Made by a program: the position numbers and the translations under genes | The notes under the pieces: model-generated | Databases searched by the model: none | What the model was told of the DNA's origin: nothing | What the model saw: the letters and a program-made list of their open reading frames with translations, nothing else | NCBI GenBank assembly: GCA_951406725.2 | Contig: OX597827.1 | Coordinates: 79,298,001 to 79,362,000 of the forward strand | Length of the DNA: 64,000 nt | Direction: 5' to 3' | DNA from: Octopus vulgaris | Taxonomy: Eukaryota | In this document: piece after piece, positions 1 through 64,000 of the stretch | How the letters are laid out: each line of letters opens with the position of its first letter | How positions within the stretch are numbered: position 1 is the stretch's first letter

Positions 1-144
1 AGGGGTCATAACAGATGCCAATGTAAAGCCCCTTATGTGTGATGTGTGAAACAGACATAGAGTTGATATTTGTATATGAATATAAAGTATTGTATAAGAT
101 TTGGTGTGTGAGAGAATCATTTAACAATAGTCATGGAACATCTA

Positions 145-3114
145 CTATGTTGGCTGTAGATAGGTATCTTGTATTTGTTGTCCCTTTAGTATTGTGGCTG
201 CAACTGGATTGTCATTGGTATATTCTGCAAAATATCAAATATACAAACACAAATTACATTTCAACATAACAACTCCAATATATAAAGATAGAAACATTGA
301 TCTTGTATTACACTAAGCATAACATTATATATTGTCCTACAGTAATAAAGGCAATTACATTTATAAGTTATGTTTTGATAAAAGTTACCTGGTTCTGCAG
401 GTATCTCATCATATGGTTTAGTCTTGCCATTACTCTTGCTAGCTTCTCTGTCCTTTTGGGATGTTAAGGTGTCACTGTTGTAAGACATGATGGAACTGGT
501 GCGACGTCCATGACTATAGATTGAATCACATCTCTGTGGATAGTAGAAAGTGGAATCCTGTATAAATACAAGTTTAGATCACTTCTAATAAAACAGTCTG
601 AGGGACTGAAGTTGAGTTTTTTGTAGTAATAACTGTACATAGATGAATAATGGATAAAATACTTCTACCTTCATAATAATAAGCAAAAAAACATCAATTA
701 TCCAAAATAATATTTACCTGAGGCACAGGTGGAAGTCTCCTTTGTGTTGTTGAGAATTTCCATTCATCTGGTGTCTGTTCCATCTCCAGAAAAAACTGAC
801 TTTTAGATTTTATTGTCTGAAGATTTCGGTTAAATATCTCTTCTGCATTTCTTGTTATTGCAACAGGATTGTTAGTCTGATACAGTAATTGTCTCATCTC
901 AGTCTGAGAGAGAAAGTTGGGATTCTCTGCTGTTGTGGGTGAGTTATTTGTGTGATTAATACATCTGAAAACACACAGTGTTATGGACACTACAATAGCC
1001 ACAGATAGTATTACAGCTGCTGCTACAATGATAATTATCCAAGTCATATTCAGGTCGTGACCAGATTGGAATGGCACAGCAGTCAACATTGGAGATGTAT
1101 CATTACTAACAAACAGTGTTAGTATGATAGCAGTTGTTGCTGATTGAACTGGAGTACCACCGTCTTTCACTATAAACTGCAGCTCATATGTTCCTGCATC
1201 ATTTTGGTAAACTGTGCGAGAGAAAGATAACACACCAGTGTGTGAGTTCACTGTAAACAGGTTTTTATCATTGGATCTCAGTATTCCATATGTGAGGAAA
1301 GCATTGTTTCCAGTGTCTTTGTCAGATGCTCTCAGAATTGTGATGTCCTTCTTACTGTGTGGATGGTAGTGGACATCGAGATTGTAAGGGTCATTATTAG
1401 GAAACGTAAAATACGGAGCATTATCATTTTTATCTAGAATCTCAATAACAATATTGGCAGTGTCATTGAGAGAAGGTGTTCCATTATCTTTCACTAAAAC
1501 CTTGAACTTATAGATGTCTTTCATTTCTCGATCTATTGATTGTGATGTAGAAATAAATCCATATTTGGTCAGTTGGAAAGGAATGTTATCATTGTTGTTA
1601 TCATTGATGATAGAATATGTAAGTTGGCCTCCATCTCCAAGATCAGGGTCTGTAGCATTGATGAAGCCAATAGGGAAGTCAACTTTCTGGTTTTCATAGG
1701 TGAGGAATTGGAATGTCTCTTTGGTAAAATGTGGTTCTACATCATTGACATCAGTTACTTTGACAGAGAAATATTTTTTACTTTCTAGTTGAGGTGACCC
1801 CATGTCATGACACACAACAGATACTTTATAGTGGTCCCTTATTTCTCTGTCAAGATGACCCTTAACAATCATTTTATATTCTTTAGAATCTATTTTGGCA
1901 AGTTTAAACTTATCATGTTTTAAATCACAGATAACCTCACCATTAGGTCCACTATCAGTGTCAGTGACCATAACATAAGCTATAAAACTATCTACTTCAC
2001 TGTCTTCTGGAACTGCTGCTGAGCTCTCTGATAAAGGAGATACAAAATCTATGTTTATCAATGGAGCAGTATTCCTATTATTAATCACATAAATGTGAAC
2101 TCTAGCTACTGTCTTTAGAGGAGGGTTGCCGCCATCCTGCGCTTCAATAAATAATTTATAAGATTGCCTTTTACTGAAATGAAAATTATCATGTAAAAAT
2201 AAATCTCCAGTTTTCTTATCTAAAACAAAATATTTCTGGATATTTTGAGATGTTTTATGGTTGAAATGATAAGAAATCTTTCCATTGTCTCCAGAATCTC
2301 GATCTGTGGCTTTTAAAGTAAGAATTGGTAAATGTCTTTGATGTGAATTATTTATAGAGATATTATAGAATTTCTGTGAAAATACAGGTGTGTTATCATT
2401 GACATCTGTCACAGATATGTGTACCTTGAGTGTAGCTGTTTTGGCAGGGTTTCCTCCATCTTTAGCTTCCAGTGTCAACATATATGAATATTTTAGTTCC
2501 CTGTCTAATTTATCTGCTAAAGTCAGTTCAGGTATAAAAATACCATCCTGTTTTGTGACTGAGAGAGAAAATGGTTCTCTTTTACTTTTTTTAATCATAT
2601 ATGTAATTTGAGAATTCTTTATTGAAATATCTTGATCAATGGCATTTAAAAGTGAGATTTTAGTCCCTTTAAATTGGCTTTCGAGAAATTCAATTTCAAC
2701 TTCATTCTGTGGAAACTCTGGAGAATGGTCATTGATGTCTTCTATTAATATTTTTATCCTTAGAATCTTCATAAACGTTTTTCCTTTCCTCACTGCCACC
2801 TTCACAGTTCTAGAACATTCCTTGTTGTATGTACACAGAGACTCAGCATCCAGTGTTTGAGTAGTGTATAGTTTTCCTGAGTTGGTGACATTAAATAAGT
2901 GAGAACCACTCTCGACTGTCCTTTGTAGTTGTGTAAATGTAATGAGAGTGTGTTGTTGATGCGTGAGAGGGTGTGATAAGTTGGAGTCAACAGCAATGTC
3001 TCCTATATAGGTGTGAGGTCTGTCTTCTTCCTTGACATGGTATGCAATATCTATGGACAGTACAAGGGTGATCAGTAAAGGTAGAAGACACAGTAGACCA
3101 ATATATTGTGTCAT
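145..3114 (-). CDS. Protocadherin g1 (signal peptide, 6 EC repeats, TM, cytoplasmic tail), ~873 aa; coding exons 3114-718, 533-389, 224-145
   Basis: Cadherin motifs (LDRE, DxNDN, DxD), Pcdh-type EC1 LDAESLCxxxxxC and a hydrophobic TM. Donor CAG|GTAAAT at 718/717, acceptor CAG|AGA at 534/533, donor CCAG|GTAACT at 389/388, acceptor TGCAG|AA at 225/224. The phases join in frame to EYTNDNPVAATILKGQQIQDTYLQPT*. Confidence 0.93.
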
Positions 3115-5141
3115 GTCTGGAATTCTTCATCACACTTTAGCAGGAGAGTTTTCTACAAAACACAACAGACATTGAAAGTCTAAATAAAATTCAATAAAAT
3201 AAACTAAAATAAAGCAGTCATTGTGTAGATGTTATTCATTGTACTTTGTTATATTCCCTGAAGCTAAACTTAAAACTTTAAACTAATAGTTTACAAACAT
3301 AACGTTATTGTTGCAGTTATACCATGCCTCCATCTAGCTGAGAACCAGACTTTGATATGTGATGTAAAGTGATGGTCTGAGCCAATGTAAGAACTTTTAT
3401 ATGGTCATTCTGTCTGTGGTAGTAAAAGGCAGCCCAACCTTTAAATCTGATTCTACAGTCTTACAAATAGATGAATAAACTTGATAAAGTAATCCTGAAT
3501 ATAATAAACCAGAAATGATGACAGAATGTTGACAGCTTGAATAATGCAGACTCTGACAAGGAAATATTAAAACCCTTTAAATTTACATCACAGAGAAAGA
3601 TTTTAGTCGTTGGAGATTAATGATATATACAATATGAAAACAACAGCAATTCTACTCTAAGCTGATGGTAGGTCTAATTCTACAATTAGACCTACCATCT
3701 AAGCTGATGGTAGGTCCTAATCAAAAGAGAAGTAAAATATATTGTGAAATTAATGAACAGTAGTCTCTCGAGATATTTAATTAATGAAGTTTAGGTTTGC
3801 AGAGCGAAAGATTAAGGACATGATAACCTAAATGTACTTTATTGTGTCTTGTTGGTTGGAATTCCTCTCTTTTGTTACCGTATTTCTGTTGGAATACATT
3901 GCTTTTGTTTCGATCAATTTCAAAACTACAGCAAAAATTTAGTAAAATAACTTTGTCAAAATGAATCTGGTGATTGGAACACAAATCAAGATGAAATTTG
4001 ATGGAAAGCTTTAATTTAAAGCACTTTAAGAAGGAAGTTAATATCATAAAACCTGGCACAATTGGAGGCAAGTTGGTATCAGAGAGGGTGAAAGACATTT
4101 GATAATAATATACCTGTTTCACAGAAATGTAGGATAAGTGTATCTAAGACACCTAATAACCTGGATAGAAGATGTCTTGTTGACTTATTTCACAAATAAC
4201 TGACAAAGAATAGATTATAAAATTATGTGGAAATACTTTACAAAAATGGGAATTATAAAATGGTGGAGTGATATGTTGATGGAAAAATATGTATAATTAT
4301 CTTCATGAAATATGCAGATATCTTTCTTATCAAATAAATTGTAATAAAAGTAATTTAATCCCTATTTACATATAACATTTAGATTTTATACATATAAGAT
4401 ATTTCTGTTATATTATATATAGTATTAACAACTGTAATAATGAAATGTTTGTTAATTTGTAGAGAAATGATATTATATCTGAATAATTCTCAATATTCAT
4501 CTTTTGTTGTCAGGATTAATATATTTTAACAACACATGACAATATAATTGCTTTATATATCACACTAAATATCTTAAATAACAAATCTACACGAAATAAT
4601 ATTGACCAACATCTTTACATAACTTGGCTTTGTAAATGAGCAATCGCATGTGTTGATCTAAATGGCCTCCAAATGTATTCAATGAGTTTCTTTGCCCAAG
4701 AAGTCGGGAAGACACTTAGCAAGAAATGTAGATGTAAATTGAAAGGAGGAAAATACATAATGATAATAATAATAATAATGATGGTGATGACGAGGATAAA
4801 TATTCTTGGTTTATTATATACAAAAAAATACACAATGGATATTCAGTAGGGCATATATATATATATGTAGATATATATCTATAAATATATGTATTTACAT
4901 ACACACACACACACACACATATATAAGGATATGAATGATCCGTTAGAGTTAATTAAAGCTAGAGAAAATTAGGATTTTATTAGGGATATATCGCGAGAAC
5001 AAAGATATGAACTATATCAACATACATTATCAACACCCAGTCTTGTTGGCTATCAATCAATGTTTTGTGATAGTTAAATGTTTATATATATATCTAATTT
5101 AGACTAGTTTAAACAAATAATGTGTACTATATATTGTAGCA

Positions 5142-5146
<5 letters not shown>

Positions 5147-5214
<68 letters not shown>
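5147..5214. repeat. (TA)n microsatellite
   Basis: Uninterrupted TA run. Many other (TA)n, (CA)n, (GA)n, (TAA)n and (CAT)n runs occur in the long introns. Confidence 0.95.
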
Positions 5215-5217
<3 letters not shown>

Positions 5218-5286
5218 GTGTGTGTGATTCAAAGACGTAATCCAGTTCAAAGTAATTGTATTACAATGACTACTGCAGTTCTTGTT

Positions 5287-5441
5287 GTTAATGGTGGAAG
5301 TGATGGCTAGATCTCTCGATCCTCCACTGTCCCAGTCCCTGTATATATACAACATGGCAGACATTTTAGATATTATCCTTACCCTGTCTTTCATTAGAAA
5401 CACAAATAATATAAATGTTATAATGAATATGAAAAGATAAT

Positions 5442-5479
<38 letters not shown>

Positions 5480-5886
5480 CTGCATTGTTTAATCCTTTAC
5501 TGTAGTTGTGTGTGATGGATGATGTGTATCCTGCTGTAGTGTTCCACTCCAACTGCTGCTGCTGCTGCTGTAGTGGTATTATAGTGGTACTGCTGCTGTT
5601 GTAGTAGTGTTCCTGTGTTACTGCTGCTGCTGCTGCTGTTCCTGTGTAACTGCTGATATAATAGTGTGACAGTTGCTGTATGTAGTGGGAGGTGAGATGT
5701 TAGCCAGATGCTGGTGTGTGCTAGTTACAACTCTATGTCCTCCACACACACACACACACAATTGTGTGTATGATGAACAAAGAAAAAAGCTATCAGCCTC
5801 ACTTTCAATATTGAAAGAAATATAGAAAATCTCTCTCATCCAATAGGAAATTACTGCAATGTTGTCTGTGTTACACAAACACATCA
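5287..5886 (-). promoter_or_regulatory. g1 conserved cassette: CCAAT box (5840-5844), putative first exon ending at donor 5480/5479, (GA)n and conserved intronic block
   Basis: About 600 bp, near-identical in all 8 units. Perfect donor CAG|GTAAGT. No minus-strand ATG from 5817 down to the last 6 nt of the exon. Confidence 0.75.
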
Positions 5887-6695
5887 AACAAGAGAAATGA
5901 TGTTAAACAGAAAGAACATCACATTTTTTTCTTCAACAAAACACTACATTACATATATTTGTATTAAACTATAAGATTTATAATAATATTTCTTGATAGT
6001 TGATGGGTTATTTATAACTTCACTATAAGAATACATATTCAGGATTCCTATTAGAAACAAAATGATTTTAGAAGAAGTCATCAAAGATTTCATTATTTAA
6101 GAAGTTCACATGATATTTTCTATGTCATATTTCATAAAATATAAAACATTTCAATTTCAATTTTTAAATGAGTAGATCATTTCAGTATGTTATGAATATA
6201 GGTGACAGCACTTTATTGCATTTTGTGGGCACCAACAGTTATTCATCTATACTGATATTAATCGATTAATAAAATTCAATATACACAGAATATAAAAGAT
6301 AAAGTGGTGTGAACAAAACACAAAATGGAAAAAAATGTAAAACCATGGTATAAGTTAGTATGAAACTAATTAATGGTAGAAGTGATATCAAACCAATAAA
6401 TACTATAACTGAAAATTCTAGGATGACCCTAATTAATTTATATATGTTTAGTGAAACTTCTATAGGAAAACTAAGAGTAAAAGAACTATCTTATAAAATA
6501 ACTAAAGTAATGTAGTCATTTCTTGTATTTCATGTATCAGAGATGTAAATTGGGAGTCATAGTAGATGCCACTGTAAGGCCTTTTATGTGTGATGTGTGA
6601 AAGAAACATAGAGTTGATATTTTTATATGAATATATAGTATTGTATGAGATTTGGTGTGAGAGAGAATCATTTAACAATAGTCATGGAACATCTA

Positions 6696-9600
6696 CTATG
6701 TTGGTTGTAGATAGGTATCTTGTATTTGTTGTCCCTTTAGTATTGTGGCTGCAACTGGATTGTCATTGGTATATTCTGCAAAATATCAAATATACAAACA
6801 CAAATTACATTTCAATATAATAACTCCAATATATAAAGATAGAAACATTGATCTTATATTACACTAAGCATAACATTATATATTGTCCTACAGTAATAAA
6901 GGCAATTACATTTATATGTTATGTTTCGGTAAAAGTTACCTGGTTCTGCAGGTATCTCATCATATGGTTTAGTCTTGCCATTACTCTTGCTAGCTTCTCT
7001 GTCCTTTTGGGATGTTAAGGTGTCACTGTTGTAAGACATGATGGAACTGGTGCGACGTTCTTGACTATGGATTGAATCACATCTCTGTTGATTATAGAAA
7101 AAGGAATCTGATATCAATACAAGTTTAGATCACTCCTAATAAAACATTTCTTATATAAAGTGTATTCTATTTCGATAATGAATATTGTGTTTTGCTATCA
7201 CTAGGACAACAAAGAACAATTAATTCAGAATGTCACAGAAAAGCCAGAAATTTTAACCAAAGGAACGAAACGTTTCATACACATGAGAATCTGAAATAGA
7301 TATTTGAAAGAAATATTTGAATGCACATCAATAATTGATTAAATACTTTTGTATTTATAATCAAAAGGATATCAGAGATGTAAAATAATATTTACCTGAG
7401 GCACAGGTGGAAGTCTCCTTTGTGTTGTTGAGAATTTCCACTCATCTGGTGTCTGTTCCATCTCCAGAAAAAACTGACTTTTAGATTTTATTGTCTGAAG
7501 ATTTCGGTTAAATATCTCTTCTGCATTTCTCGTTATTGCAACAGGATTGTTGGTTTGATACAGTAATTGTCTCATCTCAGTCTGAGAGAGAAAGTTGGGA
7601 TTCTCTGCTGTTGTGGGTGAGTTATTTGTGTGATTAATACATCTGAAAACACACAGTGTTATGGACACTACAATAGCCACAGATAGTATTACAGCTGCTG
7701 CTACAATGATAATTACCCAAGTCATATTCAGGTCGTGACCAGACTGGAATGGCACAGCAGTCAACATTGGAGATGTATCATTACTAACAAACAGTGTTAG
7801 TATGATAGCAGTTGTTGCTGATTGAACTGGAGTACCACCGTCTTTCACTATAAACTGCAGCTCATATGTTCCTGCATCATTTTGGTAAACTGTGCGAGAG
7901 AAAGATAACACACCAGTGTGTGAGTTCACTGTAAACAGGTTTTTATCATTGGATCTCAGTATTCCATATGTGAGGAAAGCATTGTTTCCAGTGTCTTTGT
8001 CAGATGCTTTCAGAATTGTGATGTCCTTCTTACTGTGTGGATGGTAGTGGACATCGAGATTGTAAGGGTCATTATTAGGAAACGTAAAATACGGAGCATT
8101 GTCATTTTTATCCAGAATCTCAATAACAATATTGGCAGTGTCATTGAGAGAAGGTGTTCCATTATCTTTCACTAAAACCTGGAACTTATAGATGTCTTTC
8201 ATTTCTCGATCTATTGATTGTGATGTAGAAATGAATCCATATTTTGTCAGTTGGAAAGGAATGTTATCATTGTTGTTATCATTGATGATAGAATATGTAA
8301 GTTGGCCTCCATCTCCAAGATCAGGGTCTGTAGCATTGATGAAGCCAATAGGGAAGTCAACTTTCTGGTTTTCATAGGTGAGGAATTGGAAAGTCTCTTT
8401 GGTAAAATGTGGTTCTACATCATTGACATCAGTTACTTTGACAGAGAAATATTTTTTACTTTCTAGTTGAGGTGACCCCATGTCATGACACACAATAGAT
8501 ACTTTATAGTGGTCCCTTATTTCTCTGTCAAGATGACCTTTAATAACCATTTTATACTCTTTAGAATCTATTTTAGCAAGGTTAAACTTATCATGTTTTA
8601 AATCACAGATAACCTCACCGTTAGGTCCACTATCATTGTCAGTGACCATAACATAAGCTATAAAACTATCTACTTCACTGTCTTCTGAAACTGTTGCTGA
8701 GCTCTCTGATAAAGGAGATACAAAATCTATATTAATCATGGGTACATTATTTCTGTTGTTAATTATTTGAATCTGAACTGCTGCAACAGACTTTTTTGGT
8801 GGCTTACCTCCATCCATTGCTTCAATAAATAATTTATAAGATTGTTTTTTACTAAATTGAAAATTATCATGTAAAAATAAATCTCCAGTTTTCTTATCTA
8901 AAACAAAATATTTCTGGACATTTCGAGACGTTTTATGGTTGAAATGGTAAGAAATTTTCCCATTATCCTCAGAATCTTGATCTGTGGCTTTTAAAGTAAG
9001 AATTGGTAAGTGTCTTTGATGTGAATTGCTTACAGAAATGTTGTAGAGTTTCTGTGAAAATACAGGTGTATTATCATTGACATCTGTCACAGTTATGTGT
9101 ACCTTGAGTGTAGCTGTTTTGGGAGGATTCCCTCCATCTTTAGCTTCCAAGATCAACATATATGAATCTTTTACTTCCCTGTCTAATCTATCTTCTAGAA
9201 TGAGTTTAGGTATAAAAATACCATCATGTTTTGTGACAGAAAGTGAAAATGGTTCTCTTTTACTTTTCTTAATCATATATGTAATTTGAGAATTTTTGAC
9301 TGAAATATCCTGATCAATGGCATTTAGAAGGGAGACCATTTCCCCTTTTCTCTCTTTCTCAGAAAATTCAATCTCAACTTCATTCTGTGGAAATTCTGGA
9401 GAATGGTCATTGATGTCTTCTATTAATATTTTAATTTTTAGAATCTTCATAAAAGTTTTTCCTTTCCTCACTGCTACTTTAACTGTTCTGGAACATTCCT
9501 TGTTGTATGTACACAGAGACTCAGCATCCAGTGTTTGAGTAGTGTATAGTTTTCCTGAGTTGGTGACGTTAAATAAGTGAGAACCACTATCGACTGTCCT

Positions 9601-9792
9601 TTGTAGTTGTGTAAATGTAACGAGAGTGTGTTGTTGATGTGTGAGAGGGTGTGATAAGTTAGAGTCAACAGCAACGTCTCCTATATAGGTGTGAGGTCTG
9701 TCTTCTTCATTGACGTGGTATGTAATATCTGTGGACAGTGCAAGGGTGATCAGTAAATGTAGAAGACACAGTAGACCAATATATGCTGTCAT
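6696..9792 (-). CDS. Protocadherin g2, ~873 aa; coding exons 9792-7396, 7084-6940, 6775-6696
   Basis: Same domain motifs and splice sites as g1; large exon coding part 2397 bp. Confidence 0.93.
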
Positions 9793-10249
9793 GTTTGGAA
9801 TTCTTCATCACATTTTAGCAGGAGAAATTTCTACAAAACACAACAACAATACTTAAAGAGTAAATAAAATTTAATAAAATAAACTATAATTATAACCATT
9901 GTGTATGTATTATTAATTAAATCTGAAAACATTTCATTTGACTGAAGTGAACAATTTAAAAATGTCCATCCACAATATTTAGCTAGAGGTATATTTAGAG
10001 TAATTTTTAAAAACTATGATGATGTAATCACAATGTTGAGAATTTCTGAATTGATTAATGGCTTTGTTAAAAATTTATATTTACTGATATACTCAAATGG
10101 GACAACAAGTATCTTGAACTATATTGAAATTGCTTGTTACAACACTGTGACTGATAACAGAAACTCTATGGTAAATCCATATGCAATGATAATGATAATA
10201 ATAACAATAATAATGATAATAACAATAACGATAACAATAATAATAATAA

Positions 10250-10436
10250 GGATTGCTTGGAAAAAGTATGGGGAATTAGAGGACAGACTTGATGACATAC
10301 GGAAGAAGTTTAGGGACAGTAGAAAGTAGAAGGGGCATCTTCCAAGGGGACTGCCTGTCCCTACTGATCTTTGTACTGTGCTTGATACCACTGACACTGA
10401 TTCTGAGGAAAGCAAGAGCTGGGTATGTATTCAAAA
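10250..10436 (+). mobile_element. R4/Dong-like non-LTR retrotransposon, reverse transcriptase fragment
   Basis: Translates to LGTVESRRGIFQGDCLSLLIFVLCLIPL (RT motif RGIFQGDxLS); abuts a degenerate (TAA)n tract. Confidence 0.75.
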
Positions 10437-11542
10437 CTACAAAACTACAAATATTTAGGTGTGTTTGATGAAAAATGGCATCTGGCATACACAAATTCTG
10501 AAGGGAAAATGGAAACATTGTTATCACAGACTTAATAGGTGGATCAAAAGGTGTTGATAACTTGACACAGAATATTTTGTAGCATTACTAATCCAATATT
10601 TTCAAGAAATACTTTACATTAAACTTGAATTCAAATAATTTATTGAAAAACATTTCATTGAAACTTGACAGAGGGGTATAACACCAACAAAATAGATCAT
10701 AAAATGTTGTCTATTAGTTCACAATAAATTTTAATGATATATAGATAGGGATTATAAAATATTTCAGTGAAGGTTATGAATGAAAAAATTATCTACGAGA
10801 TATTCAGATCAATTTATCCAGGGAAATGTAATAAAAATAATTTAAATCACTATCTATATACAATACTTAGTTTTTATGTCATACTGCTACATATAATATA
10901 TTTGTTTTGTTGGGTTTTTTTTAACTAAATAACTACAATAATGTGAAGAATGATAGTTTGTAGAAAGAAGATGTTACTTTTTCTGATCAATTCTTAACAA
11001 ATCTACAACATTCATCTCTTGCTGTCAGAGTTAATATATCTTAACAACACATGACAATATCATCAGTTTATATCTCACACTAAATACCTTAAAATAACAA
11101 AACTACACTAAATTTTATTCATCAACATCTTCATAATAATAATGATGGTGATGAAATACACTTAGTTTATTATACACAAAGATATATAATGGATACCTAA
11201 TAAGTTATATATACATAGGGATATTAATGATCTGATAAAATTTCATTAAAAATAGAGAAAGATTTAGATTTAATTAGTGAATTAATTATGACAAAACAGA
11301 TATAACCTATAACGTACATTATTAACACCCGGTCTTATTGGTTATTAGTAAATGTTGTCTACAAATTGATTAATATATATATATGTCCGTCTACTTCAGA
11401 TTATATTACACCTATATTGCATACATAATATATAATAACAAAATATATAGTTTAATATCTCTTGTAAAATATGTGATTTTGACATGAAAATAATTGGTCC
11501 ATCAAGAAGTAATTGTATTACAATGTCTACTGCAGTTGTGTT

Positions 11543-11697
11543 GTTAATGGTGGAAGTCATGGCTAGATCTCTCGATCCTCCACTGTCCCAGTCCCCGTAT
11601 ATATACAACATGGCAGACATTTTAGATATTATCCTTACCCTGTCTTTCATTAGAAACACAAATAATATAAATGTTATAATGAATATGAAAAGATAAT

Positions 11698-11737
<40 letters not shown>

Positions 11738-12143
11738 CTGCATTGTTTAATCCTTCACTGTAGTTGTGTGTGATGGATGATGTGTATCCTGCTGTAGTGT
11801 TCCACTCTAACTGCTGCTGCTGCTGCTGTAGTGGTATTATAGTGGTACTGCTGCTGTTGTAGTAGTGTTCCTGTGTTACTGCTGCTGCTGCTGCTGTTCC
11901 TGTGTAACTGCTGATATAATAGTGTGACAGTTGCTGTATGTAGTGGGAGGTGAGATGTTAGCCAGATGCTGGTGTGTGCTAGTTACAACTCTATGTCCTC
12001 ACACACACACACACACAATTGTGTGTATGATGAACAAAGAAAAAAGCTATCAGCCTCACTTTCAATATTGAAAGAAATATAGAAAATCTCTCTCATCCAA
12101 TAGGAAATTACTGCAATGTTGTCTGTGTCACACAAACACATCA
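11543..12143 (-). promoter_or_regulatory. g2 conserved promoter/first-exon cassette (CCAAT 12097-12101; donor 11738/11737)
   Basis: Near-identical to the g1 cassette. Confidence 0.75.
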
Positions 12144-12985
12144 AATAAGAGAAGTCATGTTAAACAGAAGCAACTTCACTTTTTCTATTTAATGGAAGTA
12201 CTAAATTTGCATTTCAATGTTAGGAAATAAGAGACTTGAATTAAAATATAAGATTTATTAATAATATTTACTTATATTTGATGGGTTATTATTAACTTTA
12301 CTATAAGAATACATTTTCTGGATTCCTATCAGAAAGAAATTGTTTTTAGATTAAGTCACAAAAGATTTCTTTAGTTAAGATGTTTACATGATTAGATAAA
12401 CTGTAGACTAAGTAAATTAGGAGAAACAAAAATATTTCCAAGTTAAAAAATTTAAAATGCACATGATTTTCTCATATTTTCTGTAATATTTCATAAAATA
12501 TGAAACATTTGAAAATCAATAACTAAGAAAACTTCAAATATAGTTTTGGTTTGTTAGCAACATAGGTGAATATTTAGTGCTAAATTACTGGTAGCTGTTA
12601 ATTAATAAAATTTAAGAAAAGCTGAATATAAAAAGAAAAGAAAAAAATATTTTAGTATGATGATAATATAATGGGAGAATTGGTATCAAAAAAGCTACTA
12701 TAACTAAACATTCTAGAATGACTCAGATAAATTAACCAATGTTTAGTGAAATGGCTAAAAGAAAACCGAGAGGAAAATAAATATTCTATAACAATGTTCT
12801 TTGGTAATGAAGAGTAGGATTTTTGAAATATTTACTGTAAATTAGGGGTCATAATAGATTCTACTTTAAGGCCTTTTAAATGTGATGTGTGAGAGACATA
12901 GAGTTGATATTTTTATATGAATATAAAGTATTGTATAAGATTTGATGTGTGAGAGAATCATTTAACAATAGTCATGGAACATCTA

Positions 12986-15900
12986 CTATGTTGGCTGTAG
13001 ATAGGTATCTTGTATTTGTTGTCCCTTTAGTATTGTGGCTGCAACTGGATTGTCATTGGTATATTCTGCAAAATATCAAATATACAAACACAAATTACAT
13101 TCCAATATAACAACTCCAATATATAAAGATAGAAACACTGATCTTATATTACACTAAGCATAACATTATATATTGTCCTACAGTAATAAAGGCAATTACA
13201 TTTATATGTTATGTTTTGATAAAATTACCTGGTTCTGCAGGTATCTCATCATATGGTTTAGTCTTGCCATTACTCTTGCTAGCTTCTCTGTCCTTTTGGG
13301 ATGTTAAGGTGTCACTGTTGTAAGACATGATGGAACTGGTGCGACGTCCTTGACTATGGATTGAATCACATCTCTGTTGATTACAGAAAAATGAATGTTA
13401 TATCAATACAAGTTCAGATGACTCCTAATAAAACAGTTCTCATATAAAGCATATTCTATTTAGATAATGAATATTGTATTTTGCTATCACAAGGACACCA
13501 AAGAACAATTAATTCAGAATGCCACAGAAAAGCCAGAAATTTTAACCAAAGGAACGAAACGTTTCATACACATGAGAATCTGAAATAGATATTTGAAAGA
13601 AATATTTGAATGCACATCAATAATTGATTAAATACTTTTGTATTTATAATCGAAAGGATATTTACCTGAGGCACAGGTGGAAGTCTCCTTTGTGTTGTTG
13701 AGAATTTCCACTCATCTGGTGTCTGTTCCATCTCCAGAAAAAACTGACTTTTAGATTTTATCGTCTGAAGATTTCGGTTAAATATCTCTTCTGCATTTCT
13801 CGTTATTGCAACAGGATTGTTAGTTTGATACAGTAATTGTCTCATCTCAGTCTGAGAGAGAAAGTTGGGATTCTCTGCTGTTGTGGGTGAGTTATTTGTG
13901 TGATTAATACATCTGAAAACACACAGTGTTATGGACACTACAATAGCCACAGATAGTATTACAGCTGCTGCTACAATGATAATTACCCAAGTCATATTCA
14001 GGTCGTGACCAGACTGGAATGGCACAGCAGTCAACATTGGAGATGTATCATTACTAACAAACAGTGTTAGTATGATAGCAGTTGTTGCTGATTGAACTGG
14101 AGTACCACCGTCTTTCACTATAAACTGCAGCTCATATGTTCCTGCATCATTTTGGTAAACTGTGCGAGAGAAAGATAACACGCCAGTGTGTGAGTTCACT
14201 GTAAACAGGTTTTTATCATTGGATCTCAGTATTCCATATGTGAGGAAAGCATTGTTTCCAGTGTCTTTGTCAGATGCTCTCAGAATTGTGATGTCCTTCT
14301 TACTGTGTGGATGGTAGTGGACATCGAGATTGTAAGGGTCATTATTAGGAAACGTAAAATACGGAGCATTATCATTTTTATCTAGAATCTCAATAACAAT
14401 ATTGGCAGTGTCATTGAGAGAAGGTGTTCCATTATCTTTCACTAAAACCTGGAACTTATAGATGTCTTTCATTTCTCGATCTATTGATTGTGATGTAGAA
14501 ATAAATCCATATTTTGTCAGTTGGAAAGGAATGTTATCATTGTTGTTATCATTGATGATAGAATATGTAAGTTGGCCTCCATCTCCAAGATCAGGGTCTG
14601 TAGCATTGATGAAGCCAATAGGGAAGTCAACTTTCTGGTTTTCATAGGTGAGGAATTGGAATGTCTCTTTGGTAAAATGTGGTTCTACATCATTGACATC
14701 AGTTACTTTGACAGAGAAATATTTTTTACTTTCTAGTTGAGGTGACCCCATGTCATGACACACAATAGATACTTTATAGTGGTCCCTTATTTCTCTGTCA
14801 AGATGGCCCTTAACAATCATTTTATATTCTTTAGAATCAATTTTGGCAAGTTTAAACTTATCATGTTTTAAATCACAGATAACCTCACCATTAGGTCCAC
14901 TATCAGTGTCAGTGACCATAACATAAGCTATAAAACTACCAATTTTACTTGCTTCTGAAACTGCTGCTGAGCTCTCTGATAAAGGAGATACAAAATCTAT
15001 ATTAATCATGGGTACATTATTTCTGTTATTAATTATTTGAATCTGAACTGCTGCAACAGACTTTTTTGGTGGCTTACCTCCATCCATTGCTTCAATAAAT
15101 AATTTATAAGATTGCATCTTAGTAAACTGAAAATTATCATGTAAAAATAAATCTCCAGTGTTCTTATTTAATACAAAATATTTCTGGATATTTCGAGATG
15201 TTTTATGGTTGAAATGGTAAGAAATCTTTCCATTGTCTCCAGAATCTTGATCTGTGGCTTTTAAAGTAAGAATTGGTAAATGTCTTTGATGTGAATTATT
15301 GATAGAAATGTTGTACATTTCCTGTGAAAATACAGGTATGTTATCATTAGCATCTGTCACAGTTATGTGTACCTTGAGTGTAGCTGTTTTGGGAGGATTC
15401 CCTCCATCTTTAGCTTCCAAGATCAACATATATGAATCTTTTACTTCCCTGTCTAATCTGTCTTCTAGAATTAGCTCAGGTATAAAAATACCCTTTTGTT
15501 TTGTGACAGAAAGTGAAAATGGTTCTCTTTTACTTTTCTTAATCATATATGTAATTTGGGAATTTTTTATCGAAATATCCTGATCAATGGCATTTAGAAG
15601 GGAGACCATTTCCCCTTTTCTGTCTCTCTCAGAAAATACAATCTCAGCTTCATTCTGTGGAAATTCTGGAGAATGGTCATTGATGTCTTCTATTAATATT
15701 TTTATCCTTAAAATTTTCATAAATGTTTCTTCTTTCCTCACTGCTACTTTAACAATTCTGAAACATTCTTTGTTGTATGTACACAGAGACTCAGCATCCA
15801 GTGTTTGAGTAGTGTAGAGTTTTCCTGAGTTGGTGACATTAAATAAGTGAGAACCACTCTCGACTGTCCTTTGTAGTTGTGTAAATGTAATGAGAGTGTG

Positions 15901-16062
15901 TTGTTGATGTGTGAGAGGGTGTGATAAGTTGGAGTCAACAGCAATGTCTCCTATATAGGTGTGAGGCCTGTCTTCTTCCTTGACATGGTATGTAATATCT
16001 ATGGACAGTACAAGGGTGATCAGTAAATGTAGAAGACACAGTAGACCAATATATGCTGTCAT
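12986..16062 (-). CDS. Protocadherin g3, ~873 aa; coding exons 16062-13666, 13373-13229, 13065-12986
   Basis: Same motifs and splice sites; exon-3 donor variant GTAATT. Confidence 0.93.
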
Positions 16063-18060
16063 GTCTGGAATTCTTCATCACATTTCAGCAGGAGAAATTT
16101 CTACAAAAGACAGCAAAGATATTTAATGCTTATGTAAAATGTAAACCAATTTATATTTATAAAAACGACTGTGACACTTCTATGTTTATCTGTAAAAATG
16201 CTCCATTAGTCCCAATTGAATAGTCTTCTCTTGTCTGATAATCTACAAGATAATCTCCTAATATAATAATGAGTATATTGTTTTCATATATTTGTGTATA
16301 TATATATATATATATATTTGTCCAAAATCATGCAGTAGGCATGAAAGGTATAGGGACAGGAGAGGAGAGAAAATAATAATTCAGTGAAGGAGAAGTAGTG
16401 AAAGTAATAGCCATGACTGAGGGGGAGTGAGAGAAAGTAATAGCAATGAAAAAGAAAGAGGAAGAGGCAAAGAGAGCATTGTGTATCTTCTACTATAATA
16501 ATACTCTTGTGTATTTATCTGTCCCAATATAGGAATGAGAAAGGAAGGGGTGATTCACTGATGGAAGTGGAATGGTGAAAAGTCAACAGTGAAACAAAAA
16601 TCAAACAGCGCTTCAAAACTGTGTGTGTATATGTATCTGCATGTAAAAGAGAGGAATGTGAAAGTTTGCGTTTGTGTTTGTGTAAAATATACTTATATAT
16701 TTAAGTGATTGTACATCTGTTTGTGTATGTTTATTTAGAAAGATACATAGAAGATAGAATTATAGACATATGCATTTATACACACACATATAAACAGAAA
16801 CACTTAAAAAGGAAGGAAGCGGATTGTGACAAAGTATAGAAAACCGCATTCGCTGCACACTGTCCTATTCATACATATAAATGTATGCATATGCACAAAC
16901 ACAGAACTGAAACACTGTTTGTTTTTCTTTCACCTTTTTATATATAAAATACTACAATTAGCAATCATTTTGGACAGCAATGGGCCATCTAGAAATACGT
17001 AACGAGAGTTATCTCCCTTGAGTAATTCTCCCAACTTTATCTCTACACACCTCATTTTGTGAATGGTAATCCTCTTCCCATAAGCCAAGATCATCTGTCA
17101 CCATTTACCCCACCCTTATGTATGCCTGACTTTGTCTCTGCCCCTGTGCATCGTTCTTCCACCCACTCCACCCCTCACTCCACATCCTCTTTGCTAGCAC
17201 CCACACCTACTTTCTCCACCTTCCCCTCTATCTGATATTTATAATTGACAAGGATTCCACAGTGTTCACCACTCACTGCATTTCCCTTAAACTCTATCTC
17301 TATCCATCTGCCACTCACCTCTCACATTACCACAGACTTACCTACCCAAGGTATGCTCTAACACATCTTCCCAACCATCTTCTTTCTACCATATAACTTT
17401 TTACAGCAACACACCTGTTCCAGTCCCTCTATCATACTTCAGCCTCTCATTACCTGGCATAAAGCCACTCCCCTCAATATTACTCACCCTTGTTTTTGTC
17501 TTGCAAGTCACTTGGTCATCTGGTGACCTTGCTAGTGCTGGTGCCAAATAAATAGCACCCAGTACACTCAGTAAAGAAGTTGGCTTTAGAAATGGAATCC
17601 AGACTTAGAAACAATACTAAAGCAGACACTGGAGTTTGGTGCAGTCAACTGGTTTATCACCATCAATCTCATGATAACATGGGAAATAATCATATGATGA
17701 TGATAATGATGATTATAGTATATATGTATATATAGGTAGTTTCAACATACCAGCAAATGATATATATCTATATATTTACATAGGTACAGTTACAGGTACA
17801 TATACATAAACAATTGAGTACATATGTACAACTATGTGTACATAGTGTATACACACATGTATGCATATAAATGTATGTGTGCATATATATATTTATGTTT
17901 GTACATATGTATGTATTATACATATGTATACATGCATATGTACATACATATGTGTATATATAGGTAGCTCTCACATTCTGTATTTCTAATGCTCACATCC
18001 TCACAAGAATTTTGTCCATCAACATCAACTAATACAATGTCTCAGATGAGATTATATATA

Positions 18061-18208
18061 TCATCATCATCATCATCATCATCGTTTAACGTCCGTTTTC
18101 CATGCTAGCATGGGTTGGACGGTTCAACTGGGGTCTGGGAAGCCAGAAGGCTGCGCCAGGCCCAGTCTGATCTGGCAGTGTTTCTACAGCTGGATGCCCT
18201 TCCTAACA
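18061..18208 (-). mobile_element. SINE family B fragment with (CAT)n tail
   Basis: (cat)n-cgtttaacgtccgttttccatgctagcatgggttggac...ggatgcccttcctaa. Recurs at ~33563, 51033, 58600, 59493 and 60095, and inverted at ~17520, 38250 and 42205. Confidence 0.75.
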
Positions 18209-18505
18209 CCAGAACCTGTCCAAGAAAATTTGCTCAATACCAAGTTACTGACACTATCTTTTCACTCATCATCAAAAATGCAGTAAACTAATGTTTCATC
18301 CATTGGAAAACTGTAACCAGTATCACTAATTTTCATTAATTGCAACATAAAATGTACAAAGAAGCCACAAACAGCTGTAACCATTTTGATTTTAAAGATA
18401 TTTTAAGGAGCAACCTACATATATATATACATATAGCAACCTACATATATACATATATATATATATATACACATTTATATACATATATATATATATACAC
18501 ACATT

Positions 18506-18546
<41 letters not shown>

Positions 18547-18565
18547 TTATATACATTTTTTGGGG

Positions 18566-18739
18566 AAGAGGGCTAGTTGATTATATCAACCCCAGTGTGT
18601 AGCTGGTACATATTTCTGCAACCCCAGAAAGATGAAAGGCAAAGTCGACCGTGGCAGAAATTGAACTCAGAATGTAGCGGCAGATGAAATACCGCTAAGC
18701 ATTTTCCCTGGTATGCTAACGGTTCTGCCAGCTCACCAC
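18566..18739 (-). mobile_element. tRNA-derived SINE family A
   Basis: Minus-strand A box (TGGCAGAACCGTTAG) and B box (GAGTTCAATTTC); homologous to 50138-50366. Confidence 0.8.
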
Positions 18740-18947
18740 TTTAAAGAAAAACTATAATAATGTGGTGTATGTTAATTTGTAGAAAGAAGATGAGATTATT
18801 TCTGATCAATTTTCAACATTCATCTCTTGTTTTCAGACTTGATATATTTTAACAACATGTGACAATATCATTGGCTTATATCTTGCACAAAATATCTTAA
18901 ACAGCAAACCTACACTAAATAATAATTATCACCAGTTTCTTAATAAA

Positions 18948-18978
<31 letters not shown>

Positions 18979-19377
18979 TTAAAAACATTTTTAGTTTTAT
19001 TAGAAAATACAAAGAAATATATAATAGATATTTCAAATAGTATATATATATATATATATTGGGATTAGCAATGTGCTAGAGTTCACTGAAGGTAGAGAAA
19101 GATAAGATTTAATTAGTAAATTATTATGACAAAAACAGATATACAATACACTGACATGCATTACTAACAGCCAGTCTTATTGGTTATCAGTCAATGTTTT
19201 CCGACAGTGAAATAAATATATATGCACCTAGTTTGGAATATATTAAACCATTATACATAAGAAATATCAGAGCAATATATACAGTTTAATATCTCATGAA
19301 TAAGGATTGATTCTGACGTTAAAAGACGTAATCCAGTTTGAAGTAATTATATTACAATGTCTATTACAGATGTTGTT

Positions 19378-19534
19378 GTTAATGGTGGAAGTGATGGCTA
19401 GATCTCTCGATCCTCCACTGTCCCAGTCCCTGTATATATACAACATGGCAGACATTTTAGATATTATCCTTACCCTGTCTTTCATTAGAAACACAAATAA
19501 TATAAATGTTATAATGAATATGAAAAGATAATAA

Positions 19535-19566
<32 letters not shown>

Positions 19567-19970
19567 CTGCATTGTTTAATCCTTTACTGTAGTTGTGTGT
19601 GATGGATGATGTGTATCCTGCTGTAGTGTTCCACTCCAACTGCTGCTGCTGCTGCTGTAGTGGTATTATAGTGGTACTGCTGCTGTTGTAGTAGTGTTCC
19701 TGTGTTACTGCTGCTGCTGCTGCTGTTCCTGTGTAACTGCTGATATAATAGTGTGACAGTTGCTGTATGTAGTGGGAGGTGAGATGTTAGCCAGATGCTG
19801 GTGTGTGCTAGTTACAACTCTATGTCCTCCACACACACACACACAATTGTGTGTATGATGAACAAAGAAAAAAGCTATCAGCCTCACTTTCAATATTGAA
19901 AGAAATATAGAAAATCTCTCTCATCCAATAGGAAATTACTGCAATGATGTCTGTGTCACACAAACACATC
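19378..19970 (-). promoter_or_regulatory. g3 conserved promoter/first-exon cassette (CCAAT 19925-19929; donor 19567/19566)
   Basis: Near-identical to the g1 cassette. Confidence 0.75.
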
Positions 19971-20775
19971 GAATAAGAGAAGTCATGTTAAACAGAAGCA
20001 ACTTCATTTTTTCTATTTAATAAAAACACTAAGTTTACATATCTAATGTTAGGAAATAAGAGATTTGTATTAAAATATAAGATTTATAATAATATTTCTT
20101 GAGATTAACTTCACTATAAGAATACATACTCAGGATTTCTATCAGAAACAAATTAATTTTAGAGTAAGTCAACAAAAATTTCATTATTTAAGAAGTTTTC
20201 ATGATTAGAGAAACTATAAACGAAGTAAATTAGGAGAAACAAAAGTATTTCAAAGTGAAGAAAAAAAAAAAACAATCTTATTTGTACTTCCTAAAATATG
20301 AATTCCTTTAAATTTCAATATTTAACAAAACTTTTAATGTTTTCAATATAGGTAACAGTATGTCGCCCTTAAATTGTAGCTACTGTTAATTAGTAAAATT
20401 TAAGAAACACTCAATAAAAAAAAATAGATGATATTAATTAAACATAGAATTGATATCAAACTAAAAGCTACTAAAACCAAACATTCTAGGATGAATCAGG
20501 TTAATTTATTTAAGTTTTAGTGAAATGTCTATACTAAAACTGACAGTAAATTAAATGTTTAATAATAATTAACTATGGTAATGTAGAGTTGGGTGTTTTG
20601 TAATATTTAGTGTATCAGAGATGTAAAAAAGGGATGATAATAGATACCACTGTAAGGCCTTCTATGCGTGTAATATGTGAAAGACACATAGAGTTGATAT
20701 TTTTATATGAATATAAAGTATTGTATAAGATTTGGTGTGTGAGAGAATCATTTAACAATAGTCATGGAACATCTA

Positions 20776-23700
20776 CTATGTTGGCTGTAGATAGGTATCT
20801 TGTATTTGTTGTCCCTTTAGTATTGTGGCTGCAACTGGATTGTCATTGGTATATTCTGCAAAATATCAAATATACAAACACAAATTACATTTCAATATAA
20901 CAACTCCAATATATAAAGATAGAAACATTGATCTTGTATTACACTAAGCATAACATTATATATTGTCCTACAGTAATAAAGGCAATTACATTTATATGTT
21001 ATGTTTTGATAAAAGTTACCTGGTTCTGCAGGTATCTCATCATATGGTTTAGTCTTGCCATTACTCTTGCTAGCTTCTCTGTCCTTTTGGGATGTTAAGG
21101 TGTCACTGTTGTAAGACATGATGGAACTGGTACGACGTCCTTGACTATGGATTGAATCACATCTCTGTGGATTAGAAAACAAAGCAGGGTGAATCATTAG
21201 GCTAAAAAGAAGAAACTTTTGCATTTATATTCTAGAATGCCCCAGGTAAGACACAAGGAAGGGTAATACAATCAGACCATCAGAATTATTAATATTCAAT
21301 AATTTATTTGTATAAAAGAATTAGAGAAACAAGTTTAGTTGTTAAATGAAATAATTCTACTAATTCTGAAAGGTGTAAATTGATAGGAAAGCTTTTACAT
21401 TTCTAGAAAGAAGAGGAAAAAATATACAAACTAGAACATAACTGTTATAACCACAACTGTGATATATCATTTCCGAAACATCAATTAAAATAATATTTAC
21501 CTGAGGCACAGGTGGAAGTCTCCTTTGTGTTGTCGAGAATTTCCATTCATCTGGTGTCTGTTCCATCTCCAGAAAAAACTGACTTTTAGATTTTATTGTC
21601 TGAAGATTTCGGTTAAATATCTCTTCTGCATTTCTCGTTATTGCAACAGGATTGTTAGTCTGATACAGTAATTGTCTCATCTCAGTCTGAGAGAGAAAGT
21701 TGGGATTCTCTGCTGTTGTGGGTGAGTTATTTGTGTGATTAATACATCTGAAAACACACAGTGTTATGGACACTACAATAGCCACAGATAGTATTACAGC
21801 TGCTGCTACAATGATAATTACCCAAGTCATATTCAGGTCGTGACCAGACTGGAATGGCACAGCAGTCAACATTGGAGATGTATCATTACTAACAAACAGT
21901 GTTAGTATGATAGCAGTTGTTGCTGATTGAACTGGAGTACCACCGTCTTTCACTATAAACTGCAGCTCATATGTTCCTGCATCATTTTGGTAAACTGTGC
22001 GAGAGAAAGATAACACACCAGTGTGTGAGTTCACTGTAAACAGGTTTTTATCATTGGATCTCAGGATTCCATATGTGAGGAAAGCATTGTTTCCAGTGTC
22101 TTTGTCAGATGCTCTCAGAATTGTGATGCCCTTCTTACTGTGTGGATGGTAGTGGACATCGAGATTGTAAGGGTCATTATTAGGAAACGTAAAATACGGA
22201 GCATTATCATTTTTATCTAGAATCTCAATAACAATATTGGCAGTGTCATTGAGAGAAGGTGTTCCATTATCTTTCACTAAAACCTTGAACTTATAGATGT
22301 CTTTCATTTCTCGATCTATTGATTGTGATGTAGAAATAAATCCATATTTTGTCAGTTGGAAAGGAATGTTATCATTGTTGTTATCATTGATGATAGAATA
22401 TGTAAGTTGGCCTCCATCTCCAAGATCAGAGTCCGTAGCATTGATGAAGCCAATAGGGAAGTCAACTTTCTGGTTTTCATAGGTGAGGAATTGGAATGTC
22501 TCTTTGGTAAAATGTGGTTCTACATCATTGACATCAGTTACTTTGACAGAGAAATATTTTTTACTTTCTAGTTGAGGTGACCCCATGTCATGACACACAA
22601 TAGATACTTTATAGTGGTCCCTTATTTCTCTGTCAAGATGGCCCTTAACAATCATTTTATATTCTTTAGAATCTATTTTGGCAAGTTTAAACTTATCATG
22701 TTTTAAATCACAGATAACCTCACCATTAGGTCCACTATCAGTGTCAGTGACCATAACATAAGCTATAAAACTACCAATTTTACTTGCTTCTGAAACTGCT
22801 GCTGAACTCTCTGTTAAAGGAGATACAAAATCTATATTTATCAATGGAGCATTATTCTCATTATTAATTACATGAAGCTGAACTCTGGTAACAGATTTTT
22901 TGGGTGGCTGTCCTCCATCCCTTGCTTCAATAAACAATTTATAAGATTGCTTTTTACTAAATTGAAAATTATCGTGTAAAAATAAATCTCCAGTTTTCTT
23001 ATTTAATACAAAATATTTCTGGACATTTTGAGATGTTTTATGGTTGAAATGATAAGAAATCTTTCCATTGTCTCCAGAATCTTTATCTGTGGCTTTTAAA
23101 GTAAGAACTGGTAAATGTCTTTGATGTGAATTATTTATAGAGATGTTGTAGAGTTTCTGTGAAAATGAAGGTGTGTTATCATTGACATCTGTTACAGATA
23201 TGTGTACCTTGAGTGTAGCTGTGTTGGGAGGGTTTCCTCCATCTTTAGCTTGAACTGCTAAAATATATGAGTCTTGAAGTTCCCTATCTAATGTTTCTTC
23301 TAGAATGAGTTCAGGTATGAAAATACCATCCTGTTTTGTGACAGAGAGAGAAAATGGTTCACTCTTGCTTTTTTCAATCATATATGCAAGTTGGGAATTT
23401 TTTATTGAAATATCTTTATCAATTGCATTTAGAAGAGATATTCTAGTTCCTTTACTGTCTGTCTCAGAAAATGCAATTTCAACTTCATTCTGTGGAAATT
23501 CTGGAGAATGGTCATTGATGTCCTGTATCAATATTTTTATTTTAAGGATTTTCATAAAGGTTTGTCCCTTTCTCACAGCTACTTTAACTATTCTGGAACA
23601 TTCCTTGTTGTATGTACACAGAGACTCAGCATCCAGTGTTTGAGTAGTGTATAGTTTTCCTGAGTTGGTGACATTAAATAAGTGAGAACCACTCTCGACT

Positions 23701-23897
23701 GTCCTTTGTAGTTGTGTAAATGTAATGAGAGTGTGTTGTTGATGTGTGAGAGGGTGTGATAAGTTGGAGTCAACAGCAATGTCTCCTATATAGGTGTGAG
23801 GTCTGTCTTCTTCCTTGACATGGTATGTAATATCTATGGACAGTACAAGGGTGATCAGTAAATGTAGAAGACACAGTAGACCAATATATGCTGTCAT
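20776..23897 (-). CDS. Protocadherin g4, ~873 aa; coding exons 23897-21501, 21164-21020, 20855-20776
   Basis: Same motifs and splice sites. Confidence 0.93.
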
Positions 23898-24280
23898 GTC
23901 TGGAAGTCTTCATCACATTTCAGCAGGAGAAATTTCTACAAAACACCAGAAACACATTTAAAGCTTATGTATAATTTAACCAACTTCATTCTATTTATAA
24001 TAATCATTATGAAACTTCTATTCCATTAGCTGCAATTTGTATAGTCTTCTGAGATCTGACAATCCTTAAGACCATACATAACGAGAGTTATCTCCCTCGA
24101 ATAAACGTTCCATCTTAATCTGAAATAGTAAACGTCATGCTTACATTGTTTTTCATTCTGCTTTTCCGTGAAAATTCAGTCTATTTTCAGAGTTAGCAAT
24201 TAAAAATTTCAGGTTTAATGTCGATAACTCCTGAACAGATTCACATATTTCTTAAAAAATATATATAAACTGAAAAAACG

Positions 24281-24487
24281 GTTCCAAATTTTGGCAGAAG
24301 GCCAGCAATTTCCTGGGTGGGGTTAAGTTTATTACATTGGTCCCAGTCTTCAACTGGTGCTTATTTTACTGAAAGGATGTATGGCACAGCCGACCTTGGC
24401 AGTATTTGAACACAGAATGTAATAACAGATGAAATGCAGCTAAGTATTCTGTCCAGGTTACTAATGAATCTGCTAGCTTGCCACCTT
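24281..24487 (-). mobile_element. Degenerate SINE family A
   Basis: Similarity by eye to 50138-50366 (actggtgcttatttt...gaaaggatg...tttgaacacaga...ctgctagcttgcc). Confidence 0.65.
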
Positions 24488-24859
24488 CAGGTATACTGAT
24501 GTATTGTAAACTGATATAGAAAAGATGAATACCAAAGTGAGATACTAAATATCTTGGAATTAAACTCAAATCGCTGAGCATTGTTTCCATGGCTGGATAC
24601 CCTTCTTGTTGCCAAACACTATACATTGAGTACTGGTTGCCTTTCATGTTGCACCTGCTCCAGCTATGCCACCAAGTAACTTATGGACAAGACACACACA
24701 CACACACACACCACATCGACATGTAACTAAATGTGTTGAGTGCTCATTCTTTCATTTGTTCTCTCTCGTGTATTTCTATGTATGCAGATATATTCTCTTA
24801 TTTGTTTCAGAACTGATTCTTTGTAAGCCCAGTATATATTCTATCATTCTCTTTTGCTG

Positions 24860-24922
24860 AACTCCCAAGTTACAGGGATGTAAACACATCAACATCAAAC
24901 GATGGCATGGGGACAAACACAG

Positions 24923-24961
<39 letters not shown>

Positions 24962-25118
24962 CGATAAGCTTCTTTCAATTTCCATCTACCAAATCCACTC
25001 ACAAGGCTTTAGTTAGCCCATGGCCATAGTAGAAGACACTTGCCTAAGGTGCCATACAGAGGGACTGAACCCAGAATCATGTGGTTGGAAAGCAAGCTTC
25101 TTACCACACAGCCATGCC
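24860..25118 (-). mobile_element. tRNA-derived SINE family C with internal (CA)n/(TA)n
   Basis: Minus strand starts AGGCATGGCTGTGTGGTAAG (A box) ... GGTTCAGTCCC (B box), followed by ACCTTAGGCAAG. Confidence 0.7.
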
Positions 25119-25462
25119 TGTATATACATACAGCTAGTTTGAACACAGGAACAAATGCACTGTACTTGAGAACATTTAATCAAAAATGAATTTCTAAAAG
25201 GATATCTCCTATGTCTATGCTCTGCACCCAATCTGTCCCTGACAAATCTCTCCTCTCATACAATTTACTTTCTTAATACCCATCCCTACCAAAAGCCATC
25301 TTCCCAACACCTTCACCTCCATCAATCTTCTGACTATATGTACATACATATATGCATATATAAGTAGCTCTTACATTTTGCATTTCTAATGCTCACATCC
25401 TCACAAGAACTTTCTCCATCAAACATCAACTAATGCAATAACCATGTCTCTGTTGATAAATA

Positions 25463-25508
<46 letters not shown>

Positions 25509-27812
25509 CTGTCAGATGAGTCAAATGCCATATAACATTAGTGACTGCCTGTAACATCCAGTCTCCCAGCCCCAGCACAATCCTATTTGCTTCAATTCAA
25601 CAAAACCTGTGATCAGGAAGTGAATATCTTAGACTGATTTCCTTTAATTTACAAGCTCCCTTTAACGAACATTAATTAGGAATGAAATAAATCAATAAGT
25701 CAAGAAATACATCTGTAGCAAGAGTCTCTCAGGACACCACTGAAAGGGGCAGCAGACACCAAACCTAGATGGACATAAGCTACGAGAAGCAAACAAGATA
25801 AGGGTAATAGATATGATTTTGGCTATAAAATATCTTGTGATGGTTGATAGAAAAGGGCTTCACTCAAAGGTCTGCTGTGTTCTCTATTAATGAACATTAA
25901 TTAAGAATAAATTAAATAGTTAAGTCAAAAACTACCTCTGTAGCAAACAAATCTCAGGACACCATTAAAAGAGGTAGCATTTGGTGGATGTAATTCACAA
26001 GGACAAGATAATGATAATAGATATTACTTATGATTGCTTCAGTTTACAGTTGAAATATTATTTTATTATTAAATTAAGAGTGGATGTACTGACTAAAATA
26101 TACATAAAATTCCATATAATTTCCTGCTTAATTGGAAAACGTAAACAAAAACCAAGTGGGAAATGTTAATAACAGTAACAAGTGAGATCATTTCAAGAAA
26201 TTAGGAAATCATCTCTCAGTGTTCATTTACATGCTCACAGCAAGGAATGTATAATGTTTGCATTAACTATTTCCCTGTTTCAGTCTCTTAGGCATCATCA
26301 GCATAGCATAGTCTAAAAGAGCATTCTCATCATTTGACAAAGTCATTGCATATAGAGGAAATGACTTATGAATAACTTTTCACCGTTATTATCTTCATAA
26401 TTAAAAGACAAGGAGATCAGGGAAATAATTCCAATGTGACAATGGCATCAAAGAGCAATAAATAAAGGTTTGATGCACTGAATGTTGTATACAAAATGGT
26501 TCTAAATAAATTGAAAATTGAAATGGAGAAAGAAACACCCTGGTGACAAAACATGCTACTCAGAAAATATTGTGAGAGCAAAGGAATAGGTCTGTCAGCT
26601 GAAACTAAACCAGAATCAATCCCATAAGAGAGTGTTGGCATCATGAAACTCCTCTTCTTAGGACTCTAATATTTGCTTCAGTTCAATGTGCCATTCTCTT
26701 ACTAGCATGTGAAAGTACAAGTAAACAAAATATCACAGACTACTTTACAAGTTCTTGATTAATAAAGGATAATTAGCATTAAATTAACTCATAAAGTCAA
26801 GAACAATCTCTACAGCAGAGTGAAATGAGAGGGAAAACAACCATGAAAACTTTGATAACCAGATGTAAAATGTATCAATGAGAATTACAAAAAGTCTCTT
26901 ATTAATGGGAGAGGCCAGAAAATCTCAGTGAATTATCAGCCAACTTAACAAAAACTATATATTTTTTAATTGCTATATATATACAAATATACATTTTTCA
27001 ACAAATATAACATGAAAAGCTCTAGTTGACTTCTCTCACTGTCAGCTGCTTCATTTTAGGCCAAGAAAAATATTTCTTCTAATCCTAAAAAGTGTTACAA
27101 ATACATTTAGAGAATACTGAAAACAATTAATAGAATATTATTGGTATAAAATTTTGTACAAATGGATCAGAGGATGTTGTTAAACTTGATAGAGGATATT
27201 TAGAAAACTTATTCATCCAATATCTTTAAGGAATATTTAATTTGTTGAAAAGAAAAAAAAAAGGATTATTAAAATTTGACATAAATAACACAGAATAATT
27301 TATAAAATAATGTTGAATATTTCACAATATATCTTAAAGGTACAAAAATAGGGACTGTAAAATATTTCAGCAGAGATTGTTTATAAAAATTTATCTATAA
27401 TTATCACCAAGAAATATTGAGATCTATTTACTAAGCATAATAATAATAATAATAATTTAACCCCATTTAGATATATTTTGTAGGCTTTATATCATACTGC
27501 TACGCATAATATAATTGTGATGTCTATTACTTTGTAGAAAGAGGATATCATTTCTGATCAATTCTCAAAAAATTTACAAAGCTCATTGATTGTTGTCAGA
27601 GTTAATATATTTTAACAACACAGGACAATATTGTCAGTTTATATCTCACAACAAATATCTTAAATAACTATTCTACTATTCTAAATAAATCAACATCTTA
27701 AAAATAACAATAATAATAACAAAATACACTTTTCTTTAATTGCATACAAAGAAATGTATCATAGATATTTAACAGGGCAGGTATTTATCTATCTATCTCT
27801 TTATCTATCTAC

Positions 27813-27859
<47 letters not shown>

Positions 27860-28199
27860 TATATAAAAGGATATTAGTGATCTGTAAGAGATTATTCAAA
27901 CTAGACAAAGATTAAGATTTAAGTGAATTATTATGACAAAAAAAATATAAACTATAATAACAGGCATTATTAACACCCAGTCTTACTGGCTTTCAATCAA
28001 TGTTTTCTAACGGTTAAATAAATATATATACACCTAGTTTGGACTATATTAAACCAATATTATATATAAAATATATCATAGCAATATATATGTATATAGT
28101 CTAATATCTCTTGTTTAATGTTGCCTTGAGTGATTCCAACATTAAAAGAAGTAATCCAGATTGAAGTAATTGTATTACAATGACTACTGCAGTTGTGTT

Positions 28200-28799
28200 G
28201 TTAATGGTGGAAGTCATGGCTAGATCTCTCGATCCTCCACTGTCCCAGTCCCTGTATATATACAACATGGCAGACATTTTAGATATTATCCTTACCCTGT
28301 CTTTCATTAGAAACACAAATAATATAAATGTTATAATGAATATGAAAAGATAATAAAGAGAGAGAGAGAGAGAGAGGGAGACTTACCTGCATTGTTTAAT
28401 CCTTCACTGTAGTTGTGTGTGATGGATGATGTGTATCCTGCTGTAGTGTTCCACTCCAACTGCTGCTGCTGCTGCTGTAGTGGTATTATAGTGGTACTGC
28501 TGCTGTTGTAGTAGTGTTCCTGTGTTACTGCTGCTGCTGCTGATGTTCCTGTGTAACTGCTGATATAATAGTGTGACAGTTGCTGTATGTAGTGGGAGGT
28601 GAGATGTTAGCCAGATGCTGGTGTGTGCTAGTTACAACTCTATGTCCTCCACACACACACACACACACACACAATTGTGTGTATGATGAACAAAGAAAAA
28701 AGCTATCAGCCTCACTTTCAATATTGAAAGAAATATAGAAAATCTCTCTCATCCAATAGGAAATTACTGCAATGTTGTCTGTGTCACACAAACACATCA
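28200..28799 (-). promoter_or_regulatory. g4 conserved promoter/first-exon cassette (CCAAT 28753-28757; donor 28387/28386)
   Basis: Near-identical to the g1 cassette. Confidence 0.75.
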
Positions 28800-28810
28800 A
28801 ATAAGAGAAG

Positions 28811-29330
28811 TCATGTTAAACAGAAGCAACTTCACTTTTTCTATTTAATAAAAACACTAAGTTTACATATCTAATGTTAGGAAATAAGAGATTTGTATTA
28901 AAATATAAGATTTATAATAATATTTCTTGAGATTAACTTCACTATAAGAATACATACTCAGGATTTCTATCAGAAACAAATTAATTTTAGAGTAAGTCAA
29001 CAAAAATTTCATTATTTAAGAAGTTTTCATGATTAGAGAAACTATAAACGAAGTAAATTAGGATTCATGTTAAACAGAAGCAACTTCACTTTTTCTATTT
29101 AATAAAAACACTAAGTTTACATATCTAATGTTAGGAAATAAGAGTTTTGTAATCAAATATAAGATTCATAATATTTTTTCATATTTGAAAGGTTATTATT
29201 AATTTCACTATAAGAATACATATCCAGGATTCCTATCAGAAACAAAATGATTTTAGAAGAAGTCATCAAAGATTTCATTATTTAAGGAGTTTTCATGATT
29301 AGAGAAACTGTATACGAAGTAAATTAGGAG
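28811..29330. repeat. Tandem duplication of ~250 bp of promoter-upstream spacer
   Basis: tcatgttaaacagaagcaacttcact...gaagtaaattagga occurs at 28811-29063 and again from 29065. Confidence 0.9.
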
Positions 29331-29972
29331 AAACAAATATATTTCTGAGTTAAAAATTTAAAAAACACATGATTTTCTGATATTTTATACTTTAGACTTC
29401 ATAAAATATGAAACTTTTGAATTTCAAAGTCAAAGCAAACTTCAAAACTGAGTTAGTTTTAGCTTATGACCAAGACTATATTGCTAGGTGTGGGAACCAA
29501 CAGTTATTTGTGTGGACTGATGTTGATTAGTTTATAGTAAAATTTAATATAAATTGAATATAAAAGAAAAAGAGGAAAAACCAAAAGAGGAATATCCAAA
29601 ATAAAAATAAAATAATGGCCAAATTTAGTATGACACTAATTAACAGTAGAATTAGTATCAAACTAAAAGATACTATAACTAAAAATTTTAGGTTAAGTCA
29701 GGTTAATTTATCTAAGTTTAGTGAAATGTCTATACTAAAACTGACAGTAAAATAAATGTTTAATAATATTAACTATGGTAATGTAGAGTAGGGTGTTTAT
29801 TATATTTCATGCGTCAGAGATGTAAATTAGGGGTCATAATAGATGCCACTGTAAGGCCCTTTATATGTGATGGATGAAAGAAACACAGAGTTGATATTTT
29901 TATCTGTATATAAAGTATTGTATAAGATTTGGTGTGTGAGAGAATCATTTAACAATAGTCATGGAACATCTA

Positions 29973-32900
29973 CTATGTTGGCTGTAGATAGGTATCTTGT
30001 ATTTGTTGTCCCTTTAGTATTGTGGCTGCAACTGGATTGTCATTGGTATATTCTGCAAAATATCAAATATACAAACACAAATTACATTTCAATATAACAA
30101 CTCCAATATATAAAGATAGAAACATTGATCTTGTATTACACTAAGCATAACATTATATATTGTCCTACAGTAATAAAGGCAATTACATTTATATGTTATG
30201 TTTTGATAAAAGTTACCTGGTTCTGCAGGTATCTCATCATATGGTTTAGTCTTGCCATTACTCTTGCTAGCTTCTCTGTCCTTTTGGGATGTTAAGGTGT
30301 CACTGTTGTAAGACATGATGGAACTGGTGCGACGTCCTTGACTATGGATTGAATCACATCTCTGTGGATTATAGAAAGAGGAATCTTATATCAATACAAG
30401 TTTAGATCACTCCTAATTATTTGTTTGTATATAAAGTGTATTGCATTTCTATAATGAATACTGTAACTGTTTTGATATCTGTAACATTATACAAAATAAT
30501 CAATTCAAATGGCGAAAGCTATACAAAAAATATTAACTAAAGACATAAAACATTATTTATATATGAGGGACTGAAGTTGAGTTTTCTGTAGCAATAATCG
30601 TACATATGTCAATAATGGATTGAATATTTTTATAAGAAATAAAACAAAAACATCTATTACCCAAAATAATAATTACCTGAGGCACAGGTGGAAGTCTCCT
30701 CTGTGTTGTTGAGAATTTCCACTCATCTGGTGTCTGTTCCATCTCCAGAAAAAACTGACTTTTAGATTTTATTGTCTGAAGATTTCGGTTAAATATCTCT
30801 TCTGCATTTCTCGTTATTGCAACAGGATTGTTAGTCTGATACAGTAATTGTCTCATCTCAGTCTGAGAGAGAAAGTTGGGATTCTCTGCTGTTGTGGGTG
30901 AGTTATTTGTGTGATTAATACATCTGAAAACACACAGTGTTATGGACACTACAATAGCCACAGATAGTATTACAGCTGCTGCTACAATGATAATTACCCA
31001 AGTCATATTCAGGTCGTGACCAGACTGGAATGGCACAGCAGTCAACATTGGAGATGTATCATTACTAACAAACAGTGTTAGTATGATAGCAGTTGTTGCT
31101 GATTGAACTGGAGTACCACCGTCTTTCACTATAAACTGCAGCTCATATGTTCCTGCATCATTTTGGTAAACTGTGCGAGAGAAAGATAACACACCAGTGT
31201 GTGAGTTCACTGTAAACAGGTTTTTATCATTGGATCTCAGTATTCCATATGTGAGGAAAGCATTGTTTCCAGTGTCTTTGTCAGATGCTCTCAGAATTGT
31301 GATGTCCTTCTTACTGTGCGGATGGTAGTGGACATCTAGATTGTAAGGGTCATTATTAGGAAACGTAAAATACGGAGCATTATCATTTTTATCTAGAATC
31401 TCAATAACAATATTGGCAGTGTCATTGAGAGAAGGTGTTCCATTATCTTTCACTAAAACCTTGAACTTATAGATGTCTTTCATTTCTCGATCTATTGGTT
31501 GTGATGTAGAAATAAATCCATATTTTGTCAGTTGGAAAGGAATGTTATCATTGTTGTTATCATTGATGATAGAATATGTAAGTTGGCCTCCATCTCCAAG
31601 ATCAGGGTCTGTAGCATTGATGAAGCCAATAGGGAAGTCAACTTTCTGGTTTTCATAGGTGAGGAATTGGAATGTCTCTTTGGTAAAATGTGGTTCTACA
31701 TCATTGACATCAGTTACTTTGACAGAGAAATATTTTTTACTTTCTAGTTGAGGTGACCCCATGTCATGACACACAATAGATACTTTATAGTGGTCCCTTA
31801 TTTCTCTGTCAAGATGGCCCTTAACAATCATTTTATATTCTTTAGAATCTATTTTGGCAAGTTTAAATTTATCATGTTTTAAATCACAGCTAACCTCACC
31901 ATTAGGTCCACTATCAGTGTCAGTGACCATAACATAAGCTATAAAACTACCAATTTTACTTGCTTCTGAAACAGCTGCTGAACTCTCTGATAAAGGAGAT
32001 ACAAAATCTATATTAATCAATGGAGCATTATTCTGGTTATTAATAATGTAAATCTGGACTTTAGTTACAGAACTTAAGGGTGGATTTCCTCCATCTCGTG
32101 CTTCAATAAATAATTTATAAGACTGCTTTTTACTAAAATGAAAATTATCATGTAAAAATAGATCTCCAGACTTCTCATTTAATACAAAATATGTCAGGAC
32201 ATTTTGAGATGTTTTATGGTTGAAATGGTAAGAAATCTTTCCATTGTCTCCTGAATCTTGATCTGTGGCTTTTAAAGTAAGAATTGGTAAATGTCTTTGA
32301 TGTGAATTACTTATAGAGATGTTGTAGAGTTTCTGTGAAAATGCAGGTGTATTATCATTGACATCTGTCACAGATATGTGTACCTTGAGTGTAGCTGTTT
32401 TGGGAGGGTAGCCTCCATCTTTAGCTTCCAAAGTCAATATATATTTGTCTTTGAGTTCTCTGTCTAATTTATCTTCCAATATTAATTCAGGTATGGAGAC
32501 ACCATCATGTCTTTTTTTGATTGAGAGAGAAAATGGTTCTCTTTTATTTTTCTTGATCATATATGTTATTTGAGAATTCTTTATTGAAATATCTTTATCA
32601 ATGGCATTTGGAAGAGGAATTTTAGTACCTTTACTCTCCCGCTCAGAAAATTCAATTTGAACTTCATTCTTTAGAAATTCTGGAGAATGGTCATTAATGT
32701 CATCTATTAATATTCTTATTTTTAATATTTTCATAAATGTTTCTTCTTTCCTCACTGCTACTTTAACTATTCTGGAACATTCCTTGTTGTATGTACACAG
32801 AGACTCAGCATCCAGTGTCTGAGTAGTGTATAGTTTTCCTGAGTTGGTGACATTAAATAAGTGAGAGCCACTTTCGACTGTCCTTTGTAGTTGTGTAAAT

Positions 32901-33076
32901 GTAATGAGAGTGTGTTGTTGATGTGTGAGAGGGTGTGATAAGTTGGAGTCAACAGCAATGTCTCCTATATAGGTGTGAGGTCTGTCTTCTTCATTGACAT
33001 GGTATATAATATCTATGGACAGTACAAGGGTGATCAGTAAATGTAGAAGACACAGTAGACCAATATATGCTGTCAT
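29973..33076 (-). CDS. Protocadherin g5, ~874 aa; coding exons 33076-30677, 30361-30217, 30052-29973
   Basis: Same motifs and splice sites; 1-codon insertion in EC2 (large exon coding part 2400 bp). Confidence 0.93.
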
Positions 33077-33989
33077 GTCTGGAATTCTTCATCACACTTT
33101 AGCAGGAGAAATTGCTACAAAAGATAAAAATATTATGTAGAATTAAAACAAAATAAGGCATAAAAGCAAAAACTACTTTGTAAATATTATTTCTATCCTC
33201 AAATATATACCATCAGAATCATCAGAACTATTTAAAATATGTCAACTTTTCTCTTCTGATAACAGTTACAGCTGTCTTTGTTGTGACGACGTGGCTGAAT
33301 GGATGATAGGAAACAAAAGCCGTAGAAAAGTGAAGTCCAAAAGTACCTGAACATTGAACTTCTACTGCTAGAAGTGCAATGCTGAATTTAAAAATATATT
33401 GATAGAAGACATCCAAGTACTTTTCTAAGGAAGATAATGAAACCAGTTAGTGTGACCGAGTTCATACATCTGGTCAGTGGACCATGTTTCACTTGGCATG
33501 GCTTCTACATCTACATTCTAAACATCTTATGGTTTATTTATAGGGAGTACTGAGTACATTTTATCATCATCATCATTTAGCATCTGATTTCCATGCTAGT
33601 ATGGGTTAGATGGTTTGACTGGAACTGATAAGCTGGAGAGATGTATCTGTTTCTAGTCAGATCTGGTTTGGTTTTTACAGTGGATGCCCTTCATAACATC
33701 AACAATAAAGGAAACAAGTATATAAATAAAAGATATTTTTTGCATAATCTGTTTAAGGAGAGATAGTACATATTTTTCAAAATCTATTCTCCTTTTATTT
33801 CACTATATTGTCTATAGATATTGAAATAAACTCATATGTAGGTTTTTCTGTCATGGGTAAAAAATGAACTACATGAAAACATGAAATAAAAACAAAAAAC
33901 AAACTTAAAGTGAATTGAATAAAAACAAAATCCATGCAGTCTGAAAATGAAGGACAAGACTGAATACAGGTGGGAAGCAAAAAATTGAG

Positions 33990-34530
33990 GAGCTAAAGGA
34001 GTAGATCTACTTGGTGTATAAAATGGAAATGTGTCACAGACATGGATGTTGAAATCTCAAGGAGTATGAAGGTAGGATGGAAGGTATTTACTTTGATAAC
34101 AAAACTGGACAAACCTCTACAAGCCTGTCTCTTCAATAGCATTGACCTAGCTGCACACGTATATCCAAATGAGACATGAGGTACTATGGAGAGGGATAAG
34201 TATTTCAATTAGCTATGAGACAACAAAGGGTCATGGAAAGATCCATGCTTGGAGAGCATATCTGAAATGGGAAGATATGAGACTGGAACAGAGGAAAAGA
34301 TGTATTTGCTGAACACTGACACACAAGTTCCAGTGGGGTGGATGTGTCACAAGGTTCACAGTGGACTTGTGCAGTTGCTGAGTGATATCCAAGATATGAG
34401 AAAAAAGGCATTCAGAAAGCTTTCACAATGATAAGAAGATAATTTAGTTGAACAATTTGGGACAACAAGGGAAGAAGGATGCAATCGAGAAAGAATTGGA
34501 AGTGCATTGTGACCAGTGGTGTTAACATCT
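33990..34530 (+). mobile_element. Degenerate RTE-like LINE 3' fragment (shorter homolog at ~41930-42195)
   Basis: Purine-rich decayed coding sequence (MDVEISRSMKVGWKVF..., QQRVMERSMLG) resembling the post-RT region of RTE LINEs. Confidence 0.55.
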
Positions 34531-35777
34531 GACTGATACTGTGAAACATATATTGATACATTTTACTTTGCAGACAAATTAGTGTTTCTAACAGCCTGAC
34601 ATTCTTTGGAAAGGAAGAAAGCTTTGAATGTTTCAATAAGCTGAGTAGACCACCAGAGACACAAATAGACTGAAGAGTTTGGTGAATATAGGAGCTAATT
34701 CAGGAGTTCACAGATGGAAGGAGATGGAAGAAACACAATCAGGGTGTAGTCACTTGGGTTGAAGTGGTGAGAAGAGTTTACACAATGGTCAATAATTACA
34801 CTTGACTCTGGTTGGTGTTGAATGACTGTATGACTCAGGTGGTAAAGTACTGGACAACCAGCAGAGAGGTCAGTGGTTCAAATCCAGTAGAGAAACTGGA
34901 TGTCAACACCCACTTCATTAATCTATGTAATTCAGAGAAGGTTTACCTAAGTGGCTGGTAACTATTTCATATGAAAAAGGAACTAAATAAATTTGAGGTT
35001 CAGACTGAAGTTAGTAACAATATAACTACATCTTATTTCGTCTGGTGGATGTAATTTAGGATTAACAATTAGAGAATGAAAACAGTTCTATGAGATTAAA
35101 GTAGAACTTAATGAAAAATAAATTGTAATGAAGTTATTATGTAATACTGTGGGGGAAAATCTAATAACAGGAGCTAGAATTTAGAAAGCTAATCATTTGG
35201 GAAATGTCACATGGATAAAGGATATTGTGATGGTTTAACCAATATTTTAAAGGAATATTTTATATTAAACTTCAAATGTAATAAAATGTTGAAAATATGT
35301 TGATAAAAATAATTATTAAGACCTAACACAGTGGTATTAATAACAAAGACAGAATACTTTATAAATTTATGTGGAAATATTTTACAAAGATATTTTTAAC
35401 TAGATACAAAGATGGGGATCATAGAGTAGTGAATTTTGTTGATGGAAAAAGATGTATTAATTATCTTTATGAAATATGTAGATCTCTTTCTAATTGAATT
35501 AATTGTAATAAAATTTATTTAATCCTTATTTACTTACAACACAAAGATTTTATACATAAAAAAATATTTCTTTTATATTATATTTAGTGAAGAACAACTA
35601 CATTAATGTGATGTATGATGGTTTGTAGAAAGACGATGATATATTTCTGATCAATTCTCAACATTCATCTCTTGTTGTTAGAGCTAATAGATTTTAACAA
35701 CACAAGACAGTATCATCAGTTTATATCTCACAACAAATAGCTTAAATAAATCTACACTACATTATATTTATCACAAT

Positions 35778-35849
<72 letters not shown>

Positions 35850-35986
35850 ACATTTTGAGTTTATGATATACAAAGACATGAAAAATATTTAACAGTATGT
35901 ATGTATGTCTATATCTATCTGTCTGTTTGTCTGTCATATATGACAGACAAACAATGTTTGTCTACATATATCTATCTATCTATATA

Positions 35987-36023
<37 letters not shown>

Positions 36024-36044
36024 ATTTTTTTTTTCTTTATTTAT

Positions 36045-36190
36045 TTTCTCTCCTTGTTTCTTTCTGTGGAAGAGTGTAAGCTCGAAACGTTAAAGACTTT
36101 TCCACTTCCCGAGCGTTAAACTAATACATCTGTTAGTTGTCTACATCACTTGTCTTTGTCTTTTGTTTCTTTGTGAATTCTCCCCCTATA
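36045..36190 (+). mobile_element. Short Penelope-like repeat fragment
   Basis: gaagagtgtaagctcgaaacg motif, flanked by (TA)n on both sides. Confidence 0.4.
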
Positions 36191-36457
36191 TATATATATA
36201 TATATGCTGACATCGGTTTGAGTTCATTAAAGTTAGAGAGAGACTAAGATATAATTACTGAATTATTACGACAAAACAGATATAAACTATACTGACATAC
36301 ATCATTATCACTATATTGAACAATTATGTATAAGATATGTCATAGCAATGTATATAATTTAATATTTCTTGTATAACGTTGTCTTGTGTGATTCCAACAT
36401 TAAAAGACGTAATGCAGTTCAAAGTAATTATATTACAATGTCTACTGCAGTTGTGTT

Positions 36458-37043
36458 GTTAATGGTGGAAGTGATGGCTAGATCTCTCGATCCTCCACTG
36501 TCCCAGTCCCTGTATATATACAACATGGCAGACATTTTAGATATTATCCTTACCCTGTCTTTCACTAGAAACACAAATAATATAAATGTTATAATGAATA
36601 TGAAAAGATAATAAAGAGAGAGAGAGAGAGAGAGACTTACCTGCATTGTTTAATCCTTCACTGTAGTTGTGTGTGATGGATGATGTGTATCCTGCTGTAG
36701 TGTTCCACTCCAACTGCTGCTGCTGCTGCTGTAGTGGTATTATAGTGGTACTGCTGCTGTTGTAGTAGTGTTCCCGTGTTACTGCAGCTGCTGCTGCTGT
36801 TCCTGTGTAACTGCTGATATAATAGTGTGACAGTTGCTGTATGTAGTGGGAGGTGAGATGTTAGCCAGATGCTGGTGTGTGCTAGTTACAACTCTATGTC
36901 CTCCACACACACACACAATTGTGTGTATGATGAACAAAGAAAAAAGCTATCAGCCTCACTTTCAATATTGAAAGAAATATAGAAAATCTCTTTCATCCAA
37001 TAGGAAATTATTGCAATGTTGTCTGTGTCACACAAACACATCA
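36458..37043 (-). promoter_or_regulatory. g5 conserved promoter/first-exon cassette (CCAAT 36997-37001; donor 36641/36640)
   Basis: Near-identical to the g1 cassette. Confidence 0.75.
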
Positions 37044-37772
37044 AATAAAAGAAGCCACATGGAAGTAAAGCAGTTTGTAGTGCTAAGAATTTCGTTTGTG
37101 TTTAATATTAATAAGCAAAGAAACTTCATATTTTCCTATTATCTTCAAGTTATAAACTATTTGATATTCTAGTTGAGAAATTCATCTTTATAATTAGTTA
37201 TATTGAAAATTATATTTGATGCTAATATTGATTTTAAACTTAAACTAAAACCCTCAACTTTTGAGATGAAATATAAGAAGAATGAGACAAATGACATAAG
37301 CTACAATGTTGTAAATTTGAGAAAATACATCTTATTAACGATGACAATAAATGATGCATAAAATAACATTATAAACAAATGGCTTTGCCTCTCATCATGT
37401 CTATATAATGGTGAGAAACGAATTAGTTCTATTTCTAGAATCTCCTTCGGTGTTTTTGAAATATAATTGTATACTTAAGAAAAAGAAAATTATGATGAAT
37501 TAAAAGCTAATTAACATTTCATGTAAAATTAAAAGTTTAAAATAAATATGAAAAAATAAATCTAACTAACTAAATATGTTAATATAGTTTAAAATATTTA
37601 CATTATTTAAGTATCAGAGATGTAAATAATACACCATAAGGAAGATGCTGTTGGCCGTTTATGTGTGCGATGTGTGAAAAAAACATAGAGTTGATATTTT
37701 TATATGAATATAAAGTATTGTATAAGATTTGGTGTGAGAGAGAATCATTTAACAATAGTCATGGAACATCTA

Positions 37773-40700
37773 CTATGTTGGCTGTAGATAGGTATCTTGT
37801 ATTTGCTGTCCCTTTAGTATTGTGGCTGCAACTGGATTGTCATTGGTATATTCTGCAAAATATCAAATATACAAACACACAAATTACATTCCAACATAAC
37901 AACTCCAATATATAAAGATAGAAACATTGATCTTATATTACACTAAGCATAACATTATATATTGTCCTACAGTAATAAAGGCAATTACATTTATATGTTA
38001 TGTTTTGATAAAAGTTACCTGGTTCTGCAGGTATCTCATCATATGGTTTAGTCTTGCCGTTACTCTTGCTAACTTCTCTGTCCTTTTGGGATGTTAAGGT
38101 GTCACTGTTGTAAGACATGATGGAACTGGTACGACGTTCTTGACTATGGATTGAATCGCATCTCTGTGGATTATAGAAAAAATTAATCTTGTATCAAATA
38201 CAAGTTTAGATTACAGCTAATAAAACAGTCCTTATATAAAGCGTTGGTGCAGAATCCTGCCTGATCATTTCCTGTCTAGTCGTCCAACCTATGCCAGCAT
38301 GGAAGATGGATGTTAAACAATGATTATAAAGGTGATAATAATATTGTAACTGCTCTGCTATCATTAAGACAATAATGATTAATTAATGCAAAGTCACAGA
38401 TTAACTATCAATTTTGATTAAAGTAAGAAATTTTCATATGTATGAGAATCTGAAGTTGATAGTTTATAAATATATTTGAAAATATGTGAATAATGGATAA
38501 AATAATTTTGTATTTAAAATCAAAAGGGTATCAGACGTAAAATAATATTTACCTGAGGCACAGGTGGAAGTCTCCTCTGTGTTGTTGAGAATTTCCACTC
38601 ATCTGGTGTCTGTTCCATCTCCAGAAAAAACTGACTTTTAGATTTTATTGTCTGAAGATTTCGGTTAAATATCTCTTCTGCATTTCTCGTTATTGCAACA
38701 GGATTGTTAGTCTGATACAGTAATTGTCTCATCTCAGTCTGAGAGAGAAAGTTGGGATTCTCTGCTGTTGTGGGTGAGTTATTTGTGTGATTAATACATC
38801 TGAAAACACACAGTGTTATGGACACTACAATAGCCACAGATAGTATTACAGCTGCTGCTACAATGATAATTACCCAAGTCATATTCAGGTCGTGACCAGA
38901 CTGGAATGGCACAGCAGTCAACATTGGAGATGTATCATTACTAACAAACAGTGTTAGTATGATAGCAGTTGTTGCTGATTGAACTGGAGTACCACCGTCT
39001 TTCACTATAAACTGCAGCTCATATGTTCCTGCATCATTTTGGTAAACTGTGCGAGAGAAAGATAACACACCAGTGTGTGAGTTCACTGTAAACAGGTTTT
39101 TATCATTGGATCTCAGTATTCCATATGTGAGGAAAGCATTGTTTCCAGTGTCTTTGTCAGATGCTCTCAGAATTGTGATGTCCTTCTTACTGTGTGGATG
39201 GTAGTGGACATCTAGATTGTAAGGGTCATTATTAGGAAACGTAAAATACGGAGCATTATCATTTTTATCTAGAATCTCAATAACAATATTGGCAGTGTCA
39301 TTGAGAGAAGGTGTTCCATTATCTTTCACTAAAACCTTGAACTTATAGATGTCTTTCATTTCTCGATCTATTGGTTGTGATGTAGAAATGAATCCATATT
39401 TTGTCAGTTGGAAAGGAATGTTATCATTGTTGTTATCATTGATGATAGAATATGTAAGTTGGCCTCCATCTCCCAGATCAGGGTCTGTAGCATTGATGAA
39501 GCCAATAGGGAAGTCAACTTTCTGGTTTTCATAGGTGAGGAATTGGAATGTCTCTTTGGTAAAATGTGGTTCTACATCATTGACATCAGTTACTTTGACA
39601 GAGAAATATTTTTTACTTTCTAGTTGAGGTGACCCCATGTCATGACACACAATAGATACTTTATAGTGGTCCCTTATTTCTCTGTCAAGGTGGCCCTTAA
39701 CAATCATTTTATATTCTTTAGAATCTATTTTGGCAAGTTTAAACTTATCATGTTTTAAATCACAGATAACCTCACCATTAGGTCCACTATCATTGTCAGT
39801 GACCATAACATAAGCTATAAAACTACCAATTTTACTTGCTTCTGAAACTGCTGCTGAGCTCTCTGATAAAGGAGATACAAAATCTATATTTATCAATGGA
39901 GCAGAATTCTGATTATTGACTACATGAATCTGGACTTTGGTTACAGAACTAAGGGGAGGTTTTCCTCCATCTTGTGCTTCTATAAATAATTTATAAGATT
40001 GCTTTTTACTAAAATGAAAGCTGTCATGTAAAAATAAATCTCCAGTTTTCTTATTTAATACAAAATATTTCTGAATATTTCGAGATGTTTTATGGTTGAA
40101 ATGATAAGAAATCTCTCCATTTTGTCTTGAATCTTTATCTGTGGCCTCTAAAGTAAAAATTGCTAAATGTCTTTGATGTGAATTATTTATAGAAATGTTA
40201 TAGACTTTCTGTGAAAATACAGGTACGTTATCATTGACATCAGTTACAGATATGTGTACCTTGAGTGTAGCTGTTTTGGGAGGGTTCCCTCCATCTTTAG
40301 CTTCCAGGGTCAACATATACGAGTCTTTTAGTTCCCTGTCTAATTTGTCTCCTAGAACTAGAGTAGGTATGAAGACACCATCATAACGCTTTTCAACTGA
40401 GAGAGAAAATGGTTCTCTCTTAGTTTTCTTAATCACATATGTTATTTGAGAATTCTTTATTGAAATATCTTCATCAATAGCATTCAGAAGAGAGATTTTA
40501 GTTCCTTTACTCTCCCTTTCAGAAAATTCAATTTCAACTTCATTTTGTGGAAATTCTGGTGAATGGTCATTGATGTCTTCTATTAATATTTTTATCTTTA
40601 GAATTTTCATAAATGTTTCTTCTTTCCTCACTGCTACTTTAACAATTCTGGAACATTCCTTGTTGTATGTACACAGAGACTCAGCATCCAGTGTTTGAGT

Positions 40701-40952
40701 AGTGTATAGTTTTCCTGAGTTGGTGACATTAAATAAATGAGAACCACTCTCGACTGTCCTTTGTAGTTGTGTAAATGTAATGAGAGTGTGTTGTTGATGT
40801 GTGAGAGGGTGTGATAAGTTAGAGTCAACAGCAATGTCTCCTATATAGGTGTGAGGTCTGCCTTCTTCCTTGACATGGTATGTAATATCTATGGACAGTA
40901 CAAGGGTGATCAGTAAATGTAGAAGACACAGTAGACCAATATATGCTGTCAT
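37773..40952 (-). CDS. Protocadherin g6, ~874 aa; coding exons 40952-38553, 38163-38019, 37852-37773
   Basis: Same motifs and splice sites; large exon coding part 2400 bp. Confidence 0.93.
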
Positions 40953-42691
40953 GTCTGGAATTCTTCATCACACTTTAGCAGGAGAAATTGCTACAAAAGA
41001 CAACAAAAATATTTAAAGCTTAAGTAGAATTAAAACAAAATAAAGCATAAAAGCAAAAACTACTTTGTAAATATTATTTCTATCTCCAAATATATACTAT
41101 TAGATTCATCAGAAATATTTAAAATGTGTCAACTTTTCTCTTCTGATGACAGTTACATCTTGGGTGTGATGTGGTGGCCGAATGGATGATAGGAAAGAAG
41201 AAACAGGGAACAGTAAAGACCAATGTACCTGACATTCCACGATAGTTTCAATATAGAACTGCTAGAAGTTCAATGTTGAATTAAAAATATATATTGATAG
41301 AGTTCAGTCAAGTACTTTTCTCCGGAAGGTAATGGAACCAGTTGGAGTGGCTACCTTCCTACACATAGGCAGGGAAACACACTTCACTTGCCACGGTTTC
41401 TAAATCTACATTCTTAACAGATTATGGTTTATACAGTTCTATATTTAAAAGATGAGGAATTATGTACATTATTTACATTTGACAGATATTTGTCCCCATC
41501 TTTGTTGTTAACACAACGATTTGGCTGATATAATCTCCAGCCTTCTTTCCTCAAGACACCTGATGAAGGCTGGGGGGGTATACCAACTGATCTTTATATA
41601 TTTATAATGGAAATAAATATCTTGCAAATACAATAAAGATACATTTTTTGTATGATGTGTTTTAGCAGACACCGCAATAAATTAAAAACAAATTCAGATA
41701 GTATATATGTTTGTATGTCTATTCACCTTTTATTTCACTATATTGTCTATGGATATTGAAATAAACTCTTAGATAGCGTTTTTTTTTATTTAAAAAAAAA
41801 ACGAACTACATGAAAATAGGAAAAAAAAAACAACCTGAAAATGAACTCCATGAAAACAAAATCCATGCAGTCTGAAAATGAAGGACAAGACTGAATAGAG
41901 GTGGGAAGCAAAAAAATTGAGGAGCTAAAGGAGTAGATCTACTTGGTGTATAAAATGGAAATGTGTCACAGACATGGATGTTGAAATCTCAAGGAGGATG
42001 GAAGGTATTTACTTTGATAACAAAACTGGACAAACCTACTACAAGCCTGTCTCTTCAATAGCATTGACCTAGCTGAACATGTATATGCAAATAAGACATG
42101 AGGTACTATGGAGGGGGAAGAATATCAATTAGCTATGAGACAACAAAGGGTCATGGAAAGATCCATGCTTGGAGAGCATATCTGATATGGGGAGATCAGT
42201 CAAAGTAACCTACCCATCCATGCCAGCATAGAAAACAGATGTTAAATGATGATGATGATGACAGAATAGTTTATAAAATTATGTGGAAATATTTAACAAA
42301 GATATCTTTTACTAGATAGAAAGATTGAGATTAGAAAATGGTGGAGTGAATGTTGATGATGGAAAAATATAATTATCTTCATAAAATATGTGGATCTCTT
42401 TGTTATCAAATTAATTTAATCCCTATTTTCATATAATATGTAGATTTTATACATGCAAAATAATTTTGCTATGTTACATTTAGTAAAGAACAACTATAAT
42501 ATGATGACTGTTAGTTTGAAGAAAGATGATGACATTATTTCTGATAAATTCTCAAAAAAATCTACATTCATCGATTGTCGTCAGAATTAATATATTTTAA
42601 CAAAACATGACACAATCATCAGTTTATATCTCACACAAAATATCTTAAATAACAAAATTATACTAAATTATATTTATTGTCATCTGAATAG

Positions 42692-42746
<55 letters not shown>

Positions 42747-42747
<1 letters not shown>

Positions 42748-43334
42748 GATATTCACAGACACGACAGAGTTGGGACCTACATACACTGGAAGCTATGCCA
42801 ACACTATGGAATAACAACAGAAGATGGTATAGGCACACACCAGAAAAGGTCACAGAAAACGAGAAAGCAACCATACGCTGGGATATGCCAATACACACAA
42901 ATAAAGAAATTAAGGCCAATAGGCCAGATATAGTTATCAGAGATCATGAAGAAAAAAATGTTTTCTAATTGATGTATCAATACCAGCAGATGACAATGTT
43001 TCTGTAAAAGAAATGGAGAAACTTTCAAAATGCAAAGACCTGGAAACAGAGGTAACTCGAATGTGGAATCTAAAAGCAGAAACAATTCCTATCATAGTCA
43101 GCGCATTAAGTATGATAAAAAGATATTCAGACAAATACATAACAAAAACATCAGGACTTACAAATATATATAACATACAGAAAATTGCACTACTGGGCAC
43201 TGCACACATCCTACGCTAAACACTTTCAATACAGTAACCCTCAGAGCATCACAACAAACCACAGCACATACCCAAAGCACACACAGCTGTACTCGGTAGT
43301 GAAGTGAAAGCACGCTATAAAAATAAAACTACTG
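42747..43334 (+). mobile_element. 5'-truncated R4/Dong-like LINE 3' end (restriction-like endonuclease) inserted in (TAA)n
   Basis: Translates to WYRHTPEKVTENEKATIRWDMPIHT...ANRPDIVI / FLIDVSIP...EKLSKCKDL...LLGTAHILR; (TAA)n at 42693-42746 and 43335-43355. Confidence 0.88.
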
Positions 43335-43617
43335 AATAATAATAATAATAATAATTTATAGGATTGAGGTAACTCCTCCAGTAGGTATACAGAAGCAAAA
43401 ATAAGAAGAGCGCTATTGTTATCAAGTGAACAATATTTCGGCATCTAGTGTGACTTCCACAAGTTCAAAAAATAAACTTTGCTTCTGTATACCTACAAAA
43501 GGAGTTACCGCAATCCTATAAAATATTACCAAAAATGAAGTAGATTGACATGTTTATTTTTTGAACCTGTGAAAGGTACACTAGATGCTGAAATACCATT
43601 CACTTAATAATAATAAT

Positions 43618-43808
43618 CCTTTCTACTATAGGCACAAGGCCTGATATTTGGAGACGGGGAATAGTTGATTATGCTGACCCCAGTGTTTCACTGGTACTTA
43701 TTTTATCGACCACTGAAGGGATGAAAGGCAAAGTCGACCTCAGTGAAATCTGAACTCAGAACACAAGCATTTCGACTGGTGTGATAATAATTCTGCCAGC
43801 TCACCTTC
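43618..43808 (-). mobile_element. SINE family A
   Basis: Homologous to 50138-50366 (ttatcgac...gatgaaaggcaaagtcgacctc...ttctgccagctcacc). Confidence 0.8.
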
Positions 43809-44232
43809 TTAATAATAATAATAACAAAACATTCTTGGTTTATTATATACTAAAAAAGACATAAACACTTAACAGAATATATCTGTATCTATCTATCTAT
43901 CTATAGGGATATTAGTGATCTGTTAGTGTTCATTGAAAGTAGAGAAAGATTAAGACTTAATCAGTGAATTATTACAACAAAATAGATATAAAATATATTG
44001 ACATACATTATTATCACTCAGTCTAATTGGCTATCAATCTAATGATGTCTGTCAGTGAAATAAATATATATACACATAGTTTGAACAATATAATATAAAT
44101 ATTATATATAAAACATATTTTAGCAATATATATAGTTTAAAATATCTTGTATAATGTTTCATGTTTGATTCTGACATTAAAAGATGTAATGCAGTTTGAA
44201 GTAATTGTATTACAATGACAACTGCAGATGTT

Positions 44233-44821
44233 GTTAATGGTGGAAGTGATGGCTAGATCTCTCGATCCTCCACTGTCCCAGTCCCTGTATATACAACATG
44301 GCAGACATTTTAGATATTATCCTTACCCTGTCTTTCATTAGAAACACAAATAATATAAATGTTATAATGAATATGAAAAGATAATAAAGAGAAGAAAGGG
44401 TGAAAGAGAGAGACTTACCTGCATTGTTTAATCCTTCACTGTAGTTGTGTGTGATGGGTGATGTGTATCCTGCTGTAGTGTTCCACTCTAACTGCTGCTG
44501 CTACTGCTGTAGTGGTATTATAGTGGTACTGCTGCTGTTGTAGTAGTGTTCCTGTGTTACTGCTCCTGCTGCTGCTGTTCCTGTGTAACTGCTGATATAA
44601 TAGTGTGACAGTTGCTGTATGTAGTGGGAGGTGAGATGTTAGCCAGATGCTGGTGTGTGCTAGTTACAACTCTATGTCCTCCACACACACACACAATTGT
44701 GTGTATGATGAACAAAGAAAAAAGCTATCAGCCTCACTTTCAATATTGAAAGAAATATAAAAAATCTCTCTCATCCAATAGGAAATTACTGCAATGATGT
44801 CTGTGTCACACAAACACATCA
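44233..44821 (-). promoter_or_regulatory. g6 conserved promoter/first-exon cassette (CCAAT 44775-44779; donor 44419/44418)
   Basis: Near-identical to the g1 cassette; the (GA)n tract is interrupted. Confidence 0.75.
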
Positions 44822-45745
44822 AACAACAGAATTCATGTTAAACAGAGGCAATATCACTTTTTCTATTTAATAAAAACACTAAATTTATATATCTAATGCT
44901 AGGAAAATAAGAGATTCGTATTAAAATATAAGATTTATAATAATATTTCTTGATATTTAATGGGTTATTATTAACTTCACTATGAGAATACATTTTCAGG
45001 ATTTCTATCAGAAAGAAATTGATTTTAAAAGAAGTCTTCAAAGATTTCATTATTTAAGTTTACAAGATTAGATAAACTGTAAACTAAGTAAATTAGGAGA
45101 AACAAAAGTATTTTTGAGTTAAAAATTAAAAAAACACGATTTTCTGATACTTACTTTACTTTATACATAATAAAATATGAAACTTTTAGAATTTCTAAGA
45201 AAACTTCAAAAATGAATTGACAGCTTTAGTATCTTACCAATATAGGTAACAGTACATTATTGGATGTTATGGGAGCTAACAATTACCTATACTTATATTA
45301 ACTAGTAATTAACTATATTTATATTCATTAGTAATTAGTAAAATTCAATATACACTAAATATAAAAGAAGAGGAGAAACCAAAAGTGGAATATTTTAAAT
45401 GAAAGCAAACAATTTATGGTAGAATTGATATCAAACCAAAAGACACAACAACTAAACATTCTAAGATGACTCAAACAAATTTACCTATGTTTAGTGAAAT
45501 GTCTATACTAAGACTGAGAGGAAAATTACTATTTTATAATAGTGGATTATGGTAAGTAGGATAGGGACTTTGTGATAGTTAATGAATCAGAGATGTAAAT
45601 TAGCAGTAATAATGGATGCCACAGGTAGGCTCTTTAAGTGTGACGTGTGAAAGAAACATAGAGTTGATATTTTTATATGAATATAAAGTATTGTGTAAGA
45701 TTTGGTGTGAGAGAGAATCATTTAACAGTAGTCATGGAACATCTA

Positions 45746-48677
45746 CTATGTTGGCTGTAGATAGGTATCTTGTATTTGTTGTCCCTTTAGTATTGTGGCT
45801 GCAACTGGATTGTCATTGGTATATTCTGCAAAATATCAAATATACAAACACAAATTACATTTCAATATAACAACTCCAATATATAAAGATAGAAACATTG
45901 ATCTTGTATTACACTAAGCATAACATTATATATTGTCCTACAGTAATAAAGGCAATTATATTTATATGTTATGTTTTGATAAAAGTTACCTGGTTCTGCA
46001 GGTATCTCATCATATGGTTTAGTCTTGCCATTACTCTTGCTAGCTTCTCTGTCCTTTTGGGATGTTAAGGTGTCACTGTTGTAAGACATGATGGAACTGG
46101 TGCGACGTCCTTGACTATGGATTGAATCACATCTCTGTTGATTAGAAAACAGAGCAGAGTGAATAATGTTAAATACAAGACATGTTAACATTTGTATTCT
46201 AAAATGTTCCTGATAAAAGACAAGAAAGGCATGCTTTTAAAATGTGTAGAAATATTATGAAATTTCTTCAACTATATTTACCTGAGGCACAGGTGGAAGT
46301 CTCCTTTGTGTTGTTGAGAATTTCCACTCATCTGGTGTCTGTTCCATCTCCAGAAAAAACTGACTTTTAGATTTTATTGTCTGAAGATTTCGGTTAAATA
46401 TCTCTTCTGCATTTCTCGTTATTGCAACAGGATTGTTAGTCTGATACAGTAATTGTCTCATCTCAGTCTGAGAGAGAAAGTTGGGATTTTCTGCTGTTGT
46501 GGGTGAGTTATTTGTGTGATTAATACATCTGAAAACACACAGTGTTATGGACACTACAATAGCCACAGATAGTATTACAGCTGCTGCTACAATGATAATT
46601 ACCCAAGTCATATTCAGGTCGTGACCAGACTGGAATGGCACAGCAGTCAACATTGGAGATGTATCATTACTAACAAACAGTGTTAGTATGATAGCAGTTG
46701 TTGCTGATTGAACTGGAGTACCACCGTCTTTCACTATAAACTGCAGCTCATATGTTCCTGCATCATTTTGGTAAACTGTGCGAGAGAAAGATAACACACC
46801 AGTGTGTGAGTTCACTGTAAACAGGTTTTTATCATTGGATCTCAGTATTCCATATGTGAGGAAAGCATTGTTTCCAGTGTCTTTGTCAGATGCTCTCAGA
46901 ATTGTGATGTCCTTCTTACTGTGTGGATGGTAGTGGACATCGAGATTGTAAGGGTCATTATTAGGAAACGTAAAATACGGAGCATTATCATTTTTATCTA
47001 GAATCTCAATAACAATATTGGCAGTGTCATTGAGAGAAGGTGTTCCATTATCTTTCACTAAAACCTGGAACTTATAGATGTCTTTCATTTCTCGATCTAT
47101 TGGTTGTGATGTAGAAATAAATCCATATTTTGTCAGTTGGAAAGGAATGTTATCATTGTTGTTATCATTGATGATAGAATATGTAAGTTGGCCTCCATCT
47201 CCAAGATCAGGGTCTGTAGCATTGATGAAGCCAATAGGGAAGTCAACTTTCTGGTTTTCATAGGTGAGGAATTGGAATGTCTCTTTGGTAAAATGTGGCT
47301 CTACATCATTGACATCAGTTACTTTGACAGAGAAATATTTTTACTTTCTAGTTGAGGTGACCCCATGTCATGACACACAATAGATACTTTATAGTGGTCC
47401 CTTATTTCTCTGTCAAGATGGCCCTTAACAATCATTTTATATTCTTTAGAATCTATTTTGGCAAGTTTAAATTTATCATGTTTTAAATCACAGATAACCT
47501 CACCATTAGGTCCACTATCAGTGTCAGTGACCATAACATAAGCTATAAAACTATCTACTTCACTGTCTTCTGAAACTGCTGCTGAGCTCTCTGATAAAGG
47601 AGATACAAAATCTATATTTATCAATGGAGCATTATTCTGGTTATTGACTATGTGAATCTGAACTGCTGCAACAGATTTTTTGGGTGGCTTTCCTCCATCT
47701 CTTGCTTCAATAAATAACTTATAAGACTCCTTTTTACTAAAATGAAAGTTGGCATGTAAAAATAAATCTCCAGTTTTCTTATCTAATACAAAATATTTCT
47801 GGATATTTCGAGATGTTTTATGGTTGAAATGATACAAAATCCTTCCATTGTCTCCAGAATCTTTATCTGTGGCCTTTAAAGTAAAAATTGGTAAATGTCT
47901 TTGATGTGAATTACTTACAGAGGTGTTGTACAGGTCGTGTGAAAATACAGGTGTGTTATCATTGACATCAGTTACAGATATGTGTACCTTCAGTGTAGCT
48001 GTTTTGGGAGGGTTCCCTCCATCTTTAGCTTCCAAGGTTAACATGTATGAGACTTTCACTTCCCTGTCTAACTTATCTTCAAGAATTATTTCAGGTGTGA
48101 AAATACCTTTGTGCTTTGTGACAGAGAGAGAAAATGGTTCTCTTTTATTTTTCTTGATCATATATGTAATTTGGGAATTTTTTACTGAAATATCTTCATC
48201 AATAGCATTCAGAAGAGATATTTTATCGCCTTTTCTATCTCTTTCAGAAAATTCAATTTCAACTTCATTCTGTGGAAATTCTGGGGAATGATCATTGATG
48301 TCATCTATTAATATTTTAATTCTTAATATTTTCAAAAATGTTTTCCCTTTCCTCACTGCTACTTTAACAATTCTGGAACATTCCCTGTTGTATGTACACA
48401 GAGACTCAGCATCCAGTGTCTGAGTAGTGTATAGTTTTCCTGAGTTGGTGACATTAAATAAGTGAGAACCACTCTCGACTGTCCTTTGTAGTTGCGTAAA
48501 TGTAATGAGAGTGTGTTGTTGATGTGTGAGAGGGTGTGATAAGTTGGAGTCAACAGCAATGTCTCCAATATAGGTGTGAGGTCTGTCTTCTTCCTTGACA
48601 TGGTATGTAATATCTATGGACAGTACAAGGGTGATCAGTAAATGTAGAAGACACAGTAGACCAATATATGCTGTCAT
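45746..48677 (-). CDS. Protocadherin g7, frameshifted as assembled (1-bp deletion, T6 to T5 at 47338-47342); exons 48677-46282, 46134-45990, 45825-45746
   Basis: Full-length homolog, 2396 bp instead of 2397; no other disablement seen. Pseudogene or sequencing error. Confidence 0.8.
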
Positions 48678-48835
48678 GTCTGGAATTCTTCATCACATTT
48701 GAGGAGAAATTTCTACAAAACATGAGAAATACATTTAAAATTTATTTATAATTCAACAAATCTAATTATATTTACAATAATCACTGTGACACTTCTATTT
48801 CTATCTGGAAACGTGTTCCATTTGTCAAAATTGAA

Positions 48836-50425
48836 CGTGGAGCAAAAAAAGGTCCTTTTTACACAGTTTTTCGAAATATGTTTTAAAATATATATTTTTC
48901 ATTGCAAAATCCTTTAAAAACAACTGTGTTAAAATCTGAAGTTCTTAAATGTACACCTTCAGTCTCTGCAGCCCACGTGAAATATTGAATAATGAGCTAA
49001 AAATCAATTTATAATACATTTGCCATTCCTCATTTTATTTTTTATATTCATTGTTACAAATCAATTTTCTTTTACGAAATCATTTAAAAGCAAGAGTGTT
49101 AAAATCTCAGGGTCTATAATTTATATCTTCAGGGTCCACAAAGCATTTGAAATTTTAAAATTATGTGAAAGAAATAGACTTTGTGACTTTGTTTCCTTTA
49201 TTATCTCTAATACTAGGTCACTGAATATATGTGTTACATGAGGTCTAGATCACACACACATTAAAATAAAATTACGTGTATAAACCTGTTTTTGATTCTT
49301 GACACATCTTGGTGATAAAAATAATTAATATTTCCAACAAGAAATGTCAAATAAATCTTTTGTTGCATTTTTCTTAAACACATTACACTGTTTGAAATGA
49401 TGGCACATTTTTTCTATTTCTCCCAGATTTTAGTAATGCTTGGTACTTTAGATAAAAGTTCAAGAATTTTAGTTTAACTGACTCAATTGTAACACAAGGG
49501 ATGGATGCCTTTTGCCAAAGAAGTATTATCTTTTCTGCCTCAATCTCGAAAATTTGTTTAATTGAAGGATCTTTCTTAACTATATTCTTTTCTTTGTTCA
49601 AATAAAACACATTTTAGCATGTCCTTGCAAGTTGGCAAAACTTGCTTGCTAAGATCATATGGAGTACCAAATATTGGGCATTCAATATCATGGTGCGTTA
49701 TTGGCTTACGAGTCATCACTAAATGTAAACAACACTAAATTTAACATGATCGTTAATTTTAATACAATGGCCTAAAGTCAAGGTACAAAGCAGAAAACTT
49801 CACACGTACCATGTACATCCACACACAATGACTGCTGCAGTGGCACTGGAGAGAAGTTCACACTCCCGTTCTCTATATAGTCAATGTGGAACTTCAAGAT
49901 ATTAGTCAATTGTATTGAAACTTGGTATGCAACCTCTTAAGGATACTATATTTACTGTTTTGCATTTTGCTATGTAGAAATATAGATACATTACGACTTA
50001 TAATCCATGAAATCCAAAATTTGACCAAAAATAGTGATTTTTAAATTTTTCAATTGTGTTGGGGAGCCTGAAAAGCATATTTAATCGCAATGTTCTTTAC
50101 ACACTTTTCTTTTTAACCTAATTCACAACAAAATATCTATTTCTTTATTACGCACAAGGGGCTAAACACAGAGGGGACAGACAAGGACAGACAAAGGGAT
50201 TAAGTCGATTACATCGATCCCGGTGCATAACTGGTACTTAATTTATCGACCCCGAAAGGATGAAAGGCAAAGTCGACTTCGGCGGAATTTGAACTCACAA
50301 CGTAACGACAGACGAAATACGGCTATGCATTTCGCCCGGCATGCTAACGTTTCTGCCAGCTCACTGCAACAAAATATCGATTCTTGGTTACCAATTTCGA
50401 AAGTTGCACTTTTCGCTCCACCCTA
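48836..50425 (-). mobile_element. Internally deleted DNA transposon, probably hAT (hATm-like)
   Basis: Absent from the homologous g8 intron position. Imperfect TIRs (cGTGGAGCaAAAA vs reverse complement tagGGTGGAGCgAAAA). Broken ORF CPIFG...VLPTCKDML / LWQKASIP / DLFDISC. The family call is from memory of TAGGGT termini and these motifs. Confidence 0.65.
50138..50366 (-). mobile_element. Full-length tRNA-derived SINE family A with 12-bp target-site duplication
   Basis: TSD caacaaaatatc at 50126-50137 and 50367-50378; A box TGGCAGAAACGTTAG and B box GAGTTCAAATTCC on the minus strand; nested in the DNA transposon. Confidence 0.88.
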
Positions 50426-51032
50426 CTGAATAGTCTTCCGTGATCTGACAATACATAACGAGAGTTATCTCCCTCGAATAAACCTCACTCATTTATCTTA
50501 ATTATTGTGTTGTTTATCTAGTCTCAATGTTTTACATTGTGTCTCTCAGAAAATTCTGTTGTTGGATTAAACGTTAGCAATCAACATGTTTTAGGTTTAA
50601 TGTTCATAATTCATGAATAGATTAATGTATTTCTTCAAAAATATATCTATACAGAAATAATAAAACACTATATAGAAATGAGTATCAAAGTGAGACATGA
50701 CATGTCTGGAATTAAATTTAAATTGCTTGTCCCAATCCTCTGACTGAGTACAGAAACTATTTGATAAAAATATCTGCCATCACAATTCTAACGATACAGT
50801 TACTTTTTCCTGTTCCAAGAACAATTTTGGAATGAATGTTTCTTTCTGCATTTCATTTTAATGTGGAAACAGGATGGTGGAGAGTAAAGAATCGAGGGAA
50901 CTGTCTAATCCAATATGTACATATGATGATAAAGATGAGGAGATAGAAAATATAATTTCTCAACCCAAATGTCACCATGTTTGAACAGTTATAAGGATTG
51001 CTAGATGCTGGAATATAACATTTACTCTCTGT

Positions 51033-51745
51033 CATCATCATTGTCGTTTAACGTCTGCTTTCCATGCTAGCATGGGTTGGACGGTTTGACTGGGGTCTGG
51101 GAAGCCAGGAGACTGCACCAGGCTCCAGTCTGATCTGGGTGCCCTTCCTAACGCCAACCACTCCAAGAGTGCAGTGGGTACTTTTTTACGAGTCACTGGC
51201 ACAGGGGTCACAGGGGGCTGACATTGACTGCGATCGGATGGTGCTTTTTACGTGACACCGGCATGGAAGCGAGTCAAGGTGACATATCATCTTTGTCGTT
51301 TAACGTTCGCTTTCCATGCTGGCATGGGTTGGACAGTTTGACTGAGGTCTGGAGAGCCAGAAGGCTGCACCAGGCTCCAATCTGATCTGGCAAAGTTTCT
51401 ACAACTGGATGCCCTTCCTAACGCCAACCACTCCAAGAGTCACTGGCACAGGGGTCACAGGGGGCTGACATTGACAGCAATTGGATGGTGCTTTTTACAC
51501 GCCACCGGCATGGAAGCCAATCAAGGTGGCATATCATCATTGTCTCTTAACGTTCGCTTTCCATGCTGGCATGGGTTGGACAGTTTGACTGAGGACTGCC
51601 GAGCCAGAAGGCTGCACCAGGCTCCAAAATGATCTGGCAAAGTTTCTACAACTGGATGCCCTTCCTAATGCCAACCACTCCAAGAGTGTAGTGGGTGCTT
51701 TTTACATGCCACCAGCATGAGGGCCAGTCCCGCAGCATTGGCAAC
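51033..51745 (-). mobile_element. Three tandem copies of SINE family B (~250 bp period)
   Basis: Units start near 51033, 51283 and 51530. Confidence 0.8.
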
Positions 51746-53159
51746 GAAATATCCAGCTTAATTGGAGAAAGAGAACAAAAACCTAGTGACAATTGTGATT
51801 GACTTAGAAACAAGAGAGATCTTTTCATCAAATGAAGAAATAACCTCACAATAATTTACATGCTAAAGGAAATGAATATATAATATTTGTTTGCAATAAG
51901 GGACTATTTTAAGTAAAAGAATTATGAATATTTTTTTTACCGCAATTATTTACATAATTAAAAAAAATGAGATCAGAGAAATAACTGCAATGTGACAATG
52001 GCATCAGTGATAAATAATGATGTGATGTACTGAATGCTGTATACAAAATAACTCTTTAATTAATTGAAAAGTGGCTCTGAACGAAAAAACACCCTAATGA
52101 CAATTTATGCTATTTCCAGAGTATTGTGGAAGCTGAAAAATAGGTGTCAGCTGAGCCTAAAACTGAATCAACCACACTAGACAGAGTTGACAATCACCAA
52201 AGTCCTTTCCTTTGGACAATAATATTGGCTTCACGTCAATGTGCCATTCTGTTACCAGTAGGTGAAAGGATATGTTTAGCAATGAGAATTACAAAAAAAT
52301 TTATTTATCATTGATAGGAGAGGGCAGAAAAGCTCTGTGAATTATCCACTAATTTAATAAAAAACTACATAGTCTTTTCATTGCTTTACATACAAATATG
52401 TATTTTTCAGAAAATATAACAAGACAATCTCTAGTTGACTTCTCTCGCTCTCAACCTCTTTTGTAAAAGCAGCTTAGGATTAGAATATTTATTCTAATCC
52501 TAAGAAATGCCTAAAAATCATTAATAGAATATTATTGGCATGAAATCTCACACAGATGGATTAAAAGATGTTGATAAATTTGAAAGAGGATATTTAGTAG
52601 CCATATTTGTCCAATATCTTTAAGGAATACTTCAAATTTAATTTGAATGAAATATTTAATTCACAGAAAAAATAATTATGAGAACTTGGTACAAAGGTGT
52701 TAATAACACACACAAAACAGTGCGTAAAATTTTGTGTAATAATTCACAATACATTTTATTCATAAGTAGATGAGGATTATTGAATATTTCACTGGAAGTT
52801 ATTAATGAAAAAAAAATATTGATAATTATCAGACAGAGATATTTAGAACTATTTATTAAGTGAAGTATAATGATGATAATTAAACCTCCATTTATATGTT
52901 TCGTATTATACTGCTAAATATAATAAATTTCTGAGATGTTTTGGTATATTATAATAACAACAACATTAATGTGATGTATGATGGTTTGTAGAAAGACGAT
53001 GATATTATTTCTGATTCTCAAAAATTCATCAATTGTTGTCAGAGTTAATAGATTTTAACAAAAGATGACAATATCATCAGTTTCTAACTCACAATAAATA
53101 CCTTAAATAACAAATCTACATTAAATAATATTTATCAACATCTTAATTATAAAATATAA

Positions 53160-53345
53160 TCCTTTCTACCATAAGCACAAAGCCTGAAATTTTGGATGGG
53201 TAAGGGTTAATTGATTACATCAACCCCACTGCTTATCTGGTACTTATTTCATCCTGGCAGCCTTTGAAATCAGAAGGTAAAGACAAATAAAATGCCATAA
53301 AGCATTTTCTGTTGTCTGCCAATAATTCTGCAAACTTGCCACCTT
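53160..53345 (-). mobile_element. Degenerate SINE family A
   Basis: Similar to 43618-43808, with an internal deletion. Confidence 0.6.
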
Positions 53346-53708
53346 GAAAATAATATCAGTAATAACAATAAACATCCTTAGTTTATTATATACAATATAT
53401 ATACGTATATCTATAAAATGGATATTAATAATCTATCACAGTACATTGAAAATTTAAAACAGATATAAACTATACTGACATACATTAGTCAACACCCAGT
53501 CTTACTGGTTAGTGATGTTTTCTGACAGTGAAATAAATATATATATATATACAACTAGTTTAGACTATATTAGAGCAATATTCTTTATAGCAATATATAT
53601 GTTTTTTAATATTTCTTGTATAATGTTGTCTTGTGTTATTCCAACATTAAAAGACGTAATCCAGATTGAAGTAATTGAATTACAATGTCTACTGCAGTTC
53701 TTGTTGTT

Positions 53709-54282
53709 GTTAATGGTGGAAGTGATGGCTAGATCTCTCGATCCTCCACTGTCCCAGTCCCTGTATATATACAACATGGCAGACATTTTAGATATTATCC
53801 TTACCCTGTCTTTCATTAGAAATACAAATAATATAAATGTTATAATGAATATGAAAAGATAATAAAGAGAAAGAGAGAGAGAGAGACTTACCTGCATTGT
53901 TTAATCCTTCACTGTAGTTGTGTGTGATGGATGATGTGTATCCTGCTGTAGTGCTCCACTCCAACTGCTGCTGCTGTAGTGGTATTATAGTGGTACTGCT
54001 GCTGTTGTAGTAGTGTTCCTGTGTTACTGCTGCTGCTGTTCCTGTGTAACTGCTGATATAATAGTGTGACAGTTGCTGTATGTAGTGGGAGGTGAGATGT
54101 TAGCCAGATGCTGGTGTGTGCTAGTTACAACTCTATGTCCTCCACACACACACACAATTGTGTGTATGATGAACAAAGAAAAAAGCTATCAGCCTCACTT
54201 TCAATATTGAAAGAAATATAGAAAATCTCTCTCATCCAATAGGAAATTACTGCAATGTGGTCTGTGTCACACAAACACATCA
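53709..54282 (-). promoter_or_regulatory. g7 conserved promoter/first-exon cassette (CCAAT 54236-54240; donor 53892/53891)
   Basis: Near-identical to the g1 cassette, with shorter CTG tracts. Confidence 0.75.
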
Positions 54283-54925
54283 AATAAAAGAAGCCACATG
54301 GAAGCAAAGCAGTTTGTAGTGCTAAGAATTTCGTTTATGTTTAATATTAATAAGCAAAGAAACTTCATATTTTCCTTTTATCTTCAAGTTATAAACTATT
54401 TCATATTCTAGTCTAGAAATTAATGTTTATAAGTAGTTAAATTCAAAAATATATTTGACGCTAATATTGATATTAAACTTCTATATAATGGTGGAAAATA
54501 ATTAATTCTAACTTTTTATCTTTGAATATTTATGAATTTGTCTGATGCTTAACTTACAAATTCTATAATACAATAGATATACGATTTCCTTAGTTGGTTT
54601 TGAAATATAATCATATATTTCAGGTAAATATTATGAAATGAGTTATGAACTACTTCATGTAAAATTAGGGTTTTTAGATGAATATGAGAAAAATAAAATC
54701 TATAACAGTTGAAACAAACTAAAGAAGTATGGAAATATAGTTTAAAATATTAACATTATTTAAGTATCAGGCATGGAAATTATACACCATAAGGAAGATA
54801 CTGTTGGCCGTTTATGTGTGCGATGTGTGAAAAAAACATAGAGTTGATATTTTTACATGAATATAAAGTATTGTATAAGATTTGGTGTGTGAGAGAATAA
54901 TTTAGCAATAGTCATGGAACATCTA

Positions 54926-57889
54926 CTATGTTGGCTGTAGATAGGTATCTTGTATTTGTTGTCCCCTTAGTATTGTGGCTGCAACTGGATTGTCATTGGT
55001 ATATTCTGCAAAATATCAAATATACAAACACAAATTACATTTCAATATAACAACTCCAATACATAAAGATAGAAACACTGATCTTATATTACACTAAGCA
55101 TAACATTATATATTGTCCTACAGTAATAAAGGCAATTACATTTATATGTTATGTTTTGATAAAAGTTACCTGGTTCTGCAGGTATCTCATCGTATGGTTT
55201 AGTCTTGCCATTACTCTTGCTAGCTTCTCTGTCCTTTTGGGATGTTAAGGTGTCACTGTTGTAAGACATGATGGAACTGGTACGACGATCTTGACTATGG
55301 ATTGAATCGCATCTCTGTTGATTAGAAAACAGAGCTGAGTGAATGCTAAATAGAAGTCTGAAACATTAATATTTGTATTCTAAAGAAGAGTGAATATGAT
55401 TGACTGATAAAATGAAATAAAATATAAAGGCATGCTTTTAAAATGTGATCACAAATATCTAACAAGAAAATTATTTTAAAATATATTTACCTGAGGCACA
55501 GGTGGAAGTCTCCTCTGTGTTGTTGAGAATTTCCACTCATCTGGTGTCTGTTCCATCTCCAGAAAAAACTGACTTTTAGATTTTATTGTCTGAAGATTTC
55601 GGTTAAATATCTCTTCTGCATTTCTCGTTATTGCAACAGGATTGTTAGTCTGATACAGTAATTGTCTCATCTCAGTCTGAGAGAGAAAGTTGGGATTCTC
55701 TGCTGTTGTGGGTGAGTTATTTGTGTGATTAATACATCTGAAAACACACAGTGTTATGGACACTACAATAGCCACAGATAGTATTACAGCTGCTGCTACA
55801 ATGATAATTACCCAAGTCATATTCAGGTCGTGACCAGACTGGAATGGCACAGCAGTCAACATTGGAGATGTATCATTACTAACAAACAGTGTTAGTATGA
55901 TAGCAGTTGTTGCTGATTGAACTGGAGTACCACCGTCTTTCACTATAAACTGCAGCTCATATGTTCCTGCATCATTTTGGTAAACTGTGCGAGAGAAAGA
56001 TAACACACCAGTGTGTGAGTTCACTGTAAACAGGTTTTTATCATTGGATCTCAGTATTCCATATGTGAGGAAAGCATTGTTTCCAGTGTCTTTGTCAGAT
56101 GCTCTCAGAATTGTGATGTCCTTCTTACTGTGTGGATGGTAGTGGACATCGAGATTGTAAGGTCATTATTAGGAAACGTAAAATACGGAGCATTATCATT
56201 TTTATCTAGAATCTCAATAACAATATTGGCAGTGTCATTGAGAGAAGGTGTTCCATTATCTTTCACTAAAACCTTGAACTTATAGATGTCTTTCATTTCT
56301 CGATCTATTGGTTGTGATGTAGAAATAAATCCATATTTTGTCAGTTGGAAAGGAATGTTATCATTGTTGTTATCATTGATGATAGAATATGTAAGTTGGC
56401 CTCCATCTCCAAGATCAGGGTCTGTAGCATTGATGAAGCCAATAGGGAAGTCAACTTTCTGGTTTTCATAGGTGAGGAATTGGAATGTCTCTTTGGTAAA
56501 ATGTGGTTCTACATCATTGACATCAGTTACTTTGACAGAGAAATATTTTTTACTTTCTAGTTGAGGTGACCCCATGTCATGACACACAATAGATACTTTA
56601 TAGTGGTCCCTTATTTCTCTGTCAAGATGGCCCTTAACAATCATTTTATATTCTTTAGAATCTATTTTGGCAAGTTTAAATTTATCATGTTTTAAATCAC
56701 AGATAACCTCACCATTAGGTCCACTATCAGTGTCAGTGACCATAACATAAGCTATAAAACTATCTACTTCACTGTCTTCTGAAACTGCTGCTGAGCTCTC
56801 TGATAAAGGAGATACAAAATCTATATTTATCAATGGAGCAGTATTCTGGTTATTAATAATGTGAATCTGGACTTTGGTTACAGAACTTAAGGGTGGATTT
56901 CCTTCATCCTGTGCTTCAATAAATAATTTATAAGATTGCTTTTTACTAAAATGAAAATTATCATGTAAAAATAGATCTCCAGTTTTCTTATCTAATACAA
57001 AATATTTCTGGATATTTCGAGATGTTTTATGGTTGAAATGGTAAGAAATCTTTCCATTGTGTCCAGAATCTTGATCTGTGGCTTTTAAAGTAAGAATTGG
57101 TAAATGTCTTTGATGTGAATTACTTATAGAGATGTTGTAGAGTTTCTGTGAAAATACAGGTGTGTTATCATTGACATCTGTCACAGATATGTGTACCTTG
57201 AGTGTAGCTGTTTTGGGAGGGTTCCCTCCATCTTTAGCTTCCAGTGTCAACATGTAAGAGTCTTTGAGTTCCCTGTCTAATTTGTCTCCTAACACTAGAG
57301 CTGGTATGAAAACACCATCATATCGCTTTTCAACTGAGAGAGAAAATGGTTCTCTTTTACTTTTCTTAATCATATATGTAATTTGAGAATTCTGTATTGA
57401 AATATCTTGATCAATGGCATTTAAAAGTGAGATTTTAGTACCTTGAAGGTGACTCTCAAGAAATTCAATTTGAACTTCATTCTTTGGGAATTCTGGTGAG
57501 TGGTCATTGATGTCTTCTATTAATATTTTTATCCTTAGAATCTTCATAAAAGTTTTTCCTTTCCTCACTGCTACTTTAACAATTCTGGAACATTCCTTGT
57601 TGTATGTACACAGAGACTCAGCATCCAGTGTTTGAGTAGTGTATAGTTTTCCTGAGTTGGTGACATTAAATAAGTGAGAACCACTCTCGACTGTCCTTTG
57701 TAGTTGTGTAAATGTAATGAGAGTGTGTTGTTGATGTGTGAGAGGGTGTGATAAGTTGGAGTCAACAGCAATGTCTCCTATATAGGTGTGAGGTCTGCCT
57801 TCTTCCTTGACATGGTATGTAATATCTATGGACAGTACAAGGGTGATCAGTAAATGTAGAAGACACAGTAGACCAATATATGCTGTCAT
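54926..57889 (-). CDS. Protocadherin g8, frameshifted as assembled (GGG to GG at 56161-56162); exons 57889-55491, 55314-55170, 55005-54926
   Basis: Full-length homolog, 2399 bp instead of 2400; no other disablement seen. Confidence 0.8.
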
Positions 57890-59492
57890 GTCTGGGATTC
57901 TTCATCACATTTCAGCAGGAGAAATTTCTACAAAACACCAGAAACATTTAAAGTTTATGTATAATTCAACAAATCTAATTTTATTTATAATAATCATTAT
58001 GAAACATATTTCTGTCTGTAAACGTGTTCCATAAGTCCCAACTGTATAGTCTTCTGGGATCTGACAATCTACAGGACAATACATAACGAGAGTTATCTCC
58101 CTCAAATAAACCTCACTCATTTATCTTAAATATTGTGCTGTTTATCTAGTCTCAATGTTTTACATTGTATCTCTCAGAATATTGTCGTTGAATTAAACGT
58201 TAGCAATTAACATGTTTTAGGTTTAATGTTCATAATTTATGAATAGATTAATGTATTTGGAGCTCAATTTAAATTGCCTGTCCTAACACTCTGACTGATT
58301 ACAAAAATCATTTAATAAAAATATCTGCCATCACAATCCTAACGATACAGTTATTTTTCCTGTTCCAAGAACAATTTTGGAATGAACAATGTTTGAACAG
58401 TTATAAGGATTGCTACAGGCTGGAATATAATAACATTTATTCTTAGCTCAGAAAGAACACTTCCACTTTTTCTTTGTCGCCTATTCCCAAGAATCAATAG
58501 GAAAACTCCCATTCAAACTAAGAAATATTCAAAGATGCTATGGACTCATTAAACACACTAACAAAATATGCATATTATTATTATAATCATTATTATTATT
58601 CTCTTCTTCTTCTTCTTCTAACATCAATTTTCCAGGCTAGCATACGTTGGACTGTTTGATATAAGCTGGCAAGCTAGAAGGACTGCATGAAAGCCAGCTG
58701 TCTAGTTTGCCATTGTTTTGATGATTGGATGCCCTTCCTAATGCCAACAACCTTTACGGCGAGTACTGGGACGTTTTATGTGGCACAAGCAAATTCACCA
58801 AGTAACTCGCAAGACATATATGTATGTATATGTGTGTGTATACACACACACTGAGTTTATACATTGTCCTTGAGAACACCTATCCATCTCAACGAAAGTG
58901 GAGCTCTAAGAGTATATCACTCATGTCTCTGCTCTGCACACAATCTGTCCCTGGTAAATCTCTTCTCTCACACAACTTATCTTTTTAACACCCATTTCTC
59001 CTAAAACTCATCTTCCTAACACCCTTCTCTCCATCAGTTTTCTGACTATGCCACTATAAACTCAGCTGCTTCCACTATGAGGGTGGAAGCATACATATTT
59101 CATCACCCCTACTGTCCACCCTCCCTTGAACCACTTCATTTTTCTCATGTATTCTTAATATCATACCGTTTCAAATTATTTTCCACAGAAAGGCTCTTCC
59201 ACCCCCACCCTCTTTCCCCTCTACACGGCCACTTCATTCTGCAAATGGTAACCCTCTTCCTATGACCTAAGATCACCTCCCACCATTTCCTCCTTTATGT
59301 ATTCTTCACTTTGTCCCTGACACTGTGCACCTCTCTTCCACCCAACTTGACCCATCCAATTCCCAACAGCATGTTAAGTGGACAGATGATGATGATAAAG
59401 GTAATATATATTTGTATGGATGCATGCATATAAATATGGACAGGTCTCACATTTTGCTTTTCTGATATTCTCATCCTCACAAATATTTTCTC

Positions 59493-59667
59493 CATCATCA
59501 TCATCATCATCATTTAACGTCCGTTTTCCGTGCTAGCACGGGTTGGATGGTACGACCGGGGTCTGGGAAGCCAGAAGGCTGCACCAGGCTCCAGTCTGAT
59601 CTGGCAGTGTTTCTACAGCCGGATGTCCTTCCTAATGCCAACCACTCCGTGAGTGTAGTGGGTGCTT
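59493..59667 (-). mobile_element. SINE family B
   Basis: (cat)n tail plus body as at 18061. Confidence 0.75.
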
Positions 59668-60094
59668 TAAAAATCAATTGATAAAAATTTCTGCTAAAAC
59701 ATTGTCCAAGCAAATGAATAAATGAATACAGATGTCAGATGAGTCAAATGCCATATAACATTAGTGACTGCCTGTAACATCCAGTCTCCCAGCCCCAGCA
59801 CAATCCTATTTGCTTCAATTCAACAAAACCTTCTGTGAACAGGAAGTGAATATCTTAGACTGATTTCCTTTACTTAACAAGCTCCCTTTAACGGACATTA
59901 ATTAGGAATGAAATAAATCAATAATTCAAGAAATACATCTGTAGCAAGAGTCTCTCAGGACACCACTGAAAGGAGCAACAGACATCAAACCTAGATGGAC
60001 ATAAGTCATGAGAAGGAAACAAGAGAAGGTTAATAGATATGATTTTAGCTATAAAATATCTTGTGATGTTTGATAGTAAAAGACTTCAGTTTCT

Positions 60095-60380
60095 TCATCA
60101 TCATCATCGTTTAACGTCCGTTTTCCATGCTGGTATAAGTTGGACGGTTTGACTGGGGACTGGCAAACCAGGAGGCTGCACCAGGCTCCAATCTGATCTG
60201 GTAATGTTTTTACAGCTGGAAGCCCTTCCTAATGCCAACAACTCCTAGAGTGTAGTGGGTGCTTTTTACATTCCACTGTCATAGGAGCCAGTCAAGCAGC
60301 ACTGGCATCAACCCATGCATGAATGGTGCTTATTGTGTGCCACCAGCATGGGAGCCAGTGAGGCAGTACTGGCATTGGCC
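60095..60380 (-). mobile_element. SINE family B
   Basis: Same body; absent from the homologous g4 intron position (~25860). Confidence 0.75.
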
Positions 60381-61382
60381 ACAACTACAATTTCCCTTTT
60401 GATTTCGATTTGATTGAGATTTTACTTGACTCAATAGGTCTCCTCGAGTTTACAGTTGAAATACTATTTTAGTATTAAATTAAGAGGGGATGTAATGATC
60501 AACACATGTATAAAATTTCATATAATTTCCTGCGTAATTGGAAAACATAAACAAAAATCAAGTGGGAAATGTTAATGACAGTAACAAGAGATAATTTCAA
60601 GAAATTAGGAAATAATCTCTCAATGTTCATTTACATGGTCAAGGCAAGGAATGCTAGCAGTTAAACGATGATGATGATGATATTTTATAAATACAATAAT
60701 AGGGATTATAAAATATTTCATTTTAGATTAATGAGGAAAAAATTATCTATAATTATTAGACAGGGATATTAAGTGAAGTGAAAGAAAAATAATGTAATCC
60801 CCATTCATAAATGTTTTGTAGGTTTTATATCATACTGCTACATATAATATATTTAGCAAATAACAAGAATAATAATGTGATGTATGTTAGTTTGTAGAAA
60901 AAAGATATTATTTCTGATCAATTCTCAAATGAACAACATTCATCTCTTGTTGTCAGAGTTAATATATTTTAACAACACATGACAATATCATCAGTTTATA
61001 TCTTACACTAAATATCTTAAATAACAAATATACACTACATTATATTTATCTTAATAATAGTAATAACAACAACAGCAAAACACTCTTAGTTTATTATAAA
61101 TACAAAGAAATATTTAAAAGTTATTTAACAGAGTATAAGCTGTACTGACATACATTATTAACACTCAGTCTTACGGCTTTCAATCAATGTTTTCTGACAG
61201 TGAAATAAATATATATATACATCTAGTTTGGACTATATTAGACCAATATTACATATAAAATATATCATAGCAATATATATGTATATAGTCTAATATTTCT
61301 TGTTTAATGTGTCTTGTGTGATTCTGACATTAAAAGACGTAATCCAGTTCGAAGTAATTGTATTACAATGACTACTACAGAT

Positions 61383-61537
61383 GTTAATGGTGGAAGTGAT
61401 GGCTAGATCTCTCGGTCCTCCACTGTCCCAGTCCCTGTATATATACAACATGGCAGACATTTTAGATATTATCCTTACCCTGTCTTTCATTAGAAACACA
61501 AATAATATAAATGTTATAATGAATATGAAAAGATAAT

Positions 61538-61579
<42 letters not shown>

Positions 61580-61981
61580 CTGCATTGTTTAATCCTTCAC
61601 TGTAGTTGTGTGTGATGGATGATGTGTATCCTGCTGTAGTGTTCCACTCTAACTGCTGCTGCTGCTGTAGTGGTATTATAGTGGTACTGCTGCTGTTGTA
61701 GTAGTGTTCCTGTGTTACTGCTGCTGCTGCTGATGTTCCTGTGTAACTGCTGATATAATAGTGTGACAGTTGCTGTATGTAGTGGGAGGTGAGATGTTAG
61801 CCAGATGCTGGTGTGTGCTAGTTACAACTCTATGTCCTCCACACACACACACACAATTGTGTGTATGATGAACAAAGAAAAAAGCTATCAGCCTCACTTT
61901 CAATATTGAAAGAAATATAGAAAATCTCTCTCATCCAATAGGAAATTACTGCAATGATGTCTGTGTCACACAAACACATCA
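61383..61981 (-). promoter_or_regulatory. g8 conserved promoter/first-exon cassette (CCAAT 61935-61939; donor 61580/61579)
   Basis: Near-identical to the g1 cassette. Confidence 0.75.
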
Positions 61982-62883
61982 AATAAGAGAAGTCATGTTA
62001 AACAGAAGCAAACTTCACTTTTTCTATTTAATAAAAACACTACATTACATATCTAATGTTAGGAAATAAGAGATTTGTATTAAGATATGAGATTTATAAT
62101 ATTTCTTGATATTTAATGAGTTATTATTAACTTCACTATAAGAATACATATTCAGGATTTCTATCAGAAACAAATTGATTTCAGACTAAGTCACCAAAGA
62201 TTTCATTTTTTAAGAAGTTTACATGATTAGAGGAACTGTAAAGAAAGTGAATCAAGAGGAATTACAATATTTTCAAATTAAAAAATTAAAACAAGTTTTT
62301 TTCTTATAATTTCTACATTATACTTAATAAAATATAGAACTTTCGGAATTTCTAAGTTGGTAGTTTTAATATGTTACTAATATACATGACTACTTTATTG
62401 GAATTTGTGTGAATCAACACTTATCTATGTATAATGATATCAATTAGTAAAATTTAAAATAAACTGAATATAAAAAGAAAAAAACAGATGGGAACAAAAG
62501 ACAAAATGTCAATAAAGTAAATCAATGGTAGAATCTAGTATGATACTAATTGATGGTAGATTTGGTATCGAACTAAAAGATACTATACCTACAATTTCTA
62601 GGATAAATCAGATTATTTTATGTTTAATAAAATGAGTACACTAAAACTGAGAGTAAAATAACTATTTTATAAGAACATAGTATGTTAATATAAAGTAGGG
62701 TGTTTTGTAATATTTAATTTACCTCAGATGGAAATTAGGAGGTCATAATAGATGCCACTGTAAGGCCCTTTATGTGTGTGATGGGTGAAAGAAACATAGA
62801 GTTGATATTTTTATATGAATATAAAGTATTGTATAAGATTTGGTGTGTGAGAGAATCATTTAACAATAGTCATGGGACATCTA

Positions 62884-63272
62884 CTATGTTGGCTGTAGAT
62901 AGGTATCTTGTATTTGTTGTCCCTTTAGTATTGTGGCTGCAACTGGATTGTCATTGGTATATTCTGCAAAATATCAAATATACAAACACAAATTACATTT
63001 CAATATAACAACGCCAATACATAAACATAGAAACATTGATCTTATATTACACTAAGCATAACATTATGTATTGTCCTACAGCAATAAAGGCAATTACATT
63101 TATATGTTATGTTTTGATAAAAGTTACCTGGTTCTGCAGGTATCTCATCATATGGTTTAGTCTTGCCGTTACTCTTGCTAGCTTCTCTGTCCTTTTGGGA
63201 TGTTAAGGTGTCACTGTTGTAAGACATAATGGAACTGGTGCGACGTTCTTGACTATGGATTGAATCACATCT
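62884..63272 (-). CDS. 3' exons of a ninth protocadherin (63272-63128, 62963-62884); large exon lies beyond the window end
   Basis: Same exon 3 and exon 4 sequence and splice sites; the window ends in ...ataatatt, the sequence that precedes the exon-2 donor in other units. Confidence 0.88.
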
Positions 63273-64000
63273 CTGTTGATTAGAAAACAGAGTGAAACAT
63301 AATGTTAAAAAGAGAAAAATATCTACATTTGCATTCTAGTATATTCCCTGTGTTATAGAAAAAAGGAACATTTTATTTTTCAAAATAAAAAATATTATAA
63401 TTAAATATTTTCTTATTTAATTAAAATGCATTAGAGTCAAAAATAAATCATAACAAATGTATAGGTTAGATATTAATGCACAAATTTTAAATATATCTAT
63501 TTGGTTAAGTATAAAATGAAGAAAAAATCATTGAATCTTTCACAAAATAAATGCAGTATATTTTTGTAATAAATCACTTAAATGTACAAAATACACGAAA
63601 TGGAATATAATATGTAACAAATACAAGGTTCGGCTGAACACTTCGTAGGCTCAACAAGATCCTCATATAGAATGTGACCAAACAAGGTTTATTTTGCAAC
63701 AAAATCACAGAAAAAGGGATCTTGCATTAATACAGGGTTAGATCACTCCTAATGAAACAGTCTTTATATTAAGAGTATTGTATTTCTATAATAAGCATTG
63801 TGACCGCTTTGCTATCACTAAATAAAGAATAATTAATTCAGAATGTCAAAATAAACTATGACGTTTGATTATTAAAAATAATACATGTACATTAGAATCT
63901 GAAGTTGATATTTTATAGAAATATTTGAACATACATCACTAATGGAAAGAATACTCTTGTATTTAAAATCAAAAGGATATCAAAAACATAAGATAATATT

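Follow-up and report, generated by a model that had tools for sequence, protein, structure and literature searches.

The window, i.e., the whole 64,000 nt stretch of Octopus vulgaris DNA analysed (C14:79,298,001-79,362,000), carries eight protocadherin genes on the same strand (g1–g8). They belong to a tandem array of 26 close paralogs at C14 79.17-79.39 Mb, which is adjoined by 13 more distant paralogs, the 26 plus 13 same-strand genes spanning C14 79.17-79.61 Mb. A single large exon of each window gene encodes a signal peptide, six cadherin repeats (EC1–EC6) and a membrane helix. The repeats matched the Pfam families Cadherin and Cadherin_2, a hydrophobic helix lies 3′ of EC6 in g1, and the six repeats, one transmembrane helix and protocadherin-type EC1 place the genes among the protocadherins of the coleoid expansion. 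Each of the 120 database matches listed for g1, out of 549, came from Octopus or Argonauta, and among these the nearest relatives were octopod protocadherins in same-strand sub-arrays; one protein labelled O. vulgaris is 100% identical to g1 across 85% of the g1 length. The array fits the protocadherin sub-arrays reported for octopus chromosome 14 (PMC9068888). The features referred to below are as follows, with residues numbered from the Met of g1.

718..3114, minus strand: large coding exon of g1, with signal peptide, EC1–EC6, transmembrane helix and cytoplasmic start (810-aa frame, Pfam repeats, splice joint)
389..533, minus strand: next (cytoplasmic) exon of g1 (spliced contigs of runs X1 and X5; array-level evidence)
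2776..2790, minus strand: EC1 F–G hairpin tip of g1, RKGKT, with the Lys112 codon at 2779-2781 (sequence; placed between strands F and G by the model)
1990..2007, minus strand: EC4 A′–B turn of g1, EDSEVD, with the codons of D371 at 2002-2004 and E373 at 1996-1998 (sequence and model)
2071..2730, minus strand: EC2–EC3 of g1, the variable mosaic middle (mean amino acid identity 79% and 85%, 23 paralogs)
2758..2802, minus strand: EC1 segment of g1 from residue 105 on strand F to 119 on strand G, with between-clade charge swaps with EC4 382/412
1879..1971, minus strand: EC4 segment of g1 from residue 382 on strand B to 412, where strand E starts, family-wide partners of 105/119
8668..9468, minus strand: g2, K/acidic class, RKGKT at 9454-9468 and EDSEVD at 8668-8685
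14938..15738, minus strand: g3, E/basic class, RKEET at 15724-15738 and EASKIG at 14938-14955
22773..23573, minus strand: g4, RKGQT at 23559-23573 and EASKIG at 22773-22790
31949..32752, minus strand: g5, RKEET at 32738-32752 and EASKIG at 31949-31966
39825..40628, minus strand: g6, RKEET at 40614-40628 and EASKIG at 39825-39842
47553..48353, minus strand: g7, RKGKT at 48339-48353 and EDSEVD at 47553-47570; one base missing from an A run where EC4 ends
56762..57565, minus strand: g8, RKGKT at 57551-57565 and EDSEVD at 56762-56779; one base missing from a C run of EC6

In contigs from two runs, each of a different study and presumed to be of RNA, position 718 is spliced onto 533, with a GT..AG intron removed; because the 3′ parts of the paralogs are 99% alike, these contigs attest the array and not g1 alone. 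The large exon of g1 is spliced into its own next exon, 184 nt away, and the layout is not one of variable first exons with a shared constant exon. Contigs of two runs depart from the genome at 3147, 33 nt 5′ of the g1 start codon, which suggests a spliced 5′ untranslated exon for g1. A 31-nt tandem repeat occurs once per gene unit (at 5559, 11789, 19646, 28466, 36720, 44498, 53964 and 61631), and its recurrence downstream of each gene indicates that whole units, including their downstream parts, were duplicated. No long reading frame was found at 48.7-55.3 kb of the window. A 247-nt tandem duplication at 51190-51687, in a GC-richer intergenic stretch, and a stretch of skewed composition near 58000-60000 are possibly inserted repeats. 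One-base frameshifts, mostly in short homopolymer runs, affect six of the 23 closest genes (g7 at 47,340, g8 at 56,150, L003, L005, L006 and L020) and are probably assembly errors; all six genes belong to the class with Lys112 and DSEVD (6/13 vs. 0/10 in the other class).

A preliminary description of this DNA had pointed to two short patches, RKGKT late in EC1 and EDSEVD at the start of EC4, and the coordinates it gave for g1 (2776-2790 and 1990-2007) are exact, on the minus strand. Its report that the two sites correspond in eight of eight genes was also reproduced: g1, g2, g7 and g8 combine RKGKT with EDSEVD, and EASKIG accompanies RKEET in g3, g5 and g6 and RKGQT in g4. The swap of charge that it described between the types applies to genes with Lys112 versus Glu112 and does not extend to g4, which is not a full charge swap because Gln112 is neutral. 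The window alone is weak evidence (Fisher p = 0.029, eight genes), and its E/Q112 types sit as one block, g3–g6. An EC3 site (D299N) also split the eight genes perfectly, and was dropped as a third partner on showing r2 = 0.04 across 23 genes.

Across the rest of the array the correspondence held, with 17 of the 18 genes outside the window in agreement (p = 3.8e-4). The rule relating residue 112 to the EC4 patch is thus obeyed by 25/26 genes of the whole array (p = 2e-6), the lone exception being L004, whose open frame combines KEET with DSEVD. The EC1 signal is confined to residue 112 (r2 0.84 vs. 0.54 for residue 111; 0.15 and 0.27 for the next two variable bases), and residues other than Lys112 are found on several local haplotypes (KEE, KGE, KGQ, REE and KAE). 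The EC4 patch is a single 13-nt block with six linked differences, and the types lie in short blocks along the array (ADDDDDDDAADDADDAAAADDAA). We regard it as virtually certain that the co-variation between residue 112 and the EC4 patch is real. Five of the class differences at 2779-2784 and 1990-2004 are A/G changes on the coding strand. A-to-I editing, which is common in coleoids, could in principle recode Lys112 or Lys373 as Glu; contigs conflate editing with paralog differences. Pairing of the EC1 and EC4 sites in the mRNA was rejected by inspection, both being purine-rich and non-complementary.

The linkage scan covered 23 of the 26 genes, the three most divergent being set aside, at 130 sites with the minor form in at least 6 genes. 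Mean r2 fell from 0.24 below 10 nt to 0.115 at 10-30 nt and 0.067 at 30-60 nt, and past 60 nt was 0.041-0.064, chance being 1/22 = 0.045; this decay to the chance level indicates that conversion in short tracts has made mosaics of the array genes. Of the 6,639 site pairs separated by 100 nt or more, the six with the highest r2 (0.84) join base 334 (codon 112) to the six patch bases in EC4, with a family-wise P of 0.009 by block permutation (60, 100 or 150 nt blocks; 0.9% of 5,000 runs) and of 0.008 by residue-level permutation. Variable bases 5-50 nt from either site show little or no link (r2 0.01-0.27). The second-best distant pairs, EC2 192/198 with EC3 328-343 (r2 0.50-0.63), are suggestive without reaching significance by themselves, a maximum of 0.63 being reached in a third of permutations; in g1 they lie at 2521-2541 and 2086-2133, where EC2:EC3 contact is expected.

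Genes of one type proved no more similar to one another than to genes of the other type, whether 5′ of the patches (p = 0.80), between them (p = 0.72) or 3′ of them (p = 0.21), and neither the intron (p = 0.17) nor 600 nt of upstream sequence (p = 0.085) gave a type-specific ancestry signal. The earlier argument that linkage or ancestry is insufficient therefore stands, with linkage at background beyond 60 nt and no ancestry of type in coding or non-coding flanks. The gene pairs on which it was built are as described: g2 and g3 are near-identical in EC2–EC3 (6.5% different, the second-closest pair among 23 genes), g6 and g8 have EC2 columns in common, and each pair is of opposite types. Mean amino acid identity among the 23 paralogs is 95/79/85/94/99/99% for EC1–EC6, so that the two alleles persist within domains (EC1 and EC4) that are otherwise homogenised.

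Of 20 Argonauta hians proteins from the matching array, 16 contained both sites, and all 16 agree, eight having Lys with DSELD and eight Glu with ASKVN-like patches (p = 1.6e-4). For O. sinensis, a close sister of O. vulgaris and not an independent replicate, 13 of the 14 distinct units with both sites at the expected spacing agree (gene models of altered spacing and duplicates omitted); the exception, P0123, is the reverse mismatch, KGKT with ASKIG, in an open frame. Mismatched paralogs, which by the preliminary description would count against its reading if frequent, are rare (1/26 in the array, 1/14 in O. sinensis and 0/16 in Argonauta). When the two patches were left out of the tree, nine Argonauta array genes formed a clade separate from that of the 23 octopus genes. 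Each clade contains both types, and the Argonauta patches (DSELD and ASKVN) are species-specific, a pattern that is one of concerted evolution with the two-allele pairing retained. Pooling octopus and Argonauta rows for r2 yielded species differences only and was dropped. Among a few, mixed ENA/Logan proteins, P0308, P0320, P0321 and P0322 fit the rule and P0311 does not. No named decapodiform (squid or cuttlefish) protein was present among the matches listed, and every one of the 150 matches listed among 50%-identity representatives is a giant multi-repeat cadherin.

The wider family was sampled by a pattern search (134 matches, 100 listed), from which 77 new genes were added and 8 dropped (five broken or partial, three non-protocadherins), giving, with the two arrays, a set of 108 genes; because it requires Gly at 375, the pattern would overlook any genes elsewhere with a DSEVD-like patch. 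The charges of residue 112 and of 371-375 are anti-correlated, with rho -0.69 for the whole set of 108, -0.60 for 47 dispersed genes and -0.72 for 59 Argonauta proteins, and not significantly so in the 13-gene neighbour array (-0.23). The 112/371 switch is absent from a second array, with the EC4 site invariant in 22 genes. This array (C14:80.01-80.26 Mb, L061-L085) has uniform EDIKVG in EC4, and Lys, or Gly then Lys, in EC1. The 108 genes, the 59 Argonauta proteins and 17 labelled O. bimaculoides (mostly near-identical orthologs) make up 184 rows, of which 151 are charged at residue 112. The rule is obeyed by 141 of these, Lys/Arg112 going with an acidic residue (Asp/Glu) at 371 and Asp/Glu112 with any other residue there, and is broken by 10. 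Phylogenetically independent pairs gave 11.3 in the same direction, 0 opposite and 3.7 unchanged (p about 0.001), or 5.2:0 of 8 (p = 0.06) without the window array and its Argonauta counterparts. Residue 371 is the position most charge-anti-correlated with 112 (r = -0.73; next -0.42), and by MI-APC the pair ranks 2 unweighted, 5 at 90% and 33 at 80% down-weighting among 70,650 inter-domain pairs. Judged from these alignments, residues 112 and 371 make up the informative pair.

The five strongest charge anti-correlations all join EC1 to EC4 (105/119 with 382/412, and 65 with 356). Lys105 and Glu412 with an uncharged 382 occur in 78/108 genes, and Asp/Glu105 with Lys382 and Lys/Arg412 in 28/108; Arg65/Asp356 is found in 45/108 and Glu65/Lys356 in 9/108. 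Clade structure also yields strong positive charge correlations (95 with 382/412, r = 0.9), and these swaps are largely single clade-level events (at 105/119/382/412 mostly one), so that they are consistent with an interface without being independent proof of it.

A monomer model (mean pLDDT 88.6) places residue 112 at the tip of the EC1 F–G hairpin and residues 371-375 in the EC4 A′–B turn. In EC1, residue 105 is on strand F, 119 on G and 65 just past C; in EC4, 382 is on strand B, 412 at the start of E and 356 on A. Strand naming follows general cadherin anatomy, as does the calcium role assigned to the PEN-type motif, and the EC4 patch comes right after the Glu (residue 370) of that motif. 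The solved folds nearest to the EC1–4 model are EC1–4 of delta and clustered protocadherins, and the top co-varying or charge-swapped pairs sit on the EC1 C–F–G and EC4 A–B–E–D faces, a placement that is indirect, sequence-based and partly clade-level. In vertebrate dimers these two faces meet, with EC1 strand G and EC4 strand B at the centre (PMC7082078). Residue 382 aligns with K338 of gammaB (counted along the alignment), and a salt bridge between K338 and E41 of EC1 separates subfamilies there (PMC5106212).

The proposal that the two patches form an interface is well founded for EC1, where 112 is on the F–G hairpin, a common binding element of the vertebrate EC1:EC4 interface (PMC5115871), and less so for EC4, where the patch is outside the named contacts, these being a loop within strand A, strand B and the D–E loop (PMC5001838, PMC5115871). 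The EC1 F–G loop is reported to contact the loop within EC4 strand A (PMC5001838), the octopus counterpart of which (358-364) is almost invariant in the array, and the patch at 371-375 lies about ten residues past it, so that direct contact between 112 and 371 is something we only infer. The octopus F–G hairpin is about three residues longer than those of gammaB4 and alpha7, which may let 112 reach 371-375, and in an antiparallel dimer the EC1 tip would point to the base of the partner EC4, the site of the A′–B turn. It is somewhat more likely than not that 112 directly faces 371/373 of the partner.

Vertebrate clustered protocadherins (alpha, beta and gamma), like those of octopus, have six repeats in one large exon and stand in a tandem array. 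Conserved EC1 and EC5 with variable EC2–EC3 are common to both (96/69/59/85/98/84% for EC1–EC6 of mouse alpha, PMC4978886, vs. the 95/79/85/94/99/99% given above), as are opposite-charge EC1:EC4 pairs setting classes apart. The charge-switch principle is already established in vertebrate protocadherins, with the E41-K338/R340 switch of gammaB and the residue pairs 111/294 and 128/257 as examples (PMC5106212), and the octopus case is a variant. The vertebrate switch divides subfamilies, whereas that of octopus segregates inside one homogenising array, and its pairing of the F–G tip with the A′–B turn differs from the vertebrate pairs. Unlike the vertebrate clusters, the octopus genes arose by whole-gene duplication and have no common constant exons (PMC9068888), and the two expansions are reported to be independent (PMC9068888, PMC4978886). 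Delta-protocadherins (Pcdh1, 8, 10, 17, 18 and 19) are the best structural matches (Z 26-27.5, rmsd 6-9.5 Å, about 410 residues), have the extended EC4 strand A loop also seen in the octopus model, and carry subtype-specific EC1:EC4 salt bridges, e.g., Glu96-Lys398 of Pcdh1 (PMC7082078). Unlike the octopus array, they are single dispersed genes, 31-34% identical, without conversion among dozens of neighbours. The available parts of two accounts of the octopus chromosome 14 expansion (PMC9068888, PMC6339937) contain no domain-level or interface analysis, that of the second stating that nothing is known of cephalopod protocadherin adhesion specificity, and the available part of a review covers number and exon structure only (PMC10084454). 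A literature search, with subscription papers and supplements outside its scope, found no interface or co-variation study of cephalopod protocadherins.

The co-variation has probably been kept by selection on the trans EC1:EC4 interface. It could instead be a neutral relic of two ancestral types that were duplicated and then scrambled by conversion at all but two spots. Types in short blocks along the array would fit such a history, as would an EC4 patch that is one 13-nt block with six linked differences, and distant sites do stay linked where conversion seldom covers them. However, EC1 and EC4 rank with the most homogenised parts (95% and 94%), little or no linkage extends to variable bases 5-50 nt away from the two sites, the coding and non-coding flanks lack an ancestry signal, and the pattern recurs with different sequences in Argonauta and in distant subfamilies; the neutral reading is largely refuted, and we consider it improbable. 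Still less credit can be given to chance or a collapsed-repeat assembly artefact, although one-base frameshifts in 6/23 genes are typical of poorly polished repeats, and D299N shows that another 8/8 site arose in the window. These are refuted by replication in the records of two other species; both EC4 forms, moreover, are present in contigs of independent runs, and a chimeric assembly would destroy, not make, a link across 780 nt.

A functional coupling located elsewhere is the more substantial rival, and we think it unlikely: the sites might answer to a third partner, to lattice packing (EC1 being near the EC4–EC5 junction of another molecule) or to the calcium site beside residue 370. Co-variation is blind to the identity of the partner, and the EC4 patch both falls outside the named contact elements and follows the PEN-type Glu. 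Opposite-charge pairing is, on the other hand, a prediction of a two-fold antiparallel dimer, and the other top pairs are on the canonical EC1:EC4 faces. The extended form of calcium-bound protocadherin EC1–4 (PMC5001838) makes an intrachain contact unlikely. Global charge balance was rejected for the array, since residue 112 does not follow EC2–EC3 charge there (rho 0.12) or across the genome (-0.05), and does so weakly in Argonauta (-0.38).

Taken overall, selection probably maintains self-complementarity of an antiparallel EC1:EC4 trans interface, which would set up two adhesion classes over a shuffled EC2–EC3. Octopus protocadherins would, by analogy with vertebrate structures, bind across cells as antiparallel EC1–EC4 dimers, and short gene conversions of a few tens of bases each, as the decay of linkage shows, shuffle the paralogs. 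Conversion at a single end would bring like charges close together in the homodimer and would be removed by selection unless the other end followed. Dimers across classes would clash at both EC1:EC4 contacts, and EC2–EC3 would provide finer identity within each class. The lock-and-key code of homophilic alleles first proposed thus survives as a two-state class switch, replicated and not explained by linkage, and not as an isoform code, most of the diversity being in EC2–EC3. Vertebrate EC1:EC4 is described as mainly an affinity region and EC2:EC3 as the specificity region (PMC5001838, bioRxiv 10.1101/493106), so the barrier between classes may be modest, and we put the prospects of a measurable one at about even.

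More tentatively, and with somewhat less than even confidence, the array may hold a two-tier neuronal adhesion code generated by gene conversion and not by promoter choice, in which a binary EC1:EC4 switch multiplies EC2–EC3 identities, the switch is a balanced haplotype pair predating the Octopus–Argonauta split, and selection edits each new mosaic for self-complementarity. If so, the mismatched genes (L004, all-acidic, and P0123, all-basic) would be poor self-binders and mutually complementary, a heterophilic route. The residues to swap are pinpointed (one EC1 codon and five EC4 residues), and the near-isogenic g2/g3 and the mismatched L004 and P0123 are natural controls. The array is a case of long-range epistasis persisting in genes where linkage otherwise decays within 60 bases. 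The EC1–4 dimer has been proposed to be ancestral (PMC5001838), and the co-variation is sequence evidence for a vertebrate-type antiparallel interface under selection in octopods, which bears on whether cephalopod neurons owe specific self-recognition to their large protocadherin expansion, as vertebrate neurons do to the clustered genes.

What the first reader, a model, noticed from the sequence alone, without database searches (positions are those of the whole stretch)
2090..2700. Second co-varying module, EC2:EC3, assorting independently of the EC1:EC4 module
Seen: EC2 RKG(E/D) in g2, g3, g7 always goes with EC3 PPKKSVAAV. The 1-aa-longer EC2 loop KR(H/Y)DGV in g5, g6, g8 always goes with EC3 PPLSSVTKV. 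EC2 L(A/G)D in g1, g6, g8 goes with EC3 AQD, while ILE(D/E) goes with A(R/M)D. These groupings cut across the EC1/EC4 grouping, and no two genes share the full set of patches. Inference: a combinatorial identity code built by shuffling short matched interface patches through gene conversion.
Basis: partly seen in the sequence, partly recalled or inferred. Interest (0 to 1): 0.82.

Follow-up and report, generated by a model that had tools for sequence, protein, structure and literature searches.

The report
Octopus protocadherins shuffle matched binding patches

Summary
The window holds 8 of 23 close tandem octopus protocadherin paralogs. In the 15 paralogs outside the window one pairing replicates: the long EC2 DE loop KR(H/Y)DGV goes with EC3 LSSVTKV (13 of 15 concordant, p=0.010). 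RKG(E/D):KKSVAAV and L(A/G)D:AQD fail (p=1). A further post-hoc pair, EC2 161:EC3 291, also appears in Argonauta. Both pairs are independent of the EC1:EC4 module in this genome. Linkage decays to background within about 60 nt, sites between partners are unlinked, and one tree is rejected. A blind scan finds signal only for EC1×EC4 and EC2×EC3, the domain pairs that touch in vertebrate antiparallel dimers. Best reading: short-tract gene conversion plus selection for self-matching trans-interface patches. Binding, contacts and isoform discrimination are untested, and most residue contacts mapped from vertebrates do not co-vary. The scan's only related note found is the EC1:EC4 note on this same stretch.

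The parts
715..3114 (-). g1 large exon (signal peptide, EC1-6, TM, start of cytoplasmic tail); short EC2 DE loop, K335
2539..2556 (-). g1 EC2 DE (beta4-beta5) loop, residues 187-193; one codon shorter than in g5/g6/g8; EC2 half of the replicated pair
2098..2118 (-). g1 EC3 FG-loop end and G-strand start, residues 334-340; EC3 half of the replicated pair (K335 with short loop, S335 with long loop, 21 of 23)
2632..2634 (-). codon 161, EC2 BC loop (K versus E/Q); co-varies with 291; found post hoc
2245..2247 (-). codon 291, EC3 CD loop (R versus Q); partner of 161; g1 itself is one of 2 exceptions among 23
2662..2673 (-).
2512..2520 (-).
2779..2784 (-). EC1 FG loop 111-112 (GK versus EE); EC1 half of the flanking module
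1990..2004 (-). EC4 A'B loop 372-376 (DSEVD versus ASKIG); EC4 half of the flanking module; K112 x non-K374 concordant in 22 of 23
148..539 (-). g1 cytoplasmic exons 2 (about 390-539) and 3 (148-225); every gene unit has its own copies
7393..9792 (-). g2 large exon (short loop, K335)
13663..16062 (-). g3 large exon (short loop, K335)
21498..23897 (-). g4 large exon (short loop, K335, K161/Q291)
30674..33076 (-). g5 large exon (long loop, extra codon 32510-32512; S335 at 32072-32074; K161/Q291)
38550..40952 (-). g6 large exon (long loop, S335)
46279..48677 (-). g7 large exon (short loop, K335); one base missing in an A-run near 47337
55488..57889 (-). g8 large exon (long loop, S335); one base missing in a C-run near 56160

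Best explanation
These tandem octopus protocadherin genes are mosaics of short exchanged segments in EC2-EC3, and a few distant patches stay paired across the copies, likely because each protein binds an identical partner on another cell in an antiparallel EC1-4 dimer and mismatched recombinants are selected against. Shown: mosaicism with short linkage range; homogenised EC1 start and EC4-tail; long-range pairing of DE loop:335, 161:291 and 112:372-376 with unlinked sites between; free assortment of the three pairs in this genome. Inferred: gene conversion (or unequal crossover) as the exchange process; an antiparallel homophilic dimer as in vertebrates; selection on matching. Because the pairs are nested (EC1[EC2-EC3]EC4), one long tract could move an EC2:EC3 pair intact and leave EC1:EC4 matched. 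Which residues touch is unresolved: 161:291 fits the antiparallel geometry, whereas 335 probably marks a G-strand haplotype rather than touching the loop itself. Strict isoform discrimination is untested.
For: Mean r2 falls from 0.103 (6-30 nt, p=0.0005) to 0.054 (61-120 nt, not significant), null 0.045. 8 of 253 gene pairs share significant identical tracts of 56-280 nt. One tree is rejected: likelihood gain 475 versus at most 191 in 60 column permutations. Loop:335 replicates out of window, p=0.011, kinship-aware p=0.0002, and p=0.003 after collapsing sister genes into 17 units; loop and S335 change 8 and 7 times on a background tree. The 38 informative sites between loop and 335 have r2 of at most 0.30, and 0 of 931 synonymous long-range pairs reach 0.5. 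A blind scan of the 6 domain pairs (23 genes plus 17 Argonauta) is significant only for EC1xEC4 (p=0.0002) and EC2xEC3 (161:291 p=0.0014; loop:S335 p=0.0034). 161:291 in Argonauta [[3,6],[8,0]] p=0.009. The patches lie on EC2 DE/BC loops and EC3 CD/FG/G; the DE, CD, FG and G elements are listed as the shared vertebrate trans interface in PMC5115871, the BC loop is not. EC5-6 identity is 0.99/0.98 within genera and 0.90 between, while EC2 is 0.79/0.68 within and 0.70 between.
Against: Two of three reader pairings fail. In this genome alone the blind EC2xEC3 scan is not significant (p=0.16). Out-of-window genes collapsed by kinship give only p=0.08-0.21. In Argonauta loop and S335 each change only twice on the tree, so that support is not independent, and the modules are linked there. 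Independent-pairs tests were underpowered: 1, 3 and 5 supported pairs, none significant. Segment-level Mantel r for EC2 DE versus EC3 FG-G is only 0.11, not significant. Of 11 contact pairs mapped by hand from vertebrate papers, 4 are invariant here and 1 of the 7 testable is nominally significant (154:339, p=0.019), without replication. By cadherin topology (recalled) the DE loop and residue 335 would not face each other directly. 161:291 is post hoc, and K161 sits with K291 in 4 of 12 genes of the sister sub-array. pN/pS is below 1 in every EC domain, 0.11-0.32.
Confidence: 0.62

Rival explanations
1. The EC2:EC3 pairings are chance survivors of many comparisons plus shared descent; only EC1:EC4 is real.
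For: The 8-gene pattern is at chance level. Two of three pairings vanish. 11,372 long-range site pairs were examined. The single-genome family-wise p is 0.16. The Argonauta loop signal tracks one clade.
Against: Loop:LSSVTKV was specified before the 15 outside genes were seen and replicated (p=0.010). Kinship-aware p=0.0002. 161:291 recurs in Argonauta with 6 and 3 changes on the tree. The four domain pairs that do not touch show nothing.
Confidence: 0.17
2. No selection on binding: indel-bearing or mismatch-dense patches resist gene conversion and keep an old two-class ancestry while the sequence around them is scrambled.
For: The loop is a 3-nt indel; 334-339 and 372-376 are mismatch clusters. 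In Argonauta the modules are correlated, as expected from one old split. Resistance of divergent DNA to conversion is general knowledge, recalled.
Against: Resistant islands should share one partition, but the three pairs are mutually independent in this genome. 161 and 291 are single-base sites, each linked to nothing but its partner. Pairs match the domains that touch and often carry complementary charge.
Confidence: 0.1
3. The co-variation is real but compensates for folding, domain orientation or overall dimer affinity, and the isoforms bind each other promiscuously, so there is no identity code.
For: Loop:335 lacks an obvious direct contact and most mapped contacts do not co-vary. Up to 4 genes share the same six-state code. 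No excess of amino-acid change over synonymous change.
Against: Partners are in different domains of an elongated model. Both states of each patch occur in two genera while flanking domains homogenise, which suggests that diversity is kept. Vertebrate beta6/beta8 discriminate at 92% identity through five residues (PMC8901172).
Confidence: 0.08
4. The mosaic is an assembly artefact of a repetitive array.
For: 7 of 23 copies carry single-base indels, most in homopolymer runs. No public contig spans a gene.
Against: Mis-joins would break long-range pairs, not create nested ones. The same patches and pairings occur in database proteins of O. sinensis and Argonauta, and O. sinensis holds near-identical counterparts of L005, L010, L015 and L006 (0-9 differences in EC1-4).
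Confidence: 0.03

Closest known systems
Cephalopod protocadherin arrays (octopus chromosome-14 sub-arrays; PMC9068888, PMC6339937, PMC9795677, passages seen)
   Same: Tandem, same-strand, whole-gene duplicates with their own cytoplasmic exons; closest named proteins are from O. vulgaris, O. sinensis and Argonauta hians. Gene conversion was already suggested from family trees.
   Different: The passages seen give no patch-level mosaic or co-variation analysis; PMC6339937 states that nothing is known of adhesion specificity.
Vertebrate clustered protocadherins alpha/beta/gamma (PMC5001838 and bioRxiv 10.1101/493106, parts 1-2; PMC5106212 passages and section 10; PMC8901172 passages)
   Same: Six EC repeats plus TM in one exon; EC2/EC3 most divergent and distal domains homogenised; correlated, often charge-complementary pairs across EC1:EC4 and EC2:EC3; the EC1 beta6-7 loop with the EC4 post-beta1 loop, and the EC2 beta4-5 loop, are named specificity sites.
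   Different: Independent expansion with no shared constant exons. In vertebrates EC2-3 is described as largely spared by conversion and carrying the phylogenetic signal (PMC4978886); here it is scrambled below about 60 nt, with two-state patches reassorted among paralogs. Binding is measured in vertebrates and untested here.
Non-clustered delta-protocadherins, Pcdh19 (PMC5115871, passages)
   Same: Best fold matches are delta-protocadherin EC1-4/6 structures; a charge-swapped EC2 DE-loop:EC3 salt bridge separates the delta1 and delta2 subfamilies.
   Different: Single dispersed genes. The presumed partner position of that salt bridge (about 321 here, mapped by hand) is invariant in this array.
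Drosophila Dscam1 modular matching (recalled; PMC11272049 seen as a search listing only)
   Same: Identity from combinations of independently varying self-matching modules.
   Different: Dscam1 combines modules by alternative splicing in each cell. Here combinations are fixed in germline genes, and each module is a pair of distant patches.

Membership tests
Protocadherin | Six cadherin repeats with protocadherin-type EC1, TM and cytoplasmic tail | tested here: met
   Pfam Cadherin x5 plus Cadherin_2 above cut-off; best fold matches are protocadherins
Cephalopod clustered protocadherin array | Head-to-tail whole-gene duplicates, each with its own cytoplasmic exons | tested here: met
   23 close paralogs on one strand of G000 C14; exons 2 and 3 repeated in every unit of the window
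Vertebrate clustered Pcdh alpha/gamma | Variable exons spliced to shared constant exons | tested here: not met
   Each gene unit has its own exons 2-3; agrees with PMC9068888
Vertebrate clustered Pcdh (works like) | EC2/EC3 divergent, distal domains homogenised | tested here: met
   pS 0.36 and 0.27 in EC2 and EC3 versus 0.03 in EC5, EC6 and tail
Vertebrate clustered Pcdh (works like) | Co-variation confined to EC1:EC4 and EC2:EC3 | tested here: met
   2 of 6 domain pairs significant in the two-genus scan; EC2xEC3 not significant in this genome alone
Vertebrate clustered Pcdh (works like) | Co-varying residues are direct trans contacts | tested here: inconclusive
   Most patches lie on known interface elements, but 1 of 7 testable mapped contact pairs co-varies
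Vertebrate clustered Pcdh (works like) | Strict homophilic trans specificity | not testable with these tools
   Needs aggregation or SPR assays
Vertebrate clustered Pcdh (works like) | Stochastic single-neuron expression and cis dimers | not tested
   Only assembled contigs of public runs were available
Gene-conversion mosaic | Segment trees conflict, short-range linkage, shared identical tracts | tested here: met
   conversion versus double crossover not distinguished

The most novel reading that the evidence does not exclude
Octopods build neuronal identity barcodes by germline shuffling: short conversion tracts reassort several two-state lock-and-key patch pairs (EC1 112:EC4 372-376, EC2 DE loop:EC3 334-339, EC2 161:EC3 291, perhaps EC2 191:EC3 249) among tandem protocadherins, and selection keeps only self-matching combinations. 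This would be a Dscam-like combinatorial code reached by recombination, whose rules can be read from one genome.
Probability: 0.35. Interest if true: 0.85.

Novelty: new variant of a known kind. Interest (0 to 1): 0.64.

Why it matters
Cephalopod protocadherins expanded independently of vertebrate ones, and their binding mode and specificity are described as unknown (PMC6339937). Pairing restricted to EC1:EC4 and EC2:EC3 is indirect sequence evidence that they use the vertebrate antiparallel homophilic dimer, and it names a few residues whose swap should switch or break binding. It is also a clear candidate for epistatic selection, seen as long-range linkage among paralogs that are otherwise in near linkage equilibrium. 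My literature searches returned no such analysis for cephalopods. Albertin 2015 and Noonan 2004 were not held, Wang and Ragsdale 2017 was not read, and no supplements were opened, so prior description cannot be excluded.

Tried and rejected
Complex prediction of two copies of g5 EC1-4 gave no verdict (score 0.01; the alignment was not used); it counts neither way. Independent-pairs tests on background trees were underpowered. E140:K335 looked like a charge pair by eye in this genome but ran the other way in Argonauta (read), so it was dropped. 197:335 is strong in Argonauta (p=0.002) but not here (p=0.21). 154:339 is nominal here only. Reader pairs 151:334/335 and 201:327 are not significant in any of the three sets. 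Codon-level dN/dS was not run because recombination at this scale invalidates it; only pairwise pN/pS was computed. Public runs were short contigs and could not phase patches 390-790 nt apart. The sister sub-array (L020-L032) was inspected by eye only. Rows dropped before counts: diverged edge genes L016-L018 and L019; 17 Argonauta proteins of the more distant group (below 70% identity); exact duplicates and fragments among O. sinensis hits; rows lacking the region tested (n is given per test). O. sinensis is partly orthologous and is not counted as independent.

Full report
What the window is. Eight minus-strand genes, g1-g8, each have a 2.4-kb exon for signal peptide, EC1-6 and TM and their own two cytoplasmic exons. 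A search of the own genome found 23 copies at 89-100% identity within about 180 kb of G000 C14, three diverged edge copies and a sister sub-array. The nearest named proteins are protocadherins of O. vulgaris, O. sinensis and Argonauta hians. I fetched the 15 core copies outside the window and used them as an out-of-sample test. Residues are numbered on g5, Met=1.

Observation. With eight genes this is expected: 12 EC2 and 20 EC3 partitions share 4, against a permutation mean of 2.6 (P=0.25). In the 15 outside genes, KR[HY]DGV with LSSVTKV holds ([[6,1],[1,7]], p=0.010), and so does long loop with S335 ([[8,1],[1,5]], p=0.011); over all 23 genes loop and 335 agree in 21. RKG[ED] with KK[ST]VAAV ([[0,3],[2,10]]) and L[AG]D with AQD ([[1,2],[6,6]]) fail, p=1. 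EC1 K112 with EC4 372-376 holds strongly (14 of 15 outside, p=0.0014; Argonauta 15 of 15) and is independent of the loop pair here (p=0.68), though not in Argonauta (p=0.007).

Exchange between copies. Among 171 informative sites, r2 decays to the null of 0.045 within about 60 nt; synonymous sites alone show the same short-range excess (p=0.003 at 6-30 nt). Eight of 253 gene pairs share significant identical tracts of 56-280 nt. Four EC2-EC3 segments each reject the other segments' trees, and the summed likelihood gain is 475 against at most 191 in 60 permutations. pS is 0.27-0.37 from late EC1 through EC3 and about 0.03 in EC5 to the tail. EC5-6 groups by genus (0.99 and 0.98 within, 0.90 between), whereas EC2 does not (0.79 and 0.68 within, 0.70 between). 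O. sinensis holds both near-identical counterparts and new combinations, for example a g8-like EC2 with both the EC1 and EC4 patches in the other state.

Long-range pairs. The top-ranked of 11,372 pairs over 100 nt apart are loop:335 and 112:372-376. The 38 sites between loop and 335 reach r2 of at most 0.30, and none of 931 synonymous long-range pairs reaches 0.5. A new pair, K161 with Q291 versus E/Q161 with R291, holds in 21 of 23 genes, in 13 of 13 O. sinensis units, and as [[3,6],[8,0]] in Argonauta; each site is linked only to its partner. A blind family-wise scan over six domain pairs, combining 23 genes with 17 Argonauta proteins, is significant only for EC1xEC4 and EC2xEC3. A weaker candidate, K191 with acidic 249, holds in 4 of 4 K191 genes here and 3 of 3 in O. 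sinensis; it is post hoc and untestable in Argonauta.

Limits. In this genome alone EC2xEC3 is not family-wise significant (p=0.16). Kinship-aware simulation gives p=0.0002 for loop:335 and collapsing sister genes gives p=0.003, but outside-only collapsed units give 0.08-0.21. In Argonauta loop and S335 each change twice on the tree, so that set adds little for this pair; here they change 8 and 7 times. Independent-pairs tests lacked power. K161 coexists with K291 in 4 of 12 sister-array genes. The Argonauta set is what searches returned and may be incomplete.

Structure. The monomer model (mean pLDDT 87.5) matches protocadherin EC1-4 structures. It puts 111-112 in the EC1 FG loop, 372-376 after EC4 strand A', 189-190 in the EC2 DE loop, 161 in the EC2 BC loop, 291 in the EC3 CD loop and 334-335 at the FG/G junction. 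PMC5115871 lists the EC2 A-B loop, B strand, D-E loop and the EC3 C-D loop, F, G and F-G loop as shared trans-interface elements (passages). PMC5001838 says the EC4 post-beta1a loop contacts the EC1 beta6-7 loop (part 2). Mapping vertebrate pairs by hand through the alignments, gammaA 128:257 and gammaB 125:253 fall near 157:289 and 156:287, beside 161:291; gammaB3 159:302 and 156:216 fall near 193:341 and 190:250. The mapping is approximate. Tested directly, only 1 of 7 variable mapped pairs co-varies. By recalled cadherin topology the DE loop would face the lower G strand, not 335, so 335 is best read as a marker of a G-strand haplotype.

Mechanism. Shown: mosaic copies, nested long-range pairs, and free assortment of the pairs in this genome. 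Inferred: short-tract conversion reshuffles EC2-EC3; recombinants whose facing patches mismatch lose self-binding and are purged; both states persist because difference between paralogs is favoured. Pairing inside one gene between domains that would meet only across cells is what an antiparallel homophilic dimer predicts. Whether isoforms discriminate is open: three two-state modules give 8 matched classes, up to 4 genes share a code, and uniqueness comes from further variation (at least 10 differences over 90 putative interface positions).

Comparison and verdict. The genes are members of a known cephalopod array and behave like vertebrate clustered protocadherins in domain-level divergence and interface co-variation. 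They differ in lacking shared constant exons and in the fine scrambling of EC2-3, which PMC4978886 describes as largely spared in vertebrates (passages). My searches found no such analysis for cephalopods; two key papers were not held and supplements were not opened. Verdict: observation partly confirmed, one of three pairings real, idea partly supported; new variant of a known kind; interest 0.64.

Noticed in passing
window 47337 (g7) and 56160 (g8); L003, L006, L001, L012, L015: 7 of 23 copies carry single-base indels, most in homopolymer runs; g7 and L003 share the same site. Contigs of 4 of 4 public runs show only the intact form at the g7 and g8 sites, but these regions are shared by all paralogs and contigs drop rare variants. 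Assembly error is likely, not proven.
   Followed up: partly
P0124, P0125, P0126, P0133, P0017, P0140, P0146, P0148, P0149: 9 of 10 database models checked for this array start at an internal Met (about residue 115) and lack the signal peptide and most of EC1, though the open frame extends upstream.
   Followed up: partly
window 2545-2547 (codon 191) and 2371-2373 (codon 249), g1 coordinates: K191 goes with acidic 249 in 4 of 4 genes here and 3 of 3 in O. sinensis; next to a vertebrate DE-loop:EC3 A-strand contact. Post hoc candidate for a fourth pair.
   Followed up: partly
L020-L032 (G000 C14 79.46-79.61 Mb): Sister sub-array of 13 genes; by eye the EC2 DE loop and EC3 CD loop types go together, and basic EC1 111-112 goes with loss of K374, also in Argonauta. 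Not tested for ancestry effects.
   Followed up: partly
O. sinensis P0123: Breaks both the EC1:EC4 and loop:335 pairings at once, as a single crossover or mis-join between EC2 and EC3 would.
   Followed up: no
L019 (G000 C14 near 79.904 Mb): A separate 811-aa open protocadherin frame about 500 kb away has an EC1 90% identical to this array but diverges after it, suggesting EC1 homogenisation over long range.
   Followed up: no
window 3661-3720: Short inverted and duplicated element upstream of g1 (a repeated 'ctaagctgatggtaggtc' with its reverse complement between), seen.
   Followed up: no
window 5200-6100 and equivalents in the other gene units: About 900 nt beyond exon 3 is conserved at 84-96% between units and holds a further exon-like stretch with low-complexity Ser/Thr/Gln-type codons; may be 3' UTR or an alternative exon.
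   Followed up: no
window 25510-25862/59733-60088, 33761-34276/41696-42196, 51034-51687: Intergenic repeats outside the gene unit, probably mobile or tandem elements, near the composition shifts.
   Followed up: no

What the first reader, a model, noticed from the sequence alone, without database searches (positions are those of the whole stretch)
145..63272. Vertebrate-like variable/constant architecture achieved by concerted evolution instead of shared exons
Seen: the signal peptide and most of EC1, and most of EC4 through EC6, TM and the cytoplasmic exons, are nearly identical among copies even at synonymous sites. Late EC1 to early EC4 and introns 1 and 2 are clearly diverged. Every gene carries its own copy of an almost identical tail. 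Established: vertebrate Pcdh-alpha/gamma use shared constant exons and show domain-restricted gene conversion; cephalopod Pcdh expansion is known and independent. Inference: convergent design of a neuronal barcode array.
Basis: partly seen in the sequence, partly recalled or inferred. Interest (0 to 1): 0.75.

Follow-up and report, generated by a model that had tools for sequence, protein, structure and literature searches.

The report
Octopus protocadherin array with matched keys
About 25 side-by-side octopus protocadherin genes are nearly identical except in the part that, in vertebrates, sets binding partners; this pattern is likely kept by gene conversion, and two distant charged patches that change together suggest each protein likely binds its own kind, making the long-assumed octopus neuron 'barcode' testable residue by residue.

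Summary
Confirmed and extended. The window holds 8 protocadherin genes and one more tail, part of an array of 25 full genes, each with its own 5' exon and tail exons. Synonymous divergence is 0.35-0.53 from late EC1 through EC3 and 0.015-0.086 elsewhere. Intron 2 of the coding region is not diverged (1.9%), and the 5' exon block is homogenised too (1.0%). Argonauta proteins show the same profile with their own fixed residues: EC5-TM groups by genus, EC2-3 by sub-array (AU p 0.003 and 0.0005). That points to gene conversion, not recent duplication or assembly collapse. Two other sub-arrays repeat the pattern clearly, a third weakly. New here: the variable part is a fine mosaic, yet EC1 residue 112 (K versus E/Q) stays matched to EC4 371-375 (DSEVD versus ASKIG) in 24 of 25 genes and 16 of 16 Argonauta proteins. 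This is what an antiparallel self-binding dimer predicts. Domain-restricted conversion is known in vertebrate protocadherins and conversion was suggested for cephalopods, so this is a new variant of a known kind. Stochastic barcode expression is untested.

The parts
145..3114 (-). Protocadherin gene, intact: large exon 3114-718, exon 533-389, last coding exon 224-145; EC1/EC4 class K112 + DSEVD
5480..5865 (-). Homogenised 5' block (5' UTR exon ending in a GT donor, likely with the proximal promoter) of the gene at 3114
6696..9792 (-). Reference gene, intact, 873 aa: large exon 9792-7396, exon 7084-6940, last coding exon 6775-6696; class K112 + DSEVD
   Evidence: both tail splices seen in RNA-type contigs
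8668..9492 (-). Variable segment (codons 101-375, late EC1 to early EC4) of the reference gene
9457..9462 (-). Codons 111-112, turn of the last EC1 hairpin in the model (GK here; EE, GE or GQ in other copies)
8668..8682 (-). Codons 371-375, EC4 loop (DSEVD here; ASKIG in other copies), coupled to residue 112
6776..6939 (-). 164-nt intron between the tail exons, homogenised among copies (p 0.019)
7085..7395 (-). Intron after the large exon, diverged in length and sequence among copies
11738..12122 (-). Homogenised 5' block of the gene at 9792; contigs of 2 of 4 RNA-type runs carry this exon's end joined to the acceptor at 9829
   Evidence: (loose ends at 9829)
12986..16062 (-). Protocadherin gene, intact; class E112 + ASKIG
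19567..19950 (-). Homogenised 5' block of the gene at 16062
20776..23897 (-). Protocadherin gene, intact; Q112 + ASKIG
28387..28778 (-). Homogenised 5' block of the gene at 23897
29973..33076 (-). Protocadherin gene, intact; class E112 + ASKIG
36641..37022 (-). Homogenised 5' block of the gene at 33076
37773..40952 (-). Protocadherin gene, intact; class E112 + ASKIG
44419..44800 (-). Homogenised 5' block of the gene at 40952
45746..48677 (-). Protocadherin gene with a one-base deletion in an A run in EC4 (near 47342); pseudogene or consensus error, unresolved; class K112 + DSEVD
53892..54261 (-). Homogenised 5' block of the gene at 48677
54926..57889 (-). Protocadherin gene with a one-base deletion in a C run at the start of EC6 (near 56160); unresolved; class K112 + DSEVD
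61580..61960 (-). Homogenised 5' block of the gene at 57889
62884..63272 (-). Tail exons (63272-63128, 62963-62884) of the next gene, whose large exon lies just beyond the window

Best explanation
This is a tandem array of complete octopod protocadherin genes whose 5' exon, signal peptide, most of EC1 and everything from mid-EC4 to the last exon are near-identical, likely because gene conversion keeps copying them between paralogs, while selection likely preserves and reshuffles distinct versions of late EC1 to early EC4, so that each isoform would bind its own kind in an antiparallel EC1-EC4 dimer. Shown: the divergence profile, private tails, homogenised non-coding blocks, genus-specific fixation, tree conflict, fine mosaic, and the EC1-EC4 coupling. 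Inferred: conversion as the physical mechanism (unequal crossing-over may contribute); short tracts also act inside the variable part and deal out old patches in new combinations; the coupled patches touch across a dimer, giving two charge classes, with EC2-EC3 separating isoforms within a class; identical EC5-EC6 and tails would let all isoforms pair in cis and signal alike, and near-identical 5' blocks would make the genes regulatory equals. Use as a neuronal self-recognition code is inferred from the vertebrate case only.
For: Silent sites and a non-coding intron are homogenised (dS 0.015-0.05; intron p 0.019) next to dS 0.35-0.53. Against Argonauta, 57 fixed residue differences lie in EC1 22-100 and from residue 351 on, 0 in 101-350, and 43 positions in 101-375 are polymorphic in both genera (16 versus up to 19 proteins). 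Argonauta's two sub-arrays differ by 53-55% in EC2 and EC3 but 1-3% in EC5-TM. With 62 proteins, EC2-3 splits by sub-array (support 100) and rejects a genus split (AU p 0.0005); EC5-TM splits by genus (100) and rejects a sub-array split (p 0.003). Sub-array D repeats both boundaries, C the EC4 boundary. GC3 is higher in homogenised parts in 4 of 4 arrays, as in fugu (PMC1852091, passages). Mosaic: 85% of site pairs are four-gamete incompatible, neighbours 63%, 0 of 2000 permutations as low; r2 falls to about 0.05 beyond 60 nt. Coupling: K112 with E373 matches in 24 of 25 own genes (p 3e-6), 10 of 11 O. sinensis-named and 16 of 16 scorable Argonauta proteins; K112 with D371 in 12 of 12 genes of sub-array B. 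The 12 focal site pairs have r2 0.54-0.84, the other 324 pairs between the same two regions 0.043 on average, at most 0.34; block permutation 6 of 1000. Residues 111-112 form the turn between the last two EC1 strands in the model, the loop that contacts the start of EC4 in vertebrate dimers (PMC5001838, Results part 1); charge-swapped EC1:EC4 specificity is described for gamma-Pcdhs (PMC5106212, passages).
Against: No binding or expression experiment exists for these proteins. One own gene (ATG C14:79216992) and one O. sinensis-named protein break the charge match. In sub-array D a different EC1-EC4 coupling is perfect (18 of 18) but not significant under block permutation (83 of 1000), and it is not a charge swap; C shows almost no EC4 variation. 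No EC2-EC3 coupling exceeded the null (best r2 about 0.6, null maximum 0.56 on average). The coupled EC4 loop (371-375) lies a few residues past the loop named in PMC5001838, and the vertebrate salt-bridge residues sit on the next strand by my reading of the motifs. dN/dS in the variable part is only about 0.25-0.28; no site test for positive selection was run. Introns diverge too, so escape from conversion needs no selection. 15 of 17 Argonauta A-type proteins form their own clade even in EC2-3, so the variable part also turns over. With EC4 included, the tree still groups by sub-array. Sub-array B shows the pattern weakly (EC5 dS 0.137, tail 0.517). Octopus neurons express about 21 protocadherins each, some ubiquitous and some cell-type specific (PMC9712504, passages), which is not evidence of stochastic choice.
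Confidence: 0.72

Rival explanations
1. Conversion is real, but the variable island is a neutral leftover: once a stretch diverges it recombines less and stays diverged, as the introns do. The proteins are near-redundant and the array mainly supplies dosage.
For: Two introns and the spacer diverge without any protein constraint. dN/dS in the island is well under 1. 7 of 25 genes carry frameshifts. The island turns over between genera.
Against: The island has the same boundaries in sub-array D, which is only about 63% identical to A over EC4-EC6, and in Argonauta. It has almost no indels and is itself recombining. Neutral escape does not predict one long-range coupling kept in two genera.
Confidence: 0.15
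2. The isoforms are specific self-binders, but they are used deterministically by cell type or region (wiring, fasciculation, adhesion strength), not as a stochastic single-neuron barcode.
For: Some octopus protocadherins mark cell types and others are ubiquitous; about 21 per neuron (PMC9712504, passages). The vertebrate CGCT promoter box is not conserved: present in 4 of 24 upstream stretches. Non-clustered delta-protocadherins are predicted to use the same EC1-4 dimer (PMC5001838, abstract), and the closest solved protocadherin is a non-clustered one.
Against: The 5' blocks are 99% identical within the array and 95-98% within C and D, which leaves little proximal sequence to give each gene its own pattern; the diverged 5' introns and spacers could still do so. 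This rival differs from the best explanation only in how the isoforms are deployed.
Confidence: 0.35
3. Recent whole-gene duplications followed by fast change in EC2-EC3; no conversion needed.
For: Whole-gene distance is small (JC 0.053). Sub-arrays B and C do contain recent whole-unit duplicates. A burst at 8-14 Ma is published (PMC9795677, passages).
Against: Selection on protein cannot raise dS tenfold. Flanking introns are nearly unalignable (p up to 0.58). Sub-array identity in EC2-3 is older than the Octopus-Argonauta split while EC5-TM is genus-specific. Divergence of the constant part does not depend on distance in the array (Spearman 0.00; variable part 0.12, p 0.056).
Confidence: 0.04
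4. Assembly collapse or polishing created the identity.
For: Nine single-base indels in 7 genes, most in or beside short base runs, suggest consensus errors in this region.
Against: All 23 core genes have distinct constant-region sequences. Argonauta and O. sinensis-named proteins show the same profile. Contigs of 4 of 4 public DNA-type runs from 4 studies hold a mismatch-free 250-nt EC4 stretch at depth 113-1187 against 5-68 in flanking contigs (depth is only a rough guide, and one run may be the window's source).
Confidence: 0.02

Closest known systems
Regional gene conversion in teleost clustered protocadherins (fugu Pcdh2 alpha and gamma; PMC1852091, passages; Xenopus, mouse and zebrafish dS comparison in PMC4978886, passages)
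   Same: Tandem paralogs with homogenised 3' ectodomains, a boundary in EC4 or EC5, highest dS in EC2-EC3, raised GC3 in converted parts, different consensus per sub-cluster.
   Different: Here each gene is complete, so homogenisation also covers private tail exons, an intron, the 5' exon block and (in A and D) most of EC1. The expansion is independent of the vertebrate one.
Mammalian clustered Pcdh alpha/gamma and beta (PMC7811963, PMC8901172, passages; PMC5001838, abstract and Results part 1)
   Same: Six EC repeats and TM in one large exon; diversity in EC2-EC3 and the EC1/EC4 contact loops; uniform EC5-EC6 and tail.
   Different: No shared constant exons (alpha/gamma have them); no conserved CGCT box; an upstream non-coding exon; about 30% identity. 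Beta genes are complete but single-exon. Binding and stochastic expression are measured in mouse, not here.
Published cephalopod protocadherin clusters (PMC9068888, passages; PMC6339937, parts 1-2 of 5; PMC9795677, passages)
   Same: Chromosome-scale cluster, sub-arrays of multi-exon genes in one orientation, full-gene duplication instead of alternative first exons; conversion is suggested in one sentence in the first two papers.
   Different: The passages read give no domain-level map, cross-genus tree conflict, promoter homogenisation or EC1-EC4 coupling. PMC9795677 dates expansions from whole-gene distances and its main text has the word 'conversion' 0 times.

Membership tests
Protocadherin (metazoan) | Signal peptide, six cadherin repeats with a protocadherin-type EC1, one TM helix | tested here: met
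   Pfam Cadherin_2 at 23-108, five Cadherin stretches; model with TM helix 690-721; best structure matches are protocadherins
Protocadherin (metazoan) | Ectodomain and TM encoded by one large exon | tested here: met
   2391-2403 nt exon in 25 genes; splice to the next exon seen in 3 of 4 RNA-type runs
Coleoid clustered protocadherin sub-array | Head-to-tail complete multi-exon genes with octopod relatives | tested here: met
   top hits 79-93% identical, named for Octopus and Argonauta
Vertebrate clustered Pcdh alpha/gamma | Variable first exons spliced to one shared set of constant exons | tested here: not met
   26 copies of the tail exon, one after each large exon; splicing into a neighbour's tail cannot be excluded with contigs
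Vertebrate clustered Pcdh alpha/gamma | Conserved CGCT-box CTCF site in each promoter | tested here: inconclusive
   CGCT in 4 of 24 upstream stretches, not conserved; one site two mismatches from a recalled CTCF consensus in 24 of 24, no chance estimate, and it lies in a homogenised block
Vertebrate clustered Pcdh alpha/gamma | Orthology with the vertebrate cluster | not tested
   No tree with vertebrate genes built; papers read call the expansions independent (PMC9068888, PMC4978886)
Vertebrate-type self-recognition code (works like) | Domain-restricted conversion sparing EC2-EC3 | tested here: met
Vertebrate-type self-recognition code (works like) | Antiparallel EC1-EC4 homophilic dimer with isoform specificity | tested here: inconclusive
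   Supported indirectly by within-gene EC1-EC4 coupling; no measurement
Vertebrate-type self-recognition code (works like) | Promiscuous cis pairing through EC5-EC6 | not tested
   EC5-EC6 differ by 0.6-1.6% within the array, which is compatible; no cis model was run
Vertebrate-type self-recognition code (works like) | Stochastic combinatorial expression per neuron | not testable with these tools
   Only bulk contigs available

The most novel reading that the evidence does not exclude
Octopods independently rebuilt the whole vertebrate protocadherin logic: arrays of complete genes held identical in promoter, cis-pairing domains and tail by conversion, with an antiparallel self-binding face whose lock-and-key patches are recombined by short conversion tracts, and with near-identical promoters chosen at random per neuron. 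The published 'recent burst' of octopus protocadherins would then be partly a homogenisation artefact of old arrays.
Probability: 0.3. Interest if true: 0.85.

Novelty: new variant of a known kind. Interest (0 to 1): 0.64.

Why it matters
Whether cephalopod protocadherins give neurons a self-recognition code has been assumed since the expansion was found; the papers read here make no functional claim. This array supplies indirect sequence evidence for self-binding and names the residues and natural controls for a bench test (two charge classes and one naturally mismatched gene). It shows the same domains spared from homogenisation in two lineages that expanded the family separately. Practically, whole-gene distances will understate the age of these arrays, and reads from the constant parts cannot be assigned to single genes.

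Tried and rejected
Dimer prediction of EC1-4 (residues 22-460, two copies) returned 'no answer', score 0.00 in two runs, alignment not used; not counted either way. Laying DNA-type contigs on 45500-58200 did not settle the two frameshifts: no row at either place among 12 shown of 13. The closest O. sinensis-named proteins read in frame across three of the frameshift positions, which fits errors or recent loss. A tree of EC4 376 to EC6 did not group by genus across sub-arrays, because EC4 keeps the A/B difference; the test was therefore run on EC5-TM, after seeing this, and the A/B labels were set by eye from the alignment, so the AU values are not from groups named blind. Rows dropped: 4 lacking EC2-3 cover, 1 long branch and 3 copies of one divergent gene; 62 of 70 remained. 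EC2-EC3 couplings (192 with 334-338, 140 with 337-338) were within the null and are not claimed. Contig depth in RNA-type runs was not used to rank genes; those runs are RNA by guess only. O. vulgaris-named proteins are not counted as independent of the window. Albertin 2015 was not held; the one text supplement held for PMC9068888 (3,805 characters) had no hit, so its supplementary notes and Wang and Ragsdale 2017, not seen, may hold a domain-level analysis.


Full report
What is there. The window is G000:C14:79,298,001-79,362,000 in a 2.8-Gb genome. It holds eight protocadherin genes and the tail of a ninth, all on the minus strand. The tail exon occurs 26 times, all between C14:79.188 and 79.396 Mb. 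Reading that stretch gives 25 full genes and one partial gene, called array A here. Each gene has a 5' block ending in a GT donor, an intron of 1.5-8.7 kb, a large exon of about 2.4 kb (signal peptide, EC1-EC6, TM, first cytoplasmic part), an intron of 147-1489 nt, a 145-nt exon, a 164-nt intron and a last exon. Contigs of four RNA-type runs show the last splice in 4 of 4, the splice after the large exon in 3 of 4, and the 5' exon joined to the large exon in 2 of 4 among the rows shown (these runs are RNA by guess). Eighteen of 25 genes are intact; seven carry nine single-base indels. The closest named relatives are Octopus and Argonauta protocadherins; the closest solved protocadherin structures are vertebrate, about 30% identical.

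The observation. Among 16 intact core genes dS is 0.53, 0.46 and 0.35 in late EC1, EC2 and EC3, and 0.013-0.086 in every other domain. Sliding windows over 23 core genes and over the 8 window genes agree. Non-coding DNA alternates in the same way: 5' block p 0.010, first 150 nt of the next intron 0.018, its far part 0.58, the intron after the large exon 0.365, the 164-nt intron 0.019, the spacer 0.17-0.42.

Not an artefact. The 23 core genes have 23 distinct constant regions, the longest identical run among window genes being 686 nt. Proteins named for Argonauta hians and O. sinensis show the same profile: within Argonauta's A-type set, 0.32 and 0.28 differences per residue in EC2 and EC3 against 0.005-0.03 in EC5-TM. 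Read-derived contigs from four DNA-type runs hold a mismatch-free EC4 stretch at tens of times the depth of flanking contigs (rough evidence).

Conversion rather than recent duplication. Between own array A (16 proteins) and Argonauta A-type (up to 19), 57 positions are fixed for different residues, none of them in 101-350, and 43 positions in 101-375 are polymorphic in both. The constant part is therefore not frozen by constraint (TM differs by 20% between genera); it changes in concert. A neighbouring sub-array B exists in both genera. In EC2-3 the 62-protein tree splits A from B and rejects a split by genus (p-AU 0.0005); in EC5-TM it splits by genus and rejects A versus B (p-AU 0.003). Caveats: labels were set by eye, the EC5-TM range was chosen after an EC4-EC6 tree kept the A/B split, and 8 of 70 rows were left out. 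I fetched 200 kb each of three other sub-arrays and used large-exon frames of at least 740 codons (12, 21 and 18 genes). D has both boundaries of A (EC1 22-100 dS 0.05, EC2-3 0.58-0.70, EC4 onward 0.02-0.08). C varies through EC1-EC3 and is flat from EC4 (EC5 0.000). B is weaker (EC5 0.14, EC6 0.10, rest 0.15-0.94 beyond the signal peptide). C and D also have their own homogenised blocks that look like 5' exons. GC3 is 0.32-0.38 in EC5-6 against 0.21-0.27 in EC2-3 in all four.

The variable part is a mosaic. Linkage among its sites falls to background (r2 about 0.05 for 23 genes) within about 60 nt, and neighbouring sites are more compatible than distant ones (0.63 against 0.85 incompatible; 0 of 2000 permutations). 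Any two core genes differ at 23 or more, on average 47, of 275 residues. O. sinensis-named proteins differ from their nearest own gene by 4-37 residues, often unevenly along the segment. Most Argonauta A-type proteins cluster apart even in EC2-3 (15 of 17), while two of them group with the two edge genes of the own array. I infer that short tracts act here too, and that something keeps alternative patches from being lost.

The coupling. Against that background one long-range pair stands out. EC1 residue 112 is K in genes whose EC4 reads DSEVD at 371-375 and E or Q in genes reading ASKIG: 24 of 25 own genes, 10 of 11 O. sinensis-named, 16 of 16 scorable of 20 Argonauta A-type proteins, and K112 goes with D371 in 12 of 12 B genes (the 15 scorable Argonauta B proteins lack both states). 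The sites are 780 nt apart; 324 other pairs between the same two regions average r2 0.043; the genome-scale null reached 0.84 in 6 of 1000. D has a different perfect pairing of the same EC1 loop with EC4 residue 366 (18 of 18), which did not pass that null (83 of 1000). In the model, 111-112 is the turn between the last two EC1 strands and 370-375 the loop before the second EC4 strand. From general cadherin topology (own knowledge) these are the tip of EC1 and the far end of EC4, too far apart within one rod but adjacent in an antiparallel dimer. In vertebrate dimers the EC1 beta6-beta7 loop contacts the loop after EC4 beta1a (PMC5001838, abstract and Results part 1 of 2), and opposite charges across EC1:EC4 separate subfamilies (PMC5106212, passages). 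A match kept within each gene is expected if a protein binds a copy of itself, and not if it binds other isoforms.

How it likely works. Conversion seeded in long near-identical blocks keeps promoter, secretion signal, EC5-EC6, TM and tail uniform (mechanism inferred). Selection for distinct self-binding faces keeps late EC1 to early EC4 diverse and removes mismatched EC1/EC4 combinations (inferred from the coupling and the repeated boundaries). In vertebrates, specific trans and promiscuous cis binding are the two requirements of the barcode model (PMC8901172, abstract and passages); the sequence pattern fits both but shows neither. Stochastic expression is open: octopus neurons carry about 21 protocadherins each, some cell-type specific (PMC9712504, passages), and the vertebrate CGCT box is not conserved here.

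What is known. Regional conversion sparing EC2-EC3 is established for vertebrate clusters (PMC1852091, PMC4978886, passages). For cephalopods, full-gene duplication without shared exons and 'homogenization through gene conversion' are stated (PMC9068888, passages; PMC6339937, parts 1-2 of 5). Searches of the held library found no cephalopod domain-level study: protocadherin + octopus + gene conversion, 13 papers; + cephalopod + concerted evolution, 0; cephalopod + protocadherins + homophilic + cluster, 12; 'octopus protocadherin', 2; + stochastic, 10; + homogenization, 5; Argonauta + protocadherin, 7; cephalopod + EC2 + EC3, 3. Most were seen as listings only; subscription papers and the 2015 genome paper were not available. 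PMC9795677 (passages) dates expansions at 65 and 8-14 Ma from whole-gene distances; array A's whole-gene distance is 0.053 although the array predates the Octopus-Argonauta split, so such dates would run young. I could not tell which of that paper's groups this array is.

Verdict. Real; conversion well supported (about 0.9); isoform self-binding through an antiparallel EC1-EC4 face likely (about 0.7); stochastic barcode possible (about 0.3-0.4). New variant of a known kind; interest 0.64.

Noticed in passing
C14:80011729-80054332 (L041-L045): Six adjacent genes of sub-array C are almost identical even in EC1; a very recent expansion or assembly redundancy.
   Followed up: no
C14:79.52-79.57 Mb (L030-L034): Sub-array B has whole units of about 11-14 kb that match at 1-5% including introns, with stretches of zero difference; recent duplication or a second haplotype.
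   Followed up: no
C14:79391014 and 79377845 (L015-L016): The two edge genes of array A have different signal peptides and group in EC2-3 with two Argonauta proteins, so they look like old positional orthologs whose EC5-tail was converted.
   Followed up: partly
C14:79433745 (L020-L021): A divergent gene with one-to-one relatives in three Octopus-named sets carries an EC5 almost identical to array A but its own EC1-3, TM and tail.
   Followed up: partly
C14:79396459-79397775 and 79187231-79187422 (L017, L002): A partial gene with internal deletions at one end of array A and a short gene fragment at the other end.
   Followed up: no
window 5480-5865 and equivalent blocks: Each 5' block holds one ATTGG (reverse CCAAT) and one CATCTG (an E-box; recalled as a neural bHLH site) in 24 of 24 blocks checked, plus CAG-rich repeats in the UTR.
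   Followed up: partly
window 49740-50587 and 51012-51859: Very high-copy interspersed repeats in the 5' intron of the gene at 48677 (contig depth in the millions), including a 247-nt tandem pair.
   Followed up: no
window near 47342 and C14 gene 79236295: The same one-base deletion in the same A run occurs in two genes: a repeated consensus error or a frameshift spread by conversion.
   Followed up: partly

Follow-up and report, generated by a model that had tools for sequence, protein, structure and literature searches.

The window analysed here, a 64,000-nt stretch of the Octopus vulgaris genome (contig OX597827.1, positions 79,298,001-79,362,000), contains 8 protocadherin genes (g1-g8), members of a subfamily of 23 near-identical octopus protocadherin paralogs in the genome. 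Protocadherins are neuronal adhesion proteins. The features of g1 and the upstream open reading frames (uORFs) of the other genes are listed below, all on the minus strand; the upstream ATG, the exon-2 leader, the ATGA and the spans in g3 to g6 were read from the sequence, and the exon-1 end motif was recognized by sequence comparison.

5480..5912, minus strand: g1 putative promoter and non-coding exon 1, a CA/CAG-rich block of about 430 nt, near-identical in 25 genes
5837..5884, minus strand: two more upstream ATGs of g1 (5884, 5839), likely within exon 1; the lengths of their uORFs vary with a (TG)n repeat
5480..5495, minus strand: exon-1 end motif GGATT..CAATG-NAG, common to older protocadherin subclusters
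5483..5485, minus strand: upstream ATG of g1, 6 nt before the donor, with A at -3
3153..5479, minus strand: g1 intron 1, GT..AG, 2327 nt, from sequence, the junction of the g2 copy being fitted by contig X6/20
3115..3152, minus strand: g1 exon-2 leader, 38 nt, uORF codons 3-15
3127..3132, minus strand: g1 TGA TGA in the main frame, containing the -16 ATG (3130-3128)
3111..3114, minus strand: g1 ATGA, uORF stop overlapping the main start codon
718..3114, minus strand: g1 main coding exon (signal peptide, cadherin repeats, transmembrane segment, start of the tail), with a phase-0 donor at its end
145..533, minus strand: g1's own two cytoplasmic-tail exons (533-389, 224-145); RNA contigs show the homologous joints of g3
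9789..11743, minus strand: g2 uORF span, junction 11738-9830, from sequence and contig X6/20
16059..19572, minus strand: g3 uORF span
23894..28392, minus strand: g4 uORF span
33073..36646, minus strand: g5 uORF span
40949..44424, minus strand: g6 uORF span
48674..53897, minus strand: g7 uORF span, with a leader of 35 nt; in the assembly, the main ORF is broken at 452 aa
57886..61585, minus strand: g8 uORF span; in the assembly, the main ORF is broken at 594 aa

The array is made of complete genes in tandem, coding for a signal peptide, cadherin repeats and a transmembrane segment and carrying their own tail exons, as in cephalopod clustered protocadherins, and not of variable exons spliced to shared constant exons, as in clusters of the vertebrate type. 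Constant exons shared downstream of the array were ruled out, each subfamily gene having two tail exons of its own, with local joints in RNA contigs. The possibility that exon 1 belongs to the upstream gene, as a coding or as a terminal exon, was likewise discarded: that gene has its own stop and an AATAAA before the block, RNA depth between the two is close to 0, and a long, otherwise open phase-1 frame is interrupted by a stop in g6. In the accessible parts of PMC9068888 and PMC6339937, cephalopod clustered protocadherins resemble the window genes in being head-to-tail multi-exon genes in chromosome-scale arrays, with full-gene duplication, gene-conversion homogenisation and no shared constant exons; first exons, leaders and uORFs are not mentioned in those parts. 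Listings from a literature search, drawn mainly from open-access papers, contained none that dealt with uORFs or first exons in cephalopod protocadherins.

The initial annotation had proposed that splicing creates a uORF whose stop overlaps the protocadherin start, and its description of the window holds in all 8 genes: a donor reading AATGCAG before the GT of the intron, the acceptor TTTTGTAG, an exon-2 leader of 38 nt to the main ATG (35 in g7), a uORF that stays open until a TGA sharing bases with the main ATG, and an in-frame TGA TGA upstream of the latter. A splice-made uORF of 14-15 codons, ending in ATGA, is found not only in the 8 window genes but in 23 out of 23 subfamily genes in the genome. 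An N-terminal extension of the subfamily proteins is excluded, because TGA TGA stands in the main frame; in g1, no in-frame AG lies downstream of both stops.

Joining of exon 1 to exon 2 likely builds the uORF. RNA data were used as contigs from four runs, classed as RNA by an automated guess and by their intron-skipping joints. Contig X6/20 aligns to positions 12118-11908 and 9829-9710, in g2, with 171 letters between; these correspond exactly to 11907..11738 (170) plus base 9830, and thus to the predicted g2 junction to the base, a fit that is arithmetic, since the repeat-rich end of exon 1 lies outside the alignment, and that comes from a bridging piece seen in 1 of the 4 runs, among the rows listed. 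The 170-nt spacing of g2 recurs in 9 of the 23 paralogs. An AUG-initiated ORF within a spliced leader, one feature of a canonical repressive uORF, is present in the g2-type gene represented by this contig. While the proposed g2 junction (11738-9830) is fitted by one contig, exon 1, acceptors and junctions of the other genes are predicted by homology. RNA cover at 10257-10447, within g2 intron 1, matches at about 89% similarity, and this stretch occurs once in 464 kb, so that the cover is likely due to a repeat from elsewhere and not to an extra exon.

The ATG next to the donor had been described as the only one in exon 1. This is wrong: RNA contigs cover g2 to at least 12143, including ATGs at 12141 and 12096. 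All 23 subfamily genes have, within the 38-nt exon-2 leader, an out-of-frame ATG at -16 that opens an overlapping ORF of 33-47 codons; 15 of them also have an ATG-TGA at -21.

Diversity in the subfamily is 0.009 in exon 1, 0.007-0.016 in the first 180 nt of intron 1 and 0.018 in intron 3, all homogenised non-coding tracts; flanks reach 0.3-0.5, against about 0.01 in exon 1 and the adjoining intron. Because exon 1 and the adjoining intron are homogenised, the 8 window copies are not independent cases. Several variants are indeed synonymous in the uORF frame, as previously noticed (8/17 vs 0.25 expected, g7 left out, P 0.04 before correction for three frames), and the absence of stops in this frame has a P of 0.40. 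The sole uORF indel, the 3 nt of g7, does keep the frame, but the main ORF of g7 is itself broken in the assembly. Broken genes in the subfamily number 7. Two diverged neighbours keep an open uORF frame, with leaders of 38 and 44 nt; another neighbour, C14:79391017, shares exon 1 and has a frame-breaking 36-nt leader followed by an unbroken main exon. The exact ATGA overlap is likely the outcome of one lineage, spread by tandem duplication and gene conversion, and mostly an echo of the latter.

Older paralogs give a different picture of the overlap, which is found in only 2 of 69 genes outside the subfamily, as against 23 out of 23 within it. The AUG at the end of exon 1 opens a start-stop or 2-codon uORF in 32 of these older genes, a short uORF in 22, a long overlapping ORF in 3 and an in-frame extension in 3, while 7 have no ATG. 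A uORF stop of any kind falls on the main ATG in 6 out of 40 leader lineages, 4.8 being expected from dinucleotide shuffles (P 0.34), and the overlap itself occurs in 3 out of 17 (1.1 expected, P 0.11); in group A, a TGA at the main ATG is almost automatic, since A follows this ATG in 14 of 15 lineages. As observations counted against a merely copied overlap, we list these 3 lineages, the 8 synonymous variants and the two neighbours with an open frame. The counts leave out one D gene without a Met call and one orphan exon 1 (C14:79471085), and the lineage set also seven D genes with doubtful acceptors.

What subfamily and older paralogs do share is the AUG: 85 out of the 92 genes taken together, from groups 44-64% identical in EC1, have one no more than 25 nt from the donor, mostly inside GGAT(T)..CAATG. 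As a family-wide feature, the upstream AUG is real, and older than the initial annotation could see. In the genome-wide search for the donor pattern, a loose form was swamped by a repeat and a tighter one was evaluated for the 100 matches listed out of 136; for the majority of the dispersed protocadherins sampled, no exon 1 was located.

Over 20 exon-1 types, with group D and the shifted exon end at C14:79180511 left out, departures number 2, 0, 0, 0 and 1 for the bases of GGATT, 2, 0, 0 and 1 for C, A, A and T, and 6 for the G of ATG, which is the least conserved base of the core; the Kozak -3 base departs in 6 types and the base after G in 11. Sequence comparison points to the exon-1 end motif GGAT(T)..CAATG as the old, family-wide feature, the fate of its AUG differing by lineage. 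Loss of the ATG requires 7 changes on the EC1 tree, which, like the 6 departures of G, counts against a repressive uORF. Other exon-2 leader ATGs are depleted in groups C/F/E (8 vs 12.5 expected, P 0.046) and in group D (4 vs 8.7, P 0.018); these depletions, the retention of the upstream AUG and the A at -3 are counted in favour of such a uORF. Over all leaders, the ATG count matches that of shuffles (O/E 0.95).

On balance, we consider it somewhat probable that the 15-codon splice-built uORF of the 23 paralogs acts as a repressive uORF of the ordinary kind, which leaky scanning bypasses, and that ATGA is one lineage's copied outcome. The old unit GGAT(T)..CAATG would supply the AUG, to which each lineage would give another fate; ribosomes initiating at this AUG would be lost, lowering protocadherin output, and the protein would be made by those scanning past it. 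This reading draws on the sequences, the paralog fates, the homogenisation and the lack of peptide constraint across lineages and, for the splice, on one contig. In the accessible text of the respective sources, overlapping uORFs mostly act as repressors, with leaky scanning as the way past them (PMC10275272), reinitiation of the typical kind is likely ruled out by an overlap of 1 nt (PMC5972666), and the start codons of uORFs show more conservation than the peptides they encode (PMC7889888). Repression by uORFs is, as a class of mechanism, already known and ordinary. A broader form, in which the ancient AUG at the end of exon 1 acts as a family-wide translational throttle, each subfamily's dose being set by the sequence after the splice, appears rather unlikely. 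If true, start-stop, short uORF, ATGA abutment, long overlapping ORF, in-frame extension and loss would be its dose settings, and, promoters being near-identical, it would constitute a layer tuning paralog output in octopus neurons.

The pattern of conservation also suggests a protein-binding site in DNA or RNA, GGAT(T)-N3-7-CAAT, with the AUG as a passenger of little effect on output; we regard this as possible, though doubtful. Such a site would resemble a K50 homeodomain core with a SOX core beside it. Hardly any exon-1 type departs from GAT or AAT, whereas 6 of 20 depart at G, a pattern more in line with a binding site than with a start codon, and AAT survives in genes without the ATG and with many neighbouring bases changed; AUG fates, too, are unconstrained, and the overall number of leader ATGs matches shuffles. 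Still, G is kept far more than the base following it (6 vs 11 departures), group D has CAATG without GGAT in 25 out of 25 cases, two C-type exon ends have ATG without CAAT, and the older group-A ends were located by a mismatch-tolerant pattern which included both motifs.

Coupled termination-reinitiation, by which ribosomes would translate the uORF, restart on the overlapping AUG and so set the subfamily's protocadherin output, is improbable. Its geometry is present in all 23 genes and two diverged neighbours, the only indel is of 3 nt, there is a weak synonymous excess, and a cellular precedent has been proposed, human SLAMF1 (PMC5972666). In the accessible description of the long SLAMF1 isoform, a short uORF, one of several as in octopus, has a stop sharing bases with the main AUG; there the last uORF stop overlaps as UGAUG, whereas the octopus overlap reads AUGA, in a uORF that spans a predicted exon junction, and no UGGGA-like core was found there. 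Calicivirus and influenza B reinitiation dependent on TURBS, as far as PMC10275272 and PMC5972666 are accessible, uses the same AUGA, but after a long functional ORF rather than 15 codons. Stop and start overlap in 23 of 23 genes, in keeping with TURBS systems, where they overlap or lie within a few bases of each other; the geometry is not conserved among relatives (2/69; 6/40 lineages vs 4.8 expected) and UGGGA motif 1 is absent upstream of the stop-start in all 23 leaders, over about 460 nt. Furthermore, the out-of-frame ATG at -16 competes in every subfamily gene, the overlap is broken in C14:79391017 in spite of its common exon 1, and the copies are not independent. The proposal of a selected, cluster-wide termination-reinitiation feature is hence unsupported, given its rarity outside the subfamily, its chance level across lineages and the missing UGGGA core.

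Even less probable is that the exon-1 ATG survives from the start codon of ancestral protocadherins (M-x followed by the large exon) and was displaced in most paralogs by a downstream ATG. Its position is fixed 6 nt before the donor, and in three group-C genes it leads in frame, without a stop, into the main ORF; the public Octopus vulgaris model P0057 begins with that extension, and an Argonauta model, P0069, is extended by 15 residues that start with MK. Such in-frame, open cases are, however, just 3 out of 92, their extensions lack evident common sequence, and most of the 95 homologue N-termini listed begin at a short signal peptide. A conserved peptide acting through the nascent chain is very improbable: Leu-Lys at codons 7-8 varies almost only synonymously within the subfamily and recurs in some older leaders, but no amino-acid constraint was found in the uORF frame across 9 lineages (pN/pS 0.82, against 0.81 and 0.83 in the other frames), the weak synonymous excess being confined to the subfamily, radical changes occur within the subfamily, and many paralogs have stops at codons 2-5. 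The phase-1 frame (G-L-N-N) was also considered as a conserved uORF, on the strength of 4 older paralogs, and was rejected because upstream spacing breaks the frame in others and group C inserts 2 nt.

Whatever the fate of its AUG, the exon-1 end motif provides a concrete, testable cis-element in most genes examined, and the 25 genes with near-identical promoters and first exons bear on the regulation of the independently expanded cephalopod protocadherins. Conserved upstream AUGs with unconserved peptides, in the accessible portion of PMC7889888, resemble the octopus ones, where position is kept while length, frame and peptide drift. The comparison here is among paralogs of one family, not orthologs as in PMC7889888 and in the available part of PMC13338717, and the G of the AUG is less conserved than its flanks. 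Start-stop elements of the kind described in the latter likewise occur, as AUG-stop forms, in 5 older octopus paralogs.

The protocadherin genes are arranged head to tail on the minus strand of contig C14 (G000), which carries the window, itself a section of the array; positions on this contig are prefixed by C14:. By homology comparison, the proteins nearest to the eight window genes, g1 to g8, are named protocadherin beta-15-like and come from Octopus and Argonauta. Each gene features a non-coding exon 1, a large exon that combines a 38-nt leader with the bulk of the coding sequence, and its own pair of tail exons, whose joints are present in RNA contigs (one in 4 of 4 runs, the other in 3 of 4). 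This architecture agrees with the picture given in the available parts of published reports, where cephalopod protocadherins arise by full-gene duplication and gene conversion, constant exons being absent (PMC9068888; PMC6339937). Orphan first exons and tail exons, with the large exon missing alongside, lie at C14:79467626-79471085, 79166647 and 80005448-80006723.

The initial annotation proposed that joining exon 1 to exon 2 creates an upstream reading frame (uORF) whose stop overlaps the main start as ATGA. Its coordinates proved correct in all eight genes, and the overlap is found in 23/23 members of the subfamily of near-identical paralogs to which they belong. The observation is real, but too much was read into it: the overlap is specific to a lineage and has been multiplied through concerted evolution. 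What merits reporting is the motif at the end of exon 1, which carries an upstream AUG and recurs across the family; literature searches at the level of listings found no paper describing it. For the g2 junction, 11738-9830, one RNA contig (X6/20, among the pieces listed) covers 12118-11908 and 9829-9710, and the 171 letters between match in number what is left of exon 1 (170 bases) together with one base of exon 2, the first; this support is arithmetic on a single contig, in which the alignment skipped a repeat-rich stretch.

The exon-1-end ATG, located at -44 relative to the main ATG, is not the only one, as had been claimed. Two further exon-1 ATGs are likely transcribed, because three runs cover 12143 at RNA depths of 54, 949 and 7 (past 12251 coverage drops to 0-3), and the exon-2 leader adds an out-of-frame ATG at -16 in 23/23 subfamily genes and an ATG-TGA at -21 in 15/23. 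The -16 ATG (window 3130, offset 22 from the acceptor) has an equivalent in three older group-A paralogs, where it is in frame with the main ORF and serves as first Met. Both upstream exon-1 uORFs contain a (TG)n repeat (window 5740-5760), of 7-12 units in 22/23 copies, whose unit number shifts the frame, so that one uORF spans 32-39 or 72-75 codons and the other 47-54 or 87-90. In g1 (3116-3203), 5 of 6 AG dinucleotides within 90 nt 5' of the ATG would keep the uAUG in the identical frame.

For 69 further paralogs, in five groups (A, C, D, E and F), exon-1 ends were predicted from homology within clusters and from relaxed searches; the exact pattern GATTAAACAATGNAGGT matches 34 places in the genome, 33 of them inside the array. 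Of the 92 genes, 85 have an ATG no more than 25 nt from the donor; it sits at -6 (groups A, C, E and F) or near -20 (group D). What becomes of this ATG varies: overlap in 25 (the 23 subfamily genes and 2 others), start-stop or two codons in 32, short uORF in 22, long overlapping ORF in 3, in-frame extension in 3, and absence of the ATG in 7. In one group-C gene the junction is independently supported, since a public protein model, P0057, begins at the exon-1 ATG. A neighbour at C14:79391017 has the subfamily exon 1 but a 36-nt leader, placing the uORF stop 18 nt 5' of the ATG; another AG, 13 nt downstream, would bring the overlap back if used as acceptor. At C14:79.45-79.61 Mb, an AP-1-like sequence, TGACTCA or something close to it, recurs some 120 nt 5' of the donor in most older group-A exon-1 regions and in group C; none was seen at the corresponding place in the subfamily.

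With leaders collapsed into 40 lineages, some uORF stops on the main ATG in 6, against 4.8 expected (P 0.34); for the exon-1-end ATG the figure is 3 of 17, against 1.1 (P 0.11). In group A a TGA at the main ATG is nearly given, because A follows that ATG in 14/15 lineages. On a tree of the cadherin repeat EC1 (46 rows, bootstrap not fully settled), the overlap requires 3 changes and ATG loss 7; EC1 identity between groups is 44-64%, and the history of exon 1 may differ from that of EC1.

The exon-1-end ATG is old and usually kept, and its flanks are better preserved than the G, as departures over 20 exon-1 types indicate: G2 G0 A0 T0 T1 for GGATT, C2 A0 A0 T1 G6 for CAATG, 6 at the -3 base and 11 at the base after G. 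Other leader ATGs are depleted in groups C/F/E (8 vs 12.5 expected) and D (4 vs 8.7), while this one is retained; no such depletion is seen in group A (21 vs 19.7). Its long retention, when uAUGs are depleted in 473/478 eukaryotes according to the available text of PMC7889888, suggests selection of some kind at this position.

We lean towards an ordinary repressive uORF. Ribosomes scanning the leader would encounter several uAUGs, and some ribosomes would initiate at the -44 AUG, whose -3 base is A, read 15 codons and terminate on the main AUG, dampening protocadherin output. With two junctions lying downstream, the messenger may also be exposed to nonsense-mediated decay. As far as the sources were available, repression is usual for overlapping uORFs, which leaky scanning bypasses (PMC10275272), and a 1-nt overlap likely rules out ordinary reinitiation (PMC5972666). 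Start-stop elements are known repressors (PMC13338717); by that precedent the ATG-TAG paralogs would be functional equivalents. The main rival, a binding site in which the AUG is a passenger, is possible but doubtful. Coupled reinitiation at the main AUG is improbable: the UGGGA core linked to it (PMC5972666, in the part available) is absent from subfamily leaders, and the ATGA overlap is not conserved. A relic start codon fits less well and seems more improbable still.

A conserved uORF peptide also fits less well and is very unlikely. Among 22 copies, 8 of 17 leader variants are silent in the uORF frame, where a fraction of 0.25 would be expected (P 0.04, with three frames tested), and the frame's freedom from stops is unsurprising (P 0.40); across 9 alignable leaders no peptide constraint appears, pN/pS being 0.82 in the uORF frame against 0.81 and 0.83 in the other two. 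Leader diversity, 0.088, is similar to that of EC1 third positions (0.093). The sole indel, reported as keeping the overlap, does remove 3 nt, but it sits in g7, whose large exon is broken in this assembly by one base within an A run, which may be an assembly error. As assembled, seven of the 23 genes in the subfamily (47319-48677, 56105-57889 and five outside the window) have large exons that are broken, and are either pseudogenes or assembly errors; in two, the breaks lie near one shared A run, at 452 and 453 aa.

Across the 23 copies, exon 1 has a diversity of 0.009. Values are 0.007-0.016 for the 180 nt of intron 1 that follow the CT run, 0.018 for intron 3 and 0.005-0.018 for the large exon's 3' half, compared with 0.10-0.20 in the middle repeats and 0.3-0.5 in the remaining intron and flank sequence. 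Homogenised non-coding tracts point to DNA-level gene conversion; exon-1 identity is therefore uninformative about selection on the exon-1 ATG. In 25 genes (the one at window 5480-5912 plus 24 copies within C14:79.19-79.40 Mb), promoters and first exons are near-identical (95-100%, one 90%), which raises the question of how paralog choice is made; within their coding sequence, diversity peaks in the middle cadherin repeats (0.10-0.20), and the 3' half hardly varies. Two genes at C14:79394456-79377848 combine diverged signal peptides with an exon 1 and a 3' half of the subfamily type, suggesting conversion tracts that cross gene boundaries.

Among intronic sequences, g7 intron 1 contains a tandem repeat of two 247-nt copies (51190-51687). 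RNA contigs cover 10257-10447, unique in the region, at about 89% identity, likely reflecting a transcribed repeat originating elsewhere. The 14-mer CAATGAGGGTAAGT, the majority among the matches listed for a pattern with 1935 genome-wide matches, probably belongs to an abundant family of repeats.

Follow-up and report, generated by a model that had tools for sequence, protein, structure and literature searches.

A repeated palindrome and CCAAT cassette in an octopus protocadherin array probably belongs to a homogenised non-coding first exon

In the clustered protocadherin (Pcdh) genes of vertebrates, gene conversion has left dS highest in EC2-3 and lowest in EC5-6 (Noonan et al. 2004, via PMC4978886). 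The conserved element of these genes, the CSE, is a CGCT-containing CTCF site situated about 200 bp before the ATG and is discussed together with the eCBS (PMC7811963, PMC4978886). Gene conversion has also been suggested for cephalopod protocadherins (PMC9068888, at the level of gene trees; PMC6339937), and a 2023 review describes the cephalopod clusters as enigmatic, with vertebrate-like regulation only expected (PMC10658181). The available portions of PMC9068888 and PMC9795677 contain no first-exon, promoter or per-domain conversion analysis, and the word 'promoter' occurs 0 times in their main texts. Nor do the available portions of PMC9068888, PMC6339937, PMC7811963, PMC4978886, PMC9795677 and PMC10658181 report a first exon or promoter element of a cephalopod protocadherin; supplements or public annotation may show the exon. 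The wider question addressed here is how the 150–290 cephalopod protocadherins are deployed.

We analysed a 64,000-nucleotide stretch of Octopus vulgaris DNA (the window; C14:79298001-79362000) whose minus strand carries eight whole or partial ORFs encoding a signal peptide and cadherin repeats. The first of these is a coding exon at 697..3152 (minus strand), identified from its ORF and acceptor context, that encodes a signal peptide, six cadherin repeats and a TM segment; its acceptor lies ~38 nt before the ATG at 3114, where it is spliced to the first exon described below. Pfam cadherin domains were found in the neighbouring paralogue at 7375-9792. A protein search gave at least 150 matches, and contig C14 holds all of those listed. 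This organisation fits the chromosome-14 octopod protocadherin clusters (PMC9068888, PMC9795677). Our comparison set comprised 74 genes with a recognisable N-terminus, a part of the cluster: the 25 minus-strand genes that carry the cassette, which define sub-array A, and 49 others (one neighbour, A0, with 14 genes in sub-array B, 10 in C, 16 in D and 8 in E). Six of the 25 sub-array A genes have a broken coding exon yet an intact first exon, two of them within the window (46255-48689 and 55476-57901) and four in flanking loci; these could be pseudogenes or assembly errors.

The preliminary description of this DNA had proposed an upstream promoter, repeated in every unit, in which two perfect 16-bp palindromes and a CCAAT box at fixed spacing would act through NF-Y and dimeric factors. 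The arrangement itself stood up in all eight window units. Palindrome 1 (ACACACAATTGTGTGT, 5754..5769) consists of the end of a (CA)n microsatellite followed by AATT and (GT)3, and recurs in seven further cassette copies on the minus strand (12011..61997) that start at 12011, 19839, 28667, 36911, 44689, 54150 and 61849. Palindrome 2 (CTTTCAATATTGAAAG, 5802..5817) lies 48 bp beyond palindrome 1 in each of the eight, and CCAAT follows at 5840..5844 (plus strand; ATTGG in the sense of the mRNA), with no indel among the window units. In the genome as a whole, all 25 copies carry palindrome 2 and CCAAT without a mismatch and 24 of them do so for palindrome 1, and the spacing of the motifs is shifted by 1 bp in 5 of the 25. 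The flanking spacer DNA had been said to diverge: this holds on the high-coordinate side, but on the other side the similarity continues for 460 bp, giving a near-identical block of ~615 bp (about 5290-5905).

The genome of 2.8 Gb contains 25 cassette copies and one 34-bp relic at the array edge, and none elsewhere. All 25 lie in C14:79.196-79.395 Mb, each upstream of one gene, which supports both a restriction to these Pcdh genes and a location of the cassette at their 5' ends. Since there is one copy per gene of sub-array A, the cassette is not a dispersed repeat; with simple repeats skipped, 26 of 26 BLAST matches fell inside the array and none away from the gene family, and a transposon origin was rejected. 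The 25 copies trace to one ancestral event. In a relic gene at C14:79187389 (L004:7389), a single breakpoint in the middle of palindrome 1 connects cytoplasmic coding DNA with the cassette. Other palindromes of at least 16 bp that are not (AT)n number 42 in 862 kb, about 1 per 20 kb, and two such palindromes arose in a simulated 415-nt leader in 1 of 4000 order-1 and 0 of 4000 order-2 Markov runs. The pair is uncommon locally, yet the 862-kb rate, extrapolated to 2.8 Gb, predicts several hundred pairs of this kind. A lone perfect 30-bp palindrome occurs in the spacer of one unit (35924-35953).

Assembled sequencing-run contigs place the cassette within a transcript. The RNA status of these runs was guessed, and their contigs carry neither strand, start site nor single molecules; X1 and X15, which come from two studies with two organism labels, were counted as RNA because their contigs are spliced. 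We aligned the contigs to unit 2 (skipping 11688-11907 as repeats) and unit 6, and uncovered stretches of spacer were not counted as evidence by themselves. At 44419, the equivalent donor base of unit 6, X1 and X15 contigs leave the genomic sequence and resume with the opening bases of the coding exon, whereas those of the DNA runs X19 and X20 pass the donor into the intron. The donor, CAG/GTAAGT, ends the exon at 5480. Together these observations define a non-coding first exon of ~410 nt for the gene with its ATG at 3114 (5480..5891, minus strand), with the 3' end fixed by the splice donor and the 5' end approximate. The intron that separates this exon from the ATG measures 1.5-8.7 kb across copies, and its first 190 bp (5290..5479, minus strand) are likewise near-identical between copies (pi 0.024 for 5290-5443, 25 copies). 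The remaining introns are also spliced in run contigs (7084/7396 in 4 of 4 runs).

RNA contigs enter the cassette in four of four studies and cross both palindromes and CCAAT in X1, X4 and X15. Palindrome 1 is bridged by the spliced X15 record 9, and palindrome 2 is covered by X1 record 4 and X15 record 12. The depth of X1 is 329 over the exon and 332 over palindrome 2 and CCAAT; it stays at 329-332 up to the equivalent of 5861, is 257 (161+96) up to the equivalent of 5888-5891, and falls to 12 and 7.5 beyond, with 7 in the intron. X15 has a contig of depth 15 that reaches from the junction across palindrome 1, and a second, of depth 18, that crosses CCAAT. In unit 2, a single X4 contig of 436 nt begins at the counterpart of 5862, has a length that fits the exon plus junction, and accounts for all X4 depth in its bin, where X5 also shows depth. 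At 36-270 bp past the block end, mean depth relative to the cassette is 0.4% for X1, 30% for the DNA run X20 and 3% for the DNA run X19; because X19 also fades there, part of the drop in X1 reflects paralogue divergence. The depth fade is therefore a moderate hint of a 5' end near 5890, and the coverage of the cassette by spliced contigs is firmer than the placement of that end. Since spliced contigs cover the cassette at exon depth and fade near 5890, it is likely a 5' leader, with CCAAT ~50 nt downstream of the apparent 5' end. A splice acceptor within the cassette was rejected, as contigs continue without loose ends. As to a further exon upstream, X1 has no loose end of high depth among the rows listed, beyond which there were 48 more. 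Read-through from the 3' UTR of an upstream gene is disfavoured: among the contigs listed, two X1 contigs of low depth continue upstream.

We next consider why the copies are near-identical. Over 300 pairs, the mean pairwise difference was 0.0126 in the cassette, 0.0119 in the rest of the exon, 0.0098 from EC4 to the cytoplasmic end and 0.134 in EC2-3, where no pair differed by less than 5%. Diversity per 100 bp in the 25 units, obtained by pairwise BLAST projection, was 0.003 in the cassette core, 0.003-0.02 from EC4 to the tail and 0.07-0.24 in EC2-3, and reached about 0.2-0.28 in alignable intron and spacer DNA. The same mosaic is present at four-fold synonymous sites (EC1 0.080, EC2 0.254, EC3 0.254, EC4 0.041, EC5 0.044, EC6 0.030, TM-tail 0.025) in the 19 intact ORFs of 25, the six broken ones being excluded from codon counts. 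As silent sites are homogenised too, selection at the protein level does not explain the pattern. One gene (U24) has a different signal peptide and differs by 17% in EC2-3 but by 0.75% in the cassette. Within the leader block, the four-gamete test failed for 11 of 55 site pairs. A homogenised non-coding exon with a donor, each time of different sequence, is present in sub-arrays C, D and E as well. On these sequence patterns, gene conversion among tandem copies is the likely source of the near-identity. The invariance noted for the proposed promoter is not peculiar to the cassette and equals that of other converted parts of the gene. At 44250-44418, the main intron-1 contigs of X19 carry three substitutions relative to unit 6, and two of these are minor variants among window units; the numbers are small, and they fit turnover of the array consensus.

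The account that we favour, and hold to be probably correct, is that the cassette forms the 5' portion of a non-coding first exon that is spliced and common to the 25 genes, that conversion has homogenised it, and that the palindromes were copied along and not selected in their own right. Transcription would start near 5890-5900. Constrained segments (the first exon, EC1, EC4 to the cytoplasmic tail and the small 3' exons) would have stayed similar enough for continued mutual conversion, and EC2-3, most intron DNA and the spacers would have escaped it. The 25 genes would then have promoter-proximal and leader sequence in common, together with the same intracellular end, and would differ mainly in EC2-3, to which recognition specificity may be left by analogy with vertebrates. 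The cassette itself is real; the preliminary description mistook its position and made too much of its palindromes, which probably matter least.

It is unlikely, in our estimation, that the palindromes and CCAAT are instead selected protein-binding sites just downstream of the start, specific to the sub-array and merely spread by conversion. A run of ~70 invariant columns (5756-5824) spans both palindromes and is longer than in shuffles (p about 0.02, post hoc), but a second, equally invariant run is present at about 5640-5735. Diversity in the cassette (pi 0.012) is below that at synonymous sites of converted coding DNA (0.030), and this, with the long invariant run, makes some selection on the cassette possible. 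DNA runs labelled as two other organisms listed no fixed difference from the majority cassette, and the 8-bp CAATATTG occurs in 9 of 10 C genes (and in 1 of 14 B genes). Against selected sites, 1 of 37 columns of the palindromes and CCAAT varies, compared with 38 of 406 in the exon (P=0.12), the spacing shifts noted above affect 5 of 25 copies, and a microsatellite of variable length ends within palindrome 1 and makes up half of it. Neither palindrome is found in the 650 bp ending at the exon matches of the 49 other protocadherin genes.

In an improbable alternative the cassette remains an upstream promoter: transcription would start near 5740-5780, CCAAT would act from about -60 to -100, and the RNA would stem from a minor upstream or antisense transcript. 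That distance agrees with the usual NF-Y position, and the 600 bp upstream of the block contain no CCAAT or TATA-like word at a fixed place. The contigs that cover CCAAT at full depth are strandless and give no start site, and conserved CCAAT boxes do exist in sub-array D (see below). Depth in the cassette, however, is not below that of the exon (332 against 329 in X1, 18 against 15 in X15), and single contigs span the junction into the cassette. The NF-Y and dimeric-factor promoter of the preliminary description is thus not supported, its palindromes and CCAAT being crossed by RNA contigs; the flanks of this CCAAT fit the NF-Y consensus only in part. The same description had recognised no CTCF consensus by eye, and our scan of 5290-5905 agrees: the best match to a CTCF consensus, used as a plain string and not a weight matrix, had 4 mismatches of 14. 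CGCT occurs 0 times in this block and CpG once in 616 bp.

Quite improbable is a function of the cassette as RNA, in which hairpins, a (UG)n tract and upstream ORFs would set the translation or localisation of the 25 mRNAs. The cassette does lie within the transcript, and its 161-nt 5' part folds at z=-3.6, but that segment was picked for its palindromes and the whole exon (z=-0.4) folds no better than shuffles. RNAalifold on the 25 copies predicts a hairpin of 18 pairs where the RNA appears to begin (5851..5891, minus strand), in which the common variants fall in a bulge or keep G-U/A-U pairing and are compatible with the stem; a two-sided change was seen in 0 of 54 pairs, that is, none covary, and palindrome 2 has no stem of its own in the consensus fold. 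The predicted hairpin is a weak lead. Rfam gave three matches, all far below gathering scores. An upstream ATG next to the donor (5483..5485, minus strand) opens a uORF of 14-15 codons, and in 24 of 25 copies the TGA that closes it overlaps the main ATG, while the long uORFs switch frame with microsatellite length and vary from 32 to 90 codons; a conserved uORF peptide was rejected on the same frame shifts. The overlap at the donor-side uORF (5483-5485 with 3112-3152) holds also in a copy with a leader 3 nt shorter, and ACAATG stands beside the donor in sub-arrays B, C and E too. Finally, very recent duplication of whole units or an assembly artefact, for which the 8-14 Ma octopod protocadherin expansion (PMC9795677) might be invoked, is scarcely credible, being contradicted by the divergence mosaic (no pair of 300 under 5% in EC2-3, introns differing by about 20-28%) and by independent DNA runs in which the collapsed cassette contig has depths of 115 and 154 against about 3-10 for flank contigs.

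The first exon was also compared with the sister sub-arrays. A profile built from five exons of B, C and D found a homologous exon in A0 and in all genes of A (25), B (14), C (10) and D (16); among the 8 genes of sub-array E, the donor end alone matched the profile, and not significantly. The four sub-arrays A-D have in common the 3' part of the first exon with a TGTCACAC..CAGCAG motif. In the window it reads CTGTCACAC..CAGCAG at 5650..5672 (minus strand), a motif common to the homologous exon of B, C and D. A regex recovers the motif in every A (25) and C (10) gene, in 15 of 16 from D and 5 of 14 from B, and in none of the 8 from E. The 20-bp pattern YTGTCAMACYAYWVCAGCAG, which does not match the A variant of the motif, has 60 matches in the genome, 57 of them in C14:79.5-80.7 Mb, with 0 in the control; as the pattern was built from these same genes, its count shows specificity and not function.

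A second position aligns across the exon. Alignment of representatives pairs TGGCTAAC of sub-array A (5699..5706, minus strand), a decayed form, with TGACTCAC of sub-arrays B and C; at the aligned place TGACTCAC is found in C, TGACGT in most of D and TGGCTAAC in A. In B, which is not homogenised, TGA[CT]TCA occurs in 14 of 14 genes, 104-145 bp before the donor. TGACTCA and TGACTCAC are AP-1-like. In B and C, TGACTCAC sits about 30-40 bp upstream of TGTCACAC..CAGCAG. Sub-array B (C14:79.43-79.61 Mb) adjoins A and has much of EC1 in common with it; its non-coding exons are unhomogenised (pi ~0.2), and CCAAT has no fixed place in this sub-array. A 2.3-kb piece of a sub-array C gene, part of the first exon with intron, lies on C10 (C10:63175043-63177301; L081:6043-8301) at 98% identity, with no coding exon in the 20 kb around it; a retrocopy was rejected, as the intron is retained.

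Sub-array D (C14:80.40-80.55 Mb, L056-L070) has a CCAAT arrangement of its own. Upstream of its homogenised block the DNA is 25% diverged, and CCAATCA is present in 15 of 15 copies, preceded at 25-26 bp by ATTGG in 14 of them, an inverted pair that sits about 370-410 bp before the donor. The CCAAT footprint is real in D, a different sub-array from that of the cassette, and the retention of the pair in diverged DNA makes NF-Y-type control of octopod protocadherins plausible in general. AAATCAATA, which resembles a ONECUT/CUX site, is retained in 9 of 15 D copies in the same 25% diverged DNA.

The older regulatory signal is probably the set of motifs in the 3' half of the exon that the sister sub-arrays have kept, and TGTCACAC..CAGCAG is a better candidate than the palindromes for the cephalopod equivalent of the vertebrate CSE. 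One could go further, and we regard this step as rather unlikely to be right: octopods might exercise vertebrate-like Pcdh choice without CTCF, each neuron picking at random among genes with a shared first-exon module, TGACTCAC and TGTCACAC..CAGCAG serving as the CSE counterpart and the palindrome and CCAAT cassette as an address specific to the sub-array. Conversion would then give the genes the same first-exon module and make them equivalent targets for shared enhancers.

What has been gained is mostly the anatomy of the first exon and a motif common to the sub-arrays. Sub-array A now has a spliced first exon and a region in which transcription likely starts, three further sub-arrays have homologous exons, and the AP-1-like site, TGTCACAC..CAGCAG and the paired CCAAT boxes of sub-array D stand as candidate elements. 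In practical terms, 5' reads of the 25 genes are unassignable to single genes, so isoform counts must use EC2-3.

Set against the known systems, the locus agrees with the octopod sub-arrays already described, being part of a C14 cluster composed of sub-arrays of closely related, co-oriented genes (PMC9068888, PMC9795677). Like NF-Y CCAAT promoters it has the CCAAT pentamer, in 25 of 25 copies, but here the pentamer lies inside the apparent transcript, and the convincing CCAAT footprint belongs to sub-array D. The vertebrate CSE is likewise a short motif that recurs close to the 5' end of every clustered gene and is otherwise rare, a description that TGTCACAC..CAGCAG fits better than the palindromes do; the cassette sequence is confined to sub-array A and so is not common to divergent sub-clusters as a CSE would be. 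Unlike the CSE, the candidate octopus motif is in a spliced non-coding exon kilobases from the ATG. As in the vertebrate clusters, the genes are tandem head-to-tail paralogues with the same synonymous pattern, whereas in octopods whole genes are duplicated and there are no shared constant exons (PMC9068888), and homogenisation in the octopus reaches a separate non-coding first exon 1.5-8.7 kb upstream as well as the small 3' exons that every gene has for itself. Diverse EC2-3 beside a homogenised remainder, the vertebrate pattern, is also seen in this independently expanded family.
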